A stretch of DNA of 61,908 nt from Candidatus Woesearchaeota archaeon (GTDB lineage: Archaea > Nanobdellota > Nanobdellia > Woesearchaeales > UBA10216): contig JAZDGJ010000047.1 in the NCBI GenBank assembly GCA_043807015.1, positions 1-61,908 of the forward strand. The letters are read 5' to 3'. Positions 1 to 61,908 of this stretch are shown one piece after another (positions within the stretch are counted from its first letter, which is position 1; every line of letters starts with the position of its first letter). A program made the translations under genes and the position numbers. Under the pieces are notes generated by a model. That model did no database searches. It worked only from the letters and a program-made list of their open reading frames with translations, and was not told the DNA's origin.

Positions 1-167
1 CTAGCGATAATTTCCCCGGCAACATCGTGTACGGGCAGAACATTGAGAACCAGAGATACGGGTATGCAAACACATCAAGGTACGACTTCCAGCTCCTTGT
101 GCCTGAAAGAGGCGAGGCGAGCTGGACAGGCGCAACAGCGTATTACTTTTACGTAGAGCTGGCATGA
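1..167 (+). CDS. 3' fragment of a family-A secreted protein, truncated by the window edge (paralog of 1839..2573 and 19258..20010)
   Basis: The frame from nt 3 reads ...GNIVYGQNIENQRYGYANTSRYDFQLLVPERGEASWTGATAYYFYVELA*. This is collinear with the C-termini ...YGYNNQTYDFQMILPERGIDGWSSSTAYYFYMELS* and ...MDFQMIVPENMAEGTSNYFFFVELS*. It is too short to appear in the ORF track. Confidence 0.7.
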   Translation, partial: SDNFPGNIVYGQNIENQRYGYANTSRYDFQLLVPERGEASWTGATAYYFYVELA

Positions 168-170
168 AAC

Positions 171-1187
171 ATGGAACAAAAACAGAATATTGGAAATGAA
201 AACGCGGCAAACCAGATCATAATATGCGCCGCGCTTATAACTGCAATAGTGCTGGCTGGAATCTTTGTTGATTCTTATTATGCAACAGGCGCAACAAGCT
301 GGAATGTCACCACAAGGCTTAATGTCACAAACACAGAGCCAAACATGAATAACGTCATACTTGATGACCTTACATCAGACCCCTCAGACATAATAAATCT
401 CAATGCCGGTGCCTTTACAGAGGTACTCTGCAATGGCTCTGCCTATGACCCAAACGGGCAGAATGACATGATAAACGCAACAGCGACAATTTATGAAGAC
501 ACAATCGGGCGCTTTGGAGCAACTTCAAAATTCAACCGCTACGACAATACAACCTGCCTTGAATATTACAATGTCCCTGGGACAACCATGAACAGGTCAT
601 TTATCTGCAGGTTCCTGGTTGACTACTGGGCTTTCAACAGCACATGGGAATGCAACATTACCATAAGGGACCACGGCGGAACACAGCTCCCTTCATCAGG
701 CATAACTTCTGTCAATACCAGTGGAACAGACGAGGCAGTCATATACCAGCTAACAGCAATAAACGTCAGCACACAAATTCTTGACTTTGGAAACCTGAGC
801 GTGACTGACACTTCAGTAATGAAAGGGCTTAATATAACAAATGTCGGCAACGTCAGGACCAATTTCACAGTCTACGGTTACGGCGGAAATGACAGTGAAG
901 TTCTCGGCGCTAATCTGAGCTGCATGCTGTGCACTTTCAATAACATTACCGCGAGCCAGATGAGATTTTCAAATTCGTCAAGCGCAGCATGGGATGTGAT
1001 GGTGCCGCTGAACAGCACGCTGCAGATGCTTAACAACGTCACGCTTTTGAACAGGACAGACGAAAACACTCCACTTACGCTTGGCACCACTTCCAACACA
1101 ACATACTGGAGAATAAAAGTGCCTTTGAGCGTTGGCGGATTGTGCAACGGAACACTTGAGTTTTCCGCGACAACGCAGGCATCGTAA
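171..1187 (+). CDS. Sequon-rich secreted or anchored surface protein (family-B two-domain module)
   Basis: N-terminal hydrophobic anchor IIICAALITAIVLAGIFV. I count about 22 N-X-S/T sequons in 338 aa. The C-terminus TYWRIKVPLSVGGLCNGTLEF matches TYWRLRVPLGIFGLCNGTITF at the end of 10607..13393. The gene starts 4 nt after the preceding stop. Confidence 0.75.
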   Translation: MEQKQNIGNENAANQIIICAALITAIVLAGIFVDSYYATGATSWNVTTRLNVTNTEPNMNNVILDDLTSDPSDIINLNAGAFTEVLCNGSAYDPNGQNDMINATATIYEDTIGRFGATSKFNRYDNTTCLEYYNVPGTTMNRSFICRFLVDYWAFNSTWECNITIRDHGGTQLPSSGITSVNTSGTDEAVIYQLTAINVSTQILDFGNLSVTDTSVMKGLNITNVGNVRTNFTVYGYGGNDSEVLGANLSCMLCTFNNITASQMRFSNSSSAAWDVMVPLNSTLQMLNNVTLLNRTDENTPLTLGTTSNTTYWRIKVPLSVGGLCNGTLEFSATTQAS

Positions 1188-1236
1188 GCGCTTTTCTTTT
1201 GTTTTCCTTTTTTTGTTTTTTTGCGGAAAGCGCTTA
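1186..1236 (+). terminator. T-rich tract enclosed by an inverted repeat after the family-B gene
   Basis: AAGCGCTTTTC (1186-1196) and GAAAGCGCTT (1226-1235) flank an oligo-T-rich loop directly after the stop codon. Oligo-T is the usual archaeal termination signal. Confidence 0.45.
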
Positions 1237-1255
1237 CTTACCTAGCGAGTAACAG

Positions 1256-1371
1256 AAAATTGCGCTGATGCGCAATTTTGTGTGTCAGAAATGCTTATGC
1301 ATTTCTGAGCATGCTCAGAGCGCTTTGTCGCTCTGACATTCCAAAAACTCGTGCATTGTGCACGAGTTTTT
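1256..1371. repeat. Array of five consecutive perfect palindromes or hairpins
   Basis: The five units are: AAAATTGCGC-TGAT-GCGCAATTTT (1256-1279); TCAGAAATGC-TTAT-GCATTTCTGA (1285-1308); TCTGAGCATGCTCAGA (1304-1319); TCAGAGCG-CTTTGT-CGCTCTGA (1315-1336); AAAAACTCGTGCA-TTG-TGCACGAGTTTTT (1343-1371). Confidence 0.85.
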
Positions 1372-1420
1372 GATACTTACAGAGCGAGTAAGAGCAAGAG
1401 AAAAGCAAGAGAGAAAGCGA

Positions 1421-1852
1421 ATGGAAGAGTTAAAGAGAGAGGAAGAGAACTTAGCAATAGAGAACATAAACCTACCTCTGAACATTTTCTCTACAGAATT
1501 GGGCACGCTTGAGACGCTTGCAAAGTACCTTAAGGAAAATCTCGGCTTCAGCTTCAGCAGCATAGCATCGCTTCTTAACAGAGACCCAAGGACAATATGG
1601 GGCGCATATGACGGCGCAATGGAGAAGCACCCAGAGCCTTTCTTCGGGATTCCGGAAACTGCAATAGAGCTGCCTGTAGGAATGCTCCGGGACAGGCATT
1701 TTGGCATGCTTGAGAACCTTGTGTGGCACATGCATGAAAACCTCGGAATGAGATACAGCAGGATTGCCACGCTTATCAAGAGAAACGACAGGACTGTTTG
1801 GACTGCCTGGATGAGGGCTAGGAACAAGAGGACAGCATATGGCTTGCAATAA
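1421..1852 (+). CDS. Small putative DNA-binding protein with two tandem HTH-like repeats
   Basis: I place the start at the ATG at 1421, because the track start at 1358 lies inside hairpin E. Two repeats are visible: LAKYLKENLGFSFSSIASLLNRDPRTIWGAY and LVWHMHENLGMRYSRIATLIKRNDRTVWTAW. The 3' end overlaps the next gene by 14 nt. Confidence 0.6.
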   Translation: MEELKREEENLAIENINLPLNIFSTELGTLETLAKYLKENLGFSFSSIASLLNRDPRTIWGAYDGAMEKHPEPFFGIPETAIELPVGMLRDRHFGMLENLVWHMHENLGMRYSRIATLIKRNDRTVWTAWMRARNKRTAYGLQ

Positions 1853-2573
1853 AACATTCAGCTTTGCACTGATTGCAGTGTTCATAGTAGGCATAGCCTT
1901 GATGTCTGTATTTACTTCTGCAACCCCTGCAGGCGTCACAATAATACCCATAAGGAATGAAACATCAACACCCAGGGCTGCAAGCTTTGTCAACACAACA
2001 GGAGGCACCATAGCCACAGTAAACCTCAACGGCTCAACCCAGAACGTGAGGTGGAAAGCCTTTGTCGGAAATGTATCAGGCGCATTGACGCTTGATGATG
2101 CATATGGGTCAACAGTCTATGACTGGACAGCATCAGCGCCTTCTGGCGAGATATATGCTGCAAGAAGCTCTGCAACCCTGAACTGGTCTGTAATAGGCTG
2201 CGCAAACTCCACTCATTTAAGCATGGAAGACTTTGCAATGAACCACACGAACAAGGACGACAACATATCAAGGACTTTCTCAACAAAAGTGCATAACCAG
2301 TTTTATGTGGGGCTTGTGCAAATTGCCCAAAATGCATGCTACTCAATCCATACCTATGTCAATGACTCCTCCCAGAGCAGCAGGTTTGAGGAAATGGTGC
2401 TTTATGACGGCACCAACCTCACAAACGGCAACGTAGTCTTCAGCACAATACTTGAGCTGGACAAATACGGCTACAACAACCAAACCTATGATTTCCAGAT
2501 GATACTGCCTGAAAGGGGCATTGACGGCTGGTCAAGCTCAACAGCATATTACTTTTACATGGAGCTGTCATGA
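1839..2573 (+). CDS. Family-A secreted protein (~244 aa) with a conserved extreme C-terminus
   Basis: N-terminal anchor FSFALIAVFIVGIALMSVF. It shares the GEIYAA, DFQMI-PE and YYFYMELS* motifs with 19258..20010 and with the fragment at 1..167. It contains many N-X-S/T sequons. Confidence 0.75.
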   Translation: MACNKTFSFALIAVFIVGIALMSVFTSATPAGVTIIPIRNETSTPRAASFVNTTGGTIATVNLNGSTQNVRWKAFVGNVSGALTLDDAYGSTVYDWTASAPSGEIYAARSSATLNWSVIGCANSTHLSMEDFAMNHTNKDDNISRTFSTKVHNQFYVGLVQIAQNACYSIHTYVNDSSQSSRFEEMVLYDGTNLTNGNVVFSTILELDKYGYNNQTYDFQMILPERGIDGWSSSTAYYFYMELS

Positions 2574-3247
2574 AAATAATCACCAAGCTTGGAATTGCAC
2601 TGTTCATCATAGCAGGGCTTATCGCATTTTTTGCAGCCTACAAGCCAGCCATCACAGGATATGCCTCTGCAGGCACAACCCTCTATGTGCTTGGCGGGCT
2701 TTATGATTACAACTGCAACACTACAATGCAGAACGGCTGGAATCTTATTTCAATCCCCTGCGAATCCGAAAACACCACAGTGCCGTACGTACTGCAGACT
2801 ATTAATGGCAAATACGAATCAGTCCACGGCTATGACCGCAATGACTTAAATGACCCGTGGAAGAGCTACAAGCCAGGTCTTCCTGCGTGGGTTGAGCAGG
2901 ATTTGACAAACATAACCACGCTGAAAGGCTACTGGATAAACATCAACAGAACATCAAGCATCAACATCTCAGGCTATGTAAGGGTTCCAGGAGTGATACA
3001 GCTTGCGCCCGGATGGGAGCTTGTTGGATACCCTACAAATGTGACAAAAACCCCTGAATCTGCCTTTGCAGCCATCAACAGCAGCATATCGTCAGTGCAC
3101 GCATACAATGCTACAGATTATTCAGACTACTGGAAAGTTTACGTAAACACAGTCAACAGCTCATTCAATGACCTTAATTTGATTGTGCCCTACTGGGGAT
3201 ACTGGATTAATGTAACCTCCTCAGCCGTATGGGTAATAACCCAGTGA
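2570..3247 (+). CDS. Membrane-anchored secreted protein with an internally duplicated module
   Basis: ATGA overlap with the upstream gene. An N-terminal TM segment is followed by ITGYASAG. Two repeats are present: GWNLISIP...DPWKSY...GYWININ and GWELVGYP...DYWKVY...GYWINV. Confidence 0.7.
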   Translation: MKIITKLGIALFIIAGLIAFFAAYKPAITGYASAGTTLYVLGGLYDYNCNTTMQNGWNLISIPCESENTTVPYVLQTINGKYESVHGYDRNDLNDPWKSYKPGLPAWVEQDLTNITTLKGYWININRTSSINISGYVRVPGVIQLAPGWELVGYPTNVTKTPESAFAAINSSISSVHAYNATDYSDYWKVYVNTVNSSFNDLNLIVPYWGYWINVTSSAVWVITQ

Positions 3248-3252
3248 TAAAA

Positions 3253-3711
3253 ATGAACAAAACAAAAACAGCAATGATTGTGATTTTCCTTGCAATGATG
3301 AATCTTGCTACGGCAATGCCGCCGATTGCAAGCGAATATTTCGGCACTGTGACAATAAACAGCTACTTTGCAGAGCAGGGCACAAATGTTTCAATCTATG
3401 ATAATGACGGGAATTTGTGCGGCTCAGGGCTTGTAAAGCAGGAAGGGCAGTTCGGCTTCATATCATGCAACGGCGACGACATAAGCACAGCCCAAGACGA
3501 AGGCGCAAGCAAGGGCGAGGATGTCACCATTATGGTAAATGGGACCAATGCTGGCGCTGCCAGCTGGTTTGAAGGCTCAATTAACCAGCTGGAGATTGAT
3601 GTGAAACCGGCGCAAGTCAAAGCATCCCTGCCAGGAGGAATACTTCTGCTTCCCCTGATTCCGATAATGGCCATAATTGCAGCTTACTTTTACGTTAGCA
3701 GGAAAATATGA
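3253..3711 (+). CDS. Small surface protein with a C-terminal TM anchor
   Basis: Signal-like N-terminus MNKTKTAMIVIFLAMMNLATA. The domain PPIASEYFGTV..CG..FGFISCNGDD..EGASKGEDVTI parallels the N-terminus of 3708..6431 (PQPSAEFYGSV..CG..YGLLSCLGDD..EGAAEGDNITF). The C-terminus is LLLPLIPIMAIIAAYFYVSRKI. An alternative start lies at 3229. Confidence 0.7.
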   Translation: MNKTKTAMIVIFLAMMNLATAMPPIASEYFGTVTINSYFAEQGTNVSIYDNDGNLCGSGLVKQEGQFGFISCNGDDISTAQDEGASKGEDVTIMVNGTNAGAASWFEGSINQLEIDVKPAQVKASLPGGILLLPLIPIMAIIAAYFYVSRKI

Positions 3712-6431
3712 AAAAAGCAGAACAGCATGAAAAAATGAAGTTTTTCCTAGTTGCAGCAGCGATATTTTTGGCTCTTGTGCCCATTGCAGCTGCAATTCCG
3801 CAGCCATCGGCAGAATTCTACGGCTCAGTCCTTATGCACGGCGAGCCAGGAGTTGCAGCCTTAAACATTACAGCGTTTGACAGCTCACTCCAATGCGGAA
3901 ATTTCACTGTCAAAACTGCCGGCAGGTATGGGCTGCTTTCATGTCTGGGAGATGACTCAGACACAGTGCAGGTTGAAGGAGCTGCAGAAGGGGACAACAT
4001 AACCTTCAGGATAAACAGCACACCTGCCTTTGTTATCAATGGGCTGAACAACTGGAGCACCGGCAGTTTCCATTATACTGACATCCTTGGCTTGAAAAAC
4101 GATTCGCCTTACATGTATGGCTGCGAAAACGCAACCCTGCCAGAGGACAGCGCCGGCTCATCAGTCTACATAGACCTGTGGGTTTGCGCCTATGACGGGA
4201 ATGACAACATAAGCGATATGACTTTTGTTGTATCATCAGACTACAACTCCTCATTAATATCGTGCTATGTCTCCCTAAACCGCTATTTCACCTGCAATAA
4301 CCCGAGCCAGGACGCAAACGGGCTCTCTTATTCCATGGCAACAGTTACAAATTCGCTGCTGCTTAGCTGGTCTGCGAGAATTAATGTCAATGTAACTCCG
4401 GTGAATGACGCGCCGTATTTTGTCCAGAACCTCACAACGCAATACACGCAGGACGGCGCTAATTTCAGCTACAAAGTCAACTGCTCTGACATAGACGGCC
4501 CTGCAACATATTACTATGACAACACTTCGCTTTTTAACATCAGCTCAGCAGGGATGATTAACTTCTCAGCTGTGCAGGCAGACGTGGGAAACCATTCCAT
4601 AGCAATAACGTGCGGCGACGGCAGCCTTAACACAACACAGAATTTTACCCTTGCCGTTAATGATGTGAATAACCCGCCAACCCTTTACCCAATAGGGCTC
4701 CTGCAGGCTGCAGAAGACGTGCAGTTCCTCACCACTATAACTGCATATGACCCTGACAATGACACACTGATTTTCGCAGACAATACGTCGCTGTTTGAGA
4801 TAAACTCCACAACAGGAATAATAAACTTCACGCCGTCGCTTTCCCAAGTAGGCAACTACTCAATAAACATCTCGGTTACTGACGACGAGTTCACTGCTTA
4901 CGAAATCATAAACTTCACCATAAGAAGAGGGGCATTCTGCGGCGACACCTCATGTGGCGGCACAGAGGACTGCGCAAACTGCCCGGCTGACTGCGGCGCA
5001 TGCCTCCTGCCAGAGGAGCCTTCTGTTGAGCCAGGCGAGGGCGCGGGAGCCCTTCCAGGCACAAGCGCAGGATTTGGCGGTGTTGGTGCTGGAGCAGGAG
5101 CTGCAGCAAGGGCTGGAGGGGCAGGCGGCGGAGTCAGGTGCACAGCATCCTGGCAGTGCAGTGTATGGGGCGAATGCATTGACAGCTTCCAAACCAGGAC
5201 GTGCAAGGACACAAGGAAATGCGGCACAACAGCCAATAAGCCACAGGAAAAAAGGGAATGCGGCGTAGTGCAGCCTGAAACATGCTTTGATGGGATAAAA
5301 AATGGCAATGAAGAGGGAATAGACTGCGGCGGCAGCTGTGAAAAGAAGTGCAAGAGGGAATTATTTGCCGGGCTTCAGATTCCAGAGATAAAATGGCCTG
5401 AAATACATATAGGAAGGCGCCTTCCATGGCTTTTGATACTTGCTATCCTTATCATTTCGGGGCTTATGGTTGGAGGCGACCAGGTCTATGTAAAGCATAT
5501 TAGAAAGGCGCCGTTTGCAGTGCACAAGGAGAAAGCCAGGAAATACCGCAGGATAAGGCGCATGCTATACCAGACAATCTTCAATATCCTTGGGCTGACA
5601 CTGATTGCGTCAGTCTATTACTACCGCTTAAGCACCTGCCCGAGCTGCCTGATAGAAAACATCTGGATGCCGGGAATTATCGCAGTCATACTGCCAATAG
5701 CAATTGCCGCGATGATGAAAAAATTGGAATATTCTGAATACAAGAAGAATGTTGCAGAAAGAAGGCTTAAGATAACCCATGAGCTTCAGGTGAAGCAGCT
5801 GGCAAGGCTTGAGACAAAGATGCTGCTGCAGCTGGAAGAGCAGATTTTGGATGATATAAGGAAATACATGGCTGATAATCCAGAGACAGAGCTGGCTGGT
5901 TTTGGAGAGATGCTGAATGAGCTGATAAAGCTGCATGCTGACCTGCTGGTTTACAAGCCCTTGGGGCAGGAAGCTGTCAAGGCGATAGAAGAAGCAGCTG
6001 CAAATGAAAAGCTGGCAGGGCTTTCAAAGGAGCACTTCAAGATTGCCCAGCTGATTGACGACATGAAGATGCTCCTTGCAAATATCGCGCCGTCAGACGG
6101 GCTGCTTAAATCAGAAAGGCACTTTATGGCTGGAGTGGAAGACGTGGCGGCAGATGCATACATCATGAGCATACTGATGAGCGATGAAAATCTTACAAGC
6201 CTTTACAACAAGTTAGTTGATGCCTACAATGCAATAAAGAAAGTCCAGGCTGACATAAAGGAGGAGGAAAAGGAGCAGCAGAAGGAAGAGAACGCATTCC
6301 TGTCAGCACTGAAGGATTTCTTTGACAAAAAAGAGCTTGCCGAAGCCAACAAGGGCGACCGCAAGTGGGTTAAGATATTCAACCTTCTCGTAGACATAAA
6401 CGACCACTACGCAAAAAAGCTGGCGGAGTAG
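3708..6431 (+). CDS. Large modular envelope protein: cadherin-like repeats, Cys-rich modules, three TM segments and a cytoplasmic coiled coil
   Basis: ATGA overlap with the upstream gene and a signal peptide. VNDAPYF and VNDVNNPPT repeat boundaries suggest cadherin-like domains. Cys-rich modules include CGDTSCGGTEDCANCPADCGAC, a Gly/Ala linker, CTASWQCSVWGEC and DCGGSCEKKC. Hydrophobic segments are LPWLLILAILIISGLMVGG, IFNILGLTLIASVYYY and GIIAVILPIAIAAMM, followed by about 230 aa of charged heptad-like sequence. Confidence 0.8.
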   Translation: MKKAEQHEKMKFFLVAAAIFLALVPIAAAIPQPSAEFYGSVLMHGEPGVAALNITAFDSSLQCGNFTVKTAGRYGLLSCLGDDSDTVQVEGAAEGDNITFRINSTPAFVINGLNNWSTGSFHYTDILGLKNDSPYMYGCENATLPEDSAGSSVYIDLWVCAYDGNDNISDMTFVVSSDYNSSLISCYVSLNRYFTCNNPSQDANGLSYSMATVTNSLLLSWSARINVNVTPVNDAPYFVQNLTTQYTQDGANFSYKVNCSDIDGPATYYYDNTSLFNISSAGMINFSAVQADVGNHSIAITCGDGSLNTTQNFTLAVNDVNNPPTLYPIGLLQAAEDVQFLTTITAYDPDNDTLIFADNTSLFEINSTTGIINFTPSLSQVGNYSINISVTDDEFTAYEIINFTIRRGAFCGDTSCGGTEDCANCPADCGACLLPEEPSVEPGEGAGALPGTSAGFGGVGAGAGAAARAGGAGGGVRCTASWQCSVWGECIDSFQTRTCKDTRKCGTTANKPQEKRECGVVQPETCFDGIKNGNEEGIDCGGSCEKKCKRELFAGLQIPEIKWPEIHIGRRLPWLLILAILIISGLMVGGDQVYVKHIRKAPFAVHKEKARKYRRIRRMLYQTIFNILGLTLIASVYYYRLSTCPSCLIENIWMPGIIAVILPIAIAAMMKKLEYSEYKKNVAERRLKITHELQVKQLARLETKMLLQLEEQILDDIRKYMADNPETELAGFGEMLNELIKLHADLLVYKPLGQEAVKAIEEAAANEKLAGLSKEHFKIAQLIDDMKMLLANIAPSDGLLKSERHFMAGVEDVAADAYIMSILMSDENLTSLYNKLVDAYNAIKKVQADIKEEEKEQQKEENAFLSALKDFFDKKELAEANKGDRKWVKIFNLLVDINDHYAKKLAE

Positions 6432-6527
6432 GGTGTTCGGCTATGCATGGAAAGGGGGCAGATTTTTTATTCATTTCGCCAATCGTAAGGATTAATTCTA
6501 TTAAAAACAAAAGCAAAAAGTTTATAA

Positions 6528-6552
6528 AATAGTTCCTATTATAGGAACTATT
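6528..6552. promoter_or_regulatory. Perfect 10-5-10 palindrome abutting the MNT start codon (probable operator)
   Basis: AATAGTTCCT-ATTAT-AGGAACTATT ends 1 nt before the ATG at 6553 and overlaps the TATA-like TTTATAAAAT. Confidence 0.6.
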
Positions 6553-7101
6553 ATGATAAGCAAGGAAGAAAACGTGCTTGAACTGTTCTTTGAAAGTCCA
6601 ACAAGAGAATGGCATTTTGAAGAACTGCTGCGAGAGGCAGGAATCGCCAGGAGCAAAGCCGGGGCATGGCTTAAAAAGTTTGTAAAGGAAAAATTGGTCA
6701 AAAGGGTGAAAGAAAAAGGAAGGATGCCTTATTATACTGGAAATTACGAATCTCCTCCTTACCAAAACAGGAAAAAAATATTCGCATTAGAAAAGCTCTA
6801 CCAAAGCGGTCTTCTGAACCACTTAAGCGCGCTGCAAGAGGCTAAGGCAGTAATAATTTTTGGCAGCTTTTCAAGATGGGACTGGCACAAGGGCAGCGAC
6901 ATAGACCTCTTCATCTACGGCCATGAGAAGGGTCTTAAAATAGCAGAATACGAACTAAAGCTTAACAGGGAAATTCAGCCATTTATTTGCCGTGATAAAA
7001 AAGAGCTTGAAAAGCTCGGCACAGGGCTTGTCAAAAACATTATAAAAGGTATTCTTATAAAAGGGGATCTGGATTTTATAAAGGTGGGAATAAATGCCTG
7101 A
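6553..7101 (+). CDS. Minimal nucleotidyltransferase (MNT-type) with an N-terminal wHTH-like region
   Basis: IIFGSFSRWDWHKGSDIDLFIY fits the GS-Xn-DxD nucleotidyltransferase motif. It overlaps the downstream HEPN gene by 8 nt. Confidence 0.75.
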   Translation: MISKEENVLELFFESPTREWHFEELLREAGIARSKAGAWLKKFVKEKLVKRVKEKGRMPYYTGNYESPPYQNRKKIFALEKLYQSGLLNHLSALQEAKAVIIFGSFSRWDWHKGSDIDLFIYGHEKGLKIAEYELKLNREIQPFICRDKKELEKLGTGLVKNIIKGILIKGDLDFIKVGINA

Positions 7102-7555
7102 ATACCTCACAAAGGAGGAAGCTTTCAACAAATGCAAAAGAGAAGGCAAGATTCTAGCTACTGAAAAGGCTGATTTGGAGAGAATAAAAGCAAATCTCAA
7201 AATCGCGGAAGAGGATTTTGAAGCGGCAAACTCGCTCAAGAAAAAGGAATTATGGAACAGCGCTTTCAAGCTATACTATGACGTATTACACGAACTCTCA
7301 GAATCATTCCTGCAGTTTGAAAGCATAAAAACTGAAAACCACCAGTGCCTTTTTGCCTACATCTGCGAAAAGCACCCGGAACTGGAACTCAGCTGGGACT
7401 TCTTTGAAAAAATAAGGACCAAAAGGAACGGAATACACTACTATGGCACACCAATAGACTACAGCGACTTTAAGGAGACAGAACTCCAATTCCGCCTCTA
7501 TACGGCCAAACTGAAGGAAGAGATCATTAAAAGACTAAACTCCTCAAAACCTTAA
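7094..7555 (+). CDS. HEPN-domain protein (partner of the MNT)
   Basis: About 150 aa and helical. RTKRNGIHY fits the R-x(4-6)-H HEPN motif. It is operonic with the MNT gene. Confidence 0.65.
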   Translation: MPEYLTKEEAFNKCKREGKILATEKADLERIKANLKIAEEDFEAANSLKKKELWNSAFKLYYDVLHELSESFLQFESIKTENHQCLFAYICEKHPELELSWDFFEKIRTKRNGIHYYGTPIDYSDFKETELQFRLYTAKLKEEIIKRLNSSKP

Positions 7556-7743
7556 AGGTTAATCCCAGAAAGCATACAAAAAGGTTGCTTTCCAAGGCAC
7601 CACTTCTAGTATTCTGTCGTGCGCCTTCCAGCGCAACTGTAATATCCTTTCTCACTTCTCCTACCTCCATCTTATGACTTTTATCATTTTTATGATAAAA
7701 ATAACAAAAGTTATAAATAGCCGTGTTCCAATAGAAAGCCCAG

Positions 7744-7917
7744 ATGGGCAAAGGCAGCGAAAAGAGGGTGAACATAGGGCTCAACGAGGCTATTCATACC
7801 CAGGCAAAGCTCATAGCAGTCCTCACCAGGGTGAACCTTGAGGATTATCTCAAGAAGGCGATTGAGGATGCTGTAAAAAAGGACAAAAAGCTGCTTGAAG
7901 AGGTGGCGAAGAAATGA
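7744..7917 (+). CDS. 57-aa ribbon-helix-helix-like protein, translationally coupled to the 910-aa surface protein
   Basis: Not in the ORF track because it is under 60 aa. The translation is MGKGSEKRVNIGLNEAIHTQAKLIAVLTRVNLEDYLKKAIEDAVKKDKKLLEEVAKK*. The KRVNIGL beta-strand followed by helices is typical of RHH proteins. TATA-like GTTATAAATA lies upstream, and the stop overlaps the ATG at 7914 (ATGA). Confidence 0.55.
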   Translation: MGKGSEKRVNIGLNEAIHTQAKLIAVLTRVNLEDYLKKAIEDAVKKDKKLLEEVAKK

Positions 7918-10646
7918 AAGCCCTCTTCTATGCAGTCATTCTGCTGGCAATGCTGCCAATTGCGCAGGCGGCTGTAACTCTTGTAAGCCCTGATGCTGAT
8001 TATGTCACGTCATCTTCCTCCACAAGCTTCGTCTTTACCTCAAGCGAAGAGGCAAACTGCACTCTTTCAGTTGGCTCGGCAAATTATGCAGCCAATGCAG
8101 GTGCCAATACTCCTGTTACAATCACAAAAACATTCAATGAAGGGGCATACAGCTGGGCTGTCTACTGCACAGCAAACGGCTCCCAGTCTTCCTCAGAGAC
8201 AAGGCTTATGATTGTTGACCTCACAGCGCCCGACGTGAAGTTATCCACCCCGAATTCATTGTTCAGCACGGGCGCTGTGGAGCTTTCATACCTGCCTGAA
8301 GACCTGACGCTTAAGAACTGCAGCCTGCTTCTGAATATTTCCGGCTTTTTAAGCCCTGTGAAGGCAAACCTAAGCCCCCAGTCTTCAAAGAATAACGTAT
8401 TCAAGATTGACCTGCCTGACAACTCCTTCCTCTGGAATGTGCTATGTTGGGATAATGCAGGGCACACAGGGCAGGCGCTTTTCAGCAGGGTAATAACTGT
8501 TGACACAACTCCTCCTTCAGCAACAGTGACAAGTCCCGTATCTATGCTGACAAGCCCGAATGCGCTGCTGGAAGTGAAAACTTCTGAAAAGGCTGAGTGC
8601 AGGTATGCGGCAGCAGCAAATTACTCTTCAATGGACCTGTTTGGAATAACAGGAGATATTGTGCACCAGCAGATGCTTGCTGGTTTGGGAGAGGGCTCAT
8701 ATACGTATTATGTGATATGCCAGGACTATACAGGCAACAAGATGGCTGCCCAAGCTGTGAGAATAGATATCCACCTGCCGCCTACGGCGAGAATCACTTT
8801 GGGAGACCAAATTGCAAAAGCAGGAATAGCAAATGTCACGCTTACAACTTCAAAGCCCCTGAGTTCAGTGCCGACTCTTTCATACAATGCAGGACTTGGT
8901 GAGATTCCTGTCTCGCTGGCAGGCTCTGGAACAGCCTGGAGCGGCAATATCCTTGTGACGCAGGACATAGGACAAAGGGTGGCAGTTTTCTATTTCAAGG
9001 GAGTTGACCAATATGGATATGCGGGCACATCAATTACTGCGGGGCAGAGTTTCATAATAGACACAATACCACCCGGAGTGCCATCAGACCTGAAGGTGCA
9101 GGCTAACAATTACTCCATAAGGATTGACTGGTATCTTGGAGAGAATGACATTGACCACTTTAATGTTTACCGGGCGAAGGCAACGCCAGTCAGCTACCTT
9201 GACCTTTATGCCTCATCCGGGGCGCAAAGCTTTGCTGACACTGCCGTTGATGAGAAAGTTACATACTACTACAGAATAGCTGCCGTGGACAAGGCAGGCA
9301 ATATAGGGCTTATGTCTTCAGAGATATATGCGACTGCAGAGAGCAAGGAAAGCAGCAACAAGACTTCCCAGCCTGAAGTCAAGCCGCTGCAGCCGCAGTT
9401 AATGGTTGAGGCGAATGATGCCCTCAAAACTGTGCAGAGCATTGAGCTCAGCATTGAAATGTCCCAGCAGACTCTCGGCGCGCTAACTGGCGATGCCAAG
9501 GAAATTGCATCACAGCTTGTGCTGGTTGAATCAGCTGCATCTGCACTCAGCAGGATTGGCGAGCTGAAAGCCCAGCTTGAAAGCCTGAAGAACCAGTATG
9601 CTGACGAGGCAGAATTCCACAAGGTTGTCAGCAGCATAAGGGATGAAGCCACAACACTTGAGCACAGCACTGTTAAAGAAGTAAAAATCATTGAGCACTA
9701 TGAAAACATAAACATTGTCTCCAAAGACCAGATACTAAAAGCCCTGTTAAAAACAACCGAAAGCATTGAAATCAAGGAAAAGCAAAGGGCTCAATTTGCA
9801 GAAACTGACGAGCGCGAGCTTCAGGACCTTCAGATTACCACAAAGCTGAACTCAGTAAAGCTTGTATATGCCGACGGGATTTTCCAGGAAATCTCAGTCA
9901 TCACCCACTCATTCATATACCTGGGCACAGAGCCGGCACAGGACTCGATAATTGTTGTGTTCATGCCGAAAAGCGTGGCAAACAGCTCAACACAGCTGAA
10001 TTATTTTGATAATCCGCCGGAAGTCCTTGAGGATGACCCAGTGCTGAAATGGGGCTTCCTCAGCATGGGTCCTGAAGCGCAGCAAATTTCATACTCGCTG
10101 AACAAAAAGCTGGGCTCTGACGACATAAACCAGCTTGAAGTGGTGCCTCTCCTTAACATAAACAAGATTGCCACAGCAGAAACGCCAACAGGGTTTGCAA
10201 TAGCTGACGTTGCAGGCGGAATGAACTTCTGGTTCCTGCTGACAGGAGTGCTTGTTGTCGCAGCCCTGGCAGGATATTACTTCATGACATCGCCAAGGGA
10301 TAGATCGCAGAGAAAAGAAAGTGTCCCTGACCCCTTGTCGTCAGAAATGCTCACAACACTTGATGCAAAGCTCTCCACAATGCAGTTTGAGATAGATGAG
10401 AAAATCTATCCGCTGATAATATCCATCAAGAATTCCACAAAAACAGGCCAGGACCTAAGCTCAGAAGAGACTATAAGGTCCCTTGTTGAAATTGCAAACC
10501 ACTACCTCACAATCGGGCAGCCGGCAAAGGCGCAATTGCTTTACAGTTCTATCCAGCTGCTCTACCAATCGCTAACAAAAGAACAAAAGGCAATGCTTGG
10601 AAGCATATGTATAGATTTGCATATGCGGCTGAAGAAAAACCAGTGA
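7914..10646 (+). CDS. Large surface protein: Ig-like repeats, FN3 domain, coiled coil, single TM and cytoplasmic tail
   Basis: Signal peptide ending in PIAQA. Repeated modules are bounded by D-(L/T)T-(A/P)P and carry C.D.(A/T)GN motifs. An FN3-like stretch reads PPGVPSDLKV...YYYRIAAVDKAGN. The TM segment is FWFLLTGVLVVAALAGYYFM. Confidence 0.8.
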   Translation: MKALFYAVILLAMLPIAQAAVTLVSPDADYVTSSSSTSFVFTSSEEANCTLSVGSANYAANAGANTPVTITKTFNEGAYSWAVYCTANGSQSSSETRLMIVDLTAPDVKLSTPNSLFSTGAVELSYLPEDLTLKNCSLLLNISGFLSPVKANLSPQSSKNNVFKIDLPDNSFLWNVLCWDNAGHTGQALFSRVITVDTTPPSATVTSPVSMLTSPNALLEVKTSEKAECRYAAAANYSSMDLFGITGDIVHQQMLAGLGEGSYTYYVICQDYTGNKMAAQAVRIDIHLPPTARITLGDQIAKAGIANVTLTTSKPLSSVPTLSYNAGLGEIPVSLAGSGTAWSGNILVTQDIGQRVAVFYFKGVDQYGYAGTSITAGQSFIIDTIPPGVPSDLKVQANNYSIRIDWYLGENDIDHFNVYRAKATPVSYLDLYASSGAQSFADTAVDEKVTYYYRIAAVDKAGNIGLMSSEIYATAESKESSNKTSQPEVKPLQPQLMVEANDALKTVQSIELSIEMSQQTLGALTGDAKEIASQLVLVESAASALSRIGELKAQLESLKNQYADEAEFHKVVSSIRDEATTLEHSTVKEVKIIEHYENINIVSKDQILKALLKTTESIEIKEKQRAQFAETDERELQDLQITTKLNSVKLVYADGIFQEISVITHSFIYLGTEPAQDSIIVVFMPKSVANSSTQLNYFDNPPEVLEDDPVLKWGFLSMGPEAQQISYSLNKKLGSDDINQLEVVPLLNINKIATAETPTGFAIADVAGGMNFWFLLTGVLVVAALAGYYFMTSPRDRSQRKESVPDPLSSEMLTTLDAKLSTMQFEIDEKIYPLIISIKNSTKTGQDLSSEETIRSLVEIANHYLTIGQPAKAQLLYSSIQLLYQSLTKEQKAMLGSICIDLHMRLKKNQ

Positions 10647-13393
10647 AGCAGGGCAAGTGGTATTATCTGCTGCTTGCGGCTGTAATAATAGCCGCTTTCA
10701 TAGTGCAAGCCATCTCGCTTTGGGAAAGCAGCGGGGAGAAGGAAGCTGAAGAAATTGTGCATGCTGCTGAAAAACTCATCCTGGCAGCCAACACAAACAA
10801 GTCAATATTCCTGCCAGGAGAAGATGCGGGAATTGCGATAGCTGTTTTGGATGAGAAAGGCAACATGGTATGCAACGCAGATGTTACCCTTGCCATAACC
10901 AGTCCATCCGGGGATACTACAATCTTTTCAACATCTGACGGCGGCATTAAGGTGTCTCCTGAATGCACAACATATGGCGTAACCGTATTGCCAGACTACT
11001 ATACGACTTATCGTAGTGGCAGCGACGGAACGTACACCATGAACCTGACTGCCATTACTCCAAATGGCATAAGCAGCATAACGGATAACTTTACGGTGCA
11101 GCCTTCAGTTGCCTTTGACGTTGCAAGAAATGCCCCGACAAGAATTTATCCTGTGATTTCGCACAACATGACAATCTCAATCAAGGCTAGCAGGGACTAC
11201 AAAGGCGCCATAACAGAACAAGTCCCGTCTGATTTTGAAATTTCCAGCCAAAAAGGGCTCAATGTAACATCAGAAGGCATCACAAAAATCCTGACGTGGG
11301 AAACTGAGATGAAGGCAGGACGCAGATATACCTTCAGTTATGAGTTCAGGGCGCCTGAGGCAAGCCCTGCACTCTACGAGCTTGGTCCTTTCAGAATCGG
11401 AAACTGGTCTGAAGCAAGAAGATGGCAGATAGCAAGCGATATCTTTGCTGCAGGAGAGAATGAAGTCACATTCCTCAGGGCTCAGGGGTGCATGCTGGAA
11501 GCCGCAACAACAGCTGCCCAGAGATTTTCATCATTATGCGCAGGCACTTATCCTGGAAACTGCCCAACAGACAGATTGTCATGCAACGATGCAACTTTTG
11601 AATCAGCAAGCCCAGGCAACAACAGGTGGGCAGGAGTGAACATTACTTCCTTCAACAGCACAATAACTGACTGCGCATCAGTAACATCTGTCAGGTTGTG
11701 CCACAACTGGACTATTAATACAGCCTCAACCTATGGAAACTGCCGCGTAGGCACAGACGTTGCAGGAGACGGGACGTATAATACAACGACAGTTGCCTGC
11801 CCGACAACAACATCCAATGCATTGGTGTGCACTGACGTAACATCCTCCGAGGTATCATGGACCTGCCAGCACTTCTTTGGCATAGCTGCTCCTGCAGCCT
11901 GGGCTATGATTGAAGCACAAAGAACCCAATCAGGGGCAGGGCACACGATAAGGTTTGATGTGCTTTACTTCAACGTTACATATACTCCTAACGTGCCGCC
12001 AAACAACACCATAATTTTTCCGGCAGGCGGCAACTTCTCAGGGAGATTCTTGGTGAATGCGTCAGTCAATAGCTCAACAGGAACAGTAGTGAAGGTCAAC
12101 CTCACCATTTCCAACAACACAGGCAACGCTACATGGCTTATACCGATGAGCCTTGGCGCAGGCACTGCAACAACAGGCTGGTGGAATGCGACATTTGATT
12201 CAACAGCACTGCCGGATGGGTTCTATAACCTCAGCGTAAACGCAACAAACAGCGCAGGACTTACAAACATCAGCCAGAACATAACGATAAGGATAGACAA
12301 CACAAAGGCAAATGTTACGGCTATTGTGCCTCTAAACAAATCAAACCTCACAGGCAGCATACTCATCAACGCTTCAATAAATGACTCTGGCTCAGCAGTC
12401 TTTAATGCGACTTTCAGGCTTATGAACAGGACTTATGCAACGGCATGGCTATTTGCAACGAGAGGCGCAGGCACAATCTCTATTGGCTGGTGGAACACAA
12501 CATTCAACTCCTTCCAGCTTGCTGACGGCAGATACAACATAACTCTTAATGCAACTGATTTTGCAGGAAACCAGCAGCTGCTCAACATAAGCGAAATCAA
12601 CATTGACAACGGAGGCCCGATAATTAGGAATGTCTCCATGCTGAACAGCATCTACCTTGTGCCGGGAGATGTTTCATTTGTTGAATGCAACGCAACAGTT
12701 GAAGATGACAACGGTCCTGACTACATATACCTGGTAAATGCAACCTTTTACGACTCTGCCAAAAGCTTTAACTCTGCTAATGACAGGAACGACCACTACG
12801 AAAATGTCAGCTGCTCAATCATTGCAGGGCAGGCATCAAATAACCAGCAGAACTACACCTGCGGATTCAATGTATATTACTACGCCAATAATGCAACATG
12901 GGTTTGCAACGTCACGGCAACATCATCCGTCACATTCAACAGGACAAACAGCTCTGTTAATCTGACTCTCGTGAACGAGCTTTTAGCCATTGCCGTAAAT
13001 AAAAGCGAGATTGATTACGGAAACATAACAGTTATGGGCACCTCTCTTGAGCATGCTGTTAACGTGAGCAACTTCGGTAATGTGCCTATAAACGTAAGCG
13101 TCAAAGGCTTTGGGTGGGATAATGAAACATGTGGCGAAAACTGGGCGATGATGTGCGAGGGAAATAACATCTCAATAGGATACGAAAGGTTCTCCAATGT
13201 GTCAGGCATGGAGTGGCAGTATATGACAAACCTGTCAAGCTCATTTAAGCCCGTCAATATCACGCTTTGGCAGAAGCAGGATGATAATAATCCAGGCAAC
13301 GACACAAACTCGACATACTGGCGTCTCAGAGTGCCCCTTGGCATATTTGGGCTTTGCAATGGCACCATAACTTTTGCGGGGGTGCTTGGATGA
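10607..13393 (+). CDS. Large sequon-rich surface protein ending in a family-B module
   Basis: N-terminal anchor YYLLLAAVIIAAFIV. Ig-like modules carry NATNSAGL and NATDFAGN motifs. The C-terminal ~300 aa are collinear with 171..1187 (..YGNITV..VNVSNFGNVPINVSV.. and ..TYWRLRVPLGIFGLCNGT). The start is uncertain: a GTG at 10643 would give a GTGA overlap with the upstream stop. Confidence 0.8.
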   Translation: MYRFAYAAEEKPVKQGKWYYLLLAAVIIAAFIVQAISLWESSGEKEAEEIVHAAEKLILAANTNKSIFLPGEDAGIAIAVLDEKGNMVCNADVTLAITSPSGDTTIFSTSDGGIKVSPECTTYGVTVLPDYYTTYRSGSDGTYTMNLTAITPNGISSITDNFTVQPSVAFDVARNAPTRIYPVISHNMTISIKASRDYKGAITEQVPSDFEISSQKGLNVTSEGITKILTWETEMKAGRRYTFSYEFRAPEASPALYELGPFRIGNWSEARRWQIASDIFAAGENEVTFLRAQGCMLEAATTAAQRFSSLCAGTYPGNCPTDRLSCNDATFESASPGNNRWAGVNITSFNSTITDCASVTSVRLCHNWTINTASTYGNCRVGTDVAGDGTYNTTTVACPTTTSNALVCTDVTSSEVSWTCQHFFGIAAPAAWAMIEAQRTQSGAGHTIRFDVLYFNVTYTPNVPPNNTIIFPAGGNFSGRFLVNASVNSSTGTVVKVNLTISNNTGNATWLIPMSLGAGTATTGWWNATFDSTALPDGFYNLSVNATNSAGLTNISQNITIRIDNTKANVTAIVPLNKSNLTGSILINASINDSGSAVFNATFRLMNRTYATAWLFATRGAGTISIGWWNTTFNSFQLADGRYNITLNATDFAGNQQLLNISEINIDNGGPIIRNVSMLNSIYLVPGDVSFVECNATVEDDNGPDYIYLVNATFYDSAKSFNSANDRNDHYENVSCSIIAGQASNNQQNYTCGFNVYYYANNATWVCNVTATSSVTFNRTNSSVNLTLVNELLAIAVNKSEIDYGNITVMGTSLEHAVNVSNFGNVPINVSVKGFGWDNETCGENWAMMCEGNNISIGYERFSNVSGMEWQYMTNLSSSFKPVNITLWQKQDDNNPGNDTNSTYWRLRVPLGIFGLCNGTITFAGVLG

Positions 13394-14325
13394 AGAAATT
13401 ACTGCTTTCCGCATTGCTGATCCTTGTGCTTGCAACGAGTTCTCAGGCTTACATCTACGAGCTAAACCACCAGTGCGAAAACAGCTGCCTTCAGGAGACT
13501 GGAGTTATCTTTAACCTTACCCTTGACCCTGGGAAATGGAAAGACACAATGGAACTTCAGATGATACAGATTGTTGACGCAAAAAAAGGCACGCTGATCG
13601 CGCTATACAATAAAAGCACCTCGGTCTCGTCAAAAAAGAGCTTTTACATCAATGAAACGCTGCCAAAATACGACGGCAATCTGCTCATTAATGTCTCGCC
13701 CTGCTTTACAACAAGAGTCCCTCCAGTTGACAGGATGGTTGAGGATGTCTTTATCGCAACTGAGCTGACGTATTGCGAAAAAAACAACCACACAATCCCG
13801 CTGCTTGAGTGCTTATACTCGGGAAACTGTGATGAAAACAGTTTATGCATTAACAACACCTGCGCAGAGCTGGAATGCGGTGAATGCCAACACGTCTTTG
13901 ACCACAGATGCATCAGCTACCAGTGCTGTGGGAATGAAACCTGCAAAACGGCTCAGGAATGCCTGAACAACACCTGCATCGGCATTGGATGCGCAGAAAA
14001 AGAATTCGCAGAAAACCACACCTGCATAAAGCTTGCCTGCGCCGCAGGCGAATATGTGGCAAACCATTCCTGCATTAAAGTCCAGGCTGCTGCGGGCAGA
14101 ACTGCCAGCAGCACTGTGGACAAAGAAATTGCCCAAGCCAAGACTGCAGCTTTCTCGCAAAAATGGCTTGCCCGGATTGTGGAATTTCCGAAACGCATCA
14201 ATTCTGCCGTCGTATACAGGGTGCTTGAGGTGTTTGCTTTTGGGGTAATTGTGTTCCTGATTCTCAGGCTTTTGGAAGCAAAAACAAAAATCTTTATAAA
14301 ACTGACAAACAGAGGGCAAAAATGA
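13390..14325 (+). CDS. Cys-rich surface protein with a C-terminal TM anchor
   Basis: ATGA overlap with the upstream gene and the signal MKKLLLSALLILVLATSSQA. Repeats of the N-x-(T/S)-C type are present: INNTCAELEC, LNNTCIGIGC, ENHTCIKLAC and ANHSCIKV. The C-terminal TM segment is VFAFGVIVFLILRLL. Confidence 0.7.
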   Translation: MKKLLLSALLILVLATSSQAYIYELNHQCENSCLQETGVIFNLTLDPGKWKDTMELQMIQIVDAKKGTLIALYNKSTSVSSKKSFYINETLPKYDGNLLINVSPCFTTRVPPVDRMVEDVFIATELTYCEKNNHTIPLLECLYSGNCDENSLCINNTCAELECGECQHVFDHRCISYQCCGNETCKTAQECLNNTCIGIGCAEKEFAENHTCIKLACAAGEYVANHSCIKVQAAAGRTASSTVDKEIAQAKTAAFSQKWLARIVEFPKRINSAVVYRVLEVFAFGVIVFLILRLLEAKTKIFIKLTNRGQK

Positions 14326-15500
14326 GCTTCATGCAAAAAATATATTTGATGGTGGTCTGCATCTTCATCTCAATAGCCACAGCACAGAGTGGGCTTGCGG
14401 CGTCAATAGGTGCATCGCCTGCAAGCATTAGTTTTGGAAACGTCCTGAGGAACGGCTATGCAGAGTCCCAGTTGTTTGTCAGCACAGGGGCTTCTGAAAT
14501 AGTCTACGGGCACTTTGAGGTAAATGGCGAAGTTGAAGGCTGGATAAGCTTCAGACCCAACACCACAAATTTTAATGTCACGATGAACCAGCCAAGGATG
14601 GTCACTGTGATTGTAACCCCGCCATCTGATGTCCCTATTGGCTCTTACTCGGGCTCGCTCACAATATCAGGCGACACCCTGGGAGATATCTCAGGCAGGG
14701 CTGGCAGCGTAATAAGGACATCAATCATCCTCCCTATAACAGTCTCTCTGACAGGGAGGCAGCAGCGCGGCTGCACTGCCGGCGCCTTTGATTTTGAGGA
14801 TGTGGAAGAGGGCTCTCCGCTTGTAATGTGGTCAACCGTCAGGAACACGGGCAATATCAGAATATCTCCGCTGATAAAGCTGTCCATCTGGGACAACCTC
14901 AAGGAAAAAGTTGTCATGACAACAGAGCTTCGCGCCAAGGAAGTCCTGCCAACAGTGACTGGGCGCTCATTTGTGACAATTGAGCACAGCCTTCCGATAG
15001 GGCAGTATTGGGTTGAGGCGTCAATGCCTGAATGCAACTTTGAAACCCTGCTCACATTCAGCGTTATCCAGAAAGGAGGAATATCGGATAAGGGCGAGCT
15101 TACAGAGCTTAAGACACCAAGCACAGCACTTGTTGGAGAAACTGTGCCAATAACGGCGCTTTTTTACAACAAAGGCGCAACTCTAGTCACCGCCCAGTTC
15201 AAGGGCGCTATTAAAAAAGGCGGCAGGACAATAGGGCTTGTAAATTCAGACGCTGTTGAGGTCTCTGCAGGGCAGGTTGAAAGGCTTCTCGCTTACTTCA
15301 CTCCAAATGAACAGGGCGAATACACTGTGACAGGAAGGGCGCTATACAACAACAAATACACCTATGAGAAAAGCGCAAAATTCAAGGTGATTGGCGAAAA
15401 AGCAGCTTACACTCCGCTGCCCCTCCTGATTTATCTCATCTTTGTTGCAGCAGCAGTATTCTTCATAAGGAAGATAAGGCAACGAAAGCGTCAGAAATGA
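14322..15500 (+). CDS. Ig-like (PapD/ASH-like) surface protein with a C-terminal TM anchor and a basic tail
   Basis: ATGA overlap and a signal peptide. ASPASISFGNVLRNGYAES resembles the first strand of PapD/ASH-type domains. The C-terminus is PLPLLIYLIFVAAAVFFIRKIRQRKRQK. Confidence 0.75.
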   Translation: MSFMQKIYLMVVCIFISIATAQSGLAASIGASPASISFGNVLRNGYAESQLFVSTGASEIVYGHFEVNGEVEGWISFRPNTTNFNVTMNQPRMVTVIVTPPSDVPIGSYSGSLTISGDTLGDISGRAGSVIRTSIILPITVSLTGRQQRGCTAGAFDFEDVEEGSPLVMWSTVRNTGNIRISPLIKLSIWDNLKEKVVMTTELRAKEVLPTVTGRSFVTIEHSLPIGQYWVEASMPECNFETLLTFSVIQKGGISDKGELTELKTPSTALVGETVPITALFYNKGATLVTAQFKGAIKKGGRTIGLVNSDAVEVSAGQVERLLAYFTPNEQGEYTVTGRALYNNKYTYEKSAKFKVIGEKAAYTPLPLLIYLIFVAAAVFFIRKIRQRKRQK

Positions 15501-16297
15501 TAGCTTAACCTTTCTTTTATTTTTGCAATTTTGTTGTAGACCTTTCCCTTTTCCCTGCTTGTGAGGTTTGCGTAGAATTTCCTGATTTTCTCATATTCCT
15601 GCCTTGCCTTTACAATCATGCCGCGCTCAATGAAGTCATCGGCCCTTCTCAGGCAGGCTTCAACTTCCTTCATGCTGTGGTGCGTTATCTGGGAGCTCAC
15701 TTCATGATGCTTCATGTGGGCATGCCTGAGCTTTTCATCAACCTGCCGGAGCTCATGCTCTTTGACGCGCAAGACATCTGTCAGCTTTGTAGCCCTCAAA
15801 TACGCGCTTTCAAACTGGTGGTGCATGTCCTCAAGCGCCTTCTTTGAGTGGGAAATTTCAACCCTCAAATGCGCCTCTTCTTTATGCAGGCGCTCAAGCA
15901 GGGCCTGCTCCTTTTCCACATGCTTTTCTGCAACAGCTTTTTCCTTTTCCAGCTCGTCGCACTCCCTTTCAAGCTGCTTTTTGAGCAGCAGAAGGTCGCT
16001 GTTTAACCTTTCAAGCTTTTTCATCTCCTGCTCTTTGGTTTTCAGGCGCTCTTCCTTTCCCTTGAGCTCAGACAGCTTTTTTTCATACTCCTGCCTGAGA
16101 ATCACAACCTTTTCCTCATGGAGCTTAAGGGTTTCCTCCCTCTCCTTCAGCATTCCATCAAGAACATTAAGCGCATCCTTCTCAATTTTCATTTTCTGCT
16201 TGAGCTGCTCCTCCTTGCGGCTGAGCTTCCCAAGATTTTTGTTATGCTGGCTCTTAGAAGCGGTTAAATCCCTCTTTTTACCAAATATTACCCCCAT
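15491..16297 (-). CDS. Cytoplasmic coiled-coil protein
   Basis: About 270 aa rich in K/E/L heptads. I use the ATG at 16297 (MGVIFGKK), which lies about 25 nt downstream of TTTTTATATT on the minus strand. The track start at 16426 would run through the structured element. Confidence 0.65.
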   Translation of the reverse strand: MGVIFGKKRDLTASKSQHNKNLGKLSRKEEQLKQKMKIEKDALNVLDGMLKEREETLKLHEEKVVILRQEYEKKLSELKGKEERLKTKEQEMKKLERLNSDLLLLKKQLERECDELEKEKAVAEKHVEKEQALLERLHKEEAHLRVEISHSKKALEDMHHQFESAYLRATKLTDVLRVKEHELRQVDEKLRHAHMKHHEVSSQITHHSMKEVEACLRRADDFIERGMIVKARQEYEKIRKFYANLTSREKGKVYNKIAKIKERLSYHF

Positions 16298-16386
16298 CGC
16301 TATGCTGGCTGGCTTTACAATATAAAAACATTTGTTATACCGAAAGAATAAAGACAAGATGGTATCCTTGGTGGTAATTCCTCTCA

Positions 16387-16480
16387 AGCCGGCTCGGTGC
16401 TGTTGGCACTCATTTTTTCTCCCCACAACTTAGTTATGGGGAGGAAAAAATGACCTTGGCGTGGCCAAGGCGAGCCGGCT
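16387..16480. other. 94-nt cloverleaf-like four-way junction (candidate ncRNA or DNA cruciform)
   Basis: The closing stem is AGCCGGCTCG (16387-96) with CGAGCCGGCT (16471-80). The three hairpins are GTGC-TGTTG-GCAC (16397-409), TTTTTTCTCCCCA/TGGGGAGGAAAAAA (16413-50) and CCTTGGC-GTG-GCCAAGG (16454-70). Linkers are 0 to 3 nt. Confidence 0.6.
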
Positions 16481-16547
16481 GGGATAACTACTCTGGTACA
16501 GTAACCGCACCAAAAACTTTAAATAAAGGGAAAAGGGTGGTTAGCCC

Positions 16548-18281
16548 ATGCGTGGGTTGAAACTTGCTGCGGTATTGCTAGCTATACTGATGACGTTTGT
16601 TGTTTTTGCGCCATTATCGCTGGCTGCAGAGCCCAACACAATAGTAAGTAACTCCGCAGACTGGAAAGACGTCTACTCAGTTATGCTCTTTGCAAGCCTA
16701 ACCCAAAGGCAGGCAACATTTCTCGTAAGCGACAGGCACGCATTATTGCTGCCGGAATACCTTACTCCTGACACCCATATCTGGGTTATAAGCTCTCCAA
16801 ATAATGAATTCACAATCGGCTATGACAGCTATCTCAGGACAAGGGGATTCACAACAGAGGGGTTTGAATATGATAATGTAAACCTTGAGCTGGCAAAGCA
16901 GACGGATATGAAAAATTTCATAATTGTGGACGATTCCTACGGCTATAATTCAGTGGCTGTGGCACCTTATGCCGTTGTTTCAAAGTCCTATGTCCTCTTT
17001 GCGGATTCCACAAACATAGACCAGATAGACTCATTCCTCACAGACAGAAATCCAGACAAAGTGCTAATCTACGGGCACGTGGACAGGACTGTAAAAGATG
17101 CCCTGGCAAAATACAGCCCTGAAATAATCAACAAGGACGGCGACAGGTTTGCAAACAATGTTGAGATACTGAAGAAATACCAGGATATTGCCCATGCAAA
17201 GCAGGTCATCCTTACAAACGGCGAGTTCATAGAGCAGGAAATAATGTCTGGAAAGGAGCCTGTTATTTTCATTGGGCGCACAAATGTGCCCGATGTAACA
17301 AGGGAATACATCCAGGGAAGCGACATCAGCGTCGGGGTGCTTATTGGAAACGAGCTTGTCAGCACAGCGACATTTGTCAGAAGGGAGCTCGGCATAAGCG
17401 TCTTCGTCAAGTTTGCAAGGAGCGCAAGGAACCCTGCTGGCTCAATATCTCAGGTAGAGGCCCTTGACATGTTTTATCTTCCAACATATTCCGTTGAAAT
17501 TGTGATTGACAGCGTAAGCTACAACAAAGCTACAAGGCAGCTGGAAATTGTTTTCAGAAACACAAAAGATGTTGCAGCATACTTCAAGGGCACATACACC
17601 ATAACAAATGCCGATGGGACAAGGCAGACAGTGGGAGATGCGGAGCCAATTTTCATAGAGCCAAACTCCTACAAGACAGTTACGTATGTGGTGGACGGAT
17701 TTACTGAAAACTCTGTGATTGACGCTTACGTCATATACGGCGAGTCAAAGAATTCCCTTGAAAACGTAATCCAGGAGCAGTTCTGCATGGCTTGCAGCAA
17801 GAAATTCTCAATGATTGACGTGATTGACAACTGCCAGCTCAACCTCACATCCGTTTCATACAACCTGCCCAGAAAGCTGTTCTATGCCGAGATAGAAAAC
17901 ATCGGCCCAGTTGGCTGCTATCTTGATATAGAGCTGGTCGACGTAATGGTTGCCGCAGAGCGCGTCACATACCACCTGACTGATGTAGCATATGTTGACG
18001 CAGGGCAGTCAAAAGAGCTGAGGATAAAAGGCGCATTGGAGCAAGACGACATACAGGACAACCAGTTTGTGAACGCCAAGGTCTACTACGGGCAGAGGCA
18101 GAACGGGCTTGTGAAAATCCTTGAGGGAAGGTTCCCGCTTCTGATTATAACCCAGGCATTCAGCGCGATGACAATAATTTCCTATGCGCTTCTGGCAGTG
18201 ATAATAATCATACTGGCGCTGCTCCTATGGCTGTTTTTTGCCAAGAGGAGAAGAAAGCGCAAATCCTACGATAACCAATAA
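16548..18281 (+). CDS. Secreted protein with repeated alpha/beta modules (cell-wall-binding-repeat-2-like), Ig-like C-terminal half and a TM anchor
   Basis: Signal ending in PLSLAAEP. Recurring modules include SADWKDVYSVMLFASL.., NSVAVAPYAVVSKSYVLFADS..VLIYG and QVILTNGEF..PVIFIG. The C-terminus is LAVIIIILALLLWLFFAKRRRKRK. The domain assignment is by eye only. Confidence 0.7.
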   Translation: MRGLKLAAVLLAILMTFVVFAPLSLAAEPNTIVSNSADWKDVYSVMLFASLTQRQATFLVSDRHALLLPEYLTPDTHIWVISSPNNEFTIGYDSYLRTRGFTTEGFEYDNVNLELAKQTDMKNFIIVDDSYGYNSVAVAPYAVVSKSYVLFADSTNIDQIDSFLTDRNPDKVLIYGHVDRTVKDALAKYSPEIINKDGDRFANNVEILKKYQDIAHAKQVILTNGEFIEQEIMSGKEPVIFIGRTNVPDVTREYIQGSDISVGVLIGNELVSTATFVRRELGISVFVKFARSARNPAGSISQVEALDMFYLPTYSVEIVIDSVSYNKATRQLEIVFRNTKDVAAYFKGTYTITNADGTRQTVGDAEPIFIEPNSYKTVTYVVDGFTENSVIDAYVIYGESKNSLENVIQEQFCMACSKKFSMIDVIDNCQLNLTSVSYNLPRKLFYAEIENIGPVGCYLDIELVDVMVAAERVTYHLTDVAYVDAGQSKELRIKGALEQDDIQDNQFVNAKVYYGQRQNGLVKILEGRFPLLIITQAFSAMTIISYALLAVIIIILALLLWLFFAKRRRKRKSYDNQ

Positions 18282-18543
18282 TTTTTCTCCAGATATAGCT
18301 AGGTGCTTACTTAACTACACTAATTAATTAACCGCTTAACCAGATTCTGAAATGGCGTTTTTTCCGCCCAGTAAACCCATTTTCCCTCTATTAAACTAAT
18401 TTAGTAATTGCTTAACTATAGAAGTATTTGATTCATTGTGGTTAATCGAGTATAGAAATGCTTATATACTAGTTATGCTAGGAACTGATATAGGATTTTG
18501 TATACTCACATATCAAAGAAAGTTAAAAGGCAACTGAAGAAAA

Positions 18544-19146
18544 ATGGAGCTTGCACCGATGTTCATGGAGCAGAGATGGAACATATTGCAGCATCTTTCA
18601 CGGCAGAGCCTATCTCCATTGCAGCTTGCCGGCGTGACAAACACAACAATTGCAAACATCAGCCAGCAGCTCAGGCTTCTGGAAGCTGCAGACCTTGTCA
18701 AAAAAACAAAAATCCCAAACCGCGACAAAGGACAGCCGAGAACCCTGTTCTCGTTGACAGATGATTATGCTTACATAGTTTCATTGATGGACAACTTTGC
18801 GCAGAAAAAGCTCGTGAAGCTCAATGCAGGGCAGAAGAGCCTGCTGAAAATACTCTCCATTGAAGACTCTGACCAGCGCAGCAAGGCTGAGGAGCTTTAC
18901 TTCAAGCTGCGCGAATTCAACGGCAAGATTGAGGCAACAGCCCTTGACCTCTCAGCAGGCAGCGTAATGTTTGCAGTCTGCTCTGACAAGGAAATGAAAA
19001 AAAGGCTTGATTCAATGGACGGGCTTAAAACAGTTACAGAGCAAAGGCTCAGGGAGCTATTCAAATCCGGCAGCATACTGCCGCTTGACGATCCTCGCCA
19101 ATTATTCAAAATTGTAACCGGTGAAGGAAAAGCAATTAGGACGTAA
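18544..19146 (+). CDS. ArsR-like winged-helix transcription regulator with a C-terminal extension
   Basis: RWNILQHLSRQSLSPLQLAGVTNTTIANISQQLRLLEAADLVKK...RTLFSLT has the ArsR/SmtB-type HTH-plus-wing pattern. Confidence 0.65.
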   Translation: MELAPMFMEQRWNILQHLSRQSLSPLQLAGVTNTTIANISQQLRLLEAADLVKKTKIPNRDKGQPRTLFSLTDDYAYIVSLMDNFAQKKLVKLNAGQKSLLKILSIEDSDQRSKAEELYFKLREFNGKIEATALDLSAGSVMFAVCSDKEMKKRLDSMDGLKTVTEQRLRELFKSGSILPLDDPRQLFKIVTGEGKAIRT

Positions 19147-19257
19147 GGGAAACAGCCCAGGAACACACCCGAACCACCTCGTAAGCTGTGCCCTTTCATC
19201 CTAATTTAGCGCTCAAAAGAAAGCGTAAGAGAAAACGACCTAGAGGTGAAAGGTAAA

Positions 19258-20010
19258 ATGAAAGCGAAAATGTTTGTTATAGCAGTTTTTATTATGGTGC
19301 TTATTGGGGCAATTATTGCACTTGCTGCGCCGAATGCGCCAACACAGGCGGATATAGTAAGCTCTGGCCGGCGCAATTACACCGCAGGCGTAGGCGGAGT
19401 ATCCATAGGTGCACAGGCAGGAAATGTCACCCAGCTGAACATACAAGACAACAGGACAACAACCCACTGGCAGGGCTACTACGGAACTGTATCAGGCGAA
19501 ATAACACTTGACAATGGAAAGAATGACACGCTTTACAACTGGGTTTTTGCAAACCCAAAGGGCGAGATTTATGCTGCAAACGCCTCTGTGGTTACCTGGG
19601 CTAACATCACCTGCGTCAATTTGACTGGAAACGGCAGCCTGGCGGATTCTCCATCAAGGAGCAAGCTGAACAACACCATACTTGAGAGCGTTTTCAACAT
19701 ATCAGATGCTGACTCGGACGGCATAAATGAAACATTTACTGCTGAATTTACCGGCTCACTTGTGATTGGCTCAACGACATTAACCACTACAGACTACTGT
19801 CCGATGGCTTACATGTTTGTCAGCAACATGTCGCAGTCAAGCACATTCAAGGAAGTGCTTCTCTCAGACAATCTCAGCTCAATATGGACAGGCATACTGG
19901 AGAGTGACCAGCCGGGCTTTGACGGCACAAATATGGACTTCCAGATGATAGTGCCTGAAAACATGGCCGAAGGAACATCGAACTATTTCTTCTTCGTCGA
20001 GCTGTCATAA
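19258..20010 (+). CDS. Family-A secreted protein (third paralog)
   Basis: Start at ATG 19258 (MKAKMFVIAVFIMVLIGAIIALA). It shares GNVTQLNIQ, GEIYAA, DFQMIVPE and YFFFVELS* with 1839..2573. Confidence 0.75.
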   Translation: MKAKMFVIAVFIMVLIGAIIALAAPNAPTQADIVSSGRRNYTAGVGGVSIGAQAGNVTQLNIQDNRTTTHWQGYYGTVSGEITLDNGKNDTLYNWVFANPKGEIYAANASVVTWANITCVNLTGNGSLADSPSRSKLNNTILESVFNISDADSDGINETFTAEFTGSLVIGSTTLTTTDYCPMAYMFVSNMSQSSTFKEVLLSDNLSSIWTGILESDQPGFDGTNMDFQMIVPENMAEGTSNYFFFVELS

Positions 20011-20018
20011 GCAGGCTG

Positions 20019-20039
20019 TTTTTATTTTTTTTTATTTTT
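20019..20039 (+). terminator. Oligo-T termination tract
   Basis: TTTTTATTTTTTTTTATTTTT lies directly after the stop of 19258..20010. Confidence 0.5.
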
Positions 20040-20156
20040 ACTACTGACTTTCCCATTTAGGAAGTAATACATTGCATCTATCCTGCGCATAGGCACGCAC
20101 TAAAATCCGTTAGTTTTATATACTTCTAAACTTCTGAACGTTTTGTGCATGTAAAT

Positions 20157-20474
20157 ATGGAAAATGGGGTTAGCCGTAGAACGTTTTCTACTCTTCGCAG
20201 TGTCATCATGCTCGCGCTCTCCAAAGGCGCAAAAACCATAAACCAAATTTCAACAGAAACAGGAATAAACTGGCGAACTGTTGAGCTTCATCTGACATAC
20301 CTTGTTGGAAAGGGGCTTGCAAAAGAAATTTTCAACTCGTCATACGTGAGGATATTCACCCTGACAGAGGAGGGCAAGAAGGACATAGTTGACAGGTTTT
20401 CACCGCTTTCAGTGAACATACAAGACAATAAGATAGGCGCAAAAATAGCAAAAGAGGAAGTAATAACGATATGA
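20157..20474 (+). CDS. Small winged-helix DNA-binding protein
   Basis: INQISTETGINWRTVELHLTYLVGKGLAKE is HTH-like. TTTTATATA lies upstream. ATGA overlap with the glycosyltransferase gene. Confidence 0.6.
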   Translation: MENGVSRRTFSTLRSVIMLALSKGAKTINQISTETGINWRTVELHLTYLVGKGLAKEIFNSSYVRIFTLTEEGKKDIVDRFSPLSVNIQDNKIGAKIAKEEVITI

Positions 20475-21673
20475 AAATACTGATGTTCGGGTGGGAATTC
20501 CCGCCCTTGAGCAACGGCGGATTGGGCACAGCCTGCTACGGGCTGACTAAGGCACTCAGCGGAATGGGCGTGGAGATAACGCTTGTGCTGCCTAAGGCAG
20601 GAGATGGCGCGCCTGATTTTGTCAAAATTATCCCGACTAACATGTCATCTGTCAAAATCACAAAAGTCAACTCCCTGCTGAAGGGCTATATGACTTCAGA
20701 CGAATACGATCGCCAGCTTAAGCACTTCAAGGAGAAGGGCATTGCGCACATGTATGGCAATGACCTTTTTGAGGAAATAGAGCGCTACTCAAAGAAGGCT
20801 GCAATGATTGCAAAGGCAGAGCCGCATGACGTGATTTATGCGCACGACTGGATGACTTTCAAGGCAGCGATGGCTGCGAAAAGCGTTTCGCACAAGCCGA
20901 TGATTGTCCAGATACACTCAACAGAATTTGACAGGACTGGAGGGCATGGCGCAAATTCATATGTCTATGACGTTGAAAGGCAGGGAATGAAGCAGGCTGA
21001 TGCAGTTATTGCAGTAAGCCACTTCACAAAGAAAAAAATCCTCCAGCATTATGACGTGCCTGCAGAAAAAATCCATGTTGTGCACAACGCAGTTGAGCCT
21101 ACGGACATCCACTTCAGCTGCCGCAAGCAGAAGAAGAAAGTGGTGCTTTTCCTCGGCAGGATAACCCTTCAGAAAGGCCCTGAATACTTCATCCATGCTG
21201 CAAAGAAAGTTCTTGAGCACTGCCCTGACACAACATTTGTCATGGCAGGCACAGGGGACATGGAGCGAAGAATGATTGAGCTCGCTGCCCAGATGGGCAT
21301 CTCAGACAAGATGCTTTTTGCCGGATTCCTCAAAGATGAGAAAGTCCATGAAGCTTACAGGATGGCTGACCTCTACGTGATGCCTTCTGTGTCAGAGCCA
21401 TTCGGCATAACTGCGCTGGAGGCAATGATGAACCACACTCCGATTGTAATTTCAAAGCAGTCCGGAGTCAGCGAAATAATAAGCCACTGCCTCAAGGTTG
21501 ATTTCTGGGACATCAACAGGATGGCGGACATGATGATTGGAGTGCTAAAGCATCCAGAGCTTCACGAAACGCTTGAGGAAAATGGCACCTCAGAAGTGTC
21601 AAAAGTGAGATGGGAAAACTCTGCGAGGAGATGCCTTGAGGTGTGCTCCAGGATAGGTGTCAGGCATGGTTAG
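20471..21673 (+). CDS. Group-1 glycosyltransferase, glycogen/alpha-glucan synthase-like
   Basis: The N-terminus KILMFGWEFPPLSNGGLGTAC is a glycogen-synthase-like GGL loop. The C-terminal half carries PSVSEPFGITALEAM (GT1 E-x7-E). Confidence 0.8.
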   Translation: MKILMFGWEFPPLSNGGLGTACYGLTKALSGMGVEITLVLPKAGDGAPDFVKIIPTNMSSVKITKVNSLLKGYMTSDEYDRQLKHFKEKGIAHMYGNDLFEEIERYSKKAAMIAKAEPHDVIYAHDWMTFKAAMAAKSVSHKPMIVQIHSTEFDRTGGHGANSYVYDVERQGMKQADAVIAVSHFTKKKILQHYDVPAEKIHVVHNAVEPTDIHFSCRKQKKKVVLFLGRITLQKGPEYFIHAAKKVLEHCPDTTFVMAGTGDMERRMIELAAQMGISDKMLFAGFLKDEKVHEAYRMADLYVMPSVSEPFGITALEAMMNHTPIVISKQSGVSEIISHCLKVDFWDINRMADMMIGVLKHPELHETLEENGTSEVSKVRWENSARRCLEVCSRIGVRHG

Positions 21674-22853
21674 TGTGTGCTTCTATTTCCAGGTGCACCA
21701 GCCATACAGGCTGAACCCCTACAGCGTATTTGACGTCGGCAAGCACAGCCGGTACTTTAACGAGGGCAAAAACAGCTCCATACTGAGCAGGGTGGCAAGA
21801 AAGTGCTATCTGCCGACAAACACAATAATGCTTGACCTGCTTGACAGGCATCCGGAATTCAAGATAAGCTACTCTTTTTCAGGAGTTGCGCTTCAGCAGT
21901 TCGAGGAATATGTGCCGGAAGTGATTGACTCATTCAAGGAGCTTGTGAAAACAGGAAAAGTTGAAATCCTTGACGAGACATACAGCCATTCGCTTGCGTT
22001 CTTTTACTCAAGGAATGAATTTGCAGAGCAGGTAAGGCTGCACAGGCAGAAGATAAGAAAACTATTTAAGCAGACCCCAAATGTTTTCAGGAACACCGAG
22101 CTCATATACAGCAACGAGCTGGGGAAAGAGGTGGAGAGGTTGGGCTATGCGGGAGTGCTTGCAGAGGGAGCTGACTACATTCTCGGCTGGAGAAGCCCCA
22201 ACTTCGTCTACAGCCCGGTAAACAGCAAAATCTCGCTGCTCCTGAAGAATTACAAGCTTTCAGACGACATCGCTTTCAGGTTTTCAAACAGGGAATGGAA
22301 GGAATGGCCCCTTACCGCAGAAAAATTTGCATCATGGGTCAACGCAATCAACGGCAACGGCAACTGTGTAAACCTTTTCATGGACTATGAGACATTTGGC
22401 GAGCACCAGTGGCCGGAGACAGGCATATTCAACTTCATGAAAAAACTGCCAGAGGAAATACTGAAGCACCCTGACAACAACTTCATGACCCCAAGCGAAC
22501 TGATAAGGGCATACAAGCCTCTGGCGGAAATTGACATGCCCAACGCAGTGTCATGGGCTGATATTGAAAGGGACATGAGCGCCTGGACAGGAAACCAGAT
22601 GCAAAGGTCTGCCTTAAAGCAGCTTTACGAGCTTGAATATGCAGTCAAGGCAAACGGAAGCAAGAAGCTGCTTGAGGACTGGAGGAGGCTGCAAAGCTCA
22701 GACATATTTTACTACATGTGCACAAAGTGGTTCAGCGACGGCGACGTTCACAAGTATTTCAATCCGCATGACAGCCCCTACGAGGCATTCATAGCATTCA
22801 TGAACATACTCAACGACCTTAAGCAGAGAAGCGCGCTGAAAGTCATAGCTTAG
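21666..22853 (+). CDS. Glycoside hydrolase family 57 (alpha-amylase/branching-enzyme-like)
   Basis: FYFQVHQPYR at the N-terminus, with ...MDYETFGEHQW and SWADIERDMSAW blocks typical of the GH57 catalytic domain. It overlaps the upstream GT gene. Confidence 0.75.
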   Translation: MVSVCFYFQVHQPYRLNPYSVFDVGKHSRYFNEGKNSSILSRVARKCYLPTNTIMLDLLDRHPEFKISYSFSGVALQQFEEYVPEVIDSFKELVKTGKVEILDETYSHSLAFFYSRNEFAEQVRLHRQKIRKLFKQTPNVFRNTELIYSNELGKEVERLGYAGVLAEGADYILGWRSPNFVYSPVNSKISLLLKNYKLSDDIAFRFSNREWKEWPLTAEKFASWVNAINGNGNCVNLFMDYETFGEHQWPETGIFNFMKKLPEEILKHPDNNFMTPSELIRAYKPLAEIDMPNAVSWADIERDMSAWTGNQMQRSALKQLYELEYAVKANGSKKLLEDWRRLQSSDIFYYMCTKWFSDGDVHKYFNPHDSPYEAFIAFMNILNDLKQRSALKVIA

Positions 22854-22887
22854 CGTTCAACAAATTCGCAGAAAAAGAGGTGACATA

Positions 22888-23217
22888 ATGGGGAAGAAGA
22901 ATAGCAGGGATGTTTCTAAGCCCAGGGTAGAAATAACAATAAGGAAGCAGGTGCTGGGCGAAGCTCCTCAGGAATCAAGGTTTGTGGTCTCTGACGGGAG
23001 GATACTGAAAGATTTGAAAGAACTTGCTGACGCGCTGCACGACATGAGCAATGACGTGTTCAGGCACCACGTAAACGAGTTCAGGAATGACTTCAGCTCC
23101 TGGGTCAGGGATGTTTTTGGCGACCAAGAACTCGCGGAGGAGCTCTCAAAGGCTGGCTCGCAGGCTGAGGCTGAAATAAACATCCTCAGGAATATTGTAA
23201 AAAAACTTAGCAGGTGA
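22888..23217 (+). CDS. Paralog 1 of the NDFSxWVRDV-motif family
   Basis: HHVNEFRNDFSSWVRDVFGDQELAEEL. It is one of three adjacent genes sharing this block. Confidence 0.7.
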   Translation: MGKKNSRDVSKPRVEITIRKQVLGEAPQESRFVVSDGRILKDLKELADALHDMSNDVFRHHVNEFRNDFSSWVRDVFGDQELAEELSKAGSQAEAEINILRNIVKKLSR

Positions 23218-23221
23218 TAAA

Positions 23222-23500
23222 ATGAAAAAAGTAAATTACCTCGGCGACGTAGCTGCCGACAAGGTGTTCTGGGTAAACAACGGCGGGATACTGAAGAACC
23301 TGGAGGAGATGTCTGTCGCGCTCAAGGAAATAAACCCTGAGCAGTTTGCCTACCACGTAAACAAAGAAAAAAATGACTTCAGCTCATGGGTGAGGGATGT
23401 CATTTGCGACAAAACGCTTGCAGTTGCGCTTATGAAGGCAAAGACAAAGGCAGCTGCGCTAAAAGCTGTGAAGGCGAGAATTGCAAAACTGAGGAAATAG
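23222..23500 (+). CDS. Paralog 2 of the NDFSxWVRDV-motif family
   Basis: YHVNKEKNDFSSWVRDVICDKTLAVAL. Confidence 0.7.
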   Translation: MKKVNYLGDVAADKVFWVNNGGILKNLEEMSVALKEINPEQFAYHVNKEKNDFSSWVRDVICDKTLAVALMKAKTKAAALKAVKARIAKLRK

Positions 23501-23501
23501 C

Positions 23502-24143
23502 ATGGACCTTAGGCAGGATGCCGGAGAGAAGGCATTTGTCCTTGTAAACGGAGAAAAAGCCCACAATGTTGAGGAATTAGGCGAGAAGCTTCTCAATATA
23601 GGCGAGCAGGGCTACAGCAGCCATGCAAACAGCCGGAAGAATGACTTCAGCAATTGGGTGAGGGATGTCTATGAGGACAAAAAGCTGGCAGATAATCTGG
23701 CAAAAGCAAAAAATCCTGCACATGCAGCAGCTGTAATAAAGAAGAGGCTTGCGGAGACAGCCCCAAGAATCACGACAGAAGTTCTCAAGGCGCCAAAAAG
23801 CAGCCACGCCACTGTGCAAAAAGTGGCAAAACCCAAAGTAATGGAAATAAAAATCCGCAGGGAAAAGCCGAAAACCCTAAAGCTGAAAAAAAAGTCTAAA
23901 AAAATAAAACTGAGAGGCAGCGCAAAAAGCAAAGGAGGGAATTTTTTCATGAACCTATTGAAGAAAAAATCCATAAAGCACAAAGCAATTGTGCCAGATG
24001 CCCACAAGTTCCTGACAGCATACATGTCAATGCAGAGGCCAACTGTCTCGCACCTCTACTTCTCAAAAGGCATATCAGACTTCATGCTTGGGATGACAAT
24101 AGGAATTGTAATCGGCATAATATTAGCCCACATTCTTATATGA
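23502..24143 (+). CDS. Paralog 3 of the NDFSxWVRDV-motif family, with a Lys-rich linker and a C-terminal TM segment
   Basis: SHANSRKNDFSNWVRDVYEDKKLADNL. This is followed by a KPK/KKK-rich stretch and FMLGMTIGIVIGIILAHILI. Confidence 0.7.
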   Translation: MDLRQDAGEKAFVLVNGEKAHNVEELGEKLLNIGEQGYSSHANSRKNDFSNWVRDVYEDKKLADNLAKAKNPAHAAAVIKKRLAETAPRITTEVLKAPKSSHATVQKVAKPKVMEIKIRREKPKTLKLKKKSKKIKLRGSAKSKGGNFFMNLLKKKSIKHKAIVPDAHKFLTAYMSMQRPTVSHLYFSKGISDFMLGMTIGIVIGIILAHILI

Positions 24144-24555
24144 GTCATACGTGATGTGATAACTAAGTATCTACTGCTTAGTCAGAAAATTTTAGTCATA
24201 ATGGCACCCTTTATATACTTCCGTATACTAGTATTGAAGTATTATATTTTGGAAGCTATAGTTTGATTCCCAGAAATGCTTAAATAGCTGCTTAATCATT
24301 AAGCTTAGAATTATTAAAAACTCAGTTTTGTTGGCACAAAACTGTGTTTTTGAATCGAAATTTTGGCAATAAAAGTTTCCTGGACAGAAACTTTAACTTG
24401 GCATCGTTGATTACTTATTGGCATAAGCAAGCAATCACTTGTTCTAATGAGGCTATAGGCATAACTAGCTTATAAACTTTGTTGTTTTGCAAAGGTTATG
24501 TCATGGCAGATAGAATAAAAAACACACGCAAAGAAAACTCAAGAGGGGTGGAACC

Positions 24556-25629
24556 ATGGAATTTATCGTGCAAGACGCCTTGAAAGCAGAGGCAGATATG
24601 AAATCAGTACCAGGACAGGCTAACATCAAGGTCATCGGTGTTGGCGGAGCAGGCAACAATATGGTATCCTGGCTGCATAAGAAGGCAATACAGGGTGCTG
24701 AAATAATCGCCTGCAATACCGACCAAGTACACCTTAGCATCTCTGAGGCAGACAAGAAGTTCCTGCTCGGCAGAGACTTAACAAGAGGGCTTGGCGCAGG
24801 AGGCTTTCCAGAAAAGGGAGCTGAGGCAGCCAAGGAAACCTTAACAGAGATTAAGGATGAGTTAAAATCAGCGGACATGGTATTTGTCTGTGCTGGAATG
24901 GGCGGCGGCACAGGAACAGGCGCTGCGCCAGTAGTAGCCAAAGTTGCAAAGGAGGCTGGAGCCATAGTAATAGGCACTGTCACCATGCCATTCAAGATAG
25001 AAAGGGCAAGGATTGACAAAGCCGAGTTTGGCTTGCAGCAGCTCAGGACAGTTTCTGACACTGTAATAGTAATAGACAACAACAGGCTTGTCCAGATAGC
25101 GGGAAACCTGCCTATACAGCAGGCATTCGCTGTTGCCAACGAGCTTGTGGCCACTATGATAAAGGGCATAGTTGAGACAATAGCAGTTCCATCCCTCGTA
25201 AATCTCGACTACGCTGACGTCAAGGCCATAATGACAAACGGCGGTGTAGCAGCAATAGGCGTAGGCGCTTCAGACACAAACAACCGCGTCGAGGAAGCTG
25301 TGCAGGGCGCAATGAGCAACCCGCTGCTGGACATCAGCTACAAGGGAGCCACCGGAGCGCTAATCCACGTGTCAGGAGGTCCAGACATGACCCTTGACGA
25401 GATAAACAGGATTGGCGAGCTTGTGACCGAGAGCCTGGACGAGGACGCAAATGTCATCTGGGGAGCAAGAGTTTCCGACAATATGAAGGGAAAGCTCACC
25501 GTGATGACCATCATCACAGGCGTCAAGAGCCCATGGATACTTGGAAAGAATGACTCCAGGTCCACAGAGGCATCAGTCCAGAGGAGGCACAGGGTGGATG
25601 ACGAGCTCGGCATCGAGATCGTCTCATAA
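24556..25629 (+). CDS. ftsZ: Cell division GTPase FtsZ
   Basis: GVGGAGNNMV and the tubulin signature GMGGGTGTGAAPVVA. GAGGGGTGG lies upstream of the ATG. Confidence 0.95.
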   Translation: MEFIVQDALKAEADMKSVPGQANIKVIGVGGAGNNMVSWLHKKAIQGAEIIACNTDQVHLSISEADKKFLLGRDLTRGLGAGGFPEKGAEAAKETLTEIKDELKSADMVFVCAGMGGGTGTGAAPVVAKVAKEAGAIVIGTVTMPFKIERARIDKAEFGLQQLRTVSDTVIVIDNNRLVQIAGNLPIQQAFAVANELVATMIKGIVETIAVPSLVNLDYADVKAIMTNGGVAAIGVGASDTNNRVEEAVQGAMSNPLLDISYKGATGALIHVSGGPDMTLDEINRIGELVTESLDEDANVIWGARVSDNMKGKLTVMTIITGVKSPWILGKNDSRSTEASVQRRHRVDDELGIEIVS

Positions 25630-25708
25630 TCACCTTTGGGTGAGAGTTCTTGCCTTCATTTTACCACCCCCAACAACCGTACAGTGAAGGCAAAGACGAC
25701 GTAACTTG

Positions 25709-25742
25709 TCTTCATTGCCGCGAGGCAATGAAGATTTTTTTT
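25709..25742 (+). terminator. Stem-loop plus T8 after ftsZ
   Basis: TCTTCATTGCC-GCGA-GGCAATGAAGA is followed by TTTTTTTT. Two more hairpins lie between 25630 and 25700. Confidence 0.55.
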
Positions 25743-25811
25743 ATTTCTTCTCGGTTTTAATATTTGATTTCGCTCTATAATATTATAGAAAGAATAAAAG
25801 AGGTGGTTCGC

Positions 25812-26087
25812 ATGGGCATTGAAGCTACGGTTCTCGAAATTCAAGGAAAAGTTCTAAAACTCGAAATAGTCGACGGAAAAACAGCTATTACAGTGGAAAC
25901 TGCTGATAGAAGCATACAGCGCGTACTTGCGGATCCAATGGGCTGGAGACAACGGGAAGCATTGGTAGGCAAAGACATCATTTATTCCTGTAACCCTGAA
26001 GGACGTGTCACTTATTTCGTGCTGCCAAAGGTGACTATGCCTTATCGCGTAATCCGCACAGGCGAATTGGTTGAAGCACTTGCGTAA
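25812..26087 (+). CDS. Hypothetical 91-aa protein
   Basis: ATG at 25812 preceded by AGGTGG. No motif recognised. Confidence 0.5.
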   Translation: MGIEATVLEIQGKVLKLEIVDGKTAITVETADRSIQRVLADPMGWRQREALVGKDIIYSCNPEGRVTYFVLPKVTMPYRVIRTGELVEALA

Positions 26088-26191
26088 GTACTTTGGCTTC
26101 TTTTTTATTTCTATATCCTCTTCCTAGAAATTAGGAAACCTCATCTACGAGCTCTTGGGTTCTTTCACAGGCGCAGTCTTGTAGGTGGACA

Positions 26192-27010
26192 TCATAATTC
26201 GTCCCTGCGCTTAAGTATCTCCCGACTTGCTGATATTAAACTCTTTTCAAATTCCTTGATCATGTTATCAGTAAAGTTCTCTAGTTCCCAGCTAGTGTCA
26301 CCAGTAACCAGGTGGGATATAGGGCGATTACTTCCTAAGTAAATATCTGTTAGCTTTTGAGATCCAGAAAGCGCATACCCTGCCAGTTGCTTTGCCAGCA
26401 GGTCTAGATTTAGATCATCTGTTTGGGCGGCGTACCTCACGTCTGGGCCATCGATATATAATACGCGCAATGACTTTTCCAGACGGGGATGCTCATCGCT
26501 AATAGGCAAATTACTAAGAATTACAGGATAGTAAAGTTTGGGAGCTGTTTGATTCATATTTGTTGTTATTTTCTTGGGTCCTTTCCCAAGTGTAGTCTCG
26601 TAAGGTGGACCTGGTAATTTGCGCCTGCGCTTAAGTATCTCCTGACTTGCCGATATTAAACTCTCTCCTAATTCCCTGATCCGTCCTTCATTCAACCTTT
26701 CTACTAGCCCTATACGGTCACCACTAACCACGTGGGTTATAGGGCAAGTTCTTCCCCAGTAAACTGTTAGCTTTGGAGATTCAGGAAGCGCATACTCTGC
26801 CAGTTGCTTTGCCAGCGGGGATAGATCAGGTTTTTGGACACCGTCCATTACATTTGAGCCATCGATATGGCCAACGTCCATTACATTTGAGCCATCGACA
26901 CATAATACGTGCAATTCCTTTCCCAGGGAACGCTCTTCCTTAATAGACCGATACCTAATAGTTACAGGATGGTAAAGTTTGGGAGCTATTTGATCCATAT
27001 TTGTTGTCAT
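26192..27010 (-). CDS. Hypothetical protein made of two tandem ~135-aa repeats
   Basis: The two halves align: TTNMDQIAPKLYHPV..LAKQLAEYALPES..ITHVVSGD..SLISASQEILKRRRKL and TTNMNQTAPKLYYPV..LAKQLAGYALSGS..ISHLVTGD..SLISASREILKRRDEL. Confidence 0.65.
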   Translation of the reverse strand: MTTNMDQIAPKLYHPVTIRYRSIKEERSLGKELHVLCVDGSNVMDVGHIDGSNVMDGVQKPDLSPLAKQLAEYALPESPKLTVYWGRTCPITHVVSGDRIGLVERLNEGRIRELGESLISASQEILKRRRKLPGPPYETTLGKGPKKITTNMNQTAPKLYYPVILSNLPISDEHPRLEKSLRVLYIDGPDVRYAAQTDDLNLDLLAKQLAGYALSGSQKLTDIYLGSNRPISHLVTGDTSWELENFTDNMIKEFEKSLISASREILKRRDEL

Positions 27011-27037
27011 TTGCCAGTAGTATATAAATGTTTTGAT

Positions 27038-27712
27038 TTAGAGTTTCCTTCTAGAAATCTTGTCAAAGAATGCGTTAACGTTCTTTAAGTCCCTCGCCAG
27101 CATCTCGTCAGTATTGGGAGCTTTTAGGGGCATTGCCTGGGAGAAGTCAATGAACACCGGCTTCTCGTTATAATTGAGTATATTGAAGCCAGACAGGTCT
27201 CCGTGTGCAAAGCCGGCTTTTTTGTACTTTCCAATCATCTCAAGGGTTTCCTTGCGGAACTTTTCAACGTCCTCTGGCGGCAAATCCTTGACTTTTGGAG
27301 AGGGGCCTTCGTCGCCAATCATCTCCATCACCAGTATGTTCTTCATGAATGTGATTGGCACAGGCACTCTAATGCCTGCTTCCCTTGCCGCAAGAAGGTT
27401 TCTATACTCGCGCTGGCACCAGGCGAATATGACATCCCGCCTTTTTCCCTTCAAGTAAGCAAACCTCGGGTCTGGCTTTATATAGGAATACATCTTGCCG
27501 AAATCGCAGGTTTCCAAGCGGTAAATCTTTATGATTATGCGCTCTTTTCCCCTTTGGGCTAAGAATATGTTTGCTTCCTTTCCTATGGAAATCGGGCTTA
27601 ATGTCTCATTGTCAAAATAGCCCTTTCCTGCAAGAACAAACAGGTTCCTATAGGTGAAATTATCAAATACGTCACCATGGGTCTTGAACTTCTCCCGCAT
27701 CTTGTTGGGCAT
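27038..27712 (-). CDS. RIO-type serine protein kinase
   Basis: ISIGKEANIF, IIKIYR and the catalytic HGDLSGFNIL with FIDFSQA. I start at M33 (27712), about 25 nt downstream of TTTATAAATA on the minus strand. Confidence 0.85.
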   Translation of the reverse strand: MPNKMREKFKTHGDVFDNFTYRNLFVLAGKGYFDNETLSPISIGKEANIFLAQRGKERIIIKIYRLETCDFGKMYSYIKPDPRFAYLKGKRRDVIFAWCQREYRNLLAAREAGIRVPVPITFMKNILVMEMIGDEGPSPKVKDLPPEDVEKFRKETLEMIGKYKKAGFAHGDLSGFNILNYNEKPVFIDFSQAMPLKAPNTDEMLARDLKNVNAFFDKISRRKL

Positions 27713-28122
27713 AAGGCTGGTTTGCTTATTGTTATTTATAAACCTTAGTAAAGTATTTATACTACTGCCGCCTTCCCCTGTTTTAGCTGTGCAAATGGGT
27801 CCTTCCATTAGCTGCTGATTGTATCAGCAAGCGATGAGTGGAAGACACTCTTGCTCAGGACAGCCCGCTACAGAGTTACCCTAGCGAGGGCGAACAACTA
27901 ATCACTGCTCAATCAATGAACATGGGAGTTAGCAGCGGGCAACAAACTTATAATTAAAGAATAGGACAAGCATCATCACATTCATCATTCAGCAAATGTA
28001 TATTGAGAGTGAATAAGGCAAAGCTTGTTCTATTTCAAGGTTGTAGGGGAGAATCATGCTCACAATATCACGCATTGGAAAGCACGTCTTCTACAGCCAG
28101 GTCTAAACCCGGAGGAATTAAA

Positions 28123-29391
28123 ATGGGAAAGATAAGTCCAGTATCAGCTAAATACATTGTTCATGCCAACATCCAGATTGACGGCGTAGTGGACAAGCCT
28201 GACGTAATAGGTGCTATATTCGGGCAGACAGAGGGCTTGCTTGGAGCAGAGTTAGAGCTCAGGGAGCTTCAGAGGTCAGGAAGAATCGGCAGGATTGAAG
28301 TGAATACTGACACCAAGGGGGGCAAAACCTCGGGTGTAATAACCGTACCTTCTTCCCTTGACAAGGCAGAAACAGCAATTGTGGCAGCCGCTTTGGAGAT
28401 AATCCAGCGGATCGGTCCATGCAATGCCAACATTAAGGTAGAAAAGATTGAAGATGTTCGTGTTTCTAAGAGGCAGTTTGTCATTACAAGAGCTAAGGAG
28501 CTCTTAAAGAACCTGATGGACAGCGTCATGCCTGACTCGCAGGAACTGGCAGATGAAGTTACATATTCTGTCAGGGTGATGGAAATCCAGCAGTATGGCA
28601 AGGACAGGCTTCCTTCAGGTCCAGGAATTGATGAAAGCGACGAATTAATTGTGGTAGAAGGCAGGGCAGATGTCCTGAACATGTTGAAGCACGGCTTCAA
28701 GAACGTCGTTGGAATGGCGGGAACATCTGTTCCAGAAACCATAATTGAGCTGAGCAAGAAGAAGATAATAACCGCATTTGTCGACGGCGACAGGGGAGGA
28801 GACCTGATTATAAAGGAGCTTCTTGCAGTTGCTGACATAGACTATGTCACAAAAGCTCCTGATGGAAAGGAAGTTGAGGAGCTTGCAAAGAAGGAAATCC
28901 ACAAAGCACTCAGGGCAAGGGTTGCAACAGAGCAGGTGAAGATGGACCTTCCTGCAAGGGAAGATTCTGAAAAGCCCAGATACCCGCATCCTGCTCCCCC
29001 GCAGCAGAGACCAATGCCATTGCAGCAGCCTCAGAGAAGGCCTCCATATCCTGCAGAAAGAATAGACAGGCAGGAAAGGGTTGAACGGGCTCCGGCAATA
29101 ACTGACCATGAAAAAGAGGTCTTCAGCGGCATGTCAGAAGACCTTATTGGCACTCGCGGCGCGTATCTGCTTGATGACAAGCTCAGCATACTCGGCAAAG
29201 TGCCCGTAAGCGAGCTGATGGCTACATTGAAAAATGTGACTAATGTCTACGCAGTAGTCTTTGACGGCTCAATAGACAAGGACCTCGTTATGGTCGCTGA
29301 AAAAGCGAATATCAAGCACCTTGTGGCAATGGACTCGAAAGTGAAACCGCAGGAAACAAGGATTGTGCTATCAACAATAAATGAGCTTTAG
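28123..29391 (+). CDS. dnaG: Archaeal DnaG-type primase (Toprim)
   Basis: ATG at 28123 after GGAGG. The N-terminus AKYIVHANIQIDGVVDKPDVIGAIFGQTEGLLG is typical of archaeal DnaG. Toprim motifs are LIVVEGRADV and FVDGDRGGDLI. Confidence 0.9.
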   Translation: MGKISPVSAKYIVHANIQIDGVVDKPDVIGAIFGQTEGLLGAELELRELQRSGRIGRIEVNTDTKGGKTSGVITVPSSLDKAETAIVAAALEIIQRIGPCNANIKVEKIEDVRVSKRQFVITRAKELLKNLMDSVMPDSQELADEVTYSVRVMEIQQYGKDRLPSGPGIDESDELIVVEGRADVLNMLKHGFKNVVGMAGTSVPETIIELSKKKIITAFVDGDRGGDLIIKELLAVADIDYVTKAPDGKEVEELAKKEIHKALRARVATEQVKMDLPAREDSEKPRYPHPAPPQQRPMPLQQPQRRPPYPAERIDRQERVERAPAITDHEKEVFSGMSEDLIGTRGAYLLDDKLSILGKVPVSELMATLKNVTNVYAVVFDGSIDKDLVMVAEKANIKHLVAMDSKVKPQETRIVLSTINEL

Positions 29392-30014
29392 CTGAAGCTA
29401 ATCACTTCAGCTTTGCTCAGAATTTTCTTTATATAATCCTGCTTATATTCTTCCTGTCTTACTTTTGTCAGCTCATCAGTGAGATTTTTCTCCATCTGGT
29501 CAAAAGTGATGTTGGTGTTATTATAGCGCTCATTATACAGCTTCAGGACGTCATTATATTTTATTATAAACTGCAACGGAAGCTGGGCTTCAACAAGCTT
29601 TTTGACAGTAAGCTCTGCATTTAAAACAGACATAAAATATCCGAGAGTTAGGTTTTTCTGAGCCAGCATTCTCTCAAATTGTGCCCTCGTTAGGTTTCTT
29701 CCCGCAATAAATCTGCTAAATTCCTGCTCTGTTTCGTTGCCCTTCACAATAACACCCTGCTTAGCCGCCTCACTTGCCAGCACAGAACGCGTAATCAGGA
29801 CATTAAGGGCATCCTGCCTTGAAATGCCTGTGCCTATAAGCGCCATACGGCTAATTTCATTTGTAACATCATCTGAATAAATAGCCTGCCCTCCGGCTAT
29901 GGCAACGATTTCCCTTGAAGTAGGCTGCGGCTGCTCGCTAGTCCCATGGTTAAGGATGAAAAAAGCCGCAACTGCCACAAGAATTATTCCTCCAACAAAC
30001 CACTTCCATTCCAT
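29388..30014 (-). CDS. Membrane-anchored SurA-N/PpiD-like chaperone-domain protein (no PPIase domain seen)
   Basis: An N-terminal TM segment is followed by a helical region resembling the SurA N-terminal domain (..VLITRSVLASEAAKQGV..EFSRFIAG..FERMLAQKNLTLGYF..). The assignment is by eye. Confidence 0.4.
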   Translation of the reverse strand: MEWKWFVGGIILVAVAAFFILNHGTSEQPQPTSREIVAIAGGQAIYSDDVTNEISRMALIGTGISRQDALNVLITRSVLASEAAKQGVIVKGNETEQEFSRFIAGRNLTRAQFERMLAQKNLTLGYFMSVLNAELTVKKLVEAQLPLQFIIKYNDVLKLYNERYNNTNITFDQMEKNLTDELTKVRQEEYKQDYIKKILSKAEVISFS

Positions 30015-30055
30015 ACCTTGCTGGCGTTATAGGTTGGTTATAAATCTTATGGAGT

Positions 30056-30165
30056 TGCCAGCAAAGTCTGGCTCCCTTAGGTCGGCATAAAGCCGACCGG
30101 TTACGACATCGTTTGGTCCGTGGGGCTTTATGCCCCACTTGAGCGCGTAGACAGAGCGCCTGTCA
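30056..30165. repeat. Copy 1 of a ~110-nt structured repeat element
   Basis: By hand alignment I count about 11 differences from 38391..38499. The four hairpins are GCCAG/CTGGC, GTCGGC-ATAAA-GCCGAC, GTGGGGC-TTTAT-GCCCCAC and GACAG-AGCGC-CTGTC. Confidence 0.8.
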
Positions 30166-30200
30166 AAACCTTTAAATAGCTTCTTAGCAAGAAAATAAAT

Positions 30201-31463
30201 ATGGGAAAAAAGAGGGCAAGTTCTCAGATAGACTGGATAATAAGCCTCGCCATTTTCCTGCTCTACCTTGCCTGGTTTTTTGTCTACGTAAGGAACCTTG
30301 TACAGCCATCGCAGAGCATTGACACGCTTCTTTCAGACATGAGGGATGCATTTGTCAGGAACTCCACCTGGAGCGTCAGCTTAATGCCGCTGTTTGTCAG
30401 GACCAATATGAGCGGAACAGAGCCGATAATTACTGACTTCAACCTCGGCTGGAAAAACTTTTCCTTTAGTGATAATGCCTATTTTGAATTAAGGAGTAAC
30501 AAGCTCTTCTTCATCAAGAACCTGATTTCCGGAGTTAACACCTATTACCTTGCGCAGTCTGATGACTCGTATTCACTCCCTGAAACAAGCTTTGAGTTGG
30601 ATGCATCTGCAGATATTGCTACAATGAACTCTGAAGCATTCACCGCAGAGATTGAGAACTCGCTAATCTCAAAAATAGGCTACGACGGGAGCACAGGGCT
30701 TACAAGCCTTCAGATAAGCCTGAATAGTGAGCCTGTAGACCCGTTGTCCGCAGTTAAGAAAACAAATATTACCTCAATGCTGGCTGAATACAGGTTTGAA
30801 ACCCAGTCTTTTAACCAGTCAGCTTTTATCATTTCAGGCTTTCCGCGGGTAATCAGCTATGTGTGGCTTAGCAACGCCCAAAACAATGTCACCATAAGCA
30901 TGACGCTGGCAAATTACACCCACTATTATGTCGCAGAAGATGACGCAGGAGGCATTGCTTATAATTCTTCAATATGCCGGACAAGAGAAACAAGGTATAT
31001 GGACTTTTACAACGCATACAACGGAGTTACGATAATAACATCTGACATTGCAAAAATCAGGAACTGCCAAGATGAAGACGGGCTGCAGGTGACGCTGGAG
31101 ATTCCTGCTAAGAACGAAACAAGGTATGACCTCATATTCCACGAGGGAGGCTACAATTCAACGATTAAATACATTTCAAATTATGCCGCTGAATTTGGAA
31201 TGGCGCAAAACCTGACAGGCATATCCTTGGATGCAGTCGGGAGAATAAACTCCACAGACTATGGAGTGCTGAAAACGCAGTGGCAGTATCCTGAAAAAAG
31301 GGACTTTAACTTCATCCTTTCAAACAGCACAGACGCAACAATCTACGATTATTCGCCTGTGAGCCCTGGAAATGAAAACGTCTTTGCAATGCAGGAAAAG
31401 CTGTATGCACTGGACAAGAACGGAAACAGGGAGCTCTACAAGCTGAGGCTGCTGGGATGGTAG
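30201..31463 (+). CDS. Membrane-anchored extracellular protein (possible class III/pilin-like signal)
   Basis: MGKKRASSQIDWIISLAIFLLYLAWFFVY has a basic stretch, a small residue, an acidic residue at about +5 and then a hydrophobic helix. TATA CCTTTAAATAGC lies about 25 nt upstream. Confidence 0.6.
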   Translation: MGKKRASSQIDWIISLAIFLLYLAWFFVYVRNLVQPSQSIDTLLSDMRDAFVRNSTWSVSLMPLFVRTNMSGTEPIITDFNLGWKNFSFSDNAYFELRSNKLFFIKNLISGVNTYYLAQSDDSYSLPETSFELDASADIATMNSEAFTAEIENSLISKIGYDGSTGLTSLQISLNSEPVDPLSAVKKTNITSMLAEYRFETQSFNQSAFIISGFPRVISYVWLSNAQNNVTISMTLANYTHYYVAEDDAGGIAYNSSICRTRETRYMDFYNAYNGVTIITSDIAKIRNCQDEDGLQVTLEIPAKNETRYDLIFHEGGYNSTIKYISNYAAEFGMAQNLTGISLDAVGRINSTDYGVLKTQWQYPEKRDFNFILSNSTDATIYDYSPVSPGNENVFAMQEKLYALDKNGNRELYKLRLLGW

Positions 31464-31837
31464 GCAAGAAAGCATACATGAAAACCGCAGAAGCTGTAAT
31501 AGCAATAGCCATAACTTTCACCATGCTGATGGCCTTCATGAGCCAGAAGAGCACCACCCAGGCAGGCAAATTGCCTGAGAACTTTCTTGACACACTTAAG
31601 GATGACCAGGACTTCCGAAGCTGCGTGCAGTCAAAGGACTCTGTCTGCATAAACCAGAGCCTTGACAGGATTATCCCGGACAGCTACAGCTTCACCTTCA
31701 ACATCTCAGAGGACCCGAACGCAATTGTCTCAGAAGACCTGCCTGAAAAAAGAGTGTATGCGAATGCCGTGCTCCTGTCAGGCAACACAACTGACAGCAC
31801 AATAAGAATAATGAGAGTGTTCTACTGGACGAAGTGA
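31457..31837 (+). CDS. Small N-terminally anchored protein, operonic with 30201..31463
   Basis: MVGKKAYMKTAEAVIAIAITFTMLMAF. It overlaps the upstream gene by 7 nt. Confidence 0.55.
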   Translation: MVGKKAYMKTAEAVIAIAITFTMLMAFMSQKSTTQAGKLPENFLDTLKDDQDFRSCVQSKDSVCINQSLDRIIPDSYSFTFNISEDPNAIVSEDLPEKRVYANAVLLSGNTTDSTIRIMRVFYWTK

Positions 31838-31846
31838 AGGTAGAGT

Positions 31847-32254
31847 TCAGGCAGCTTTTTTCTTCATGCGCCAGTTAACCAAGAATAAAATTCCAATAAG
31901 AAATGATGGCACTGCGATTATAAGGGAAAAAGCGACAGTGATATACCATGGATCAACAATTGCAGTACCGGCTTCTCTTATAAGGTTCAGTATAATGAAT
32001 GAGATGCCTGCCAAAATAAAAACAATGCCGCCCACAATTTCATGCTTCCATGATATTATAATTACTGCAAGCAGGATTAATGCAGGAATGTTATGCATGA
32101 ATAATCCGAGGGCTATCCCTCCAGCGCTCCCCCCGGCCTCAAAGACATCCAGCGAAAACAAAGCCAGGAAAGCGACAAATATTATTCCCAGTATCCTTGG
32201 CGTCCAATATACGAAACTATTGATTTTTTTCTCCACGTCAGGATAAGCAGGCAT
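31847..32254 (-). CDS. Integral membrane protein (about four TM segments)
   Basis: Four hydrophobic segments and a basic C-terminus. Confidence 0.6.
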   Translation of the reverse strand: MPAYPDVEKKINSFVYWTPRILGIIFVAFLALFSLDVFEAGGSAGGIALGLFMHNIPALILLAVIIISWKHEIVGGIVFILAGISFIILNLIREAGTAIVDPWYITVAFSLIIAVPSFLIGILFLVNWRMKKKAA

Positions 32255-32329
32255 ACACCCATATAAATGTTATTACGCCCCGCTCCCTCAAAAGCAACAT
32301 TTATAAACCAAAACTCCTAAAAAACAGGT

Positions 32330-32638
32330 ATGCGCATAACCATTGACACCAAGGAAGACAAGCCTGAAGATATCAAAAAGGCAATTGAGCTCCTTAATCA
32401 AGTTCTTGGAACAGAGGCAAAGGTTGCAGCCGCGCCTGAAGGCATCTTTGACATATTCGGAAACAACCCCTCGCCAGCGCAGCCAGCACAGCCCTCGCAG
32501 CCATCCCAGCAGGCTGACATCTTCCAAGCGCCACAGCCTGAGCTTCAGAAAGAGGACTTTAACGTTGGCAACTACATAGAAACACCGCCATCAGAAGAGG
32601 AAGAGAAGGCAAAGAAAGAGATAAAGCCCTATTTCTGA
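32330..32638 (+). CDS. Small acidic protein with a P/Q-rich centre
   Basis: MRITIDTKEDKPEDIKKAIELL... followed by PSPAQPAQPSQPSQQ and an acidic tail. Confidence 0.5.
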   Translation: MRITIDTKEDKPEDIKKAIELLNQVLGTEAKVAAAPEGIFDIFGNNPSPAQPAQPSQPSQQADIFQAPQPELQKEDFNVGNYIETPPSEEEEKAKKEIKPYF

Positions 32639-32928
32639 CTGATTGACCAGCGGTTCTTGATGAATTCAAAAATACGGATTGTTATGACGACTGAAAACCC
32701 CTCTGCCAGGGTCATTGAAAAAGGCAGGCCGAGAATTTTTAAAAAATAAAATCCGGGATAGGAATAATACCCCCGGGTGAAGGAAACAATGTCAAAGTAA
32801 AACCCAAGAAGGCAGCCTGCCAAAAAGTAAAAGAAATACTTCCTCTTGTTTTCAGCAGTAAGTTGAATAGCCAAGTATGATGTTAAAAGCAAGACAAAAA
32901 GCCCATACCAAAGATATTGCTCATCCAT
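32629..32928 (-). CDS. Small three-TM protein, possible lycopene-cyclase-domain subunit
   Basis: YFDIVSFTRGYYSYPG...ILGLPFSMTLAEGF is reminiscent of heterodimeric CrtYc/Yd-type domains. It overlaps its partner gene by 8 nt. Confidence 0.35.
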   Translation of the reverse strand: MDEQYLWYGLFVLLLTSYLAIQLTAENKRKYFFYFLAGCLLGFYFDIVSFTRGYYSYPGFYFLKILGLPFSMTLAEGFSVVITIRIFEFIKNRWSISQK

Positions 32929-33199
32929 TTGTTGTCCCCAGCTTGTTTCCTATGAAATAGCAGAATGAAAGATAAGGCGCATAAAGAAGCCATGTGTAGA
33001 GGGATATGAACAGAACCTTTGGTGAGGAATGATACTGCCAGAATCCAAGATAAGTAGTCACATTCTCAAAAATAAATGCGAGCACTAGACCAAGGGCGCT
33101 CAATAGCAGGTAATCCTTCCTATGATTTTTATCCTTCCAAAAAAGGAGAAGGAACAGAAGCATGTTGAAGATAAAAAACAAATAATGTGGTATTGCCAT
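32921..33199 (-). CDS. Small three-TM protein, possible lycopene-cyclase-domain subunit
   Basis: IFENVTTYLGFWQYHSS resembles the W-x-Y block of lycopene cyclase domains. Confidence 0.35.
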   Translation of the reverse strand: MAIPHYLFFIFNMLLFLLLFWKDKNHRKDYLLLSALGLVLAFIFENVTTYLGFWQYHSSPKVLFISLYTWLLYAPYLSFCYFIGNKLGTTNG

Positions 33200-33235
33200 T
33201 AACTTTATATACCCCGAAACGCCTTTAAATATCTT

Positions 33236-33769
33236 ATGTTTAAAATAGCAAGGGAAGATTTGGAAAAATTCAGGAGCAGCGGGAAAAAAATCCTAATCCT
33301 GAAAAAAGTTAAGGAGAACCCTGCAAGAATCTGGTACAAATACAAAAATCCCCTCCTGCAAGCCTTTAATTATTCAATCGTGCTGTTTGCCAAGCCTCTT
33401 CCACCCTGTGAGTTCAAAAATCACCTTTACAGGCTGATTGGAGTGAAAATAGGGAAAAAAGTCTCAATCGCGCCAGACTGCATCCTTGATACAATCTTCC
33501 CTGAATTAATAAGAATAGACGACGACGTAATTATTGGCTGGGGAACGAAGCTATATACCCATGAATTTACCCAGAACACTGTAAGAATAGGAACAATCCA
33601 TTTCCATAACAATAGCCTAGTTGGGGAATGGTCAATACTCCGCCCCGGAATTGAAATCGGCGAAAACTCCCTTATTGCAGCCGCATCCTTTGTAAACAAG
33701 GATGTCCCGAAAAATTTGGTTGAGGGAGGAGTCCCTATCCACATCTTAATGCACGGAAACAGGAAGTGA
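33236..33769 (+). CDS. Hexapeptide-repeat (left-handed beta-helix) acyltransferase
   Basis: Imperfect hexapeptide repeats run through IGKKVSIAPDCILD...IRIDDDVIIGWGTKL...IGENSLIAAASFV. Confidence 0.65.
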   Translation: MFKIAREDLEKFRSSGKKILILKKVKENPARIWYKYKNPLLQAFNYSIVLFAKPLPPCEFKNHLYRLIGVKIGKKVSIAPDCILDTIFPELIRIDDDVIIGWGTKLYTHEFTQNTVRIGTIHFHNNSLVGEWSILRPGIEIGENSLIAAASFVNKDVPKNLVEGGVPIHILMHGNRK

Positions 33770-33817
33770 CGGCTATCTGAGCAAAGCTTTAATAGCACTT
33801 CAAAGCTACTCTTCGCT

Positions 33818-34234
33818 ATGGAGAAATACAGGTTCCTTGAGCACACTGCAGATGCCAAGTTCCAGGCTTATGGCGAGACTCTGGAAGAAGCCTTCACCAA
33901 TGCAGCTTCAGCCATGTTCTCCATAATGACTGACACAAGCAAGGTTGCGAAGAAAACTAAAAAAGCAATAGCAGTTGACGGCGACGACTTAAAATCGCTT
34001 CTTGTAAAGTTTCTCAGCGAATTTCTGTTCCTGCTGGACGCTGAGAATTTCCTGCTGAACAGCGTAGGCGATGTTAAAATAACCAAAACCAGCGGCAACT
34101 ACAAACTAAAGGCAGTAGCTTACGGCGACGACGCAGCAAACTACGAGACAAAGGGCGACATTAAGGCTGTCACGTACAGTGACATAAAGGTTGAGGAAAA
34201 GCCTCCAATGGTCCAAGTCGTTGTGGACATATAA
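33818..34234 (+). CDS. Archease (RtcB activator)
   Basis: YRFLEHTADAKFQAYGETLEEAF is the archease N-terminal signature. It lies directly upstream of rtcB. Confidence 0.9.
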   Translation: MEKYRFLEHTADAKFQAYGETLEEAFTNAASAMFSIMTDTSKVAKKTKKAIAVDGDDLKSLLVKFLSEFLFLLDAENFLLNSVGDVKITKTSGNYKLKAVAYGDDAANYETKGDIKAVTYSDIKVEEKPPMVQVVVDI

Positions 34235-34264
34235 TTTTTATAGGAATCGCAGAAAGTGATTGTT

Positions 34265-35686
34265 ATGGATGTAAAGAAAATCAATGACTACACCTGGGAA
34301 ATTGCAAAGCAGGCTGGCATGAAAGTTCCTGCAAGAATTTATGCTACTGAGAAGCTTCTTGAGAAGATAAAGCTTGACAGGACTTTGCAGCAGGCAATGA
34401 ATGTTGCGCATTTGAAGGGAATCCTCAAGTATTCTTATGTTATGCCTGATGCCCACGAGGGTTATGGTTTTCCAATCGGAGGCGTCGCGGCATTTGACGT
34501 AAATGAAGGCATAATATCTCCAGGAGGGATTGGCTATGACATAAATTGTGGAGTTCGCTTATTGAGAACAGATTTCAAGGCAGAGCAAATCACTTCTGCA
34601 AAACACAATCTCATCCAAGAGATGTTCAACAGTGTGCCATCTGGAGTTGGAAAAGGCAGCATTACAAAGCTTTCCAAGGAAGAGCTGCAGGAATTGCTTG
34701 TCAAAGGCTCCCAATGGGCGCTTGAAAGAGGCTATGGCACAAAAGACGACCTTGAAACTACAGAAGAAGGCGGCAGGATGAAAGAATCAGACCCGTCCGT
34801 GGTTTCTGAAAGGTCGCTAGCAAGGGGCAAGCCCCAGATCGGCACTTTGGGCGCAGGCAATCATTTTCTTGAAATCCAAAAGGTGGATGCAATCTACGAC
34901 GAGAAAACAGCAAGGCTTTTCGGAATAACAGAGCCCGGGCAGGTAACTGTCATGATACACTGCGGCAGCCGCGGCTTTGGGCATCAGGTTGCAACTGACT
35001 TTATTGAGGAGATGGAAAAGAAATACGGCTACAAGGACTTGCCGGACAGGGAGCTTGTAAACTCGCCAATACAATCAGAGCTTGGGCAGAAATACTTCAA
35101 AGCAATGGCTTGCGGGGTAAACTATGCTTTCGCCAACAGGCAGATGATTGTGCACTGGGTCAGGGAATCCTTCAAAAAAATTATGGGCACTGATGATGGC
35201 ATGAAGCAGGTCTATGATGTCTGCCACAACATTGCAAAAATCGAGAGGCATAATGTTGATGGCGAGCAGAGGACAGTCTGCGTGCACAGAAAAGGCGCAA
35301 CAAGGGCTTTTGGTCCTGGCAAGGAAGGAAATCCTGAAAGATACATGCAGACAGGGCACCCGGTTATTATACCTGGCAGCATGGGAACTGCAAGTTATGT
35401 TCTTACAGGCACAAAACAGGCAGAGGAATTAAGCTTTTCAAGCACTGCGCACGGCGCAGGAAGGACAATGAGCCGCGCAGCCGCAATCCACCAATTCAGG
35501 GGAGAGGGCATTGCCCGCGAGCTGTTAAGCCGCGGCATAGAAGTAAAGTCCGCAAGCTGGCTTTCATTGGCAGAGGAAGCGCCATCTGCATACAAAGACA
35601 TAGATGAAGTAATTAAAGCCTCAGAAGGCGCAGAAATCGCAAAGCCAGTCATAAGATTAGTACCCCTTGGCGTTGTAAAGGGCTGA
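34265..35686 (+). CDS. rtcB: RNA 3'-phosphate ligase RtcB
   Basis: MPDAHEGYGFPIGGV, GYDINCGVR, GAGNHFLE, HCGSRGFGHQ and SSTAHGAGR. Confidence 0.95.
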   Translation: MDVKKINDYTWEIAKQAGMKVPARIYATEKLLEKIKLDRTLQQAMNVAHLKGILKYSYVMPDAHEGYGFPIGGVAAFDVNEGIISPGGIGYDINCGVRLLRTDFKAEQITSAKHNLIQEMFNSVPSGVGKGSITKLSKEELQELLVKGSQWALERGYGTKDDLETTEEGGRMKESDPSVVSERSLARGKPQIGTLGAGNHFLEIQKVDAIYDEKTARLFGITEPGQVTVMIHCGSRGFGHQVATDFIEEMEKKYGYKDLPDRELVNSPIQSELGQKYFKAMACGVNYAFANRQMIVHWVRESFKKIMGTDDGMKQVYDVCHNIAKIERHNVDGEQRTVCVHRKGATRAFGPGKEGNPERYMQTGHPVIIPGSMGTASYVLTGTKQAEELSFSSTAHGAGRTMSRAAAIHQFRGEGIARELLSRGIEVKSASWLSLAEEAPSAYKDIDEVIKASEGAEIAKPVIRLVPLGVVKG

Positions 35687-35722
35687 GTAACATTTTTAAG
35701 CTGCCGCAGACCTCCTTCTTTT

Positions 35723-36172
35723 ATGGCTGAGGACGGTCTTGAGGCTTTCCTTCGAAAGCTTGCGGAAAAGGAAGGAATAGTTCTGGAGGAACAAGAAGCC
35801 GCAAGTTCGCATGTTTACATAAGGCTTATGATTGCGAGAGGATTTGATAACCAATACATATCGCATTGCTTTCTGATGGGAAAAGGCGTAACTACAGACA
35901 GTTTGGAAGGTGAGTTGCTTAGAGGCCAATGGACAATCCGAGCCAGAAGCCTGACGGAATTCGCTGGATACTATAGTGTGACACTGGAAAACAATGGCAT
36001 AAGATACCACAGAGATCCTTCTGAGAGCCTTCAAGTGACCAACGGTTACGCGAAGGTGAGCTTCAAGCTACTGAATCACGATGATGACAAAGAGGGAAAA
36101 CTGATGCTTAGCAATCTGCAGGAACTGCACAAATATATTCATGAAAATGCCGGAGAAATATTTGGCGCCTAA
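35723..36172 (+). CDS. Hypothetical protein
   Basis: Clean 149-aa ORF between rtcB and a convergent gene. No motif recognised. Confidence 0.45.
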   Translation: MAEDGLEAFLRKLAEKEGIVLEEQEAASSHVYIRLMIARGFDNQYISHCFLMGKGVTTDSLEGELLRGQWTIRARSLTEFAGYYSVTLENNGIRYHRDPSESLQVTNGYAKVSFKLLNHDDDKEGKLMLSNLQELHKYIHENAGEIFGA

Positions 36173-36771
36173 ATCTCAATAATCTTCCCTTCCCTGCTTA
36201 CATTAATCACTTTCGTCTTGCCAAGCATTTCCTCAATGCCTGCTCCCTCATGGAGATGGCTGCAGATAAGCAGGTCTGGCTGAAGCTTCCTAACTGCTTT
36301 AGTAACGCCACTGCTGCCGCGGACAAAATCAGAGAACCTTTCCATAATTGTTTCTGCAGGATGGACATGGGTTACCATAATTCTTTTTTCAGCTTCTTTT
36401 ATTTCCTCATGGGCTTTCATAAGTGTGTTGAAAATTTCCTCCTCTGACAGCTGGAACACCCCGCAGTTTGCCCCGCCGCAGCCAAAGAAGCCAATATTAT
36501 CCGTCTTGTAAGGGTAGCTGTGGAGATTTACTGCGCCGTATTTTTTTGCAAGAAAATCCACTGTTGCGATGGTCTCATGATTTCCCGGAAGAATCAGCAC
36601 CTTCCTGTTTTTCTTTACAAAAGGACCTACCAGGTAGTCTGTTGATATCTCTCCCATGGTTAAATCGCCGCATAATACAACCAGGTCAACATTTTCCTCC
36701 TCAGCCTGCTTTGCAAGCCTCTTTACAAGGCTGGAGTCATTATGCATGCAGCCGGCAGCAAGTATTTTCAT
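36169..36771 (-). CDS. Calcineurin-like metallophosphoesterase
   Basis: MKILAAGCMHND, VVLCGDLT, LPGNHE, VTHVHP and CSHLHEG. An alternative start at 36816 would overlap tsaC. Confidence 0.75.
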   Translation of the reverse strand: MKILAAGCMHNDSSLVKRLAKQAEEENVDLVVLCGDLTMGEISTDYLVGPFVKKNRKVLILPGNHETIATVDFLAKKYGAVNLHSYPYKTDNIGFFGCGGANCGVFQLSEEEIFNTLMKAHEEIKEAEKRIMVTHVHPAETIMERFSDFVRGSSGVTKAVRKLQPDLLICSHLHEGAGIEEMLGKTKVINVSREGKIIEI

Positions 36772-36802
36772 GAGCTTCAGAAGTCTTGGGAGCTTTAAAA
36801 GC

Positions 36803-37375
36803 TTATCGCTCAACAACCTCTACTTTTTCGTCGTAGAGCTTTACAACTGTGGAAGGCCTGCCCTTCTTTTCTTTTTCATAAATTGTGAAGCTTATTTTCG
36901 GCTTTATGCGCTCGTCAAGGTCATCTAGTGAGGTCATATAGGCTTCTCCTGCGACATTTGCGCTGGTGCTGACCACAGGAATGCCCAGCTCCTTTACGAA
37001 AGCGTTGAACCAATGGTTTGGAATCCTTATCCCAAGGGTGTCTCCACCAAGGTTTACCTCTTTTGCCACAGTTTTTTTGTTTTTCAGCCTAAGAATCAGC
37101 GTGTAAGGACCAGGCAATTTCTCAATCCAGCTTATTGCTTTTTCTGAAAACTCGCAGTTGTCATATATCCACTTCTTTGAAGGAACAATAACAGAAAACG
37201 GATTGTCTTTCCGCTGCTTTGCCTCGCGGACTTTTTTCACCGCGGCAGCGTTAGTTGCATCGCAGCCGATGCCGTAGATTGTGTCCGTAGGGTGGATGAA
37301 TATTACACCAGCCTCTATCTTTGAGATGAATTCTGACTTGCGCTGCATGAACTCATCCTTCGTTACAATCTCCAT
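36803..37375 (-). CDS. tsaC: L-threonylcarbamoyladenylate synthase (YrdC/TsaC type)
   Basis: IFIHPTDTIYGIGCDA, the SANVAGE block and a ~190-aa YrdC-only architecture. Confidence 0.85.
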   Translation of the reverse strand: MEIVTKDEFMQRKSEFISKIEAGVIFIHPTDTIYGIGCDATNAAAVKKVREAKQRKDNPFSVIVPSKKWIYDNCEFSEKAISWIEKLPGPYTLILRLKNKKTVAKEVNLGGDTLGIRIPNHWFNAFVKELGIPVVSTSANVAGEAYMTSLDDLDERIKPKISFTIYEKEKKGRPSTVVKLYDEKVEVVER

Positions 37376-37432
37376 AAGCCGGCGTCTCTCTGCCCCTTAT
37401 TTATATTTTGCGATTCTTTGAAACATGGCGAT

Positions 37433-37792
37433 TCACCTTGTAAATATCTCGCAAAGTTTCTCTTGGACCTGCTTGATTTTTGTTTCTTTGAGTTTTCCTG
37501 CTCGGTAGTTGACTATTGAAATATCTGCAGTAAAGAGCCTGCTCGGCCTGATGAAGCTGTCCATTTTTAATTTTCCCTGACGAAAATCATTTTCGCTTAG
37601 AAGTATCGCATCTTGGTCATCCCTCTGTTGGCTTGTTATTTGGCAGAGTATTAAGTCATTGCCCTTCAGAGTCGCTGCAACCAAACTTGGTCTGTTCTTG
37701 GATGAGCTTAAGTCTGAGAAAGGGAAAGGGATTACAACAATGTCGCCTTTCACAAATCTTTCCACGCCTCTTCGTCCTCTTTTGAATTCCAA
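37433..37792 (-). CDS. mazF: MazF/PemK-family toxin
   Basis: KGDIVVIPFPFSDLSSSKNRPSLV is the canonical PemK/MazF N-terminal block. Confidence 0.85.
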   Translation of the reverse strand: MEFKRGRRGVERFVKGDIVVIPFPFSDLSSSKNRPSLVAATLKGNDLILCQITSQQRDDQDAILLSENDFRQGKLKMDSFIRPSRLFTADISIVNYRAGKLKETKIKQVQEKLCEIFTR

Positions 37793-38004
37793 TCCTTGGC
37801 AAGAACCTTTTCACTTGCCAGTGCAGTAAACAGCTTCTCGCTTATCTGTTTCATCGGTCTTAATTCAATCCTGTCTTGATATACTATGATGCCTATTTTT
37901 GAGCCGTTTTTTAGTCCTGCCTTCACCCTTGCTGCCTGCGGAATGCAAATCTGCCCTTTTTCCGTTATTGTTGCTGTCTTTATTTCCATAATCTCCTTTT
38001 GCAT
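37750..38004 (-). CDS. AbrB/SpoVT-fold antitoxin
   Basis: ATITEKGQICIPQAARVKAGLKNGSKI is a SpoVT/AbrB swapped-hairpin motif. It overlaps the toxin gene. Confidence 0.8.
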   Translation of the reverse strand: MQKEIMEIKTATITEKGQICIPQAARVKAGLKNGSKIGIIVYQDRIELRPMKQISEKLFTALASEKVLAKDWNSKEDEEAWKDL

Positions 38005-38025
38005 CTTCTTACCTCCTGCTTCTTA

Positions 38026-38043
38026 TAAGTAAGATAAGTAAGA
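38026..38043. promoter_or_regulatory. Tandem 9-nt direct repeat between the TATA box and the antitoxin start (probable operator)
   Basis: TAAGTAAGA occurs twice in tandem, flanked by the inverted CTTCTTA...TAAGAAG. TATA-like GTATTTATATTTT lies at 38046-38058. Confidence 0.5.
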
Positions 38044-38324
38044 AGTATTTATATTTTACTAATAAAAACTCATCCTTCCCCGTCTCGGCTGGAAAAAGAA
38101 TTCCTCAAAGTGATTCTCGCTTTTCCCCTGGCTTTTCCACTTTATCGCGTCCTGCTGGCAGATGCTTATCATGCTCCCCCTCCAACTCCCGCAGTATTGA
38201 GGCTGAGGCGCTTGACTTGTTCGTAAAAGAGCTTGCTTATGGTTTCATTGGTCAGGTCCATTTTCATCACCATACTCTTGAATGCCTGATTCCTTTAAAT
38301 AGCCCGCTCAGCTGGTTGTCCAGT

Positions 38325-38570
38325 GGCTAGTGCTAACCTGTCCGAGGTGTTCGTGGCGCCCTGAGCTATGCTCAGGTTGATGTTTCCCGCTGCCAGCAAA
38401 GTCTGGCTCCCTTAGGTCGGCATAAAGCCGACCAGTTACGACGTTGTAGGTTCGCGGGACTTTATGTCCCGCTTAAGCGCGTAGACAGAGCGCCTGTCAC
38501 GGGAAAGCAACAAGTCCCTTGGACCGCCACGAACAAGGTTAAGTAGCTCTGAGATGGCACGCTAGTGCCG
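38325..38570 (+). ncRNA. Candidate ~245-nt structured ncRNA of undetermined family, containing repeat copy 2 (38391..38499)
   Basis: TATA CCTTTAAATAGC (38292-38303) lies about 25 nt upstream. A long-range helix pairs GTTCGTGGCG (38349-58) with CGCCACGAAC (38525-34). A hairpin CCTGAGC-TAT-GCTCAGG lies at 38360-76. The four element hairpins follow, then a 3' hairpin GGCAC-GCTA-GTGCC and TTATTT. No credible ORF is present. Confidence 0.55.
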
Positions 38571-38606
38571 TAACTTATTTAAACCGCCCTTATTTTGCCC
38601 TTGCCA

Positions 38607-39287
38607 ATGAAACTCAGCATAATAATGCCTGCTTATAATGAAGAGAAGGATATTCTGAAAATCATAAAGAAAGTGCAGGCTGTAAAGCTGCCGATGCAGA
38701 AGGAGATTATCATAGTTGATGATGGCAGCAGGGACAAGACAAGAGAGATTCTTTCTGGAGTAAAGGGCAAAGAGATAAGGGTAATCCTGCATGAAAAGAA
38801 CAAGGGCAAGGGCGCGGCGATAAGGACCGGCTTGTCAAAGGCAACCGGCGACATAATCCTGATACAGGATGCTGATGACGAATATGACCCAAACGAATAC
38901 CCCAAGCTTATAGAGCCCTTGCTCAATAGCGCAATGGTTGTATACGGCTCAAGATTCTACGGAAGGCACATACCCAGGTATAGGTTCTACTACCTTGGCA
39001 ACAAAGTCCTTACAGCAGCCACAAACCTCCTGTACGGCGGAAACATAAGCGACATGGAAACCTGCTACAAAGTGTTCAAAAGGGAAGCGATAAAAGGCAT
39101 GGTGCTCAGGGCAAGAAGGTTTGACTTTGAGCCTGAAATAACTGCCAAGTTCCTCAAGAGGGGTTACAAGATTGTTGAGGTGCCAATAAGCTACAAGAGC
39201 CGCTCGTTCCAAGAAGGCAAGAAGATAAAGTGGACTGACGGCATAATAGCGCTTTGGTATCTTATAAAATACAGGTTTGTTGACTGA
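38607..39287 (+). CDS. Family-2 glycosyltransferase (dolichyl-phosphate sugar synthase-like)
   Basis: LSIIMPAYNEE, IIIVDDGSRDKT and IQDADDEYDP. ATG at 38607; the track start at 38595 is a TTG. Confidence 0.85.
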   Translation: MKLSIIMPAYNEEKDILKIIKKVQAVKLPMQKEIIIVDDGSRDKTREILSGVKGKEIRVILHEKNKGKGAAIRTGLSKATGDIILIQDADDEYDPNEYPKLIEPLLNSAMVVYGSRFYGRHIPRYRFYYLGNKVLTAATNLLYGGNISDMETCYKVFKREAIKGMVLRARRFDFEPEITAKFLKRGYKIVEVPISYKSRSFQEGKKIKWTDGIIALWYLIKYRFVD

Positions 39288-39416
39288 CTATTTTCTGCAG
39301 GTTCCCCTGCATGGACCGATGCCGTTGCAGGTGCAGCCGACTCCGTATTGCTTCTTAGAATCATTTTGGTACATGCTTCCGCAGCACCCATAGCCGCAGC
39401 CTGAATTGTATGTCAT
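39288..39416 (-). CDS. 42-aa Cys/Gly-rich small protein (unannotated ORF)
   Basis: The minus-strand frame gives MTYNSGCGYGCCGSMYQNDSKKQYGVGCTCNGIGPCRGTCRK*, with 7 Cys and 9 Gly. TATA-like AAACTATTTATT lies about 25 nt upstream. It is below the track length cut-off. Confidence 0.4.
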   Translation of the reverse strand: MTYNSGCGYGCCGSMYQNDSKKQYGVGCTCNGIGPCRGTCRK

Positions 39417-39477
39417 AACCGCAGAAAATCCTGCCTGAATAAATAGTTTTTTATTTTGCTGCTATATCTCAGCGGTC

Positions 39478-39747
39478 ATGAAGCGTGTTAAAATCATTGT
39501 CTCAGGCAGGGTTCAGGGCGTGTTCTACAGGAACTTTGCCAAGCTGGAGGCAGAGAAACTGGGAATATCAGGCTTTGCAAGGAACTTGCGAGACGGCACT
39601 GTTGAGATAATAGCAGAGGGCGGCGAAAAAGCCCTTGAGCAGCTGAAAAAGCAGCTCTGGAAAGGCCCAACAATGTCCTTTGTGAAAAACGTCATAACTT
39701 CAGAAACAGACAACACAGAAGAATTTGAAGGGTTTGATATAAGGTAA
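39478..39747 (+). CDS. acyP: Acylphosphatase
   Basis: VSGRVQGVFYRNF...GFARNLRDGTVEIIAEG is the acylphosphatase signature. Confidence 0.85.
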   Translation: MKRVKIIVSGRVQGVFYRNFAKLEAEKLGISGFARNLRDGTVEIIAEGGEKALEQLKKQLWKGPTMSFVKNVITSETDNTEEFEGFDIR

Positions 39748-39753
39748 AAAAAA

Positions 39754-40278
39754 TTATGCCGCTGCTCCAGTTGAGCCCGCGGCTGTGCTATACGCCAGTT
39801 TTTCAAGACTTTGGCCATTGCCCGCCAATATGGGCAGCCTCTGCTTAATATCTTTCATAATCCTGCCGAGATAATCTGCCCTTAATGCGGATGCCAGTGC
39901 AACTCCTGGCTGTGTCCGAACCAAGTCCTTTGCATCCCTAACAAGCAGTTCTTGTTCGGTTTCTATGGCTTGAAACAGTGTTCCCAGTGTGTCCGCTAGA
40001 TTATCGCTGTCAGGAATGCCGCTTGTTCCAGCTTCCACAGCAAGGCGGTAAAGCTCATTTTTCGTAAAAGTTCCATCTTTTAGCCCCTCAGGCAAAATTG
40101 TATAACCCTTTGTGGCAGTGCCAAATGAACCTCTCTCTTCTGTTGTTACCCATCTTCCACCGCCAACACCCATACGCGTTGCGTCTTCGTAGCCAATCCT
40201 GTACCTTTCATTTGGATCTTTTCTAATGCCCATTCTGGCAAGAGTTTCTAAATCCAAATCTTCTGCTGTCGATACCAT
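39754..40278 (-). CDS. Hypothetical protein (third gene of the trio downstream of orc1/cdc6)
   Basis: 174-aa ORF. No motif recognised. Confidence 0.5.
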   Translation of the reverse strand: MVSTAEDLDLETLARMGIRKDPNERYRIGYEDATRMGVGGGRWVTTEERGSFGTATKGYTILPEGLKDGTFTKNELYRLAVEAGTSGIPDSDNLADTLGTLFQAIETEQELLVRDAKDLVRTQPGVALASALRADYLGRIMKDIKQRLPILAGNGQSLEKLAYSTAAGSTGAAA

Positions 40279-40301
40279 TTTATCATCCCTCCATTAGATT
40301 A

Positions 40302-40928
40302 TTATACGCCTGCTACTACAAGCTGCCTTTCAGGCTTTCCTGCAGCAATTTCATTGTTAACCCTAGTTTCAAGACCGACGAAGCCTCGAATTTTAAAAGG
40401 AATTTTGACTAAATCGCCAGTGCCGCTCTCCGTTGCCACTGCATAGAATTCTATTGGCTCAGGCAGGACCATGGCCGGTCCAGAATATCCAATTGGCGCT
40501 ATATAGTGGTTGTCCGCATATTTCCTCGGATGCATGAAGGTGCCACCCCTTCCAATAATGACATAACCCTCATCTGTATCCGGACTTGTGAAACCCAAGA
40601 CAAAACCCGGCGCATTCTTTTTGGCGTCCCTTTTCCGCTTTGCAGTAAGTCTTCCAAAATATTTTTCAGCAAGCTCAGCAAGCTTTTTTGAGGAATCTAT
40701 TACGAACTCCCAACTGTGAAAATCAACAGCGTGGTTAGTTACTTTCTCTCCGTAACGCGGCACTCCTAAATCGGTGACGTGTTCTATAACGGAGTTCTCA
40801 AGCCCCCCCACATCGTAAATCTGGGAAATAGGCTTCTTCTTTAGATTCTTGGCTCCCATTTTTACGAGGGAATGCCTTAAGCCACCTGGTTCACACCACC
40901 CAGGATTACTCGTTTCAGGTTTATCCAT
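40302..40928 (-). CDS. Hypothetical protein (second gene of the trio)
   Basis: 208-aa ORF. No motif recognised. Confidence 0.5.
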   Translation of the reverse strand: MDKPETSNPGWCEPGGLRHSLVKMGAKNLKKKPISQIYDVGGLENSVIEHVTDLGVPRYGEKVTNHAVDFHSWEFVIDSSKKLAELAEKYFGRLTAKRKRDAKKNAPGFVLGFTSPDTDEGYVIIGRGGTFMHPRKYADNHYIAPIGYSGPAMVLPEPIEFYAVATESGTGDLVKIPFKIRGFVGLETRVNNEIAAGKPERQLVVAGV

Positions 40929-40990
40929 TTTGCATCAAAAACAACCATTAGAAGCCCAACTATTTAAATCTTTCTATTTTTTACCACTTA

Positions 40991-41272
40991 TTAGTAGTTA
41001 CTTTCTTGTAGAAGGTCCTTGTAGTAAAGGTTTCCCAGCCTAATACGCTCCTGCAAAGGCTGATTTTCAGTCATATAATCCGGCGCCGTTGCAAGCCCAA
41101 CCGCAACTTTTACAGCCCAGCGGGTATTTTTAATTTGAGAATTTCCCGCATACCCTCCCCTCTCATCAATCTCTTTTTGAACGAGAAAATTTATCGTCTC
41201 TGTTATTTTATCCTCTGGTATTCCAAAATATAGGCTGGCACCTTTTGCAAGGTCATCAATGGTTTCAGGCAT
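40991..41272 (-). CDS. Hypothetical protein (first gene of the trio)
   Basis: 93-aa ORF. TATA-like GATAGTTATATT lies upstream on the minus strand. Confidence 0.45.
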   Translation of the reverse strand: MPETIDDLAKGASLYFGIPEDKITETINFLVQKEIDERGGYAGNSQIKNTRWAVKVAVGLATAPDYMTENQPLQERIRLGNLYYKDLLQESNY

Positions 41273-41320
41273 AGAAATCGGGAAATGCTTTGCAATATAA
41301 CTATCTTTTGCAGGCAGAAG

Positions 41321-42391
41321 TCAAAACTCCGTCAGCTTCTTCTCGCCTTCAAAGCTGATTATTGTTGTTGCGCCTTCTGAGCCGCCGGCAATCTTCTTAG
41401 TGCTTATGAATTTGTCCTCCTCTAATTTGGCAATTCTTCGCTGGAATGTCTTATATGCTGTTTTGCCGCCCTTGTCCTGGAATATCCTGTATATCTCTCC
41501 AATCCTCTTGCCAGAGTTCTCCTTTATGACATCAAGAATCATCTTTGACTCGTCTTCCAAGGTGGCTTTGTCTTTTACAGAGAATTCGTCAAGCTTTGAG
41601 ACAGCCTTTTCCACGTCAGCCATCGCTATCTTCTTAGAAGAGCGCTCCTCAGCAGCATTGCCTGCCTCTTTCATCAGATAAAGCCCTGAGCGTATGTCCT
41701 GCATCTCTGATGTCTTGCGGGCAATTGCCTCAAAGGCGTCATCTTCCCACACGCCAGAAACAAAGGCAATCTCCCTCCTCTGCAGGAGTATTCCCTTTGC
41801 TTCTGTGTAATTGTATGGCTTGAACTCAAGCACTTCTGCAGTTAATCTTGATTTAATCCTTGGGTCAAGCTCTGCAATCCACTCTTTCTTGTTTGAGATG
41901 AGTATTATTGACTTCTTGTAAATCTCCTCAAGAAGATTATAGACAAAGTCAAGCTCCTCCATCTTGTCAATCTCGTCAAACACAAAAACAGCCGCCTGCT
42001 CATTGAGCATTTTCTTGACGATGTCAAAAAGCTCGTCAGTCCTTTTGTTTTGGGTGAACTTGTAGCCCAAAACAGCGGAAATCTCAAGCAGAATCTTGAA
42101 GCTGGTGTTCTTGTGCCAGCAGTTTACATAAATCGGCACTATTTCGTCTGTTTCATCCTTAAGCTCGTCAAGAAGATGCCTGCACGCAACAGTCTTGCCA
42201 ACGCCGGAAGGTCCATAAACTACAACGTTCATGCCCTCCCTGCCCTGGAACAAAGGCCTCATGGCAGTGGCTATCTGTCGCATCTCCTTCTCGCGGTAGG
42301 GCACTATCTTCGGCTGGTGGTCATAATTCAACGCCTCAGCATCCTTGAAAAGGCTCTCTCCACCAGACAGCATATCCCTGAAAAACGCCAT
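41321..42391 (-). CDS. cdc6: Orc1/Cdc6 AAA+ replication initiator
   Basis: Walker A VVYGPSGVGKTV, Walker B VFVFDEID and a C-terminal winged helix (..YKTFQRRIAKLEEDKFIS..). Confidence 0.9.
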   Translation of the reverse strand: MAFFRDMLSGGESLFKDAEALNYDHQPKIVPYREKEMRQIATAMRPLFQGREGMNVVVYGPSGVGKTVACRHLLDELKDETDEIVPIYVNCWHKNTSFKILLEISAVLGYKFTQNKRTDELFDIVKKMLNEQAAVFVFDEIDKMEELDFVYNLLEEIYKKSIILISNKKEWIAELDPRIKSRLTAEVLEFKPYNYTEAKGILLQRREIAFVSGVWEDDAFEAIARKTSEMQDIRSGLYLMKEAGNAAEERSSKKIAMADVEKAVSKLDEFSVKDKATLEDESKMILDVIKENSGKRIGEIYRIFQDKGGKTAYKTFQRRIAKLEEDKFISTKKIAGGSEGATTIISFEGEKKLTEF

Positions 42392-42441
42392 ACTGCCAAG
42401 GCTTCCCTCGAGATTTAAATAGTTTATGGCTAGAATGCGCT

Positions 42442-42804
42442 TCAGACTTCAACAAGGTTTCTTATCTCACCAGCTACAAGCACATATTTTTCCTTTTTAA
42501 GAAGCCCGATAGTCTTGTAAACAATCCTTTTGCTCACAGTAAACAGCCGATAAGGTTTTATCTTGCTGTCAAACTCAAGAAAACCCTTTTCCATATCCTT
42601 GTTGGTTACGCTTATGATATGCGGCACCTCAGCAGGATTGCTTGTTATAAGGCAGCAGACAACATCATCGCTGGCTTTATTGAACCTGTTGTTTGAGACC
42701 ACCAGCGCAGGCCTTTTCTTTGCGCTGCTTAAATCTGTATAGGGAAAAGGAAGAAGCACTATGCTCCTTTGTTCAATACTTGTTCCATCTTTCATCATAC
42801 TCAT
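42442..42804 (-). CDS. mazF: MazF/PemK-family toxin (second copy)
   Basis: RSIVLLPFPYTDLSSAKKRPALVVS. Confidence 0.8.
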   Translation of the reverse strand: MSMMKDGTSIEQRSIVLLPFPYTDLSSAKKRPALVVSNNRFNKASDDVVCCLITSNPAEVPHIISVTNKDMEKGFLEFDSKIKPYRLFTVSKRIVYKTIGLLKKEKYVLVAGEIRNLVEV

Positions 42805-43033
42805 TGTTCCACTCCTTTTTCAGGCTTTCCTGGGAGGCAAGCATTGTCTCTGTGCTTTCAGCGTTGATTTCTAAGCGCTTTAGCATTTCATTTACCTTAG
42901 TCAGGATTATCCTGCCTTTTTCTGACATCAGCAAGAGCTTTTCTCCCTTCTTGAGATTCATCTCTTTTCTCACAGACTTAGGTATGCTAATCTGGCCCTT
43001 CTCGCTCAACGTTATTGTTCTTATTTCTGTCAT
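42773..43033 (-). CDS. AbrB/SpoVT-fold antitoxin (second copy)
   Basis: ITLSEKGQISIPKSVRKEMNLKKGEKL. It overlaps the toxin gene. Confidence 0.8.
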   Translation of the reverse strand: MTEIRTITLSEKGQISIPKSVRKEMNLKKGEKLLLMSEKGRIILTKVNEMLKRLEINAESTETMLASQESLKKEWNNEYDERWNKY

Positions 43034-43057
43034 TTTACTTATTTTACAAGTAAAATG
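43031..43057. promoter_or_regulatory. 10-bp inverted repeat overlapping the antitoxin start codon (probable operator)
   Basis: CATTTTACTT-ATTTTAC-AAGTAAAATG, with the direct repeat ATTTTAC occurring twice. Confidence 0.5.
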
Positions 43058-43199
43058 AACTAATATTTAAGCTTTGCTCTAAAACGGCAGAAGATTAGTT
43101 ACTGTTAAGAAATAAGTTAAATCTTCTTCTTCCCAACTGCAGTCAAGCAAATTCCATTTTATCAGAAAGCATAAATATAAGTGTAAATAAAACACCTCT

Positions 43200-43877
43200 G
43201 TGAAAGCTAACGCTTCTCAGATAAAGGTTGCAGTTGACGCTGTTGTATTCAGCGTTGTCAATGAAAGCCTTAAGGTGCTTCTGATACGGCGCAAGAAGGC
43301 TCCTTTCAAAGGAATGTATGCGCTTCCCGGCGGGTTTGTCGAGCCACATGAAAACCTTGAAGAGGCTGTCAAAAGGGAGCTGGCAGAGGAAACCAATGTA
43401 AAGAATGTCTTCCTGCAGCAGCTTGGCGCCTATGGCGAACTGGAGAGAGATCCAAGGGGAAGGATTGTCAGCATTGCATTCCTTGCTTTCATAAGCCCTG
43501 AGCAAAAATTAGGCTCGACCAAAGATGCTGCCGGCGCAGAATGGCATTCAGCAGATGACCTGGATGACCTTGCGTTTGACCACAGGAAGATTATAGAAGA
43601 CTCCCTCAGGCAGATCAGGTATGAGATACAGACAACGAACATAGCATTCCAGATTCTCCCGACTGAATTCACACTCAGCGAGCTCCAGCACCTTTACGAG
43701 CTCGTCCTTAAAATGCCCCTTGACAAGAGGAATTTCAGGAGGCGCATAAAAGAATTGGATATCCTCAAGAAAATCAGCGGCGCAAAGATGGAAGGCGCGC
43801 ACAGGCCTGCGCAGCTCTACAGCTTCAGAGAGAGGGAGTACAAGCCGCTGAAGGACAGGATACACATCTTCACTTAG
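43200..43877 (+). CDS. nrtR: NrtR-like regulator (Nudix domain plus C-terminal wHTH)
   Basis: Nudix box GGFVEPHENLEEAVKRELAEETNV. The C-terminal block FTLSELQHLYELVL...DKRNFRRRI...PAQLYSF is typical of the NrtR wHTH. The start is a GTG. Confidence 0.75.
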   Translation: MKANASQIKVAVDAVVFSVVNESLKVLLIRRKKAPFKGMYALPGGFVEPHENLEEAVKRELAEETNVKNVFLQQLGAYGELERDPRGRIVSIAFLAFISPEQKLGSTKDAAGAEWHSADDLDDLAFDHRKIIEDSLRQIRYEIQTTNIAFQILPTEFTLSELQHLYELVLKMPLDKRNFRRRIKELDILKKISGAKMEGAHRPAQLYSFREREYKPLKDRIHIFT

Positions 43878-43930
43878 AATCTGGTTTCTGCGTTTTTCAA
43901 CCGTTTTTTGCACAAAATTTATATACTTAA

Positions 43931-43949
43931 TAGTGTATACCATACACTA
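43931..43949. promoter_or_regulatory. Candidate NrtR operator 1 (perfect palindrome)
   Basis: TAGTGTAT-ACC-ATACACTA, which contains GT-N7-AC. Confidence 0.55.
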
Positions 43950-43989
43950 AGCTCGCATAGTTGAAAATTATGCGGGCTTTTTTAAGCAG

Positions 43990-44013
43990 GTAGTAAGTGT
44001 ATAAAATACAATA
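43990..44013. promoter_or_regulatory. Candidate NrtR operator 2, overlapping a TATA box
   Basis: GTAGTAAGTGTATAAAATACAATA. The first 15 nt are identical to box 3, and GTATAAAATAC fits GT-N7-AC. Confidence 0.5.
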
Positions 44014-44028
44014 AGTAGGTGAGGATTG

Positions 44029-44337
44029 ATGGCGGCACCAACTGAAGGGGAAAAGCTTGCAGACAAGGTGGAACGGCTGACCAACGAACTGGATGCAATG
44101 CAAAGGCAGATGGCTGCCTGCAGGCATGAGTTTGGCGAGCCTAAAGCTACCACCAAGGACGTATTTGATACCGTATTACTCAGATACGAAGGGCATGGCT
44201 CTGACCCAGAGCCCGTATATGAATACATCAGAAAAAAAGAGCATGGCTGGACGAGGGTTTGCGATATTTGCGGATACCGGCAATATACTACGGAATCAAA
44301 ACCAATAGTTACTGGATTCGAACCAGATTTCAAATAA
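44029..44337 (+). CDS. Hypothetical ~100-aa protein with a possible split Cys pair (Zn-ribbon-like)
   Basis: ...ACRHEF... and ...VCDICGY.... It is preceded by box 2 and lies between nrtR and pncB. Confidence 0.45.
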   Translation: MAAPTEGEKLADKVERLTNELDAMQRQMAACRHEFGEPKATTKDVFDTVLLRYEGHGSDPEPVYEYIRKKEHGWTRVCDICGYRQYTTESKPIVTGFEPDFK

Positions 44338-44348
44338 TTTTTTAAAAA

Positions 44349-44372
44349 GTAGTAAGTGTATAAGTGACAATA
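44349..44372. promoter_or_regulatory. Candidate NrtR operator 3, upstream of pncB
   Basis: GTAGTAAGTGTATAAGTGACAATA. GTATAAGTGAC fits GT-N7-AC. Confidence 0.5.
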
Positions 44373-44385
44373 ATGGTGATGCAAA

Positions 44386-45747
44386 ATGAAAGCTGCTGCT
44401 GAAATGGAAAAGAAAACGATGCTTACTGACCTATACCAGCTTACGATGAACGCAGCTTACTTTGACAACAACAAGGACGAAACAGCAACTTTTGACCTTT
44501 TCATCAGGAAATTGCCTCTGGACTGGGGTTATTTCATAGCAAACGGCGTTGAGGATGCCGTTGATTATGCGACAAACATCGGCTTCACCGAGGAAGACTT
44601 GGATTACTTGAGCAGAGAGGGGCTTTTCAAGCAGGAATTTCTGGAACAGCTTCGCGGCTTCAGATTTGAGGGCGATATCTATGCTGTGAAAGAAGGCACT
44701 CCCATATTTCCAAATGAGCCTGTTCTCAGAGTCACTGCAAAAAGAACCCAGGCGCAGTTCCTAGAGACAGCGCTTCTCAACATCATCAACTTCCAGACAA
44801 TGATTGCCACAAAGGCAAACAGGGTTGTAAATGCTGCCCAGGGAGCCAAAGTAGTGGACTTCGGGCTTAGGAGGGCGCAGGGAGAGGATGCTGCAATGAC
44901 TGGAGCAAGGGCAGCCTACATTGGCGGAGCTGTGGCTACAAGCAATGTTAAGGCAGGCATGGAATACGGCATCCCCATCTCAGGAACCCATGCGCACAGC
45001 TTTGTGATGAGCTTCCCAACAGAGCTTGAGGCGTTCAGGGCTTATGTCAAGACGTTCCCAAAGAATGGCACGTTGTTGATTGACACTTATGATACCTTGC
45101 AGGGAGCAAGAAACGCAGCCATAATTGCCAAAGAACTTGAGGCAAACGGCGGAAGGCTTGGCGCTGTGAGGCTTGACTCTGGCGACCTTGCAGATCTTTC
45201 GATAAGAGTCAGGAAAATTCTGGATGAGCAGGGACTGCAGTATGTCAAGATAATGGCAAGCAACGACCTCAACGAATACAAGATTGAAGAACTCATAAAA
45301 CAGGGCGCAAAAATAGACGGTTACGGCGTCGGCACAGAGATGATTACTGCAAAGCCTGTGGCTGCAATTCCAGGTGTCTACAAGCTTGTGGCAGATGCTG
45401 GCGGTGCCAAGATAAAGCTCTCCGAGGGCAAGCAAACACTCCCCGGCTTGAAGCAGGTTTACAGGCTCACTGGGCTTGATGGAAAATTTGCTGGCGATAC
45501 AATAGCAATTGAAGGGGAACAAGCAGAAGGAACTCCATTGCTTGAACTGGTTATTAGAAACGGCGCGCGAGTAAATGCTAGAAGACCACTTGCAGCAATA
45601 CGCCAGTATGCGCTTGACAATGTTGCAAAGCTCCCAGACTGCCTCAAAGATGTGAGGGTGAAGCAGCAATACAATGTTGCTGAATCCACGGGATTAAAGC
45701 ACCTTGTCGAGCAGCTTACAATGAAATATTCGGCAGCGCTTGTTTAA
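44386..45747 (+). CDS. pncB: Nicotinate phosphoribosyltransferase
   Basis: MLTDLYQLTMNAAYF, FDLFIRK, NIINFQTMIATKA and VVDFGLRRAQG. Confidence 0.9.
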   Translation: MKAAAEMEKKTMLTDLYQLTMNAAYFDNNKDETATFDLFIRKLPLDWGYFIANGVEDAVDYATNIGFTEEDLDYLSREGLFKQEFLEQLRGFRFEGDIYAVKEGTPIFPNEPVLRVTAKRTQAQFLETALLNIINFQTMIATKANRVVNAAQGAKVVDFGLRRAQGEDAAMTGARAAYIGGAVATSNVKAGMEYGIPISGTHAHSFVMSFPTELEAFRAYVKTFPKNGTLLIDTYDTLQGARNAAIIAKELEANGGRLGAVRLDSGDLADLSIRVRKILDEQGLQYVKIMASNDLNEYKIEELIKQGAKIDGYGVGTEMITAKPVAAIPGVYKLVADAGGAKIKLSEGKQTLPGLKQVYRLTGLDGKFAGDTIAIEGEQAEGTPLLELVIRNGARVNARRPLAAIRQYALDNVAKLPDCLKDVRVKQQYNVAESTGLKHLVEQLTMKYSAALV

Positions 45748-45755
45748 CGCTAATA

Positions 45756-45776
45756 TTAGTGTATAAAAAACACGAT
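45756..45776. promoter_or_regulatory. Candidate NrtR operator 4, upstream of pncA
   Basis: TTAGTGTATAAAAAACACGAT. GTATAAAAAAC fits GT-N7-AC. Confidence 0.45.
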
Positions 45777-45913
45777 GTGGAGGCGATGAAAATGATGGAA
45801 AAAGTGGAGGAAATCGTCGGAAGGGTCAGGGGAGAAGGAACTGACTACACTGTAATGATAGTTTACGGCGGGCCTGAAATGGCTTACTTTGACGAGGAGA
45901 TGAGGTGAGCAAA

Positions 45914-46543
45914 ATGGCAACTGCAATATTCTGGAACGTTGACACGCAGTTTGACTTCATGAGGAAAGAGGGCAAGCTCTATGTGCCTGATGCAGAGAAG
46001 ATTGAGCCAATGCTTGCGAGGATTACCAGGCTGGCAAAGGAATACGGCATCAAGGTTGTGAGCACCGCAGATAGTCATGACAAAAGTTCCCATGAGCTTG
46101 CAGAAAATCCAGACTTCATCACTACATTTCCTGAGCACTGCATATACGGCACTCCGGGAGCAGAGTATGTTCCTGCAACAAAGCCTGAGAATGCCTATGT
46201 GCTTGACTGGCGCAACAAAACGCTGAATGAGCGCCTTGTTTTGGCAAAAAGAAACATTGTGCTGACAAAGGACGACTTTGACGTATTCAACAAGCAGCAT
46301 GGCTCACCGCATGTGGAGCAAGTGCTTGAGCTGCTGAAACCAAAAAAGGCTGTGGTCTATGGAGTTGCAACAAATGTCTGCGTAGACTATGCAGTGGAAG
46401 GCTTGCTGAACAGAGGCATAGAAGTGTATGTTTTGGGTGATGCCATAAAGGGCTTGCCTGGCATACCCGACCCTGTGGAGAAATGGCAGCACCGAGATGC
46501 AAGAATAATTGGCACGGATAACTTGGAGACAATGCTAAGGTGA
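45914..46543 (+). CDS. pncA: Nicotinamidase (isochorismatase family)
   Basis: AIFWNVDTQFDFM, STADSH and VVYGVATNVCV (catalytic Cys). ATG at 45914. Confidence 0.85.
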   Translation: MATAIFWNVDTQFDFMRKEGKLYVPDAEKIEPMLARITRLAKEYGIKVVSTADSHDKSSHELAENPDFITTFPEHCIYGTPGAEYVPATKPENAYVLDWRNKTLNERLVLAKRNIVLTKDDFDVFNKQHGSPHVEQVLELLKPKKAVVYGVATNVCVDYAVEGLLNRGIEVYVLGDAIKGLPGIPDPVEKWQHRDARIIGTDNLETMLR

Positions 46544-46547
46544 GAAA

Positions 46548-47417
46548 ATGGCCCTTGAAAGAATACTGTTGCCTGAAATGGACCCTGAAAAAGTGGCTGG
46601 CGAGATAGGAGAGTTCATTGTGGCAGCCTGCAGCGAAGTTGGCGCAACAGGAGTTGTCATAGGGCTCTCAGGCGGTGTTGATTCAACCACAACTGCAGCC
46701 TTGGCAGCGGACGCATTCCGAAAGCAAGCTGCAGGGCTTGAGGTTGTTGGCTACATCCTTCCGACCAAACTTAACGCGCAAGCAGACACATTAGATGGAA
46801 TAAGTGTCGCCAAGAATTTGGGCATCAGGTATGAAGTCCTGGACCTCGAGCCAATAGTTGAGGCTCACAAATGCACAAATCCTGAGGCATTCAGGTCCAA
46901 CTACGAAAAGGGAAACATGATTTCCAGGATAAGGGCAAACATCCTCTCAACAAAGGCAGCAACAGAGAGGAAAATTGTAATGGGCACTGGAAACAAAGAC
47001 GAGGATTTTGGCGTGGGCTATTACACGTTATTCGGCGATGGCGCTGTGCACATGAGCCCGATAGGCAATCTTCCGAAAAGGCTCGTGAGGCAGATGGCAA
47101 GGCATTATGGCTTTAATGGCATTGCAGGCAAGGAGCCGTCAGCAGGCTTGGAGCCGGGGCAGACAGACTTCAAAGATTTGGGGTATAGCTTTGACTCTGT
47201 TGAAATAGTGCTTGAGGGCTTAAGGCAGGGTTTCACAAGTGAACAGTTGTACATTCATCCACAGGTGAGAAAGTGCATAGAGCATGAATTGGGGCAGAAA
47301 TTCAACAGCGTTGATGCTGCAGTCAATGACATCATCAGAAGGCACTATGAAATAGCAATCCCGAAAATGAAAATAATCCATCCCGAGGCAGCAAAAGTTA
47401 CGCTGATTTACAGGTGA
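46548..47417 (+). CDS. nadE: NH3-dependent NAD+ synthetase
   Basis: The PP-loop VVIGLSGGVDSTTTAALA and the GTGNKDEDFGVGYYTLFGDG block. Confidence 0.9.
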   Translation: MALERILLPEMDPEKVAGEIGEFIVAACSEVGATGVVIGLSGGVDSTTTAALAADAFRKQAAGLEVVGYILPTKLNAQADTLDGISVAKNLGIRYEVLDLEPIVEAHKCTNPEAFRSNYEKGNMISRIRANILSTKAATERKIVMGTGNKDEDFGVGYYTLFGDGAVHMSPIGNLPKRLVRQMARHYGFNGIAGKEPSAGLEPGQTDFKDLGYSFDSVEIVLEGLRQGFTSEQLYIHPQVRKCIEHELGQKFNSVDAAVNDIIRRHYEIAIPKMKIIHPEAAKVTLIYR

Positions 47418-47422
47418 GAAAA

Positions 47423-48493
47423 ATGACAACGCACAGCAGCGGATTCAACAATCCCATACCGGCAACTGACGCCATAATAGAATATGAAGGCGGCATAGTC
47501 CTAATAACCAGAAAAAACCCGCCGTACGGACTTGCAATACCAGGCGGCTTTGCAGAGGGAGGGCTCACATTGGAGGAAAATGTGAGGAAAGAAGCCTTGG
47601 AAGAAACAGGACTGACTTATATTGTAAAAAAACACATACCTTTTGCAATTTCTGATAAACCCAAGAGAGACCCCCGCGCGCACATTATAAGCATAGCATA
47701 TGTCGGCAGGGGCTATGGCGAGCTTGTTGCCGGAGACGATGCTGCTGCAGCGAGAGTCTATTCTTTTGACGAGGTAATGCACCTGGCAAAGGGCGGTGAA
47801 ATTGACGGAATGAGGCTGGCATTTGACCATGCTGCAATACTTGGAAAATACCTTGCTGAAAGGCCAAAGCTCGGAATTGACAAGCCGCTTGGAAAAGCAG
47901 GAGTTATTGGGAGATTCAGGCCGCCCCATCTTGGCACCGCATTGCTGCTTGAGGCACTATGTGAGCAGGCAGAACACGCAATAATAGGCATAGGCAGCGC
48001 CAACAAGTACAACTGCAGGAATCCCTTCACTGCAGAAGAGGCGAAACAGATGGTAGACCTGCTGCTGAAGCCGAGATTCTCCAACTACGAATTTGTTGAG
48101 GTTCAGGACTACGGGCACATTCCGGAACACAGCGACGGGAAAAAATGGGTGGAGGAAGTGGCAAACTCCTTTGGTGCGCTTGATGCATTTGTCTCGGGAA
48201 ATAACTATGTCCATGAGCTTTTGGTCGCGAAATATCCCGTGCTCAACTCCTATGATATAATCCCGAGGGGGAAATGGGTGAAAGCGAGCGGCACAATGGT
48301 CAGGCAGGCAATGGCAGCTGGAAGAGACTGGAAAATGCTTGTGCCTGAAGCCGTAGCCGGATATATTGAGCGCAACAGACTGGACCAGCGTTTCAGGAAG
48401 GAATTCGGCTTGGAGACAATAGCGCGGATGGCTGATGAAGAATACCTCAATACAAACACTGCCGCTGAGAGGCAGCGCGTAAAGGGGGGATGA
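47423..48493 (+). CDS. nadM: Fusion of an N-terminal Nudix hydrolase and a C-terminal archaeal-type NMN/NaMN adenylyltransferase
   Basis: Nudix box GGFAEGGLTLEENVRKEALEETGL. The C-terminal half aligns with archaeal NMNAT: VIGRFRPPHLGT, IIGIGSANKYNCRNPFTAEEA and SGTMVRQAMAAGRDWKMLVP. Confidence 0.8.
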   Translation: MTTHSSGFNNPIPATDAIIEYEGGIVLITRKNPPYGLAIPGGFAEGGLTLEENVRKEALEETGLTYIVKKHIPFAISDKPKRDPRAHIISIAYVGRGYGELVAGDDAAAARVYSFDEVMHLAKGGEIDGMRLAFDHAAILGKYLAERPKLGIDKPLGKAGVIGRFRPPHLGTALLLEALCEQAEHAIIGIGSANKYNCRNPFTAEEAKQMVDLLLKPRFSNYEFVEVQDYGHIPEHSDGKKWVEEVANSFGALDAFVSGNNYVHELLVAKYPVLNSYDIIPRGKWVKASGTMVRQAMAAGRDWKMLVPEAVAGYIERNRLDQRFRKEFGLETIARMADEEYLNTNTAAERQRVKGG

Positions 48494-48496
48494 ATT

Positions 48497-49264
48497 ATGG
48501 GGCTCTTGGACGAATACGAAATAGTTGAGCAAATCAGCGAAGGAGGGTTTGGCAGGATATTTGTTGCCAAGCATAAGGCGCTGGAAGAGCTTGCCTGCAT
48601 CAAGCAGAACCTAACTCCTGGTGCAGAAGATGTTGAGCTTCTTAGGCAGGAAGCTAAGATACTTTGGAAGCTCTGCGAATACCATTCAATTCCCCATGCA
48701 AAGGGATTCTATCTTTTGGACAGCACAAACGCTGCCTTGGTAATGAGCTACATAGAAGGAAAAACACTGGACAGCATTATCACCAAGCACGGAAGATTGC
48801 ACCCAGAAGATGCCTCCTGGATCACAGAAAGGCTTCTTGGCGCATTGTACTATGCCCACTCATACGGCGTTATTCATGCAGATGTCAAGCCCCAAAATGT
48901 GATTATTGAGCCAAAAAAGCACGACATCAAACTGATTGACTGGGGGCTTTCTGTCTACAGGCCGACGAGCATGACAAAGCCAGTGGGCTCAACTCCCGCG
49001 TATGCTGCCCCTGAAATCATACAAGGCAAGCCGCCTATTCCAGAATCAGATATCTATGGAGCAGGAATTGTGCTGATGTATGCGCTTGGCGGCAATCCTG
49101 ACAAAAAAGTCTTGCCCAAGGATGTGCCTGACAAGCTGGCTGATTTGTGCAATAGCATGCTTCGATATGATCCCAATGAAAGGCCAAATTGGGAAAGGAT
49201 GAATCCCATTCAGAGGCTATCTGACATCAGGCAGGAGGTCTTTGGCAGGAGGCATACTGCCTGA
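48497..49264 (+). CDS. Hanks-type Ser/Thr protein kinase, catalytic domain only
   Basis: SEGGFGRIF, ACIKQ, IHADVKPQNVII, DWGLS and TPAYAAPE. Confidence 0.8.
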   Translation: MGLLDEYEIVEQISEGGFGRIFVAKHKALEELACIKQNLTPGAEDVELLRQEAKILWKLCEYHSIPHAKGFYLLDSTNAALVMSYIEGKTLDSIITKHGRLHPEDASWITERLLGALYYAHSYGVIHADVKPQNVIIEPKKHDIKLIDWGLSVYRPTSMTKPVGSTPAYAAPEIIQGKPPIPESDIYGAGIVLMYALGGNPDKKVLPKDVPDKLADLCNSMLRYDPNERPNWERMNPIQRLSDIRQEVFGRRHTA

Positions 49265-49319
49265 TTGAGCTGTAGCAAGCTCGAGATAGCGGGAGCTATA
49301 AACGACGGAGGTGGTATAT

Positions 49320-50312
49320 ATGTACAGCTGGGGAGGAAGTACAAAAGAGTGGAAAAAGCCAGGTGGCTACAAGTTTGACTCAGCAAGGGCGCCTTACCTG
49401 GACAGCCTTGCAGCAGCATCAAAAGCAAAGGGAGGGAGGCATTACTCAACAAGGTCAAGCCCGGATTTAAAGCTTGTTGATCCAAAAGGCAAGACCATAA
49501 CAAGCGACAGCCTGAACGCGATAATTTTTGGCATAGACGTTACTGGCTCAATGTCTGAATGGCCGAGGGAAATATTTGACAGGCTGCCATTATTTTACCA
49601 GACATTGTCGCAGTACAGGCCTGACCTTGAGGTAAGCTTTGCAGCAATCGGCGACGCATCATGTGACAACTACCCGTTGCAGGTGAACAACTTTGGGAAG
49701 GGTGTTTCACTTGAGGAGCATGTCAAAGCCCTTTATCCTGAGGGTGGCGGAGGGGGGCAGGTGAGCGAGAGCTACGAAATGTTCGGTTACTTTGTGCTGG
49801 CTCATGCAAAGCTGCCTAAGGCTGTTTCGCCATTCTTGTTCATTTGCGGCGATGAGAAGTTCTACAACGCAGTTGACCCCGCGCAAGTCGAACACTACAT
49901 TGGAGACAAACTTCAGGGACCACTGGACTCTAAACTTGTGCTTGAAAAGCTGATGCAGAAGTATGACATTTTCTACCTGCACAAGCCGTATGGAAGCGGA
50001 GGAGACGAAGACACAACTGCTGAAGTCAGGGAGCATTGGGCAAGGGCCATCGGACCCCAAAGGGTGATTGCCTTGCCAAGCTATGACCGGGTTGTGGACA
50101 TAGCAATGGGAATAGTGGCAAAAAAGTGGGGGCAATTCGGCGACTTCAAGGACAACCTAAGCGCAAGACAGACTGACCCGAATGTCGTTGACGGAGTATA
50201 CAGGAGCCTCAGGTTCATTACTGAAGACGGCTCAACCGGCTCAGTAAGGAACAAGACCCTTCCGCCAGGAAAGACAATTTCCCTCAAGAAGCTGCCTCCT
50301 GGGAAAGCTTAA
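49320..50312 (+). CDS. vWA-like (MIDAS-containing) protein
   Basis: IIFGIDVTGSMS resembles the DxSGS MIDAS start and is followed by alternating beta/alpha sequence. GGAGGTGG lies 7 nt upstream of the ATG at 49320. Confidence 0.5.
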   Translation: MYSWGGSTKEWKKPGGYKFDSARAPYLDSLAAASKAKGGRHYSTRSSPDLKLVDPKGKTITSDSLNAIIFGIDVTGSMSEWPREIFDRLPLFYQTLSQYRPDLEVSFAAIGDASCDNYPLQVNNFGKGVSLEEHVKALYPEGGGGGQVSESYEMFGYFVLAHAKLPKAVSPFLFICGDEKFYNAVDPAQVEHYIGDKLQGPLDSKLVLEKLMQKYDIFYLHKPYGSGGDEDTTAEVREHWARAIGPQRVIALPSYDRVVDIAMGIVAKKWGQFGDFKDNLSARQTDPNVVDGVYRSLRFITEDGSTGSVRNKTLPPGKTISLKKLPPGKA

Positions 50313-50349
50313 TTTTTTTATTTTTTTTAAATTCAGAAGGTGATCCAAA

Positions 50350-51258
50350 ATGGGAGCAAAAGCAATCGTGACAATTCCGCCATATGCGCCATACATGAAA
50401 GAAGTTTTGAACAACACGATAGTTTCGGGCATAAGGCTGAATACAGTGATGCCATTACATGAAACTCTGGATGATGCAGTTAAAAGGCTAAATGACGAAG
50501 CGCAAAAAGCTGGCAAAGACCTTTGGATTGACCTCAAGTGCAGGCAGCTACGAGTAAAGACATATGGCGTGCCGCCATTTACTGAAATTGAACTAACTCA
50601 TAACCTTACCGTTGATGCGGGCACAACAGCCTATTTCTCAGGCGGGTTGGAAAAGGCAACAATATTGAGCGTTAAGAATAACAGGCTGCTAATGCAGGAG
50701 GGTCCAAAAAGGGTGGTGGGTCCTGGAGAAGCCATCAACATACTCCATCCCTCCTTGAAGATAGAAGGCTATCTTACTGATACAGACAAAAAGTATATTG
50801 AGGCATGCAGCAGGCTTGGGCTCCATAATTATATGGCTTCTTTTGTTGAAGGCGCCGAAGACCTAGAAGAGATTGGCAAGCTTGACGGGCAGGCAAATCT
50901 CATTGCCAAGATCGAGTCCCAAAAAGGAATTGAATATGTGCAGACGGGCTGGAACGGAAAGTCAAGGCTCATGGCTGCAAGGGGAGACTTGTTTGTTGAG
51001 CTGAAAATGCCCCATCACATAACGCAGGCTGTTGAAGCAATAGTCCGCAAAGACCCAAATGCCATTGTTGCATCAAGAATTTTTGATTCCCTCGCACAAA
51101 GCCTTGAGCCTTCATGCGCTGACATTGGAGATGCAGACAACCTGCTGAGAATGGGCTACAGGGCTTTCATGTTTGGAGACGAAATTTGCATGGAGCGCAA
51201 CCAAATAATGAGCGGGCTGAACCTGCTTAGGGCAATGGCCCAGAGGTATGAAAAATGA
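50350..51258 (+). CDS. Pyruvate-kinase-like TIM-barrel protein lacking the C-terminal domain
   Basis: AIVTIPPY..GIRLNTV, DLKCRQLRV, MASFVEGAEDL, LIAKIESQKGI (one mismatch to the PK signature as I recall it) and MAARGDLFVEL. Only 302 aa. Confidence 0.6.
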   Translation: MGAKAIVTIPPYAPYMKEVLNNTIVSGIRLNTVMPLHETLDDAVKRLNDEAQKAGKDLWIDLKCRQLRVKTYGVPPFTEIELTHNLTVDAGTTAYFSGGLEKATILSVKNNRLLMQEGPKRVVGPGEAINILHPSLKIEGYLTDTDKKYIEACSRLGLHNYMASFVEGAEDLEEIGKLDGQANLIAKIESQKGIEYVQTGWNGKSRLMAARGDLFVELKMPHHITQAVEAIVRKDPNAIVASRIFDSLAQSLEPSCADIGDADNLLRMGYRAFMFGDEICMERNQIMSGLNLLRAMAQRYEK

Positions 51259-52130
51259 AAGCGCAACTCTTCAGCATTATTGCAGGGAGCGAAGCATGCA
51301 ATGCGAGATGCCCATTTTGCATTTCAAAAATGACACCCCTGTGGGGAATTGAGCTGAAAGAGCCTGAAGTAAATTGGAGAAACTTCAGGATAGCTGCCAA
51401 TTATGCGAAGCAGGCTGGTGCGATTACGGCAATGCTTACGAGCAAAGGCGAGCCTACGCTGTTCCCTGAACAGATTACAAAATACCTCAAAGCATTAAAG
51501 GAGCATGACTTCCCCCTGCTGGAGCTCCAGACAAATGGCATTCTGCTCTATGAACAGCAACAGAAGTATGACACATTCCTCAATGAGTGGTATGGCTTGG
51601 GGCTGACTACGGTTGCTGTCTCTATTTCACATTACGATCCTGAGGCGAACCGCCAGATATATCTTCCTCACAAAGACAAATACATAAACCTGCCTGGCTT
51701 AGTTGACAACCTGCACGCTAAAGGCTACTCAGTTAGGCTGGCATGCGTAATGGCAGACGGCTTTATACACAGCCCTGAGGGGCTTGAAAAGCTGATAGCC
51801 TTTGCCAGAGAAAATGAAGTTGAGCAGCTTACTGTAAGGCCAGTAAACAAGCCTCAGAATCCCAGAAACGGCAATATCGAAACCTGGGTTGACTCCCATT
51901 TCCTCAAGGATAAGCAATTGAGGGACATCACAGCATACCTATCTGAAAAGGGGCACCAGCTTATGAAATTGCCGCATGGAGCTACAGTTTATGACGTAAA
52001 TGGGCAGAATGTGTGCATGGCAAATTCCCTGACCATTGAAAAAGAGGGTGAGGATGTGAGGCAGCTGATATTTTTCCCTGACGGGCATTTAAGGTTTGAC
52101 TGGCAATACAAGGGGGCGGTGCTACTATGA
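51255..52130 (+). CDS. Radical SAM enzyme (MoaA/viperin-like core, no SPASM extension seen)
   Basis: CNARCPFC is a CX3CX2C motif. Also SKGEPTL and LQTNGILL. ATGA overlap on both sides. Confidence 0.75.
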   Translation: MKAQLFSIIAGSEACNARCPFCISKMTPLWGIELKEPEVNWRNFRIAANYAKQAGAITAMLTSKGEPTLFPEQITKYLKALKEHDFPLLELQTNGILLYEQQQKYDTFLNEWYGLGLTTVAVSISHYDPEANRQIYLPHKDKYINLPGLVDNLHAKGYSVRLACVMADGFIHSPEGLEKLIAFARENEVEQLTVRPVNKPQNPRNGNIETWVDSHFLKDKQLRDITAYLSEKGHQLMKLPHGATVYDVNGQNVCMANSLTIEKEGEDVRQLIFFPDGHLRFDWQYKGAVLL

Positions 52131-53170
52131 AAAAACTTGAAGCAATGAAGGCAGTATATTGTTACTTTTTCCCTGAGGTAAGGCAGATTGTTCACGACAC
52201 TGAATCAGGGATTGACAACACGATATTCAATGTAACAACACCAGCAAGTAATGTTTCCAGGAACCTCGAATCAATCCTCAAAAAAAGCCTGGATGTTCCA
52301 TCAACTCCGGAAGGGTATGTCAATGTTGATGCAATACACATCCCAATAATTAGGCGGCTGGTAGAAGCATATTCCCCTGTTGTGCATGGTCTTAAGGAAT
52401 TCAAGCACAGTTATCCAACTTCAGGCTCAAGCGAAGGTTTATTCCATCTGTTGGCAAAACTAAAGGCTGATGGCGTCAAGGCAATAAATGTTCTGAATGG
52501 CGAATACGAAGGCTATGGCATACAGGCTGAGAACCTGGGCATGAAAGTGAACGTAATAGACCCTGAAACAGAAAGCATTGACAACCTTGTGCCAGGCTAT
52601 TGGTTTGTCAGCAACCCTTCTGCGAGAGACGGGAATGTATTACCGAACGATTTCATCAGTCATCTGTGCGATTTAGGCAATAAGGTGATTGTTGACCTTG
52701 CATATGTTGGCTCAACGAGCCAAAGGAAATTTGATATCAGCAACAAGAACATACCTGCAGTTGTATTGTCCTTGAGCAAGCCATTTGGCTTATTCAGATA
52801 CAGAATAGGCTTCACTTTCAGCAGGGAAGAAGTCCCTTCGCTTATTGGAAACAAGTGGTTTAAAGACACCATAAGGCTGCTGCAGGGATTAAAGGTTGTT
52901 GAAGAATTTGGAATGGCAGGACTCTACAATCGTTACCGCCAAACCCAGGAAAGCATTGTTGCAGGCATCAACAAAGAATTTGGAATTGGGATGCGCACCA
53001 GTGATGTTCTTTTGCTGGGACACCTTGAAAAAGATGATGCTGCAAAACTCAGCCAGGAACAGCTCAGCATAATAACGGATTTTAAAAGAGGCGATGGCTA
53101 CAGGTTCTGCCTTACACCATACTTCGAAAAGCTGGAAGGAGGGACTTTAAAATGGCAGCCACTCTTGTAG
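52127..53170 (+). CDS. Fold-type I PLP aminotransferase-like protein (HisC-like)
   Basis: VLSLSKPFGLFRYRIGF matches the S-x-SK-x-FG..G.R.G PLP-lysine block. YPTSGSSEG lies upstream of it. Confidence 0.55.
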   Translation: MKKLEAMKAVYCYFFPEVRQIVHDTESGIDNTIFNVTTPASNVSRNLESILKKSLDVPSTPEGYVNVDAIHIPIIRRLVEAYSPVVHGLKEFKHSYPTSGSSEGLFHLLAKLKADGVKAINVLNGEYEGYGIQAENLGMKVNVIDPETESIDNLVPGYWFVSNPSARDGNVLPNDFISHLCDLGNKVIVDLAYVGSTSQRKFDISNKNIPAVVLSLSKPFGLFRYRIGFTFSREEVPSLIGNKWFKDTIRLLQGLKVVEEFGMAGLYNRYRQTQESIVAGINKEFGIGMRTSDVLLLGHLEKDDAAKLSQEQLSIITDFKRGDGYRFCLTPYFEKLEGGTLKWQPLL

Positions 53171-54006
53171 TCTACAAGAGAAGCATGTACGAGCTTTACA
53201 GAGGGAGTCCGGACAAAAAAGCAAGAGATTTCGTAAATGGCAATACGCCTGATGCGGTAGGAATCAGAAACAGCCATGAAACGCAGCAAAAGACCCTTGA
53301 AATAGTGGTCAGTGCTCTGGAAGCTGAAGGAATAAAGCACGAGGAGATTTACAGGGCAAAGCTGCAAGCTTATTCTGGCATAGACAAGAATGACTTGGTT
53401 GTATCCGTAGGAGGAGACGGCACATTCCTTGAGGTTTCCCATTATCTTTCAAAAGTGCCTTTGCTTGGCGTTAACTCAGACCCTAAAACTAGCATTGGCT
53501 TTTTTTGCACCGCAGATGCCGGAACCTTTCAGGGTATCCTTAGGAATATTAGGAATGCGAAGCTGACTGAATTGAGCCGGCTGGAGCTTGAGCTTGATGG
53601 CAAACGAATGCCTAAACTCGTGCTTAATGAAATCCTGGTTGCACATACAAACCCAGCAACTGTCACAAGGTACAGGCTGTCGGCAGATAACTTCAGGCAG
53701 GAATACAAGTGCAGCGGCCTTCTCGTCTGCACCCCGGCAGGCTCGACAGCGTGGATGTACAACGAAGGAGGGGTAGTTATGCCCCTTACTGCAAGAGAAA
53801 TGCAATATTTTTCAAGAGGCCTAAGGGGAGAGAGTCCGAAGTTTGTAAAGGAACTTGCTGTGCAGTCACTAACAAGAGAAGGGAAAATATATGTTGATGG
53901 CGCACATGTTCAGTATGACTTCACTCTTGGGAGCCAGTTGCGTATAAGAAGTGGCAGCCCGCTTACAGTTGTTGGAGATTTGGAAGCAAAAAGATTGAAA
54001 TTTTAA
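53152..54006 (+). CDS. nadK: NAD kinase
   Basis: VVSVGGDGTFL, NEILV and LLVCTPAGSTAW. Confidence 0.9.
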   Translation: MAATLVVYKRSMYELYRGSPDKKARDFVNGNTPDAVGIRNSHETQQKTLEIVVSALEAEGIKHEEIYRAKLQAYSGIDKNDLVVSVGGDGTFLEVSHYLSKVPLLGVNSDPKTSIGFFCTADAGTFQGILRNIRNAKLTELSRLELELDGKRMPKLVLNEILVAHTNPATVTRYRLSADNFRQEYKCSGLLVCTPAGSTAWMYNEGGVVMPLTAREMQYFSRGLRGESPKFVKELAVQSLTREGKIYVDGAHVQYDFTLGSQLRIRSGSPLTVVGDLEAKRLKF

Positions 54007-55124
54007 TGCCTTGCGATATGCTCAATAATCCGCTCAAGCGCAGCCTGCTCTCCTCTGTCTGAATCAAGCTCTCTGTCAATTGTATCGCCAAGCAGGGGCA
54101 TATCAGAAACAAAGCCAGCAAATCCGAATTCTATTCTAAGAATTCCCGCATACCTCCTTCTTCCCTGGTTGACAGAATCCACAGTTTCCCTTGTTTCCAT
54201 CTCTACGCAGATGCACCCGTTGTCAGCGCCTCTCTTAAGCTGTTCAAAAGTTTGGTTGACGACCGCATTTACATTCAGGTTGAGACCTTCAAAACCATGA
54301 CCTGTGGTCAGTACGTTATGCATCGGATAGACAAACACTCTGCCGTCCTCAAGGTCAGTGTCATCAACTATGCCCGTGGGGAATACAAGGTCATGCCTTT
54401 GCATATCCTCGCGGAGTCCTCCTACCCTGCCAAACATAAACATTTCAATGCGCGGCTTGTCGCCTCTCTCCTTCGCTATTGCCGCATACTCTATAAGCAT
54501 CTTGTCAATGAGTATTCCCGCCTGGTCGGAAAAGACATACCCGAGATTCGCCACTTTCCTCCCATTGACATCTACAATCTGGGAAGGGAGGTATTCATCA
54601 GGCCTTTCTTCAAGAACCTTAGCCTGCTTTGCAACTGCATTCAAAGGACCGAATATTACCCGAGTGATGTCGCTCATTGGTTCTTGTTCAAAAAGCTTCT
54701 TGACAAAGTCATAGGCAAAGTTGTCATAGGCGTGGTTTGTTTTTCTTGCCTTCCCCTCAACTTCCAGCGAGCGGAAAGTTGTGTTGCGGTTGCTTGCCTG
54801 CAAATATGCATCAATCATCTGCTCGTATCTTCTTCTCCTGCCGAAGCCGCTGTACTGCGGAATGTGAAGCCCGCCATGCTGATAATAGAGCGGCTCGCGA
54901 CCGTTGTTCTGCAAAACCCTGTCAAAGCCCCCGCCAACAGATGCAAGCATATGCTCGAGCTTTGACGGCAGCACGCCATTGTGGAGATTTATTGAAGTAA
55001 CATCTTCAGGCGAAACATTCTTACCGAAAAGCCTGGTCTCTGTATATGTCACTATTGCTTCCGGGCTGAATATTGGAGTGCTCATATGTGGCGTTGTAGG
55101 ATTCCAATATTTAAATCTTTCCAT
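54003..55124 (-). CDS. Hypothetical protein, possibly of the PNP/UDP-phosphorylase-like fold
   Basis: FGRVGGL...DLVFPTGIVD... and ICVEMETRE resemble the Gly-loop and EME blocks of the nucleoside phosphorylase/nucleosidase family. The call is weak and by eye only. Confidence 0.35.
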   Translation of the reverse strand: MERFKYWNPTTPHMSTPIFSPEAIVTYTETRLFGKNVSPEDVTSINLHNGVLPSKLEHMLASVGGGFDRVLQNNGREPLYYQHGGLHIPQYSGFGRRRRYEQMIDAYLQASNRNTTFRSLEVEGKARKTNHAYDNFAYDFVKKLFEQEPMSDITRVIFGPLNAVAKQAKVLEERPDEYLPSQIVDVNGRKVANLGYVFSDQAGILIDKMLIEYAAIAKERGDKPRIEMFMFGRVGGLREDMQRHDLVFPTGIVDDTDLEDGRVFVYPMHNVLTTGHGFEGLNLNVNAVVNQTFEQLKRGADNGCICVEMETRETVDSVNQGRRRYAGILRIEFGFAGFVSDMPLLGDTIDRELDSDRGEQAALERIIEHIARH

Positions 55125-55197
55125 TTGTTACTACTAATAAGTAATTATAACTTGTTTTATTCCGATGGCGTTTGAATGAAATTGCTAGAAACGGTGG

Positions 55198-56472
55198 TTA
55201 CTTTCCTATAACCTTCTTCCCCATGTAAGGCTGCAGCACTACAGGCACGTTAATTGAGCCACCTTTGTTCTGGTAGTTTTCAGCGATGGCTGCTAATGCT
55301 CTTCCTGTGGCGACAGCCGTAGAATTCAGCGTATGAACGTACTCTTTCTCGCCCTTGGCATTTGTGTACTTGATGTTAAGCCTTGCAGCCTGGTATGCTG
55401 TGCAGTTGCTGCACGAAACAACTTCCTTGTATGCCTTCTGCCTCGGGAACCAGGCTTCTACGTCGTATTTTCTTGCTGCCACTATGCCTATGTCGCCTGT
55501 GCATATGTCAACAACCCTGTATGGTATCTTCAGCTTCTGGAATATTTCTTCGGCATTTGCCAAAAGCTCCTCATGGAACTTCCACGAGTCTTCTGGCTTG
55601 CAGAATATGAACTGCTCCACTTTGTTGAACTGGTGAACCCTGAAAAGCCCTCTGGTATCAACGCCGTGGCTTCCAATCTCGCGCCTGAAGCAGGCGCTCA
55701 AGCCAGTGAGCTTTAATGGCAGCTCTTTCTCGCCTAGAACCGTGCCCATAAGCATCCCGCCGATTGGGTGCTCTGAAGTTGCAATAAGGTAAGCATCTTC
55801 GCCTTCTATCTTATACATCACCTTTTCAAAATCCTCAAGAGATGTAACGCCCTCATAGGGCTTTTTCTTCATCATCAAAGGCGGAGATACAGGAGTGAAG
55901 CCCTTCTTTACAAGCAAGTCTAATGCGAAATTTATCAGCGCCTGCTCAAGCAGCAGCAGGTCTCCCTTCAAAAAGTAGAATCCTGCGCCGGAAATCTTTG
56001 TTGCGTTCTGGAAGTCAGCAAGACCTCTCTCTTCTAGAAGCTCGCCATGGGCTTTAAGCTCAAAATCCTTCTTCTCAATGGTTCCCCATTTCCTTATCTC
56101 CTTATTGCCTGTGTCATCTTTTCCAACCGGGACGTCCTTGTGCAGTATGTTTGGAAGCCGCATCAGGATGTAGTGCATCCTGTCGTCAAGCTCTGCAAGC
56201 TTTTTCTCAGCATCGGCAATCTTTCCAGGCAGGTCTTTTGCCTCCTTTACTTTTGCCTTTATGTCCTTGCCCTGCTTCTGCAGCTCGTTGATTTCCTTTG
56301 TTATGAGATTCCTGCCATGCCTGAGCTTTTCTATGCTCTCGCGGAGCTTTTTTGCCTCAGAATTCTTCTTAACAAGCTCATCAACCCAGGAAAGCTTCTC
56401 CTTGTCATTCCTCTTCTCAAGGTCCTTCCTGACAGCATCAGGATTTGCAACTACAAATTTTATGTCGAGCAT
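55198..56472 (-). CDS. serS: Seryl-tRNA synthetase
   Basis: An N-terminal coiled-coil arm, then class II motifs: FRREIGSHG, RVHQFNKVEQF and TLNSTAVATGRALAAI. Confidence 0.95.
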   Translation of the reverse strand: MLDIKFVVANPDAVRKDLEKRNDKEKLSWVDELVKKNSEAKKLRESIEKLRHGRNLITKEINELQKQGKDIKAKVKEAKDLPGKIADAEKKLAELDDRMHYILMRLPNILHKDVPVGKDDTGNKEIRKWGTIEKKDFELKAHGELLEERGLADFQNATKISGAGFYFLKGDLLLLEQALINFALDLLVKKGFTPVSPPLMMKKKPYEGVTSLEDFEKVMYKIEGEDAYLIATSEHPIGGMLMGTVLGEKELPLKLTGLSACFRREIGSHGVDTRGLFRVHQFNKVEQFIFCKPEDSWKFHEELLANAEEIFQKLKIPYRVVDICTGDIGIVAARKYDVEAWFPRQKAYKEVVSCSNCTAYQAARLNIKYTNAKGEKEYVHTLNSTAVATGRALAAIAENYQNKGGSINVPVVLQPYMGKKVIGK

Positions 56473-56622
56473 TGTAGTAGCACATATTTAGTGGAATAAA
56501 AAGCTTTTGGAATTCGTTAAGTTTATATATTGAAACTTCCAGGGAAAAATAGCAGAAACAACATAGTGGCTCGGGGAGACTATAACTTGGTAACAGCGCC
56601 TACTGCGACGCACTCGGTTGAA

Positions 56623-57798
56623 ATGGCCCTCAAGAGGGCTGAAACAATTGCAGATATTTCTATCCTTGAAAATCTTATTGAGGAGTTGCCTTCGGACATA
56701 AGGTCATTGACTGTCAGCATTTATCGCGTGCAGACAACAGTTGGAATTCAGCATATTCCGGAAAGCATGCACCCGAAGGTCACGAAGTGGTTCGGTTCTG
56801 TAGAGGCAGCACTTGAACAAACGATAGTGAGAATCGACAACAGGGTGACGTTACAAAGCGCATTGTTTAATGAGCTGCGAGCAAAGCGGCCAATAGAAGC
56901 CCCGTGCTTGACAGATAAAGCCAAGATGAATTTGGTTGACAGGCTTGAAGGATGTGATTTCTGCAATCCTGAACAGTTTACACCCAGCGAGATTATCCCG
57001 GGAAATCCGAACGGCAGGATAAGGGGTAAATACTGCATTACAGCATCCAATGTTGCAAAATATGACGCTAACCATGCTCTCATAATTCCGGACATTCATA
57101 ATCCGCTCCATTTTACACCGGAGAGGCTAAGAGATAATTATGAAGTTGCTTTGCAGTGGTTCGCCGTGCAGTATGAAGCAGACCACGACGCAGCATGCCC
57201 CCTCTTAACACTGAGCGTTTTCGAAAGGGCGGGAAGCTCAGTTGCACATGGTCATCATCAGATGGTAATGTCACGAGGGGGAAACTACAGCAAGCCCGAA
57301 ATGCTCAAAAAAGCTGCGGATGACTACCAATGGCGCACGGGAAGAGCTTATTTTGATGACCTTTATACCGTTCATAAGGCATTGGGGCTGGCATTCGAAT
57401 ATAACGGCAGCCGAGTTATCGTTGAGCTTACCCCTGAAAAAGAGAAGGGAGTTATGATACTGGGCAATACTCCCACGAACTGGGCTGAATTTCCAGGTAT
57501 GGCTGACGCGGTTTGCTTTGTGCTTAATAATTACAAGGAAATGGGGGTTGACAGCCTCAATGTTGCAGTTTTTTTCCCAGCTTGGCCCTTGGATAATGGA
57601 TGGTCAAGGATTCCAATTTATGCGAGAATGGTTGACAGAGGACAACTTAAAACTATGCCTTGTGACATCGGCCCATTGGAGTTGTACGGGGGCACTCCAG
57701 TGATTTCAACAGACCCTTTTGTGGTTGCAAAGAAGCTTAGTTCCAACTTAAGAGAAGAGCAACTGTCACCTTCAGCCCAGCTTGTTCTCCCTAAATAA
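56623..57798 (+). CDS. GalT-like HIT-superfamily nucleotidyltransferase
   Basis: CDFCNPE (compare CPFCPGNE) and VFERAGSSVAHGHHQMV (compare VFEN.G....HPHGQ). The start is uncertain among TTG 56530, GTG 56566 and ATG 56623. Confidence 0.5.
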   Translation: MALKRAETIADISILENLIEELPSDIRSLTVSIYRVQTTVGIQHIPESMHPKVTKWFGSVEAALEQTIVRIDNRVTLQSALFNELRAKRPIEAPCLTDKAKMNLVDRLEGCDFCNPEQFTPSEIIPGNPNGRIRGKYCITASNVAKYDANHALIIPDIHNPLHFTPERLRDNYEVALQWFAVQYEADHDAACPLLTLSVFERAGSSVAHGHHQMVMSRGGNYSKPEMLKKAADDYQWRTGRAYFDDLYTVHKALGLAFEYNGSRVIVELTPEKEKGVMILGNTPTNWAEFPGMADAVCFVLNNYKEMGVDSLNVAVFFPAWPLDNGWSRIPIYARMVDRGQLKTMPCDIGPLELYGGTPVISTDPFVVAKKLSSNLREEQLSPSAQLVLPK

Positions 57799-59638
57799 CA
57801 ATCTGCAGCTTCTCGTGGTTGGTGATTGCATCAGAAAGCATCTTGCCAATCTTGTTCTTCCTGCTGACTTTGAGAAGCCCTTCCCTGCCGACGTGGGCTG
57901 TCATGACATAGTCGCCGTCAAGCATTATGTTGACATTGGTGTCGGAGAAAGCGCGTTCAACATGGAAAATAATGTGCTTCTTGGAAATCTCTGCGTCAAA
58001 AGTCAGCTCCTTGCCTGTGCTTTTTGTTTTCTGCAGCGGCTGGACGTCAATTCCTATGCCGAGCTTCTTCTCAATTGAGGTTATTGTTGCTCCCTGCTTG
58101 CCTATTATTCTTGCCATATCCTTTTCAGGCACATAAATTGTGCATTTGTGGTCTGATGTAACTTCAACATCTGCATCGCTGGCGTATTTCAATATCTCCT
58201 CTTTAATTGCCTTTGAGGCAAGCTGCTTGCTTGGCGTCTGCTTTCCAGCAGAGGCAGAAATAGGCACAACAACTGTCTCTTCGCCGTAGCTGTAAAGCTC
58301 ATATTCAAGCTTCTTTGTCTCAAAATCATTCACCACAACAACAGGTCTTGCCAAATCAGCTTCAGTCATGCCCTCAGGAACTTTTACAGTCATGTTCAGC
58401 GAAAGCACCTTGCCTATGAAGCCGTTCTTTATGAAAATTACAGTGTCTATGACCTGCGGTATTACTCCGAGCTCTATCCTTCCGACAAAACGCTGGATTG
58501 CATCAATCGGGTTTGTTGCATGCACCACTCCAGCCAATCCAATTCCTGCCAGTCTCAAATCTGCGAAAAGCCTGAAGTCGCCTGTGTTCCTCATTTCATC
58601 AAATATGGTGTAATCAGGCCTTGAGAGGAGCAGTATATCGTGGATTTCCTGCGGGCTCCCATGGGAGATAGCATACTGCGTTATATTATCCGGAAGTATT
58701 AAGTCCCTTGGCGCCTCAATAGTCTTTACAATCTTTCCCTGCGCTGCATAAAACTCCGCCAATGCCTGAGAAAATGTTGACTTACCCATTCCAGGAGCGC
58801 CTGCAATCAGTATTCCCTCTGCCTGCTCTGCAATGCGCTTGCCCAGCTTTTCTGAAAGCTTGTAGTCTTCCAGGTTGAGCTTCCTGACAGGCCTTACCGC
58901 AGTGATTTCCCAGCCGTCAGAAAGCGGCGGTCTTGTGATGACAATCCTGTAAGTTCCCAGCTGCACAATTGTTGAGCCAGGCCTTTCTATCTCAATAAAG
59001 CCATCCCTTCTTAAGCCTGCTTCCTCCATTATCTCGCGCGAAATATCCTGCACATCTTCCCTTGTCAAAAGCTGCTCAGAGACTGCCACAAATTGCCAGT
59101 TTCCAGGCACGCCTTTCTTTGCGTAAGGCTTTACGCTTTCCCTCAAATGGACGCTCATTGTGGTTGCGTCAAAAAATGACTCAAGCTTTATCTTCTTGGA
59201 AAGAAGCGCCACCTTGACAAATATCATCTTGATGCCCTTTGCCTGGGCAACCAAAGACTGCACTTTATCGGCTGTGAATAGCATGCCGTCCTGCTCGAAG
59301 GCAAGCTGCCTAATCATGCTGTCTATCTCTCCCATATTGGCGTGCTGTATTTCAATCGGTTTTGGCCTTATGCCTGAAAATTCAAGCCTGAAGCCCATGG
59401 TTTTTGAGAGCTCCTTGAGCTTTTCAATCTCCAATAGCCCAATAAAGCCAATGCTCTTGTTCATGTTCGCCTGGTGCTCAAGCTCTGCCAGGACTGCCTC
59501 GTGGATTATGACTGAATCAACTACGAGCTCCTTGCTTTCAATTTTTTTGCTGACAAGCCCCTCAATAAGCACAGAAGTATCAGGAACAAGCCTCTCAATT
59601 CTGCTGTTCTCCTTAGGCTGCTCAGGTTTCTTTGACAT
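57791..59638 (-). CDS. PIN-domain/PilT-like ATPase/KH-domain protein (archaeal COG1855 type)
   Basis: N-terminal PIN block LVPDTSVLIEG, Walker A GAPGMGKST and the C-terminal KH block RIIGKQGATITSIEKKLG. Confidence 0.85.
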   Translation of the reverse strand: MSKKPEQPKENSRIERLVPDTSVLIEGLVSKKIESKELVVDSVIIHEAVLAELEHQANMNKSIGFIGLLEIEKLKELSKTMGFRLEFSGIRPKPIEIQHANMGEIDSMIRQLAFEQDGMLFTADKVQSLVAQAKGIKMIFVKVALLSKKIKLESFFDATTMSVHLRESVKPYAKKGVPGNWQFVAVSEQLLTREDVQDISREIMEEAGLRRDGFIEIERPGSTIVQLGTYRIVITRPPLSDGWEITAVRPVRKLNLEDYKLSEKLGKRIAEQAEGILIAGAPGMGKSTFSQALAEFYAAQGKIVKTIEAPRDLILPDNITQYAISHGSPQEIHDILLLSRPDYTIFDEMRNTGDFRLFADLRLAGIGLAGVVHATNPIDAIQRFVGRIELGVIPQVIDTVIFIKNGFIGKVLSLNMTVKVPEGMTEADLARPVVVVNDFETKKLEYELYSYGEETVVVPISASAGKQTPSKQLASKAIKEEILKYASDADVEVTSDHKCTIYVPEKDMARIIGKQGATITSIEKKLGIGIDVQPLQKTKSTGKELTFDAEISKKHIIFHVERAFSDTNVNIMLDGDYVMTAHVGREGLLKVSRKNKIGKMLSDAITNHEKLQIVI

Positions 59639-59661
59639 GCCTAAAGAATTAAGCGGCGACT

Positions 59662-60273
59662 TTATAAAGGTTTTTCTTGTTTTATTTGTGACAAGCTATA
59701 TCCAGGAATCAGCGTTACATGCAAGAACCTTTCCTGCGGCGGAATGGCGTCAAAATCAACATAAATTAGGCTTTGATACCTTCTTAAGAGGAGTTCGCCG
59801 TTGTGAACTGGCACAAAAACGCCCTTTGGTTCAAAGAAAACCTTCACGTGAACGGCCGCATTAATCCTTTCCGGTCCATCAGGCCTGAACTCCGTCCTTA
59901 CATCATGGTCATCATGTCCCAAATAGCCGCCATCCTTTGCAATTTTTTTTGCCGCTCTCCAGATTACGTCCTTCAACAGCATTGATTCATATTCATTTAC
60001 CGCAAAGCCTGTAGTTGTGTGAAGGTCCCATATGTGAGCGAGTCCTGATAGGTCTCCAAATCCGTAATCAGCAATCCTCTTATTTACTATATCAGTTAAT
60101 TTGAGAACTCTTGTTTTTTTAAGGGCTTCCACAACAGCAGCCTTCACTTCACTTGGCTCTCCTGTCAGAATTTTCTCTATCCCGTCAGCGGATATTTCCC
60201 GACCCTCTGATGCAGGATTAATTACGATTGGATTAAGTTCTGGAGGCGGGCTTGAACCTTTGTAGCTCGGCAT
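59662..60273 (-). CDS. YjbQ/UPF0047-family protein with an N-terminal extension
   Basis: LHTTTGFAVNEYES and NAAVHVK...ELLLRRYQSLIYVDFD resemble the YjbQ signature blocks. Confidence 0.5.
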   Translation of the reverse strand: MPSYKGSSPPPELNPIVINPASEGREISADGIEKILTGEPSEVKAAVVEALKKTRVLKLTDIVNKRIADYGFGDLSGLAHIWDLHTTTGFAVNEYESMLLKDVIWRAAKKIAKDGGYLGHDDHDVRTEFRPDGPERINAAVHVKVFFEPKGVFVPVHNGELLLRRYQSLIYVDFDAIPPQERFLHVTLIPGYSLSQIKQEKPL

Positions 60274-60275
60274 TT

Positions 60276-61145
60276 TTATCCTTCCTCAAACTCCTTCAAA
60301 AACTTGATTAATTCGTTTGCTGACTCAAAGTCCATGAACTCCTTTTTTGTCAGCGAAGGAAGCGTCTTTGGCTTTTTGTTTTTAAATATTATGAGATTAT
60401 CGGCATCCACCATCTTTGTCAATGACTCCAGCTGCGGGTTTGTCTTGTCGCCTATTTCTGTGAAAATTACCTCTTTTTCTTTCCTTGCCATGATGTCAAA
60501 GGGCACTTTTCTTGCCTCAGAAGCCTCAAAGCCCAAATCCCCGTATTTTTTCACAATAAGCGAAGAGCTTTTCTCAGGCGCTGTTTTCAGCTCGGAGAAT
60601 ATGTCAATTGCCCTGAAGACACCCGGTCCGAATAACCCGTAAAGCGCCTTTGCCTTGTTGACAGATATATCAGAGCCTGACTCATACTTTGAAATCATGC
60701 TCTTTGAAACGCCAATTTTCCTTGAAACCAAGCCCAATGAGTAGCCTGCCTCCTCAATCTTCTTCCTAAGCCTGTCGCCGGAAACTGAAGCCGTAAGCCC
60801 TGCTTTTGTGCTCATGATGAAAGGAAGCTTGTTATCTACAGCATTCCTGAAGGTTGCCTTGTTCAGCGTAAAGACGCCGAATCTTGCATAAACCACATTG
60901 TCCTGCAGCATCATGCCTGCTTTCTCAGCAATCACTATTGGAGAAGCTGAGATATAGCCGCTTACCTTTTTCATCTGCGTGGCAAATTCCTCTGTGATTG
61001 AATTTGCGTCCTCAAGCACCTTAATCAGAATAATCCTCTGGTCTTTCCTTGCCACAATGTCAAAGCAGGTCCTTGTAAGGGTCTTCACAGTAAAGCCATC
61101 CCTAAGAAGCATTACGCCGATTTCCTCCAAGAGGTTCTTTTTCAT
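60276..61145 (-). CDS. Archaeal HTH (XRE-type) regulator, COG1395-like
   Basis: Central HTH IEEAGYSLGLVSRKIGVSKSMISKYESG, with flanking domains of archaeal type. Confidence 0.65.
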   Translation of the reverse strand: MKKNLLEEIGVMLLRDGFTVKTLTRTCFDIVARKDQRIILIKVLEDANSITEEFATQMKKVSGYISASPIVIAEKAGMMLQDNVVYARFGVFTLNKATFRNAVDNKLPFIMSTKAGLTASVSGDRLRKKIEEAGYSLGLVSRKIGVSKSMISKYESGSDISVNKAKALYGLFGPGVFRAIDIFSELKTAPEKSSSLIVKKYGDLGFEASEARKVPFDIMARKEKEVIFTEIGDKTNPQLESLTKMVDADNLIIFKNKKPKTLPSLTKKEFMDFESANELIKFLKEFEEG

Positions 61146-61267
61146 ATTATAGCTGGGGGAGAAGAGTGGTTTTTAAAAGCGTTGCGCTAAAGCCATATCC
61201 CAACCTTTATAAACTGACTCTATTTCCCGATAAGTATTCAAAATTCTTAGAATTTTGGTTTGAGATA

Positions 61268-61807
61268 ATGGCAACTATCACTATAAAAGGGCATGAAATC
61301 AGCGATTTGCCTACTCAGGACTCTTTTGGCAGGCGGGCATTGCAGTATAAGAATAAAATAATCTATGCACTTAGCAAAGCAGGCTTTGTTGCAGATGATG
61401 TGATTATTGACTTGGAACCGATTGCGATAAGGAACGTTCCAGCTTCTGTTACTTGGTACGGCGAAGGTTACCGCATGTATTATGACTACAAGTCAGCCGA
61501 TAGGTATGTTGATAACCTGTCAATCATAAGCCAGGTCATAGAGTTTGAGGTAGATGACTTGCTCTCTGGAAAAAAGACTTTTGGAGATTTTCTCGGGGAA
61601 TTCACCGAAGAAGAAGACGTTGAGGATATGCGCAAAGAAGCAAGGGAAACCCTTGGCGTTGAACATGACGTCCTTGATATGGCTGAAATCGACAAGAAAT
61701 ACAAAAAACTGGCAAAACAGCACCATCCAGATATGCCTGGGGGCAATAACGAAATCTTCAAAAGCATAAATAATGCGCATAAGATTCTTAGGAGAGAACT
61801 GTGCTAG
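61268..61807 (+). CDS. J-domain protein (C-terminal DnaJ domain)
   Basis: IDKKYKKLAKQHHPDMPGG...FKSINNAHKIL contains the HPD motif. ATG at 61268, with TATA CCTTTATAAA upstream. Confidence 0.7.
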   Translation: MATITIKGHEISDLPTQDSFGRRALQYKNKIIYALSKAGFVADDVIIDLEPIAIRNVPASVTWYGEGYRMYYDYKSADRYVDNLSIISQVIEFEVDDLLSGKKTFGDFLGEFTEEEDVEDMRKEARETLGVEHDVLDMAEIDKKYKKLAKQHHPDMPGGNNEIFKSINNAHKILRRELC

Positions 61808-61908
61808 TAATACTTCTCAATCCCGCCAAAGCCTATCTGTTTGTTCTTCTCTGACTGCTTTATCAGATTTGCAAGGGATTTCCTGAAAAGGTCTGGGCGC
61901 TCTCTCAT
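61804..61908 (-). CDS. C-terminal part of a minus-strand ORF running off the window
   Basis: The open frame reads MRERPDLFRKSLANLIKQSEKNKQIGFGGIEKYY*. It may continue upstream of the window edge. Confidence 0.3.
   Translation of the reverse strand: MRERPDLFRKSLANLIKQSEKNKQIGFGGIEKYY

What the first reader, a model, noticed from the sequence alone, without database searches (positions are those of the whole stretch)
1..20010. 20-kb island of modular, operon-packed surface glycoproteins bracketed by family-A paralogs
Almost every gene in this stretch encodes a protein with an N-terminal signal or anchor. Most have Ig/cadherin/FN3/PapD-like repeats, and several have a C-terminal TM segment plus a basic tail. 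The genes form two long operons (1839-6431 and 7744-15500) whose genes are joined by ATGA start/stop overlaps or other short overlaps.

The island is built from recurring modules. Family A occurs three times (1-167, 1839-2573 and 19258-20010). A family-B two-domain module occurs as a stand-alone gene (171-1187) and again as the C-terminus of the 928-aa protein. The EYFG/CG/SCxGDD domain occurs in both 3253-3711 and 3708-6431.

I see no pilus ATPase, secretin, sortase or archaeosortase in the window. I cannot map the ensemble to a described archaeal appendage system. It could be a host-attachment or cell-cell contact apparatus of an episymbiotic archaeon.
Basis: partly seen in the sequence, partly recalled or inferred. 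Interest (0 to 1): 0.75.

Follow-up and report, generated by a model that had tools for sequence, protein, structure and literature searches.

The report
Conserved surface-protein cluster of Woesearchaeota
This stretch is most of a gene cluster conserved across the tiny Woesearchaeota and Pacearchaeota archaea; it is built around a secreted protein domain with no known relative and probably holds giant adhesin-like proteins on the cell surface, though its function is untested.

Summary
Families A and B and the "EYFG" domain are true paralogs (E 1e-15 to 1e-39), and the genes are packed with ATGA overlaps. About 12 of 18 genes encode secreted or membrane-anchored proteins.

The island is not an idiosyncratic pile-up. 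Family A has at least 1,320 clusters at 50% identity, all hits assignable to Woesearchaeota, Pacearchaeota or Nanoarchaeota MAGs. The window's gene order recurs in distant relatives. The recurring core is [large or giant secreted Ig/CARDB-repeat protein ending in an A domain] - A (A2-type) - A (A1-type) - B. A-B adjacency occurs in 52 of 79 loci, with a median gap of 2.5 nt.

A matches nothing in Pfam, NCBIfam, PDB sequences, or the PDB and BFVD folds. B is a tandem beta-sandwich with only generic resemblance to two-domain adhesins such as FimH, CfaE and SdrG. No type IV pilus, chaperone-usher, TasA-type or sortase machinery was detected.

Best reading (confidence about 0.4): A is a co-assembly or retention module. 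Free A paralogs plus B form a surface scaffold. Anchorless giant adhesin-like proteins plug into it through their C-terminal A domain. Membrane-anchored partners and dedicated HTH regulators are co-encoded. Function is inferred, not shown.

The "bracketing" by A paralogs is an artefact of the window edge. The NTase/HEPN pair is an insertion.

The parts
1..167 (+). A0: C-terminal 54 residues of an A1-type family-A gene, cut by the window edge. The full-length ortholog is 262 aa in L082.
   Evidence: 51% identical to the A1 C-terminus. 79% identical to L082 703-1491.
171..1187 (+). B1: family B, 338 aa. Sec-type N-terminus followed by two beta-sandwich domains. It starts 3 nt after the A0 stop.
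   Evidence: AF2 pLDDT 88. Foldseek gives only generic tandem-Ig matches. 36 homologs. A-B adjacency in 52 of 79 loci.
1188..1357 (.). Intergenic region with a long oligo-T tract just after B1, likely the archaeal terminator that ends the upstream A-A-B operon.
   Evidence: Sequence read directly. The terminator function is inferred.
1358..1852 (+). Tandem HTH protein (HTH_23 / sigma-70 region-4-like). It overlaps A1 by 14 nt and is a putative dedicated regulator.
   Evidence: Pfam HTH_23 at 25.6 bits against a cut-off of 24.6. Homologs lie directly upstream of an A1-type gene in 28 loci.
1839..2573 (+). A1: family A, 244 aa. It has a signal peptide, a conserved 40-residue N-terminal extension and a beta-rich core of about 180 residues, and it ends YYFYMELS.
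2570..3247 (+). P225: secreted 225-aa protein with repeated GWNL.../GYWIN motifs and no known family.
   Evidence: 17 syntenic homologs. Only a weak match to a designed Kelch propeller, E 0.02.
3253..3711 (+). P152: signal peptide, 'EYFG' domain and C-terminal TM anchor.
   Evidence: Syntenic in 14 loci.
3708..6431 (+). P907: signal peptide, EYFG domain, cadherin/Ig-like repeats, a Cys-rich region, a membrane-spanning region at about residues 565-670 (two segments by the hydropathy scan, a third read by eye) and a helical tail of about 230 aa that is probably cytoplasmic.
   Evidence: The conserved part is residues 295-904.
7744..7917 (+). 57-aa ribbon-helix-helix-like protein, the first gene of operon 2. 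Its stop overlaps the P910 start (ATGA).
   Evidence: Weak ParG hit. 54-66% identical homologs lie directly upstream of P910 homologs in 11 distinct loci.
7914..10646 (+). P910: signal peptide, Ig-like and FN3-like repeats, a helical region, a TM at 766-784 and a 126-aa tail.
   Evidence: Syntenic homologs at 30-81% identity.
10607..13393 (+). P928: N-terminal hydrophobic segment, Ig-like domains and a C-terminal family-B module (residues 643-926).
13390..14325 (+). P311: signal peptide, Cys-rich ectodomain and C-terminal TM. No homolog was found in the fetched loci.
14322..15500 (+). P392: signal peptide, beta-sandwich (CARDB-like) ectodomain, C-terminal TM and basic tail.
   Evidence: Homologs lie next to A-A-B and P910-like genes in L041, L047 and L069.
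16548..18281 (+). P577: signal peptide, 520-aa ectodomain of unknown family, C-terminal TM and RRRKRK tail. It is part of the second conserved unit, with the ArsR-HTH and an A paralog.
   Evidence: 40-50% identical homologs lie next to ArsR-HTH + A in L003, L054 and L070.
18544..19146 (+). ArsR-type winged-helix regulator upstream of A2.
   Evidence: Pfam HTH_20 and HTH_5. The homolog sits directly upstream of an A paralog in L003, L054 and L070.
19258..20010 (+). A2: the A2-type family-A paralog, 250 aa, followed by an oligo-T tract.

Best explanation
The region is the larger part of a chromosomal cell-surface gene cluster specific to the Woesearchaeota/Pacearchaeota lineage. Its defining element is family A, a Sec-secreted, sequon-rich beta domain of about 215 residues with no known relative. 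Family A occurs in two forms. One is 1-7 free-standing paralogs per locus, of A1 and A2 types. The other is the extreme C-terminal domain of large to giant Ig/CARDB-repeat proteins that are secreted but have no membrane anchor.

I propose that A is a co-assembly or retention module. Free A paralogs, together with the translationally coupled tandem-beta-sandwich protein B, build a surface-attached scaffold, either a short fibre or a lattice patch. The giant adhesin-like proteins are held on the cell by inserting their C-terminal A core into that scaffold. The C-terminally TM-anchored proteins encoded alongside (P152 and P907, which share one ectodomain, plus P910, P392 and P577) tie it to the membrane. 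Small HTH and RHH regulators co-transcribed with each unit control expression.

A sub-hypothesis is that the conserved N-terminal extension of free A acts as a donor strand between subunits.

SHOWN: paralogy, secretion signals, domain architectures, the C-terminal-end rule, synteny, the restricted taxonomic range, and the absence of known machinery or homology.
INFERRED: physical co-assembly, anchoring, donor-strand exchange, and any role in adhesion or host contact.
For: 1. Conserved order across distant genomes. The A2-A1-B unit occurs in 49 of 79 loci and A-B adjacency in 52 of 79, with a median stop-to-start gap of 2.5 nt. This implies co-expression and probably a stoichiometric partnership. 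The window's full order recurs in L001, L005, L010, L014 and L082: A2 A1 B HTH A1 P225 P152 P907 ... RHH P910 P928.

2. A shared module. An A core (profile positions about 65-244) ends 17 large proteins in the loci. Those proteins are 398 to more than 2,945 aa, and the gene callers record 7,246 and 8,641 aa for two of them. They lie directly upstream of A-A-B. The complete examples have cleavable signal peptides and no TM anchor.

3. The C-terminal-end rule. Of 231 family members that carry the YYFYxE[LI] motif, 227 stop 1-2 residues after it.

4. A is the most conserved surface protein of the cluster. Against L082, A1 is 85% identical, compared with 58-81% for B, P225, P152, P907, P910 and P928. 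Against L001, A1 is 57% identical, compared with 32-41%. This fits a module that contacts a conserved self partner better than a host-facing ligand binder.

5. The mature N-terminal 36 residues of free A are about as conserved as the core (0.59 vs 0.66). AF2 nevertheless cannot place them (pLDDT below 50), and they are absent from the divergent A cores of the giant proteins. This is the pattern expected of an inter-subunit strand.

6. The B module is likewise reused at the C-terminus of P928 and of 404- and 664-aa proteins in L047 and L069.

7. B is a confident tandem beta-sandwich. Its best fold matches are two-domain adhesins or fimbrial tip subunits and integrin legs.
Against: - There is no direct evidence of any protein-protein contact. 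No multimer prediction could be run.
- The A model is only moderate (pLDDT 74.5), so 'no fold match' may partly reflect model error.
- About 10 of the top 150 family representatives carry a complete A, including the 'extension', in-line at the end of larger proteins. A free N-terminal donor strand is therefore not obligatory.
- A few proteins carry A at their N-terminus (L047, L071).
- The many invariant acidic and polar residues (D141, E185, D218, Q220, E242) could mark a ligand, metal or catalytic site rather than an interface.
- Fold matches for B are weak (TM 0.2-0.39) and generic.
- Sec signal-peptide cleavage is predicted by eye only. If the N-terminal helices are uncleaved anchors, the topology argument changes.
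Confidence: 0.4

Rival explanations
1. A is a ligand- or host-binding (lectin-like) head domain. It is displayed at the distal C-terminal tip of giant fibres and also on its own. The paralogs provide a repertoire of specificities for attaching to host cells, and B and the other proteins are further adhesins.
For: - The domain sits at the extreme end of long repeat proteins and is present as multiple paralogs.
- It has invariant acidic and polar residues and conserved Trp/Tyr, typical of sugar-binding sites.
- The nearest, though non-significant, fold matches are trimeric adenovirus fibre knobs that bind sialic acid.
- The lineage is a DPANN lineage presumed to be episymbiotic (PMC8204110).
Against: - A is the slowest-evolving surface protein of the cluster, whereas host-recognition domains usually diversify fastest.
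- Free A has a cleavable-looking signal peptide and no anchor, so a soluble lectin would be lost from the cell.
- The fixed A2-A1-B order and the tight coupling point to a complex rather than a repertoire.
- The knob matches have TM about 0.2 and probability at most 0.11.
Confidence: 0.2
2. A and B (possibly with P577) are the main cell-envelope lattice, that is the S-layer, of these archaea. Other surface proteins carry an A or B module in order to integrate into that lattice.
For: - The family is spread across the Woesearchaeota/Pacearchaeota lineage but not beyond it: 313 relatives in GTDB species representatives and 1,320 clusters at 50% identity.
- Sequon-rich secreted proteins are typical of archaeal S-layer glycoproteins.
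- No S-layer gene has been characterised for this lineage in the papers searched.
- Shared anchoring modules are known for bacterial S-layers (SLH domains, from my own knowledge).
Against: - S-layer proteins are usually one or two large, fast-evolving proteins. Here there are 1-7 small, highly conserved paralogs in two fixed subfamilies under dedicated regulators.
- Universality within the lineage was not established, because the scan depended on sequence patterns.
- There are no expression data.
Confidence: 0.15
3. This is a generic pile-up of unrelated surface adhesins. The genes are adjacent only because surface-protein genes tend to cluster and duplicate, and there is no joint apparatus.
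For: - Several members (P311, the coiled-coil gene and the NTase/HEPN pair) have no syntenic counterpart.
- The large proteins are built from common Ig-like repeats.
- Copy numbers of A and B vary between loci.
Against: - The A2-A1-B order, A-B coupling, HTH-A1-P225-P152-P907 and RHH-P910-P928 are all kept across genomes whose orthologs are only 30-57% identical.
- Module sharing (A core, B module, EYFG domain) links the genes to one another.
Confidence: 0.1
4. A is a secreted enzyme domain, for example a beta-sandwich glycanase, lyase or peptidase that acts on host or matrix polymers. It is delivered either alone or on giant carrier proteins.
For: - High conservation, with invariant Asp, Glu and Gln and a near-invariant His.
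- Large extracellular enzymes (murein transglycosylase-like) are known in this lineage (PMC8204110).
- The giant partners carry LamG-like / 3-keto-disaccharide-hydrolase-like domains.
Against: - There is no match to any enzyme family or fold.
- Two fixed paralog subfamilies coupled to a non-enzymatic-looking partner B is unusual for an enzyme.
- No SLT domain was found in the A-terminated giants examined.
Confidence: 0.07

Closest known systems
Chaperone-usher (type 1/P/CFA-I) pili of Gram-negative bacteria
   Same: - The operon logic is similar. Several small secreted beta-sandwich subunit paralogs sit next to a larger adhesin whose C-terminal domain is a subunit-like module lacking the N-terminal extension, as in FimH and CfaE.
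- B's model gives its clearest matches to FimH (1kiu_B) and CfaE (3f83, 2hb0).
- Free A has a conserved N-terminal extension that cannot be modelled in the monomer.
   Different: - There is no PapD-like chaperone or usher, and no outer membrane is known.
- A has no Ig-like pilin fold match.
- The fold matches for B are generic (TM at most 0.39).
- This is an archaeal lineage.
- The adhesin partners are far larger, at thousands of residues.
TasA-superfamily donor-strand filaments of archaea: AbpA/AbpX bundling pili, the Saci_0406 thread and CanA/CanX cannulae (PMC12518558)
   Same: - Subunits of 200-250 aa with a Sec/SPI signal and several paralogs side by side.
- No dedicated ATPase or chaperone is encoded nearby.
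- An N-terminal strand is used for polymerisation. For A this is only hypothesised.
   Different: - There is no sequence or profile match to Peptidase_M73/TasA or to the solved subunits.
- Foldseek against the PDB returned no match at E <= 0.001, and none of the 50 rows listed is a TasA, AbpA, thread or cannula subunit. PMC12518558 cites 8AUR, 7UEG and 7PNB as their PDB entries.
- Those families are reported mainly in Thermoproteota.
- None is described as the C-terminal domain of giant proteins.
Shared cell-wall anchoring modules, such as SLH domains of Gram-positive S-layer and surface proteins, and the C-terminal sorting domains of T9SS cargo (from my own knowledge)
   Same: One conserved module is reused by many surface proteins of very different size. 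It sits at a fixed terminus and mediates retention on the cell's own envelope.
   Different: - There is no homology.
- A also exists as abundant domain-only proteins in fixed paralog pairs.
- The binding partner is unknown.
- No processing enzyme (sortase, PorU or archaeosortase) is evident.
Lineage-specific 'module 98' protein families of Woesearchaeota + Pacearchaeota (Castelle et al. 2021, PMC8204110)
   Same: The taxonomic range is the same. The families are mostly of unknown function, and many are predicted to be extracellular or membrane-bound. Giant extracellular proteins were noted in the same genomes.
   Different: - That study lists families by co-occurrence only. It describes no A/B cassette, no gene order and no domain logic.
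- I could not check whether A and B are among its 51 families, because I did not open the supplementary table.
- The giant proteins it highlights carry a murein transglycosylase domain, which is not seen in the A-terminated giants examined here.

Membership tests
Type IV filament superfamily (archaeal type IV pili / archaellum) | Class III signal peptide: a short basic leader cleaved before a hydrophobic helix of about 20 aa that is retained in the mature subunit. | tested here: not met
   All 51 family-A N-termini look like Sec/SPI signals, with AxA- or VxG-type sites after the hydrophobic core. The mature protein starts xPxGPxIT. B and P225 are the same. This was judged by eye. No SignalP or FlaFind was available.
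Type IV filament superfamily (archaeal type IV pili / archaellum) | PilB/FlaI-type assembly ATPase, PilC/FlaJ platform and a prepilin peptidase encoded with the pilins. | tested here: not met
   No T2SSE, T2SSF or Peptidase_A24 hit in any scanned ORF of the window or among the genes listed in syntenic loci. They could still be encoded elsewhere in the genome.
TasA superfamily donor-strand filaments (TasA, AbpA/AbpX, 0406 thread, CanX) | Sequence or profile similarity to Peptidase_M73 (PF12389) or to the solved subunits. | tested here: not met
   None of the 51 members hits PF12389 at E <= 1. The family profile against all PDB sequences gives no hit at E <= 10.
TasA superfamily donor-strand filaments (TasA, AbpA/AbpX, 0406 thread, CanX) | Jelly-roll fold superimposable on TasA, AbpA or CanX. 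| tested here: not met
   Foldseek of the A1 model against the PDB gave no match at E <= 0.001. The best matches are adenovirus knobs at TM about 0.2. Caveat: the model's pLDDT is 74.5.
TasA superfamily donor-strand filaments (TasA, AbpA/AbpX, 0406 thread, CanX) | An N-terminal donor strand that completes the neighbouring subunit's fold. | not testable with these tools
   The evidence is only suggestive. The N-terminal extension is conserved (0.59 vs 0.66 for the core) yet has pLDDT below 50.
Chaperone-usher pili | A PapD-like periplasmic chaperone and an outer-membrane usher in the operon. | tested here: not met
   There are no PapD_N/PapD_C or Usher Pfam hits. B's fold matches the adhesin subunits, not the chaperone.
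Archaeosortase / PGF-CTERM (or sortase LPXTG) anchored surface proteins | A C-terminal tripartite signal with a PGF (or LPXTG) motif before the TM and basic tail, plus an archaeosortase or sortase gene. | tested here: not met
   The C-terminal TM regions of P152, P311, P392 and P577 have no PGF, PEF or LPXTG motif (sequences). No such enzyme was found in the scanned ORFs.
Archaeal S-layer | One or two very abundant proteins that form a 2-D lattice covering the cell. | not testable with these tools
   This needs expression, proteomic or cryo-ET data. The papers found give none for these families.
Two-domain MSCRAMM / fimbrial tip adhesins (for family B) | Tandem Ig-like (DEv-IgG or lectin + pilin) domains with a ligand-binding trench or pocket. 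| tested here: inconclusive
   B is a confident tandem beta-sandwich (pLDDT 88). It matches FimH, CfaE, SdrG and FnBPA at E 2e-4 to 1e-3 but with TM of only 0.17-0.39, and it matches integrin legs and transglutaminase barrels equally well.

The most novel reading that the evidence does not exclude
Family A defines a new class of archaeal surface structure, confined to the Woesearchaeota/Pacearchaeota lineage. It would be a Sec-dependent, machinery-free scaffold (filament or patch) made of A1- and A2-type subunits plus B. Anchorless giant adhesins dock onto it through a C-terminal A core. In this reading it is the long-sought attachment apparatus of these uncultivated episymbionts, built from a fold and an assembly logic unrelated to type IV, TasA-type or chaperone-usher systems.
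Probability: 0.3. Interest if true: 0.85.

Novelty: new variant of a known kind. Interest (0 to 1): 0.6.

Why it matters
Woesearchaeota and Pacearchaeota are among the most abundant uncultivated archaea. They are presumed to live attached to other cells, yet nothing is known about how their envelope is built or how they hold on to a partner.

This cluster gives a concrete and testable candidate: a small set of conserved, co-ordered genes with clear predictions about who binds whom. It also contributes a domain family of at least 1,300 sequence clusters that is absent from Pfam, NCBIfam and the PDB.

If A proves to be a self-assembling anchor for giant adhesins, it would add a new solution to the problem of retaining huge secreted proteins on a cell that has no wall, sortase or outer membrane. 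It would also supply markers for locating host-contact sites by cryo-ET, or for pulling down hosts.

Tried and rejected
- Pfam and NCBIfam on every island protein. Only marginal Ig-like hits came back, and nothing for A, B, P225, P311 or P577.
- PDB sequence searches with A1, B1, P907, P910 and P577, and profile searches with the A and P225 alignments. Nothing significant was found.
- Pfam on all 51 A members and all 17 P225 members at E <= 1. The results were noise.
- Foldseek of the A model against the PDB and viral BFVD. There was no match, so a viral capsid or fibre origin is rejected.
- hhalign among island families. A, B, P225, P577, P907 and P910 are not detectably related to each other.
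- tRNA and Rfam scans. Nothing was found.
- Integrated element. I considered and rejected this because the window carries FtsZ, RtcB, Orc1/Cdc6 and SerRS and the cluster is syntenic in many chromosomes.
- 'Tip adhesin without donor strand'. I treated this as the strict rule at first and then weakened it, after finding larger proteins that carry a complete in-line A.
- A-A fusion construct. I prepared one to test donor-strand exchange with AF2 but did not submit it.
- Literature searches for a described system. None was found.
- Murein transglycosylase domains in the A-terminated giants. None were present.

Full report
**1. What is in the sequence**

Six-frame ORFs and translations give the following map. 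All genes are on the + strand unless noted.

| Gene | Coordinates | Note |
|---|---|---|
| A0 | 1-167 | fragment |
| B1 | 171-1187 | |
| tandem HTH | 1358-1852 | |
| A1 | 1839-2573 | |
| P225 | 2570-3247 | |
| P152 | 3253-3711 | |
| P907 | 3708-6431 | |
| NTase | 6553-7101 | |
| HEPN-like | 7094-7555 | |
| RHH | 7744-7917 | |
| P910 | 7914-10646 | |
| P928 | 10607-13393 | |
| P311 | 13390-14325 | |
| P392 | 14322-15500 | |
| coiled-coil protein | 15491-16426 | minus strand |
| P577 | 16548-18281 | |
| ArsR-type HTH | 18544-19146 | |
| A2 | 19258-20010 | |

Junctions read directly from the DNA are as follows:
- ATGA overlaps occur at A1/P225, P152/P907, RHH/P910, P928/P311 and P311/P392.
- The HTH/A1 overlap is 14 nt.
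- The A0-B1 gap is 3 nt.
- Long oligo-T tracts follow B1 and A2.

This gives four transcription units:
- the end of an A-A-B operon;
- HTH-A1-P225-P152-P907;
- RHH-P910-P928-P311-P392;
- P577 / ArsR / A2.

The rest of the window is ordinary chromosome. It carries FtsZ, a Toprim protein, RtcB, Orc1/Cdc6, NAPRTase, SerRS and RIO kinase.

**2. Checking the observation**

The paralogy claims are correct and far beyond chance:
- A1 vs A2: E 3e-29.
- A0 vs A1: E 1e-15.
- B1 vs P928 residues 662-925: E 1e-39.
- P152 vs the P907 N-terminus: E 3e-18.

Hydropathy confirms N-terminal hydrophobic segments in 11 proteins. It also confirms a C-terminal TM plus basic tail in P152, P311, P392 and P577. Six genes are clearly cytoplasmic.

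N-x-S/T sequons behave differently in different proteins:

| Protein | Sequons observed | Shuffle mean |
|---|---|---|
| A1 | 12 | 4.0 |
| A2 | 13 | 4.1 |
| B1 | 22 | 8.4 |
| P907 | 27 | 6.8 |
| P928 | 56 | 17 |
| P910 | 11 | 7.4 |
| P392 | 2 | 2.7 |
| P577 | 1 | 4.0 |

Sequons are enriched in the first five and not in the last three.

Ig, cadherin and FN3 assignments rest on marginal Pfam or NCBIfam hits.

**3. Where it comes from and how far it extends**

A1 has 240 word-indexed homologs. All are 'hypothetical', and every named one comes from a Woesearchaeota or Nanoarchaeota MAG.

A profile search of 1.84 billion representatives finds 1,320 clusters at E <= 1e-3 and 910 at E <= 1e-10.

A scan of GTDB species representatives finds 313 relatives. 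They are labelled Woesearchaeota, Pacearchaeota or Nanoarchaeota, apart from a few evidently mislabelled MAGs.

Castelle et al. 2021 (PMC8204110) had already noted a block of 51 mostly unannotated families shared by exactly these two lineages. Many of those families are extracellular. That study gives no gene-order or domain description.

**4. Synteny**

I used tblastn of the island proteins against 81 fetched loci and an HMM domain scan of all their ORFs. Both show a recurring core:

[large or giant secreted repeat protein ending in an A core] - A (A2-type) - A (A1-type) - B.

- A-B adjacency occurs in 52 of 79 loci, with a median gap of 2.5 nt.
- A-A-B occurs in 49 loci.
- A large protein with a C-terminal A occurs in 17 loci. 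Many other loci are truncated upstream.

Closer relatives (L001, L005, L010, L014, L009, L030, L082) repeat the window's whole order as far as P928.

In L082, a relative at about 80% identity, the window's A0 is a complete 262-aa gene preceded by an A2-type gene. The cluster therefore runs off the left end of the window. In that relative the NTase/HEPN pair is replaced by an unrelated minus-strand gene, so the pair is an insertion.

A second unit, P577 with an ArsR-HTH and an A paralog, recurs in L003, L054 and L070.

P392, P910-like and B-module proteins also travel together next to A-A-B in L041, L047 and L069.

**5. Anatomy of family A**

The N-termini are Sec-type, and the mature protein begins xPxGPxIT..NET.

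The AF2 model (51-sequence alignment, pLDDT 74.5) gives:
- a confident beta-rich core with two short helices over residues 64-244;
- no placement for residues 27-62 (pLDDT below 50), although that segment is nearly as conserved as the core (0.59 vs 0.66).

The model matches nothing in the PDB or BFVD at E <= 0.001. The family profile matches no PDB sequence and no Pfam family.

The domain obeys a strict end rule. Of 231 members that carry the YYFYxE[LI] motif, 227 terminate 1-2 residues after it.

The divergent A cores at the ends of giant proteins align to profile positions from about 65 to 244 and lack the extension. The complete examples of these carriers have signal peptides, Big_7/Big_13/CARDB/DUF2341/LamG-like domains, and no TM anchor.

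A second class of larger proteins carries a complete A in-line. Six of the ten examined have a Nup98-type S59 autopeptidase domain upstream, with an intact HFS motif.

**6. Family B and the others**

B has 36 homologs. Its model is confident (pLDDT 88): an N-terminal helix followed by two beta-sandwiches, each with conserved Cys pairs.

Foldseek returns only generic tandem-Ig matches at E 7e-5 to 1e-3 and TM 0.17-0.39. These include integrin alpha-V legs, FimH, CfaE, SdrG/FnBPA, RbmA and transglutaminase barrels.

P225 is a secreted protein with repeated GWNL/GYWIN motifs and no known relative.

P907 combines an EYFG domain (shared with P152), cadherin-like repeats, a Cys-rich region, a membrane-spanning region and a long helical tail. 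The TM and tail portion is the conserved part.

The families are not detectably related to each other.

**7. Interpretation**

The facts that need explaining are:
- a highly conserved, always-C-terminal module shared by small domain-only proteins and by anchorless giant repeat proteins;
- a fixed A2-A1-B order with tight translational coupling;
- reuse of the B module and the EYFG domain in larger neighbours;
- co-encoded TM-anchored proteins and private regulators;
- restriction to one DPANN lineage;
- no known assembly machinery.

The most economical reading is that A is a co-assembly or retention module. Free A subunits and B form a surface scaffold, and the giant adhesin-like proteins plug into it through their A cores.

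A's conservation rank supports this reading. In both close and distant comparisons it is the slowest-evolving surface protein. That favours a self-partner interface over a host-facing binding site.

The conserved but unmodellable N-terminal extension is absent from the divergent giant-protein cores. This is the pattern seen in donor-strand systems. The in-line complete A domains mean this sub-hypothesis is not obligatory.

I put the overall explanation at about 0.4. The rivals are a lectin-like head (0.2), an S-layer (0.15), an unrelated pile-up (0.1) and an enzyme (0.07).

**8. Comparison with known systems**

In logic, the cluster most resembles chaperone-usher pili (subunit paralogs plus an adhesin with a subunit-like C-terminal domain). 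It also resembles the machinery-free TasA-superfamily filaments of archaea described in PMC12518558.

It fails every testable membership criterion for those families, for type IV filaments, and for sortase or archaeosortase substrates (see Membership tests). It is therefore not a member of any of them.

**9. Verdict**

The feature is real and is conserved across a major uncultivated lineage. Its parts have no described relatives. Its function is unproven.

I rate it a new variant of a known kind (a surface adhesin or appendage cluster). There is a substantial chance, about 0.3, that it is a categorically new assembly system. Interest is 0.6.

Noticed in passing
window 6553-7555: A nucleotidyltransferase (Polbeta/NTP_transf_2) and a HEPN-like partner overlap by 8 nt, as in a toxin-antitoxin pair. 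They sit between the two surface-protein operons. A relative at about 80% identity (L082) has an unrelated 359-aa minus-strand gene at this position, so the pair is a recent insertion and not part of the cluster.
   Followed up: partly
homologs P0239, P0270, P0272, P0280, P0297, P0304 (not in the window): Larger relatives carry a Nup98-type S59 autopeptidase domain with an intact HFS cleavage motif (for example 'NVQHFSAYSA'). An Ig-like domain and a complete A2-type domain follow it. This suggests autoproteolytic maturation of some A-bearing surface proteins in archaea.
   Followed up: partly
window 1358-1852; also L001, L004, L005 and others: A tandem-HTH protein with weak sigma-70 region-4 / HTH_23 similarity always lies directly upstream of an A1-type gene and overlaps it (28 loci). 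Castelle et al. 2021 remarked on sigma-70-like factors in Woesearchaeota. I did not check whether this is the same family.
   Followed up: no
window 7744-7917: A 57-aa ribbon-helix-helix-like gene (weak ParG hit) has its stop overlapping the P910 start. Homologs at 54-66% identity occupy the same position in 11 distinct loci. It is probably a dedicated regulator of the second operon.
   Followed up: partly
window 20471-22853: A GT4/starch-synthase-like glycosyltransferase and a GH57 family enzyme overlap immediately downstream of the island. This looks like alpha-glucan (glycogen-type) metabolism rather than protein glycosylation.
   Followed up: no
window 29388-31837: A membrane-anchored protein with a SurA-like N-terminal chaperone domain (29388-30014, minus strand) sits next to two proteins of unknown family that have N-terminal hydrophobic segments (420 aa and 126 aa). 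The 126-aa one begins MVGKKAYMKTAEAVIAIAITF, which is faintly pilin-like. Nothing was verified.
   Followed up: no
L001 1-1926; L004 1-1530: The gene callers record proteins of 8,641 and 7,246 residues that end in an A core directly upstream of the A-A-B unit. These are among the largest archaeal proteins, and only their last 500-640 residues were examined here.
   Followed up: partly
L047 622-4143; L071 2804-5329: A few proteins break the C-terminal rule and carry the A domain at their N-terminus, followed by 600-900 further residues. They were not examined further.
   Followed up: no
window 15491-16426 (minus strand): A 311-aa lysine- and glutamate-rich coiled-coil protein is encoded convergently and overlaps the end of P392 by 10 nt. 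It has no signal peptide and no homolog in any fetched locus.
   Followed up: no

Follow-up and report, generated by a model that had tools for sequence, protein, structure and literature searches.

Among the closest described systems are the small mobile repeats of the archaeon Haloquadratum walsbyi. HqIRS42, HqIRS43 and HqIRS55 measure 103-122 bp, possess termini that are imperfectly inverted, and generate no target duplication (PMC3119063). Haloquadratum repeats insert into palindromes near the ends of PATEs and IS605-type elements (PMC3119063). As "switch repeats", they may be represented in another strain by a different element, or by one in opposite orientation, at the same position (PMC3119063, Text S1). 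Their mobilisation was called enigmatic (PMC3119063). In a second class, the REPINs, the ends are conserved and the spacer varies; compensated changes are common, and the repeats can fold either as a clover or as a long hairpin (PMC3116915).

Here we describe element E, found twice in the window, by which we mean the whole stretch of 61,908 nt that was analysed, and which stems from a Woesearchaeota-like (DPANN) archaeon. DPANN archaea have small, streamlined genomes. Judged by its features, E can be classed as a DPANN representative of the small, structured, non-autonomous mobile repeats, a class that is already known. Its closest published counterpart in behaviour appears to be the Haloquadratum repeats, which, together with bacterial REPINs, it most resembles in its features. 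We conclude that E is probably a small palindromic DNA repeat of about 110 bp that is mobile but non-autonomous.

Anatomy and symmetry of element E

Copy 1 of E (30056-30165, 110 nt) and copy 2 (38391-38499, 109 nt, located at the tip of an outer palindromic element, O) are in direct orientation, both on the plus strand. The initial annotation had described two copies of about 110 nt with identical outer parts and about 11 differences in the middle. This description was correct: the copies differ by 10 substitutions and one 1-nt indel, all mid-element, and the left 43 nt and right 24 nt show no differences. With a G+C content of 0.56-0.58, E lies above the window (0.46), and the only ORFs crossing it are short and spurious.

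The element is a series of four hairpins in the order H1, H2, a spacer of about 21 nt, H3 and H4. In copy 1, H1 (30057-30072) reads GCCAG-CAAAGT-CTGGC and H2 (30080-30098) GGTCGGC-ATAAA-GCCGACC; the variable spacer (30099-30119) is followed by H3 (30120-30138; GTGGGGC-TTTAT-GCCCCAC, a 7-bp stem with the loop TTTAT) and H4 (30150-30164; GACAG-AGCGC-CTGTC). The hairpins of copy 2 are found at 38392-38407 (H1), 38415-38433 (H2), 38454-38472 (H3; GCGGGAC-TTTAT-GTCCCGC) and 38484-38498 (H4).

The arms of E are inverted around the less conserved spacer, and the right half is approximately an imperfect reverse complement of the left. At the end of each arm is a G(C/A)CAG hairpin, next to a 7-bp hairpin whose loop is ATAAA. 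In the window, the termini form the short inverted repeats TGCCAG...CTGTCA, and the similarity between the arms spans about 40 nt. The pattern CTTTATGNCNNNC-N6-10-AGMCAG-N5-6-CTGKCA matched all four window arms, the left ones on the minus strand and the right ones on the plus strand, with 0 chance matches expected. A covariance model of the plus strand also matched the minus strand of each copy (34-37 bits). Neither an unfiltered search with this model nor a fuzzy search for hairpin units revealed a further copy of E in the window.

This symmetry bears on a proposed RNA function. In line with the initial annotation, which had pointed to selection on structure and a possible kissing interaction, E could be a structured RNA (a leader acting in cis, or a small RNA) whose kissing 7-bp hairpins control envelope-related neighbours, an interpretation that we consider unlikely. 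It is true that the loops AUAAA and UUUAU are complementary in both window copies. However, this complementarity arises because of the two-fold symmetry of E and is thus a product of the inverted arms; moreover, the loop is not conserved in other copies and derivatives (GTAAA, ATGAA). A kissing helix of five A-U pairs would also be weak. Searched across the whole window at gathering scores, Rfam gave no match; over 37900-38700, nothing relevant came up at E values of up to 10, and a scan for tRNA and tmRNA found none. We conclude that E is probably not a promoter-linked regulatory RNA with kissing loops.

Several specific structures were considered from the sequence and discarded. AAAGUCUGGCUCCC resembles AAAGUCCGGGCUCC of the RNase P CR-I region, but there is no P4 partner strand, and the sequence is present in two mobile copies. 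At the junctions of copy 2 the helix is uninterrupted, with a single bulged C and without 3-nt bulges, unlike an archaeal bulge-helix-bulge intron. Box and K-turn motifs at the spacing of C/D or H/ACA guide RNAs were absent. Integron attC sites did not fit either, as E lacks GTTRRRY core sites and does not form one long imperfect palindrome. The repeat pair of a diversity-generating retroelement was rejected because the differences are not adenine-specific, the copies are non-coding and there is no reverse transcriptase.

Every hairpin of E is also dyad-symmetric. E could therefore be a double-stranded DNA module of palindromic protein sites (for example GCCAG-N6-CTGGC and GGTCGGC-N5-GCCGACC), acting near promoters as an operator or insulator array for a dimeric protein. 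The symmetric changes between copies retain the dyad, as such sites would require, and copy 1, the copy found outside the window and two derivatives in relatives (all described below) end 4-10 nt from a TATA box. A homodimer, however, would select for one half-site, whereas the H3 stems GTGGGGC and GCGGGAC differ at two of seven positions around an unchanged loop, which fits pairing better. Considering in addition the promoter and relative data given below, we regard an array of this kind as very unlikely.

Hairpin stability and compensated changes

We then compared the stability of the hairpins with that of shuffled sequences. The folding energy of each copy was better than that of 200 of 200 dinucleotide shuffles on both strands (z -3.6 to -4.5), and the hairpins were stable under DNA energy parameters as well. 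Between copies 1 and 2, H3 carries two fully compensated pairs, in agreement with the initial annotation, which had reported two double substitutions preserving this hairpin. Including the third copy, found outside the window, 98.8% of the cells were paired, compared to 27-36% when partners were slid by 1-3 columns. Three pairs, located in two hairpins, were changed on both sides; 17 of 500 shuffles reached the values observed. When the 18 variable columns were placed randomly, both sides of at least three pairs were struck in 1.3% of the trials, a figure obtained before requiring complementarity or co-occurrence within one copy. With three copies, these data are suggestive and not conclusive that the paired changes preserve the structure of the hairpins and not their sequence. 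An alternative fold, in which the left arm pairs with the right arm, is available to the third copy.

The stable fold and the compensated pairs would be expected of a functional RNA. It should be noted, though, that compensated changes cannot separate RNA from single-stranded DNA, nor one strand from the other. In addition, template switching in palindromes yields perfect stems and multi-base compensated changes in a single event and without selection (PMC8794818). The earlier claim of selection on structure holds insofar as the hairpins have been kept; the selection itself can be mimicked by template switching.

The same process could account for a completely immobile E, whose copies would have arisen by two or three segmental duplications or gene conversions and whose palindromes and compensated changes by replicative template switching in the absence of selection. 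The very low copy number would suit this explanation, as would nested hairpins with perfect stems, such as one of 35 nt in a relative (see below), which look like products of single events. On the other hand, the ends of E are identical and its middle varies, as expected if the ends are recognised. Taken together with the boundaries and the occupied and empty sites reported in the following sections, this makes an immobile E quite unlikely.

A third copy outside the window

The initial annotation had proposed a search for more copies, and one further full copy was found outside this contig. It is located on a JGI metagenome contig (L004:536-646) and is about 91% identical to copy 2; the full copies range from 109 to 111 nt. 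Scanning JGI metagenome contigs with the arm pattern gave 11 loci, one of which, L004, was a true copy. An 18-mer searched in 185,579 GTDB species genomes gave only two chance matches, inside bacterial coding genes. Viral contigs scanned with an exact 20-mer and the arm pattern contained no E, BLASTN of plasmids and phages returned nothing related to it, and six-frame peptides of E, searched against 5.8 billion proteins for spurious ORFs over further copies, had no match. In total, we found three full copies of E and two mosaic derivatives. High copy number, the usual mark of a mobile repeat, was not seen, with two copies in 62 kb and one in public scans, and this counts against mobility.

In the L004 copy, H1 reads GACAG...CTGTC. 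This is a third fully compensated pair (C-G to A-T), and as a result the termini are perfect there, TGACAG...CTGTCA. The loops of H2 and H4 are GTAAA and AGCCC, respectively. According to the initial annotation, additional copies with broken hairpins would speak against a structural role. The L004 copy adds the compensated pair in H1 and one uncompensated change in H3. The latter, the sole uncompensated change, leaves an A-C mismatch if the plus strand folds and a G-T wobble if the minus strand does, which counts against the proposed RNA. Conversely, the A to G change in the L004 loop is, on the plus strand, still compatible with a G-U pair to the partner loop.

The surroundings of this copy differ from those in the window. 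Its first three bases are the stop codon of the upstream gene, and it would be transcribed as the 3' end of that gene, as an RNA would require; it ends 10 nt before the TATA box of the gene for ribosomal protein L44e. All three full copies are oriented like the next downstream gene, a further point in favour of an RNA, yet the genes next to them (for a membrane protein, a GT2 and L44e) have nothing to do with one another. The link to envelope genes stated in the initial annotation is thus not supported, and because the third copy precedes the L44e gene, no link of E to gene function emerges. The boundaries of E are identical and sharp in three unrelated contexts in at least two organisms, an argument against an immobile sequence. 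The flanks have no target motif in common, which counts against mobility: the plus strand reads GAGT, CCGC and CGCT on the left, the minus strand GTTT, GTTT and CCCG.

Insertion at the site of copy 1, and a relative with a different insert

Copy 1 lies between the divergent core promoters of the genes at 29388-30014 (minus strand) and 30201-31463 (plus strand). It has no evident promoter of its own, in conflict with the proposed RNA. We compared this locus with that of a relative (L001, Logan SRR27458548) whose proteins are 85% identical to those of the window. There, the spacing between the SurA-like gene and the gene for the 420-residue protein is 78 nt, compared to 186 nt in the window, and E is absent. 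The junction in the relative, ...TTATAAATCTTGTGGAGTA|AAAACCTTTAAATAG..., reads TGGAGTA|AAAACCTTTAAATAG; in the window, ...TTATAAATCTTATGGAGT[TGCCAGC...GCGCCTGTC]AAAACCTTTAAATAG..., TGGAGT is followed by 109-110 nt and then by AAAACCTTTAAATAG. Both TATA boxes and the rest of the flanks are conserved, without any duplicated bases. Because the relative retains the same intergenic region and promoter without the 110 bases, copy 1 is, from the sequence comparison, an insertion without target-site duplication. TA or other target duplications were rejected from the sequence. In a more distant contig (P0004, 67% identity), the intergenic region at this place also measures only 75 nt.

A clean empty site with conserved flanks is not what an immobile E predicts. 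Likewise, a regulatory RNA or a needed protein site is difficult to reconcile with close relatives that keep the genes and promoters of the orthologous loci and lack E. The position of E relative to the orthologous genes is not kept: it is absent from L001 and the P0004 contig, and replaced or absent in four further relatives (L015, L016, L017 and L018).

One of these, L017, stems from the same sample as L016 and shows 86% protein identity. Between the flanks of copy 1 it carries a different hairpin insert of 87 nt, which on the minus strand corresponds to H1 split by a two-hairpin insertion of 54 nt. The junction of this insert, CTGGCA|AAACC, falls on the same nucleotide as that of the window, CTGTCA|AAACC.

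Copy 2 and the outer insert O

Copy 2 lies within a stretch of 590 nt devoid of ORFs of at least 40 residues, at the tip of the outer palindromic insert O (38334-38541). The left arm of O (38334-38390, plus strand) consists of TAACCT...GTTCGTGGCG, a local hairpin CCTGAGC-TAT-GCTCAGG, and TTGATGTTTCCCG. It pairs with the right arm (38500-38541, plus strand), which consists of CGGGAAAGCAACAA, a local hairpin GTCC-CTT-GGAC, and CGCCACGAAC...AGGTTA; the inner stem is formed by TTGATGTTTCCCG/CGGGAAAGCAACAA. Folded together as single-stranded DNA, O and E reach -57.6 kcal/mol (z -8.5). Copy 2 is the only one of the three full copies inserted in a palindrome; copy 1 and the L004 copy are not. That just one in three is so placed counts against the mobile reading.

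O is absent from this spot in L015, L016 and L018. These relatives have in common with the window a left block, comprising two small ORFs on the minus strand, a TATA box and ...CCAGTGGCTAGTG, and a right block extending from GTAACTTATTTAAA... to the ATG of the GT2 gene. Between the two blocks, each relative that we examined is different. L018 (77% identity) is essentially empty, L015 contains about 350 nt of unrelated DNA, and L016 (86% identity) has the left half of E on the minus strand, without the right arm (26.8 bits, E value 3e-6 with the covariance model). In this half-element, H1 is identical, a 35-nt hairpin with a perfect stem is nested between H1 and H2, the loop of H2 is ATGAA, and GGTTACG follows. 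The hairpin partner needed for a kissing interaction is therefore missing, at odds with the proposed RNA.

The same positions in related genomes are thus empty, filled with E, or occupied by rearranged or inverted mosaics of hairpin units, and the occurrence of these units in either orientation at the same sites argues against immobility. In their flanking DNA, L016 and L017 are nearer to the window than L001 and L015 are, and the sites of both copies may therefore have been occupied in a common ancestor and rearranged since then; the alternative is repeated insertion. The differing inserts at the same site could also represent in-place rearrangement of one ancestral insertion, which counts against mobility.

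An 8-nt direct repeat, GCTAGTGC, is present at 38326-38333 and 38561-38568, perhaps as a target duplication of O. L015 shares the DNA that separates O from the second GCTAGTGC, and this DNA consequently looks ancestral.

Promoters and neighbouring genes

The initial annotation had placed both copies upstream of an identical TATA box. The 12-mer CCTTTAAATAGC does occur twice, at 30169, directly after copy 1, and at 38292; the latter position, however, is 87 nt upstream of copy 2, and the statement fails for this copy. Because the box at 30169 is also present in L001, which has no E, it is, as judged from the alignment, the native promoter of the gene at 30201 and lies outside the element. At 38292, the distance between the start of TTTAAATA in the box and the ATG at 38273 is 21 nt; this ATG belongs to a pair of small, overlapping ORFs (34 and 37 residues) on the minus strand. 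The pair is conserved at the protein level in L015, L016 and L018, and so is the box in these relatives, which lack a full E. Hence, this box probably serves the small-ORF pair on the opposite strand. If it also fired rightward, copy 2 could be transcribed, which would favour an RNA. For the GT2 gene, a separate TATA-like box, TTATTTAAA, is located about 25 nt upstream of the ATG. Copy 2 is 77 nt away from this promoter and within another palindrome, an unexpected place for a protein site that acts near promoters. We therefore interpret the 12-mer common to both loci as a strong promoter consensus that does not form part of E.

Homologues of the 420-residue protein (30201-31463) and of GT2 (38607-39287) are annotated as Woesearchaeota or Nanoarchaeota. 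The genes of the window are ordinary chromosomal ones (among them FtsZ, RtcB, archease, Sua5, Orc1/Cdc6, SerRS and NAD-metabolism), and there is also a Toprim-domain protein, possibly a DnaG-type primase. A Pfam scan of about 55 window ORFs detected no transposase, integrase or reverse transcriptase, and no intermediate of excision or transposition was observed; both points count against the mobile reading.

Comparison with known mobile repeats

Like the small mobile repeats of Haloquadratum, E is archaeal and non-coding, is of similar size, has inverted termini and no target duplication, and shows switching (L017, L016). No DNA related to E was found among plasmids, phages, viral contigs and GTDB genomes. 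The Haloquadratum repeats prefer insertion into palindromes, a location found for one of three copies of E. They reach tens of copies per genome, compared to two in 62 kb. Their hosts, Halobacteria, belong to a different phylum than the Woesearchaeota-like host of E. The interior of four hairpins and the compensated changes are features of E that have not been described for the Haloquadratum repeats.

With REPINs and BIMEs, E shares two inverted palindromic units about 100 nt apart, a less conserved spacer, compensated changes in the hairpins, alternative folds, an extragenic location, and hairpin units in mosaic arrays whose make-up at a given locus varies from strain to strain. REPINs, however, are bacterial, number hundreds per genome, and have as their defining feature a linked single-copy gene for RAYT (REP-associated tyrosine transposase) with repeats on either side; no such gene is present in the 62-kb window. 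Furthermore, an arm of E consists of two separate hairpins, that of a REPIN of one REP.

Classical MITEs (Sulfolobus SM, Correia, ERIC) are, like E, small and non-coding, with inverted termini, insertion polymorphism and intergenic or promoter-near positions. E differs from them in that its internal hairpins and not just its terminal repeats are conserved, and in that its termini are untraceable to any transposon. As it has no target-site duplication, we did not classify it as a classical MITE.

PATEs, palindrome-associated transposable elements derived from IS200/IS605, resemble E in having palindromes near their ends, no target duplication and no coding capacity, and terminal-only archaeal PATEs as short as 52 bp have been described (PMC3119063). 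E might accordingly be such a terminal-only remnant of an IS200/IS605 element and might encode an omega-RNA-type guide for a TnpB elsewhere. Yet PATEs lack inverted termini, and their palindromes are direct on one strand, whereas the arms of E are inverted. They also depend on one particular target oligonucleotide at their left end; E has no shared flank, and no conserved oligonucleotide of 4-6 nt precedes it. Pfam scans detected no Y1 transposase, tnpA or tnpB within the 62-kb window. With its inverted arms and no fixed target, E was not assigned to the PATEs, and we consider such a remnant highly improbable. The outer element O, by contrast, may be of the PATE kind.

For E itself, we favour a mobile repeat that would be mobilised in trans, the enzyme being provided by a gene at another place in the genome. 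This enzyme would recognise the folded arms on single-stranded DNA and could be an HUH tyrosine transposase of the IS200/IS605 or RAYT type, or another hairpin-directed recombinase. Recognition of a folded single strand would explain the conserved structure, the missing target duplications and the palindrome that was struck. We put forward a specific single-strand mechanism of the HUH type only as a tentative possibility. Effects on neighbouring genes would be incidental and without host function: copy 1 pushes the divergent promoters 110 bp apart, and the L004 copy supplies a stop codon.

More doubtful still is the wider proposal that E and the related hairpin units form a structure-dependent mobile repeat system of DPANN archaea that uses single-stranded DNA and targets palindromes and promoter-proximal sites. 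If true, this system would be an archaeal counterpart of REPIN-RAYT, or it would use the same unexplained mechanism as the 110-bp repeats of Haloquadratum. Hairpin repeats that enter, leave and reshuffle DNA close to promoters would generate rapid variation in regulation and among strains, and they would be convenient for marking strains. The matched sites, in their empty, filled and switched states, are concrete substrates for finding the mobilising enzyme. For RNA discovery, E suggests caution, in that compensated changes and complementary loops can stem from palindromic mobile DNA and are not proof of a functional RNA.

Hairpin units elsewhere in the window

Perfect hairpins with a stem of at least 8 bp are frequent in the window, with 15 observed compared to 4.2 in shuffles. 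Four of the 15 form an intergenic array at 1256-1372, which has no overall similarity to E (12.4 bits, E value 0.08 with the covariance model of E). We searched for shared hairpin units by local alignment, with p values obtained by shuffling. The array and O have the unit CTGAGC...GCTCAG in common (p <0.005), and the array and the L017 insert share two consecutive hairpins, CAGAAA[T/C]GC...GC[A/G]TTTCTG (p 0.005). As far as the alignments indicate, the array thus probably belongs, as a further mosaic, to the same set of hairpin units. With units common to E, O, the L017 insert and the array, E looks like the best-defined composite of units assembled in mosaic fashion. The unit shared by the array and the L017 insert itself contains a compensated pair.

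Additional hairpin structures

Besides the 110-nt four-hairpin repeat E, the window carries an array of four consecutive perfect hairpins at positions 1256-1372, which lies in intergenic DNA after the T-rich end of the gene at 171-1187. The stems of these hairpins are 8-14 bp long and the loops comprise 3-6 nt. Two of the units were found again in the 87-nt hairpin insert that occupies the site of the first E copy in the related contig L017, and one was found in outer insert O, the palindrome that carries the second E copy at its tip. The array is probably a further mosaic hairpin element.

In L016, where the inverted left half of E is present at the site of the second copy, unit H1 of this half-element is separated from unit H2 by a nested 35-nt hairpin (L016:1477-1511) with a perfect 12-bp stem, TAAATTGTCGGG...CCCGACAATTTA. 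This hairpin looks like the product of a single insertion event or of a template switch. Insert O itself is flanked by an 8-nt direct repeat, GCTAGTGC (38326-38333 and 38561-38568), which encloses O together with 19 nt of ancestral-looking DNA. The repeat might have arisen as a target duplication when O inserted, or simply by chance.

A small-protein operon and an adjacent islet

Two overlapping small ORFs on the minus strand (38059-38273) encode 34 residues (MVMKMDLTNETISKLFYEQVKRLSL...) and 37 residues (MISICQQDAIKWKSQGK...MSFY). The protein sequences of both are conserved in L015, L016, and L018, and the first ATG is preceded by a TATA box at a distance of 21 nt. The pair is a predicted, hitherto unannotated small-protein operon. 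Between it and Sua5, a MazE/MazF-like toxin-antitoxin pair is encoded on the minus strand (37433-38004). Among the relatives, L015 and L018 have Sua5 directly at this position and L016 has a CN-hydrolase gene there, indicating that the stretch is a variable islet.

Duplicated and polymorphic genes

An ORF on the minus strand (26192-27010, within 26183-27012), for which no Pfam match was found, contains an internal tandem duplication of approximately 420-440 nt with 76-89% identity (repeat families D2, D4, and D7). Compared to the window, the L017 orthologue of the gene for the 420-residue membrane protein, which lies downstream of the first E copy, has lost approximately 125 nt close to the 5' end (L017:440-510); the predicted protein has a later start and a length of 359 residues. 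The L017 gene could be a pseudogene or could encode a variant with a truncated N-terminus. The RtcB gene (34256-35686; 476 residues) is uninterrupted in the window, whereas relatives show LAGLIDADG homing-endonuclease ORFs alongside shorter RtcB calls (L001:4126-6295), which suggests an intein or homing-endonuclease polymorphism.

Repeats near regulatory and replication genes

Two copies of a 36-nt repeat (43979-44014 and 44338-44373; 81% identity) lie between the gene for an NrtR-like Nudix/winged-helix regulator (43200-43877) and the NAPRTase gene (44386-45747). Both copies are candidate operators at which NrtR would control the subsequent NAD gene cluster. Since an Orc1/Cdc6 homologue is encoded on the minus strand at 41321-42391, a replication origin may be nearby. 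Just downstream of this gene region lies one copy (40961-41000) of a 40-nt AT-rich sequence, TATTTAAATCTTTC.ATTT.TTAC...; the other, at 55108-55147, is 85% identical to it.

Follow-up and report, generated by a model that had tools for sequence, protein, structure and literature searches.

MoaA (GTP 3',8-cyclase) and viperin (CTP to ddhCTP) are radical SAM enzymes that modify nucleoside triphosphates at the ribose, and BlsE is a radical SAM enzyme of nucleoside sugars. In the BtrN/BtrR, DesII/DesI-DesV and BlsE/BlsH pairs, a radical SAM enzyme makes a sugar ketone from a hydroxyl (by oxidation or dehydration), which a PLP enzyme then aminates; BtrN carries an auxiliary cluster. Among PLP enzymes, HisC (histidinol-phosphate aminotransferase) and CobD (threonine-phosphate decarboxylase) bind phosphate esters. 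Modules of vWA proteins and kinases include the TerY-P triad, in which a TerY-like vWA protein, a PP2C phosphatase and a Ser/Thr kinase fused to a zinc-ribbon or OB domain are encoded in one operon and are thought to form a metal/MIDAS- and phosphorylation-dependent switch (PMC11090510). The ARG-centric, NrtR/WYL-regulated systems of Iyer et al. 2022 also include vWA 'chaperones', while pyruvate kinase, adenylosuccinate synthetase and radical SAM partners are unmentioned (PMC9503650).

Described here is an archaeal NAD operon in which a Ser/Thr kinase (STK), a vWA-fold protein, a pyruvate-kinase-like barrel (PKL), a radical SAM enzyme (rSAM) and a HisC/CobD-like PLP enzyme are encoded between a Nudix-NMNAT and an NAD kinase. 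The five genes are two independent, widely conserved and uncharacterised cassettes in tandem, cassette A (STK-vWA-PKL) and cassette B (rSAM-PLP enzyme), a division that is held with high confidence jointly with the fold and residue assignments given below. The best overall explanation, with a probability of roughly 45%, is that these are accessory cassettes with separate proposed chemistries and not one pathway.

Layout of the NAD operon and synteny of its parts

The window is the whole stretch of DNA that was analysed (61,908 nt; Candidatus Woesearchaeota archaeon, GCA_043807015.1 JAZDGJ010000047.1:1-61908); its host is a Woesearchaeota-like DPANN archaeon, and all features discussed are on the + strand. 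The likely head of the NAD operon is an NrtR-like Nudix/winged-helix regulator (43200..43877), with 52% identity by tblastn to the NrtR of locus L002, which bears Pfam WHD_NrtR. The NAD salvage core (44386..48493), identified by Pfam and NCBIfam matches, includes NAPRTase (44386-45747), nicotinamidase (45905-46543), NAD synthetase (46548-47417) and, directly upstream of the five-gene block, a fusion of Nudix and archaeal-type NMNAT (47414-48493); the same gene order is found in loci L001-L059. The block (48497-53170) begins with STK, 3 nt past the Nudix-NMNAT gene, continues through gaps of 46 nt and 37 nt on either side of the vWA gene, and has 4-nt ATGA overlaps at both the PKL/rSAM and rSAM/PLP enzyme junctions. 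The PLP enzyme ORF in turn overlaps by 19 nt the NAD kinase ORF, the last of the operon (53152-54006; Pfam NAD_kinase, N-domain 31.3 bits, cutoff 25.5; NCBIfam NAD kinase models). The coordinates, overlaps and domain matches agree with the initial annotation, which had described five tightly packed, same-strand genes between NMNAT and NAD kinase. Its view of the genes as uncharacterised and within an NAD operon is likewise borne out, as no described pathway is matched by cassette A or cassette B, and no housekeeping histidine, molybdopterin or glycolysis ortholog is found, with every NCBIfam equivalog score far under its cutoff.

The GC content of the block is the same as that of its flanks. 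The gene arrangement is not chance, since over 100 independent loci have parts of it. Synteny was assessed in about 190 related loci by a scan of genome contigs and by tblastn maps. The vWA gene immediately precedes PKL in 50 of 51 archaeal loci and in all 18 bacterial ones, and STK adjoins the vWA gene in 42 of 45 archaeal, 40 of 45 phage and 0 bacterial loci, a recurrent pairing of kinase and vWA gene that had been anticipated. The rSAM gene is directly 5' of the PLP enzyme gene in 31 of 33 loci, mostly with gaps of 0-15 nt. The split first proposed, into a signalling pair and an enzymatic trio of PKL, rSAM and aminotransferase, does not hold: PKL goes with vWA and STK, whereas rSAM follows PKL in 1 of 45 loci and the aminotransferase does so in none. 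Scatter among related genomes, which the initial annotation had named as grounds for refutation, is seen for the five genes taken together and for neither sub-module.

A single small-molecule biosynthetic pathway was originally proposed for the whole set of five or for its last three members, and the ATGA overlaps that join PKL, rSAM and aminotransferase in the window and the STK-vWA-PKL-rSAM order of the closest relative would point to one. In that relative, however, an ADP-ribosylglycohydrolase gene follows in the place of the aminotransferase. An aminotransferase homolog is found in 0 of 84 PKL loci, and vWA or PKL in 0 of 53 aminotransferase loci. The single-pathway model is already largely refuted by this synteny and is highly improbable.

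The kinase, vWA and pyruvate-kinase-like genes

The STK (48497..49264, 255 aa) is a minimal Hanks-type kinase, a bare catalytic domain (Pkinase 136 bits) in which the Gly loop (GGFG), VAIK Lys (ACIK), HxD (HAD), DFG-like (DWG) and APE motifs are all read from the translation; the HAD motif is that of a non-RD kinase. Among PADLOC kinase models, STK matches mad6 and PD-T4-6. The vWA-fold protein (49311..50312) is 333 aa from a GTG start, while database homologs begin at the ATG at 49320 to give 330 aa. It matches no Pfam family and neither the PADLOC nor the Pfam vWA/TerY models, and every one of its 1120 homologs is annotated 'hypothetical'; phrog_2971 is matched with an E of 4e-26. A Rossmann-like vWA fold is predicted by the AlphaFold2 model (pLDDT 90.1), with integrin beta-I, vWF A1/A3, SpaC and NorD as the top Foldseek matches in the PDB (all probability 1.0). 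A MIDAS-like motif, DxTxS (D73-x-T75-x-S77), and D178 are invariant, and the loop expected to hold the middle MIDAS Thr (DxSxS...T...D) reads EGGGGGQ.

PKL (50350..51258, 302 aa) is a pyruvate-kinase A-domain barrel in which the B domain is shortened and the C domain is absent: PF00224 is matched (53.8 bits, cutoff 30) over profile positions 119-317 only, PK_C is not matched, and the protein stops at residue 302, straight after the barrel. Motif alignment places R29/N31, D61/K63/R68, K187/E189, D213 and S242; of these, R29, K187, E189, D213 and S242 align with R32, K220, E222, D246 and T278 of PykF, are invariant across 14 family members and are kept in the phage homolog. PKL keeps all catalytic and metal residues of pyruvate kinase, whether its source is archaeal, bacterial or phage. 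By contrast, the Ser, Thr and Glu of the PykF K+ site are Val, Leu and Gln in PKL, and T278-Q279 of PykF is S-R; these changes, together with the shortened lid, suggest that the substrate could differ from that of PykF. The PKL homologs (n=1175) are named 'pyruvate kinase' by their sources and, with catalytic residues intact and DPANN genomes reduced, PKL might be taken for a plain glycolytic pyruvate kinase whose place in the NAD operon is an accident of history, with the vWA and kinase genes as unrelated neighbors. This reading is improbable, as PKL scores 67.7 bits against the cutoff of 306 of the pyruvate kinase equivalog (TIGR01064), is missing the PK_C domain and keeps its vWA pairing from DPANN archaea to Chloroflexota (including the 4.4-Mb chromosome L073) and phages.

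The Chloroflexota form, NMNAT-vWA-PKL-NadE (Gln-dependent NadE), is a self-contained operon without the kinase. Large-phage contigs (n=45) include 28 STK-vWA-PurA, 11 STK-vWA-PKL and 3 vWA-PurA loci as well as 2 with both PKL and PurA, where PurA is an adenylosuccinate-synthetase homolog. This order, with STK-vWA ahead of PKL and/or PurA, is also found in huge phage LR745208 and, among cultured phages, in Dandelion/Bxz1-type mycobacteriophages, Rhizobium phages and Vibrio phage Va1, and in phage neighborhoods the triad genes alone recur. NAD kinase is directly 3' of PKL in many loci, the slot downstream of PKL alternately holds an IU-nucleoside hydrolase, PnuC, a NadR-like kinase or NadA, and ADP-ribosylglycohydrolase genes are frequent neighbors. 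Many DPANN NAD operons (e.g., L135, L153 and L157) are without cassette A; thus, the cassette is dispensable for NAD salvage.

Cassette A could instead add a truly new reaction to NAD metabolism, with PKL as a PEP-dependent kinase or phosphotransferase whose non-canonical acceptor is a pyridine nucleoside, a nucleotide or a ribosyl intermediate (e.g., NR/NaR, ADP-ribose, ribose phosphate or NAD), while vWA presents the substrate or metal. Consistent with such a step, the place of PKL in archaea and bacteria alike is strictly after NMNAT and before NadE or NADK, the genes that alternate in the downstream slot handle NR or ribose, and family-specific invariant changes (S242-R243, Q66, lid GPGE and the shortened B domain) are near the active site. 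Contacts to the transferred phosphate, PEP and Mg2+ are, however, made by canonical residues, and the phage cassette is mostly away from NAD genes, with PKL exchangeable for PurA, which makes a non-canonical acceptor distinctly unlikely.

The radical SAM and PLP enzyme genes

The rSAM enzyme (51255..52130, 291 aa) belongs to the radical SAM superfamily by its CxxxCxxC motif, PF04055 match (38.2 bits) and partial TIM barrel fold match. It is a single-cluster enzyme with the motif CNARCPFC (C15, C19 and C22 invariant), C164 and C254 are the only extra conserved cysteines, and auxiliary-cluster cysteines are absent. Orthologs are 58-67% identical across archaea and bacteria. Of the two subfamilies suggested earlier, viperin-like and MoaA-like, the predicted fold (AlphaFold2 pLDDT 86) is near both by Foldseek (TM 0.64-0.70), with BlsE also among the matches, while the equivalog scores fall far under both cutoffs. 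rSAM scores 30.8 bits against a viperin/pVip cutoff of 180 (NF038283) and 34.9 bits against a MoaA cutoff of 284 (TIGR02666), and it is without the three-Cys second [4Fe-4S] cluster. The PADLOC pVip match is partial and weak (E 8e-10).

This pVip match and those of STK to mad6 and PD-T4-6 would fit a conflict system, in which cassette A is a TerY-P-like or ARG/NrtR-associated switch of vWA and kinase that guards or manipulates the NAD/ATP pool, phages use the cassette as counter-defense and cells as defense, and a viperin-like rSAM makes a nucleotide for antiviral use or signalling. Large phages commonly carry the triad, ADP-ribosylglycohydrolase genes are often nearby, TerY-P triads are defense modules (PMC11090510), and vWA 'peptide-binding chaperones' are reported from ARG- and NrtR-type neighborhoods that have been read as conflict systems (PMC9503650). 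A conflict system is nevertheless unlikely: PADLOC gives nothing for vWA, PKL or the PLP enzyme, a PP2C phosphatase is absent, rSAM is far from the viperin cutoff, the genes are translationally coupled within biosynthetic operons, and the block proteins evolve slowly (55-68% identity across Woesearchaeota), unlike typical conflict genes.

The PLP enzyme (52127..53170, 347 aa; PF00155 (Aminotran_1_2) 25.2 bits) is of fold-type I and the HisC/CobD clade, with the PLP lysine, K218, within SLSK. HisC and CobD are on top when the family profile is compared to the PDB (E ~1e-9) and are also the best NCBIfam matches. Invariant residues across 30 sequences are S215-x-S217-K218, D190, Y193, R226, R321 and R326, and the family is small (424 clusters at 50% identity). 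The enzyme is not HisC proper, with 34.2 bits against a TIGR01141 cutoff of 276.6 and no his genes in 53 loci. In P0363 (666 aa), rSAM and the PLP enzyme are fused in one protein, and a Chloroflexota rSAM-PLP pair is 63% and 36% identical to the window proteins. NAD genes are near cassette B in 16 of 28 loci of at least 5 kb; since about 12 of these 28 have no NAD gene nearby, the cassette B substrate need not be NAD-derived.

Proposed functions and comparison with known systems

The preferred reading is that an NAD operon of the NrtR type holds two independently mobile accessory cassettes side by side; support is good for the modular architecture but not for the chemistry. In cassette A, PKL would be a pared-down PK-type phosphotransferase, most likely to regenerate NTP (ATP or GTP) from NDP with PEP, an activity that the conserved residues make about an even prospect. 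vWA, as PKL partner, may be a Mg2+/MIDAS-mediated binding or regulatory subunit in place of the allosteric C domain, and the Hanks kinase (of archaea and phages, not Chloroflexota) may switch the complex by phosphorylation; both regulatory roles are more tentative than the PEP-to-NTP activity. As most phages pair vWA with a PurA-like enzyme and no PKL, vWA is not simply a PK subunit. The cassette would serve adjacent nucleotide-consuming enzymes, with NMNAT, NadE, NAPRT and NADK in cells and the PurA-like enzyme in phages; the co-occurrence of vWA, PKL and PurA in L098 and L103 fits GTP regeneration for PurA. The obligatory MIDAS protein is left unexplained by NTP regeneration.

In cassette B, rSAM is proposed to abstract H from a ribosyl or sugar-phosphate substrate of NAD/ADP-ribose metabolism to give a carbonyl by oxidation or dehydration, and the HisC/CobD-like enzyme would then transaminate (or decarboxylate) the phosphorylated product. 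This keto/amino chemistry is rather doubtful. As rSAM is also found without its PLP partner in NAD operons, the PLP step may be an optional extension.

Cassette A is like TerY-P in that adjacent genes for a vWA protein and a Hanks-type kinase make up a mobile module joined to varied effector genes; it differs in its nucleotide-metabolic third gene (PK-like or PurA-like) and in its cellular context of NAD biosynthesis. Assignment as TerY-P is rejected, as a phosphatase is absent from the window and related loci, neither a zinc ribbon nor an OB domain is fused to the kinase, and the vWA protein has no PADLOC match. With the ARG-centric systems (PMC9503650), the loci described here share a Nudix-type NrtR, ADP-ribosylglycohydrolase and vWA in ADP-ribose/NAD-linked neighborhoods; the locus is unlike them in having NAD salvage enzymes as its core and highly conserved sequences.

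PKL and E. coli PykF share the A-domain TIM barrel, the catalytic Arg, Lys and Ser/Thr and both Mg2+ carboxylates; unlike PykF, PKL is without the C-terminal allosteric domain, has a B domain ~26 residues shorter and an altered K+ site, and has a vWA partner gene. The PLP enzyme resembles HisC and CobD in its PLP lysine, Asp-x-Ala-Tyr, Asn-Pro region and C-terminal arginines, but scores 34 bits (cutoff 277) for HisC and 30 bits (cutoff 291) for CobD, adjoins rSAM and is never in his or cob operons. Similarly, rSAM has MoaA and viperin as best structural matches and shares their CxxxCxxC, while its identity to them is 13-18%, C164 and C254 are extra, the partner is a PLP enzyme and the second cluster of MoaA is missing. 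As proposed, cassette B would follow the same two-step logic as the BtrN/BtrR, DesII/DesI-DesV and BlsE/BlsH pairs. The aminotransferases paired with BtrN, DesII and BlsE are of other PLP subfamilies, and the setting of those pairs is antibiotic gene clusters and not NAD operons, where cassette B is often found.

Two cassettes within an NAD gene array

The five-gene block at 48497-53170 (+) consists of two cassettes that lie side by side but are inherited independently, and both recur as accessories of DPANN NAD operons: (i) cassette A, in which a Hanks-type Ser/Thr kinase (STK) and a vWA protein precede a pyruvate-kinase-like barrel (PKL), and (ii) cassette B, in which a MoaA/viperin-like radical SAM enzyme (rSAM) precedes a HisC/CobD-like, fold-type I PLP enzyme. 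The initial annotation viewed the first two genes as a signalling pair and the last three as a coupled enzymatic trio. Neither the five genes nor the last three form one unit, as a PLP enzyme homolog is found in 0 of 84 PKL loci, and vWA or PKL is carried by none of the 53 PLP loci of a metagenome scan. The two-cassette architecture is well supported. Placement of A and B in tandem is lineage-specific, as judged from the gene order of the closest relative of the window (STK-vWA-PKL-rSAM-ADP-ribosylglycohydrolase-NADK).

The genes of the surrounding array (43200-54006) all reside on the plus strand. Upstream of the block are an NrtR-like regulator (43200-43877; 52% identity to an NrtR bearing WHD_NrtR), an unannotated small ORF of 102 aa (44029-44337), an NAPRTase (44386-45747), a nicotinamidase (45905-46543), an NAD synthetase (46548-47417) and a Nudix-NMNAT fusion (47414-48493), while an NAD kinase (53152-54006) follows it. 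The five ORFs, their shared strand and their tight spacing are borne out, with gaps of 3, 46 and 37 nt followed by overlaps of 4, 4 and 19 nt. The GC content of the block equals that of its flanks.

Several further features of the window were noted. The 102-aa ORF, located between the NrtR and NAPRTase genes, has two Cys pairs (CRH...CDIC), and some related operons have a small ORF at a comparable place (e.g., the 81-aa ORF in locus L149). A perfect 19-bp palindrome, TAGTGTATaccATACACTA, lies a short way 3' of the NrtR gene (43931-43949), and an exact 15-nt direct repeat, GTAGTAAGTGTATAA, occurs at 43990-44004 and 44349-44363 (0.04 expected by chance), about 25-35 nt upstream of the small ORF and of the NAPRTase gene. 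The palindrome and repeats look like candidates for an operator and promoter elements serving the NAD operon. No riboswitch was detected by an Rfam search, and no tRNAs were found. The minus-strand gene at 54003-55124 encodes a 373-aa protein without a sequence match in Pfam, NCBIfam, PHROG or PDB, yet at least 14 related loci conserve it (22-76% identity) in convergent orientation next to NAD kinase. At 3708-13393, three successive genes encode proteins of about 910 aa with bacterial Ig-like or cadherin-like domains, which probably reside at the surface of this DPANN archaeon.

A phage origin of the window is rejected. Megablast against phages was empty, and SerRS, RtcB, GH57 and a PIN-KH ATPase are present. 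The homologs are named Woesearchaeota/Nanoarchaeota, which together with housekeeping neighbours such as SerRS and RtcB identifies the window as a cellular DPANN genome.

Cassette A of archaea, bacteria and phages

The STK is a minimal yet complete Hanks kinase (Pkinase 136 bits; motifs GGFG, ACIK, HAD, DWG and APE). The vWA protein matches phrog_2971 and has no Pfam, NCBIfam or PADLOC match. Its AlphaFold2 model (pLDDT 90) adopts a true vWA fold, nearest to integrin beta-I, vWF-A and NorD, and the D-x-T-x-S and D178 positions are invariant; all 1120 vWA homolog clusters are annotated 'hypothetical'. PKL is a pyruvate-kinase A-domain barrel (PF00224) with 1175 homolog clusters and 55-68% identity across Woesearchaeota. 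Alignment to Escherichia coli PykF, the sequence of which agrees with the PDB alignment, reveals that PKL retains R32, N34, the D/K/R of the DTKGPEIR motif, K220, E222, D246 and T278 (as Ser). Compared to PykF, PKL lacks the C domain and has a B domain shortened by about 26 residues; it scores 67.7 with the PK equivalog model, versus a cutoff of 306.

A scan for PKL using one genome per species recovered 259 PKL genomes, and 80 of the loci were mapped by tblastn. The vWA gene is within 1.3 kb upstream of PKL in 50/51 archaeal loci and directly adjacent in all 18 bacterial loci (Chloroflexota/Anaerolineae, a Polyangiaceae and a Thermoanaerobaculales). NMNAT is just upstream in 38/45 archaeal and 17/17 bacterial loci. 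The STK adjoins vWA in 42 of 45 archaeal loci and in no bacterial locus, and the kinase is missing from the bacterial cassette even under relaxed thresholds. The archaeal cassette typically resides within a long NAD operon; the bacterial setting is a four-gene operon of NMNAT, vWA, PKL and Gln-dependent NadE. The slot 3' of PKL varies and includes NAD kinase, IU-nucleoside hydrolase, PnuC with an NadR-like kinase, ADP-ribosylglycohydrolase, NadA or NrtR. In 23 archaeal loci (L009 9100-9972, L012 9053-9934, L041 4095-4991 and 20 others), the vWA and PKL genes are separated by a gene for a conserved, family-less protein of about 290 aa; this protein, absent from the window, is a possible fourth member of cassette A.

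Phages also carry cassette A. An IMG/VR scan with the vWA alignment identified 45 loci, mostly on contigs of 50-485 kb: 28 STK-vWA-PurA-like, 11 STK-vWA-PKL, 2 vWA-PKL-PurA, 3 vWA-PurA and 1 vWA alone. Homology of the PurA-like gene to adenylosuccinate synthetase is genuine (PF00709, 186 bits). The 485-kb phage LR745208 encodes a DnaJ-STK, vWA and PKL with 33-37% identity to the window proteins, about 200 cultured Bxz1/Dandelion-type mycobacteriophages encode a kinase (gp267), vWA (gp268) and PurA-like protein (gp270), and vWA adjoins PurA in Rhizobium and Vibrio phages. Clustering of all neighbours revealed only the triad as recurrent. Thus, the vWA gene, usually with STK, is the constant element, and the adjacent PK-like and/or PurA-like enzyme is variable. 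In LR745208, the kinase (L085 6937-7971) has an N-terminal DnaJ (J) domain, and a Thg1-like tRNA-His guanylyltransferase and an ADP-ribosylglycohydrolase are encoded a few kb downstream. In some Bxz1-type phages (MH910040 Sauce, NC_023725 Nappy and others), the match to the vWA gene is split in two and extends over 1767 nt compared to 1005 nt, which looks like an intein or inserted domain; a 595-aa Sauce protein is the top BFVD structural match.

PKL may transfer phosphate from PEP to an NDP, a reading based on the intact PK active site and given a probability of about one half. The neighbours of cassette A consume ATP or GTP (NAPRT, NMNAT, NadE and NADK in cells; PurA in phages), and this setting, together with the active site, makes local NTP regeneration the simplest candidate function of the cassette. 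Since most phages couple vWA to PurA alone, cassette A is missing from many NAD operons, and the lid and K+-site residues of PKL depart from canonical PK, PKL may alternatively, though less probably, have a non-canonical acceptor, or the cassette a conflict-related role. A thymidine-hypermodification or phosphonate (PEP mutase) cluster is rejected: the match of PKL is to PK and not to PEP mutase, and its surroundings are exclusively NAD-related.

Cassette B and its association with NAD genes

The rSAM (51255-52130) has one CxxxCxxC motif and two further conserved cysteines. On the question of whether it is viperin-like or MoaA-like, the fold is near both, with MoaA and viperins the nearest matches of its model (pLDDT 86; TM 0.64-0.70), while the score is below the cutoff of both equivalog models. 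Members of the family share 58-67% identity, are almost always 291 aa and occur in Woesearchaeota, Aenigmarchaeota, Chloroflexota and Riflebacteria. An unexpected phmmer match of rSAM residues 46-217 to PDB 8ap6 chain M1, labelled OSCP of trypanosomal ATP synthase, was also noted (E 2.5e-5). The PLP enzyme retains the PLP lysine (SLSK) and other hallmark residues; HisC and CobD rank first with its family profile (E ~1e-9), and the family is a small one, with 424 clusters (50% identity) among 1.84 billion representatives.

The metagenome scan with the PLP alignment provided 53 usable loci. The rSAM gene is directly upstream of PLP in 31 of the 33 loci having enough DNA, and a truncated rSAM is found in 8 more. 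NAD genes (NrtR, NAPRT, PncA, NadE, Nudix, NMNAT, PnuC, NadR-like and NADK) are present in 16/28 PLP loci of at least 5 kb. The same order is seen on a Chloroflexota contig, where rSAM (63% identity) and the PLP enzyme (36% identity, E 2e-81) overlap by 4 nt, and in P0363, a 666-aa rSAM-PLP fusion. PLP-family proteins of about 660 aa are not general rSAM fusions; P0363 alone is fused, and the N-terminal domain of the others is unrelated and has no match in Pfam. The rSAM also occurs in NAD operons without the PLP enzyme (L007, L025, L041 and L135), often abutting phosphoribosyltransferase, PncA or NadE. The 307-aa gene after rSAM in L004 is rejected as an aminotransferase homolog (E 27) and is instead NAD-kinase-like. 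A conserved third partner of rSAM-PLP was sought outside NAD operons, and none was found. P0385 (4960 aa), which probably results from gene calling through stop codons of a recoded genome, has parts that match the PLP enzyme, a Nudix/NrtR protein and NAPRTase, a further instance of a PLP gene near NAD genes.

NadA is sporadic in these operons. It is linked to rSAM and the PLP enzyme through 4-nt overlaps in L149 (5002-8026) and is directly 3' of PKL in L018, L026, L040, L042 and L055; NadB is rare (L001 and L058). A specific link of rSAM-PLP to quinolinate synthase is rejected, as NadA is absent from the window and occurs in no more than 13 loci, counting both kinds.

The nearest folds of rSAM are enzymes acting on NTP ribose, and the nearest relatives of the PLP enzyme bind phosphate esters. 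By analogy to BtrN/BtrR, DesII/DesI and BlsE/BlsH, the pair might act on a phosphorylated ribosyl metabolite, turning one of its hydroxyls into a ketone and this into an amine, a reaction sequence of rather low probability.

Novelty and comparison with known systems

Cassette A falls within a known kind of system, the vWA/kinase modules, and cassette B within another, the radical-SAM/PLP tailoring pairs; each is an apparently undescribed form. No curated family of Pfam, NCBIfam equivalogs or PADLOC names either cassette (PADLOC has no match for vWA, PKL or the PLP enzyme), and PHROGs provide no specific function for the phage relatives. The statement of the initial annotation that no pathway of this composition is described agrees with full-text literature searches, which found no description of either cassette. 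The vWA, PKL and rSAM families are strongly conserved, with more than 1000 homolog clusters each, and their annotation is limited to misleading names (e.g., 'pyruvate kinase' and 'MoaA'); in metabolic reconstructions of DPANN archaea, PKL is probably entered as the pyruvate kinase of glycolysis.

The occurrence, in two domains of life, of a putatively vWA-dependent mini pyruvate kinase flanked by NMNAT and NadE points to an unrecognised layer of NAD or adenylate homeostasis, as does the interchange of PKL and PurA homologs in giant phages. The triad of the approximately 200 cultured Bxz1-type mycobacteriophages makes cassette A genetically testable now. The rSAM-PLP pair could represent new nucleotide-tailoring chemistry tied to the NAD/ADP-ribose turnover of anaerobes. 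A joint reading of the cassettes is a long shot: vWA-PKL, with or without STK, would be an unrecognised PEP-driven part of pyridine-nucleotide metabolism common to DPANN archaea, Chloroflexota and giant phages, either by phosphorylating an NAD precursor in a new step or by physically coupling PEP to NMNAT/NadE (PurA in phages), and rSAM, with or without PLP, would make, repair or derivatise a pyridine or ADP-ribose nucleotide anaerobically (e.g., an amino-sugar NAD analogue or an O2-independent substitute for a step such as NadB).

Within cassette A, the vWA protein would take the place of the regulatory domain missing from PKL, with STK as the switch, a possible if doubtful arrangement modelled on known vWA systems. 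In the most pertinent survey of viral NAD systems, vWA figures solely as a chaperone of ARG systems, and partners of the PK, PurA or radical SAM type go unmentioned (PMC9503650). Cassette A is likened both to such vWA 'chaperones' of NrtR/ARG systems (PMC9503650) and to TerY-P, in which a vWA protein and a kinase form a switch (PMC11090510).
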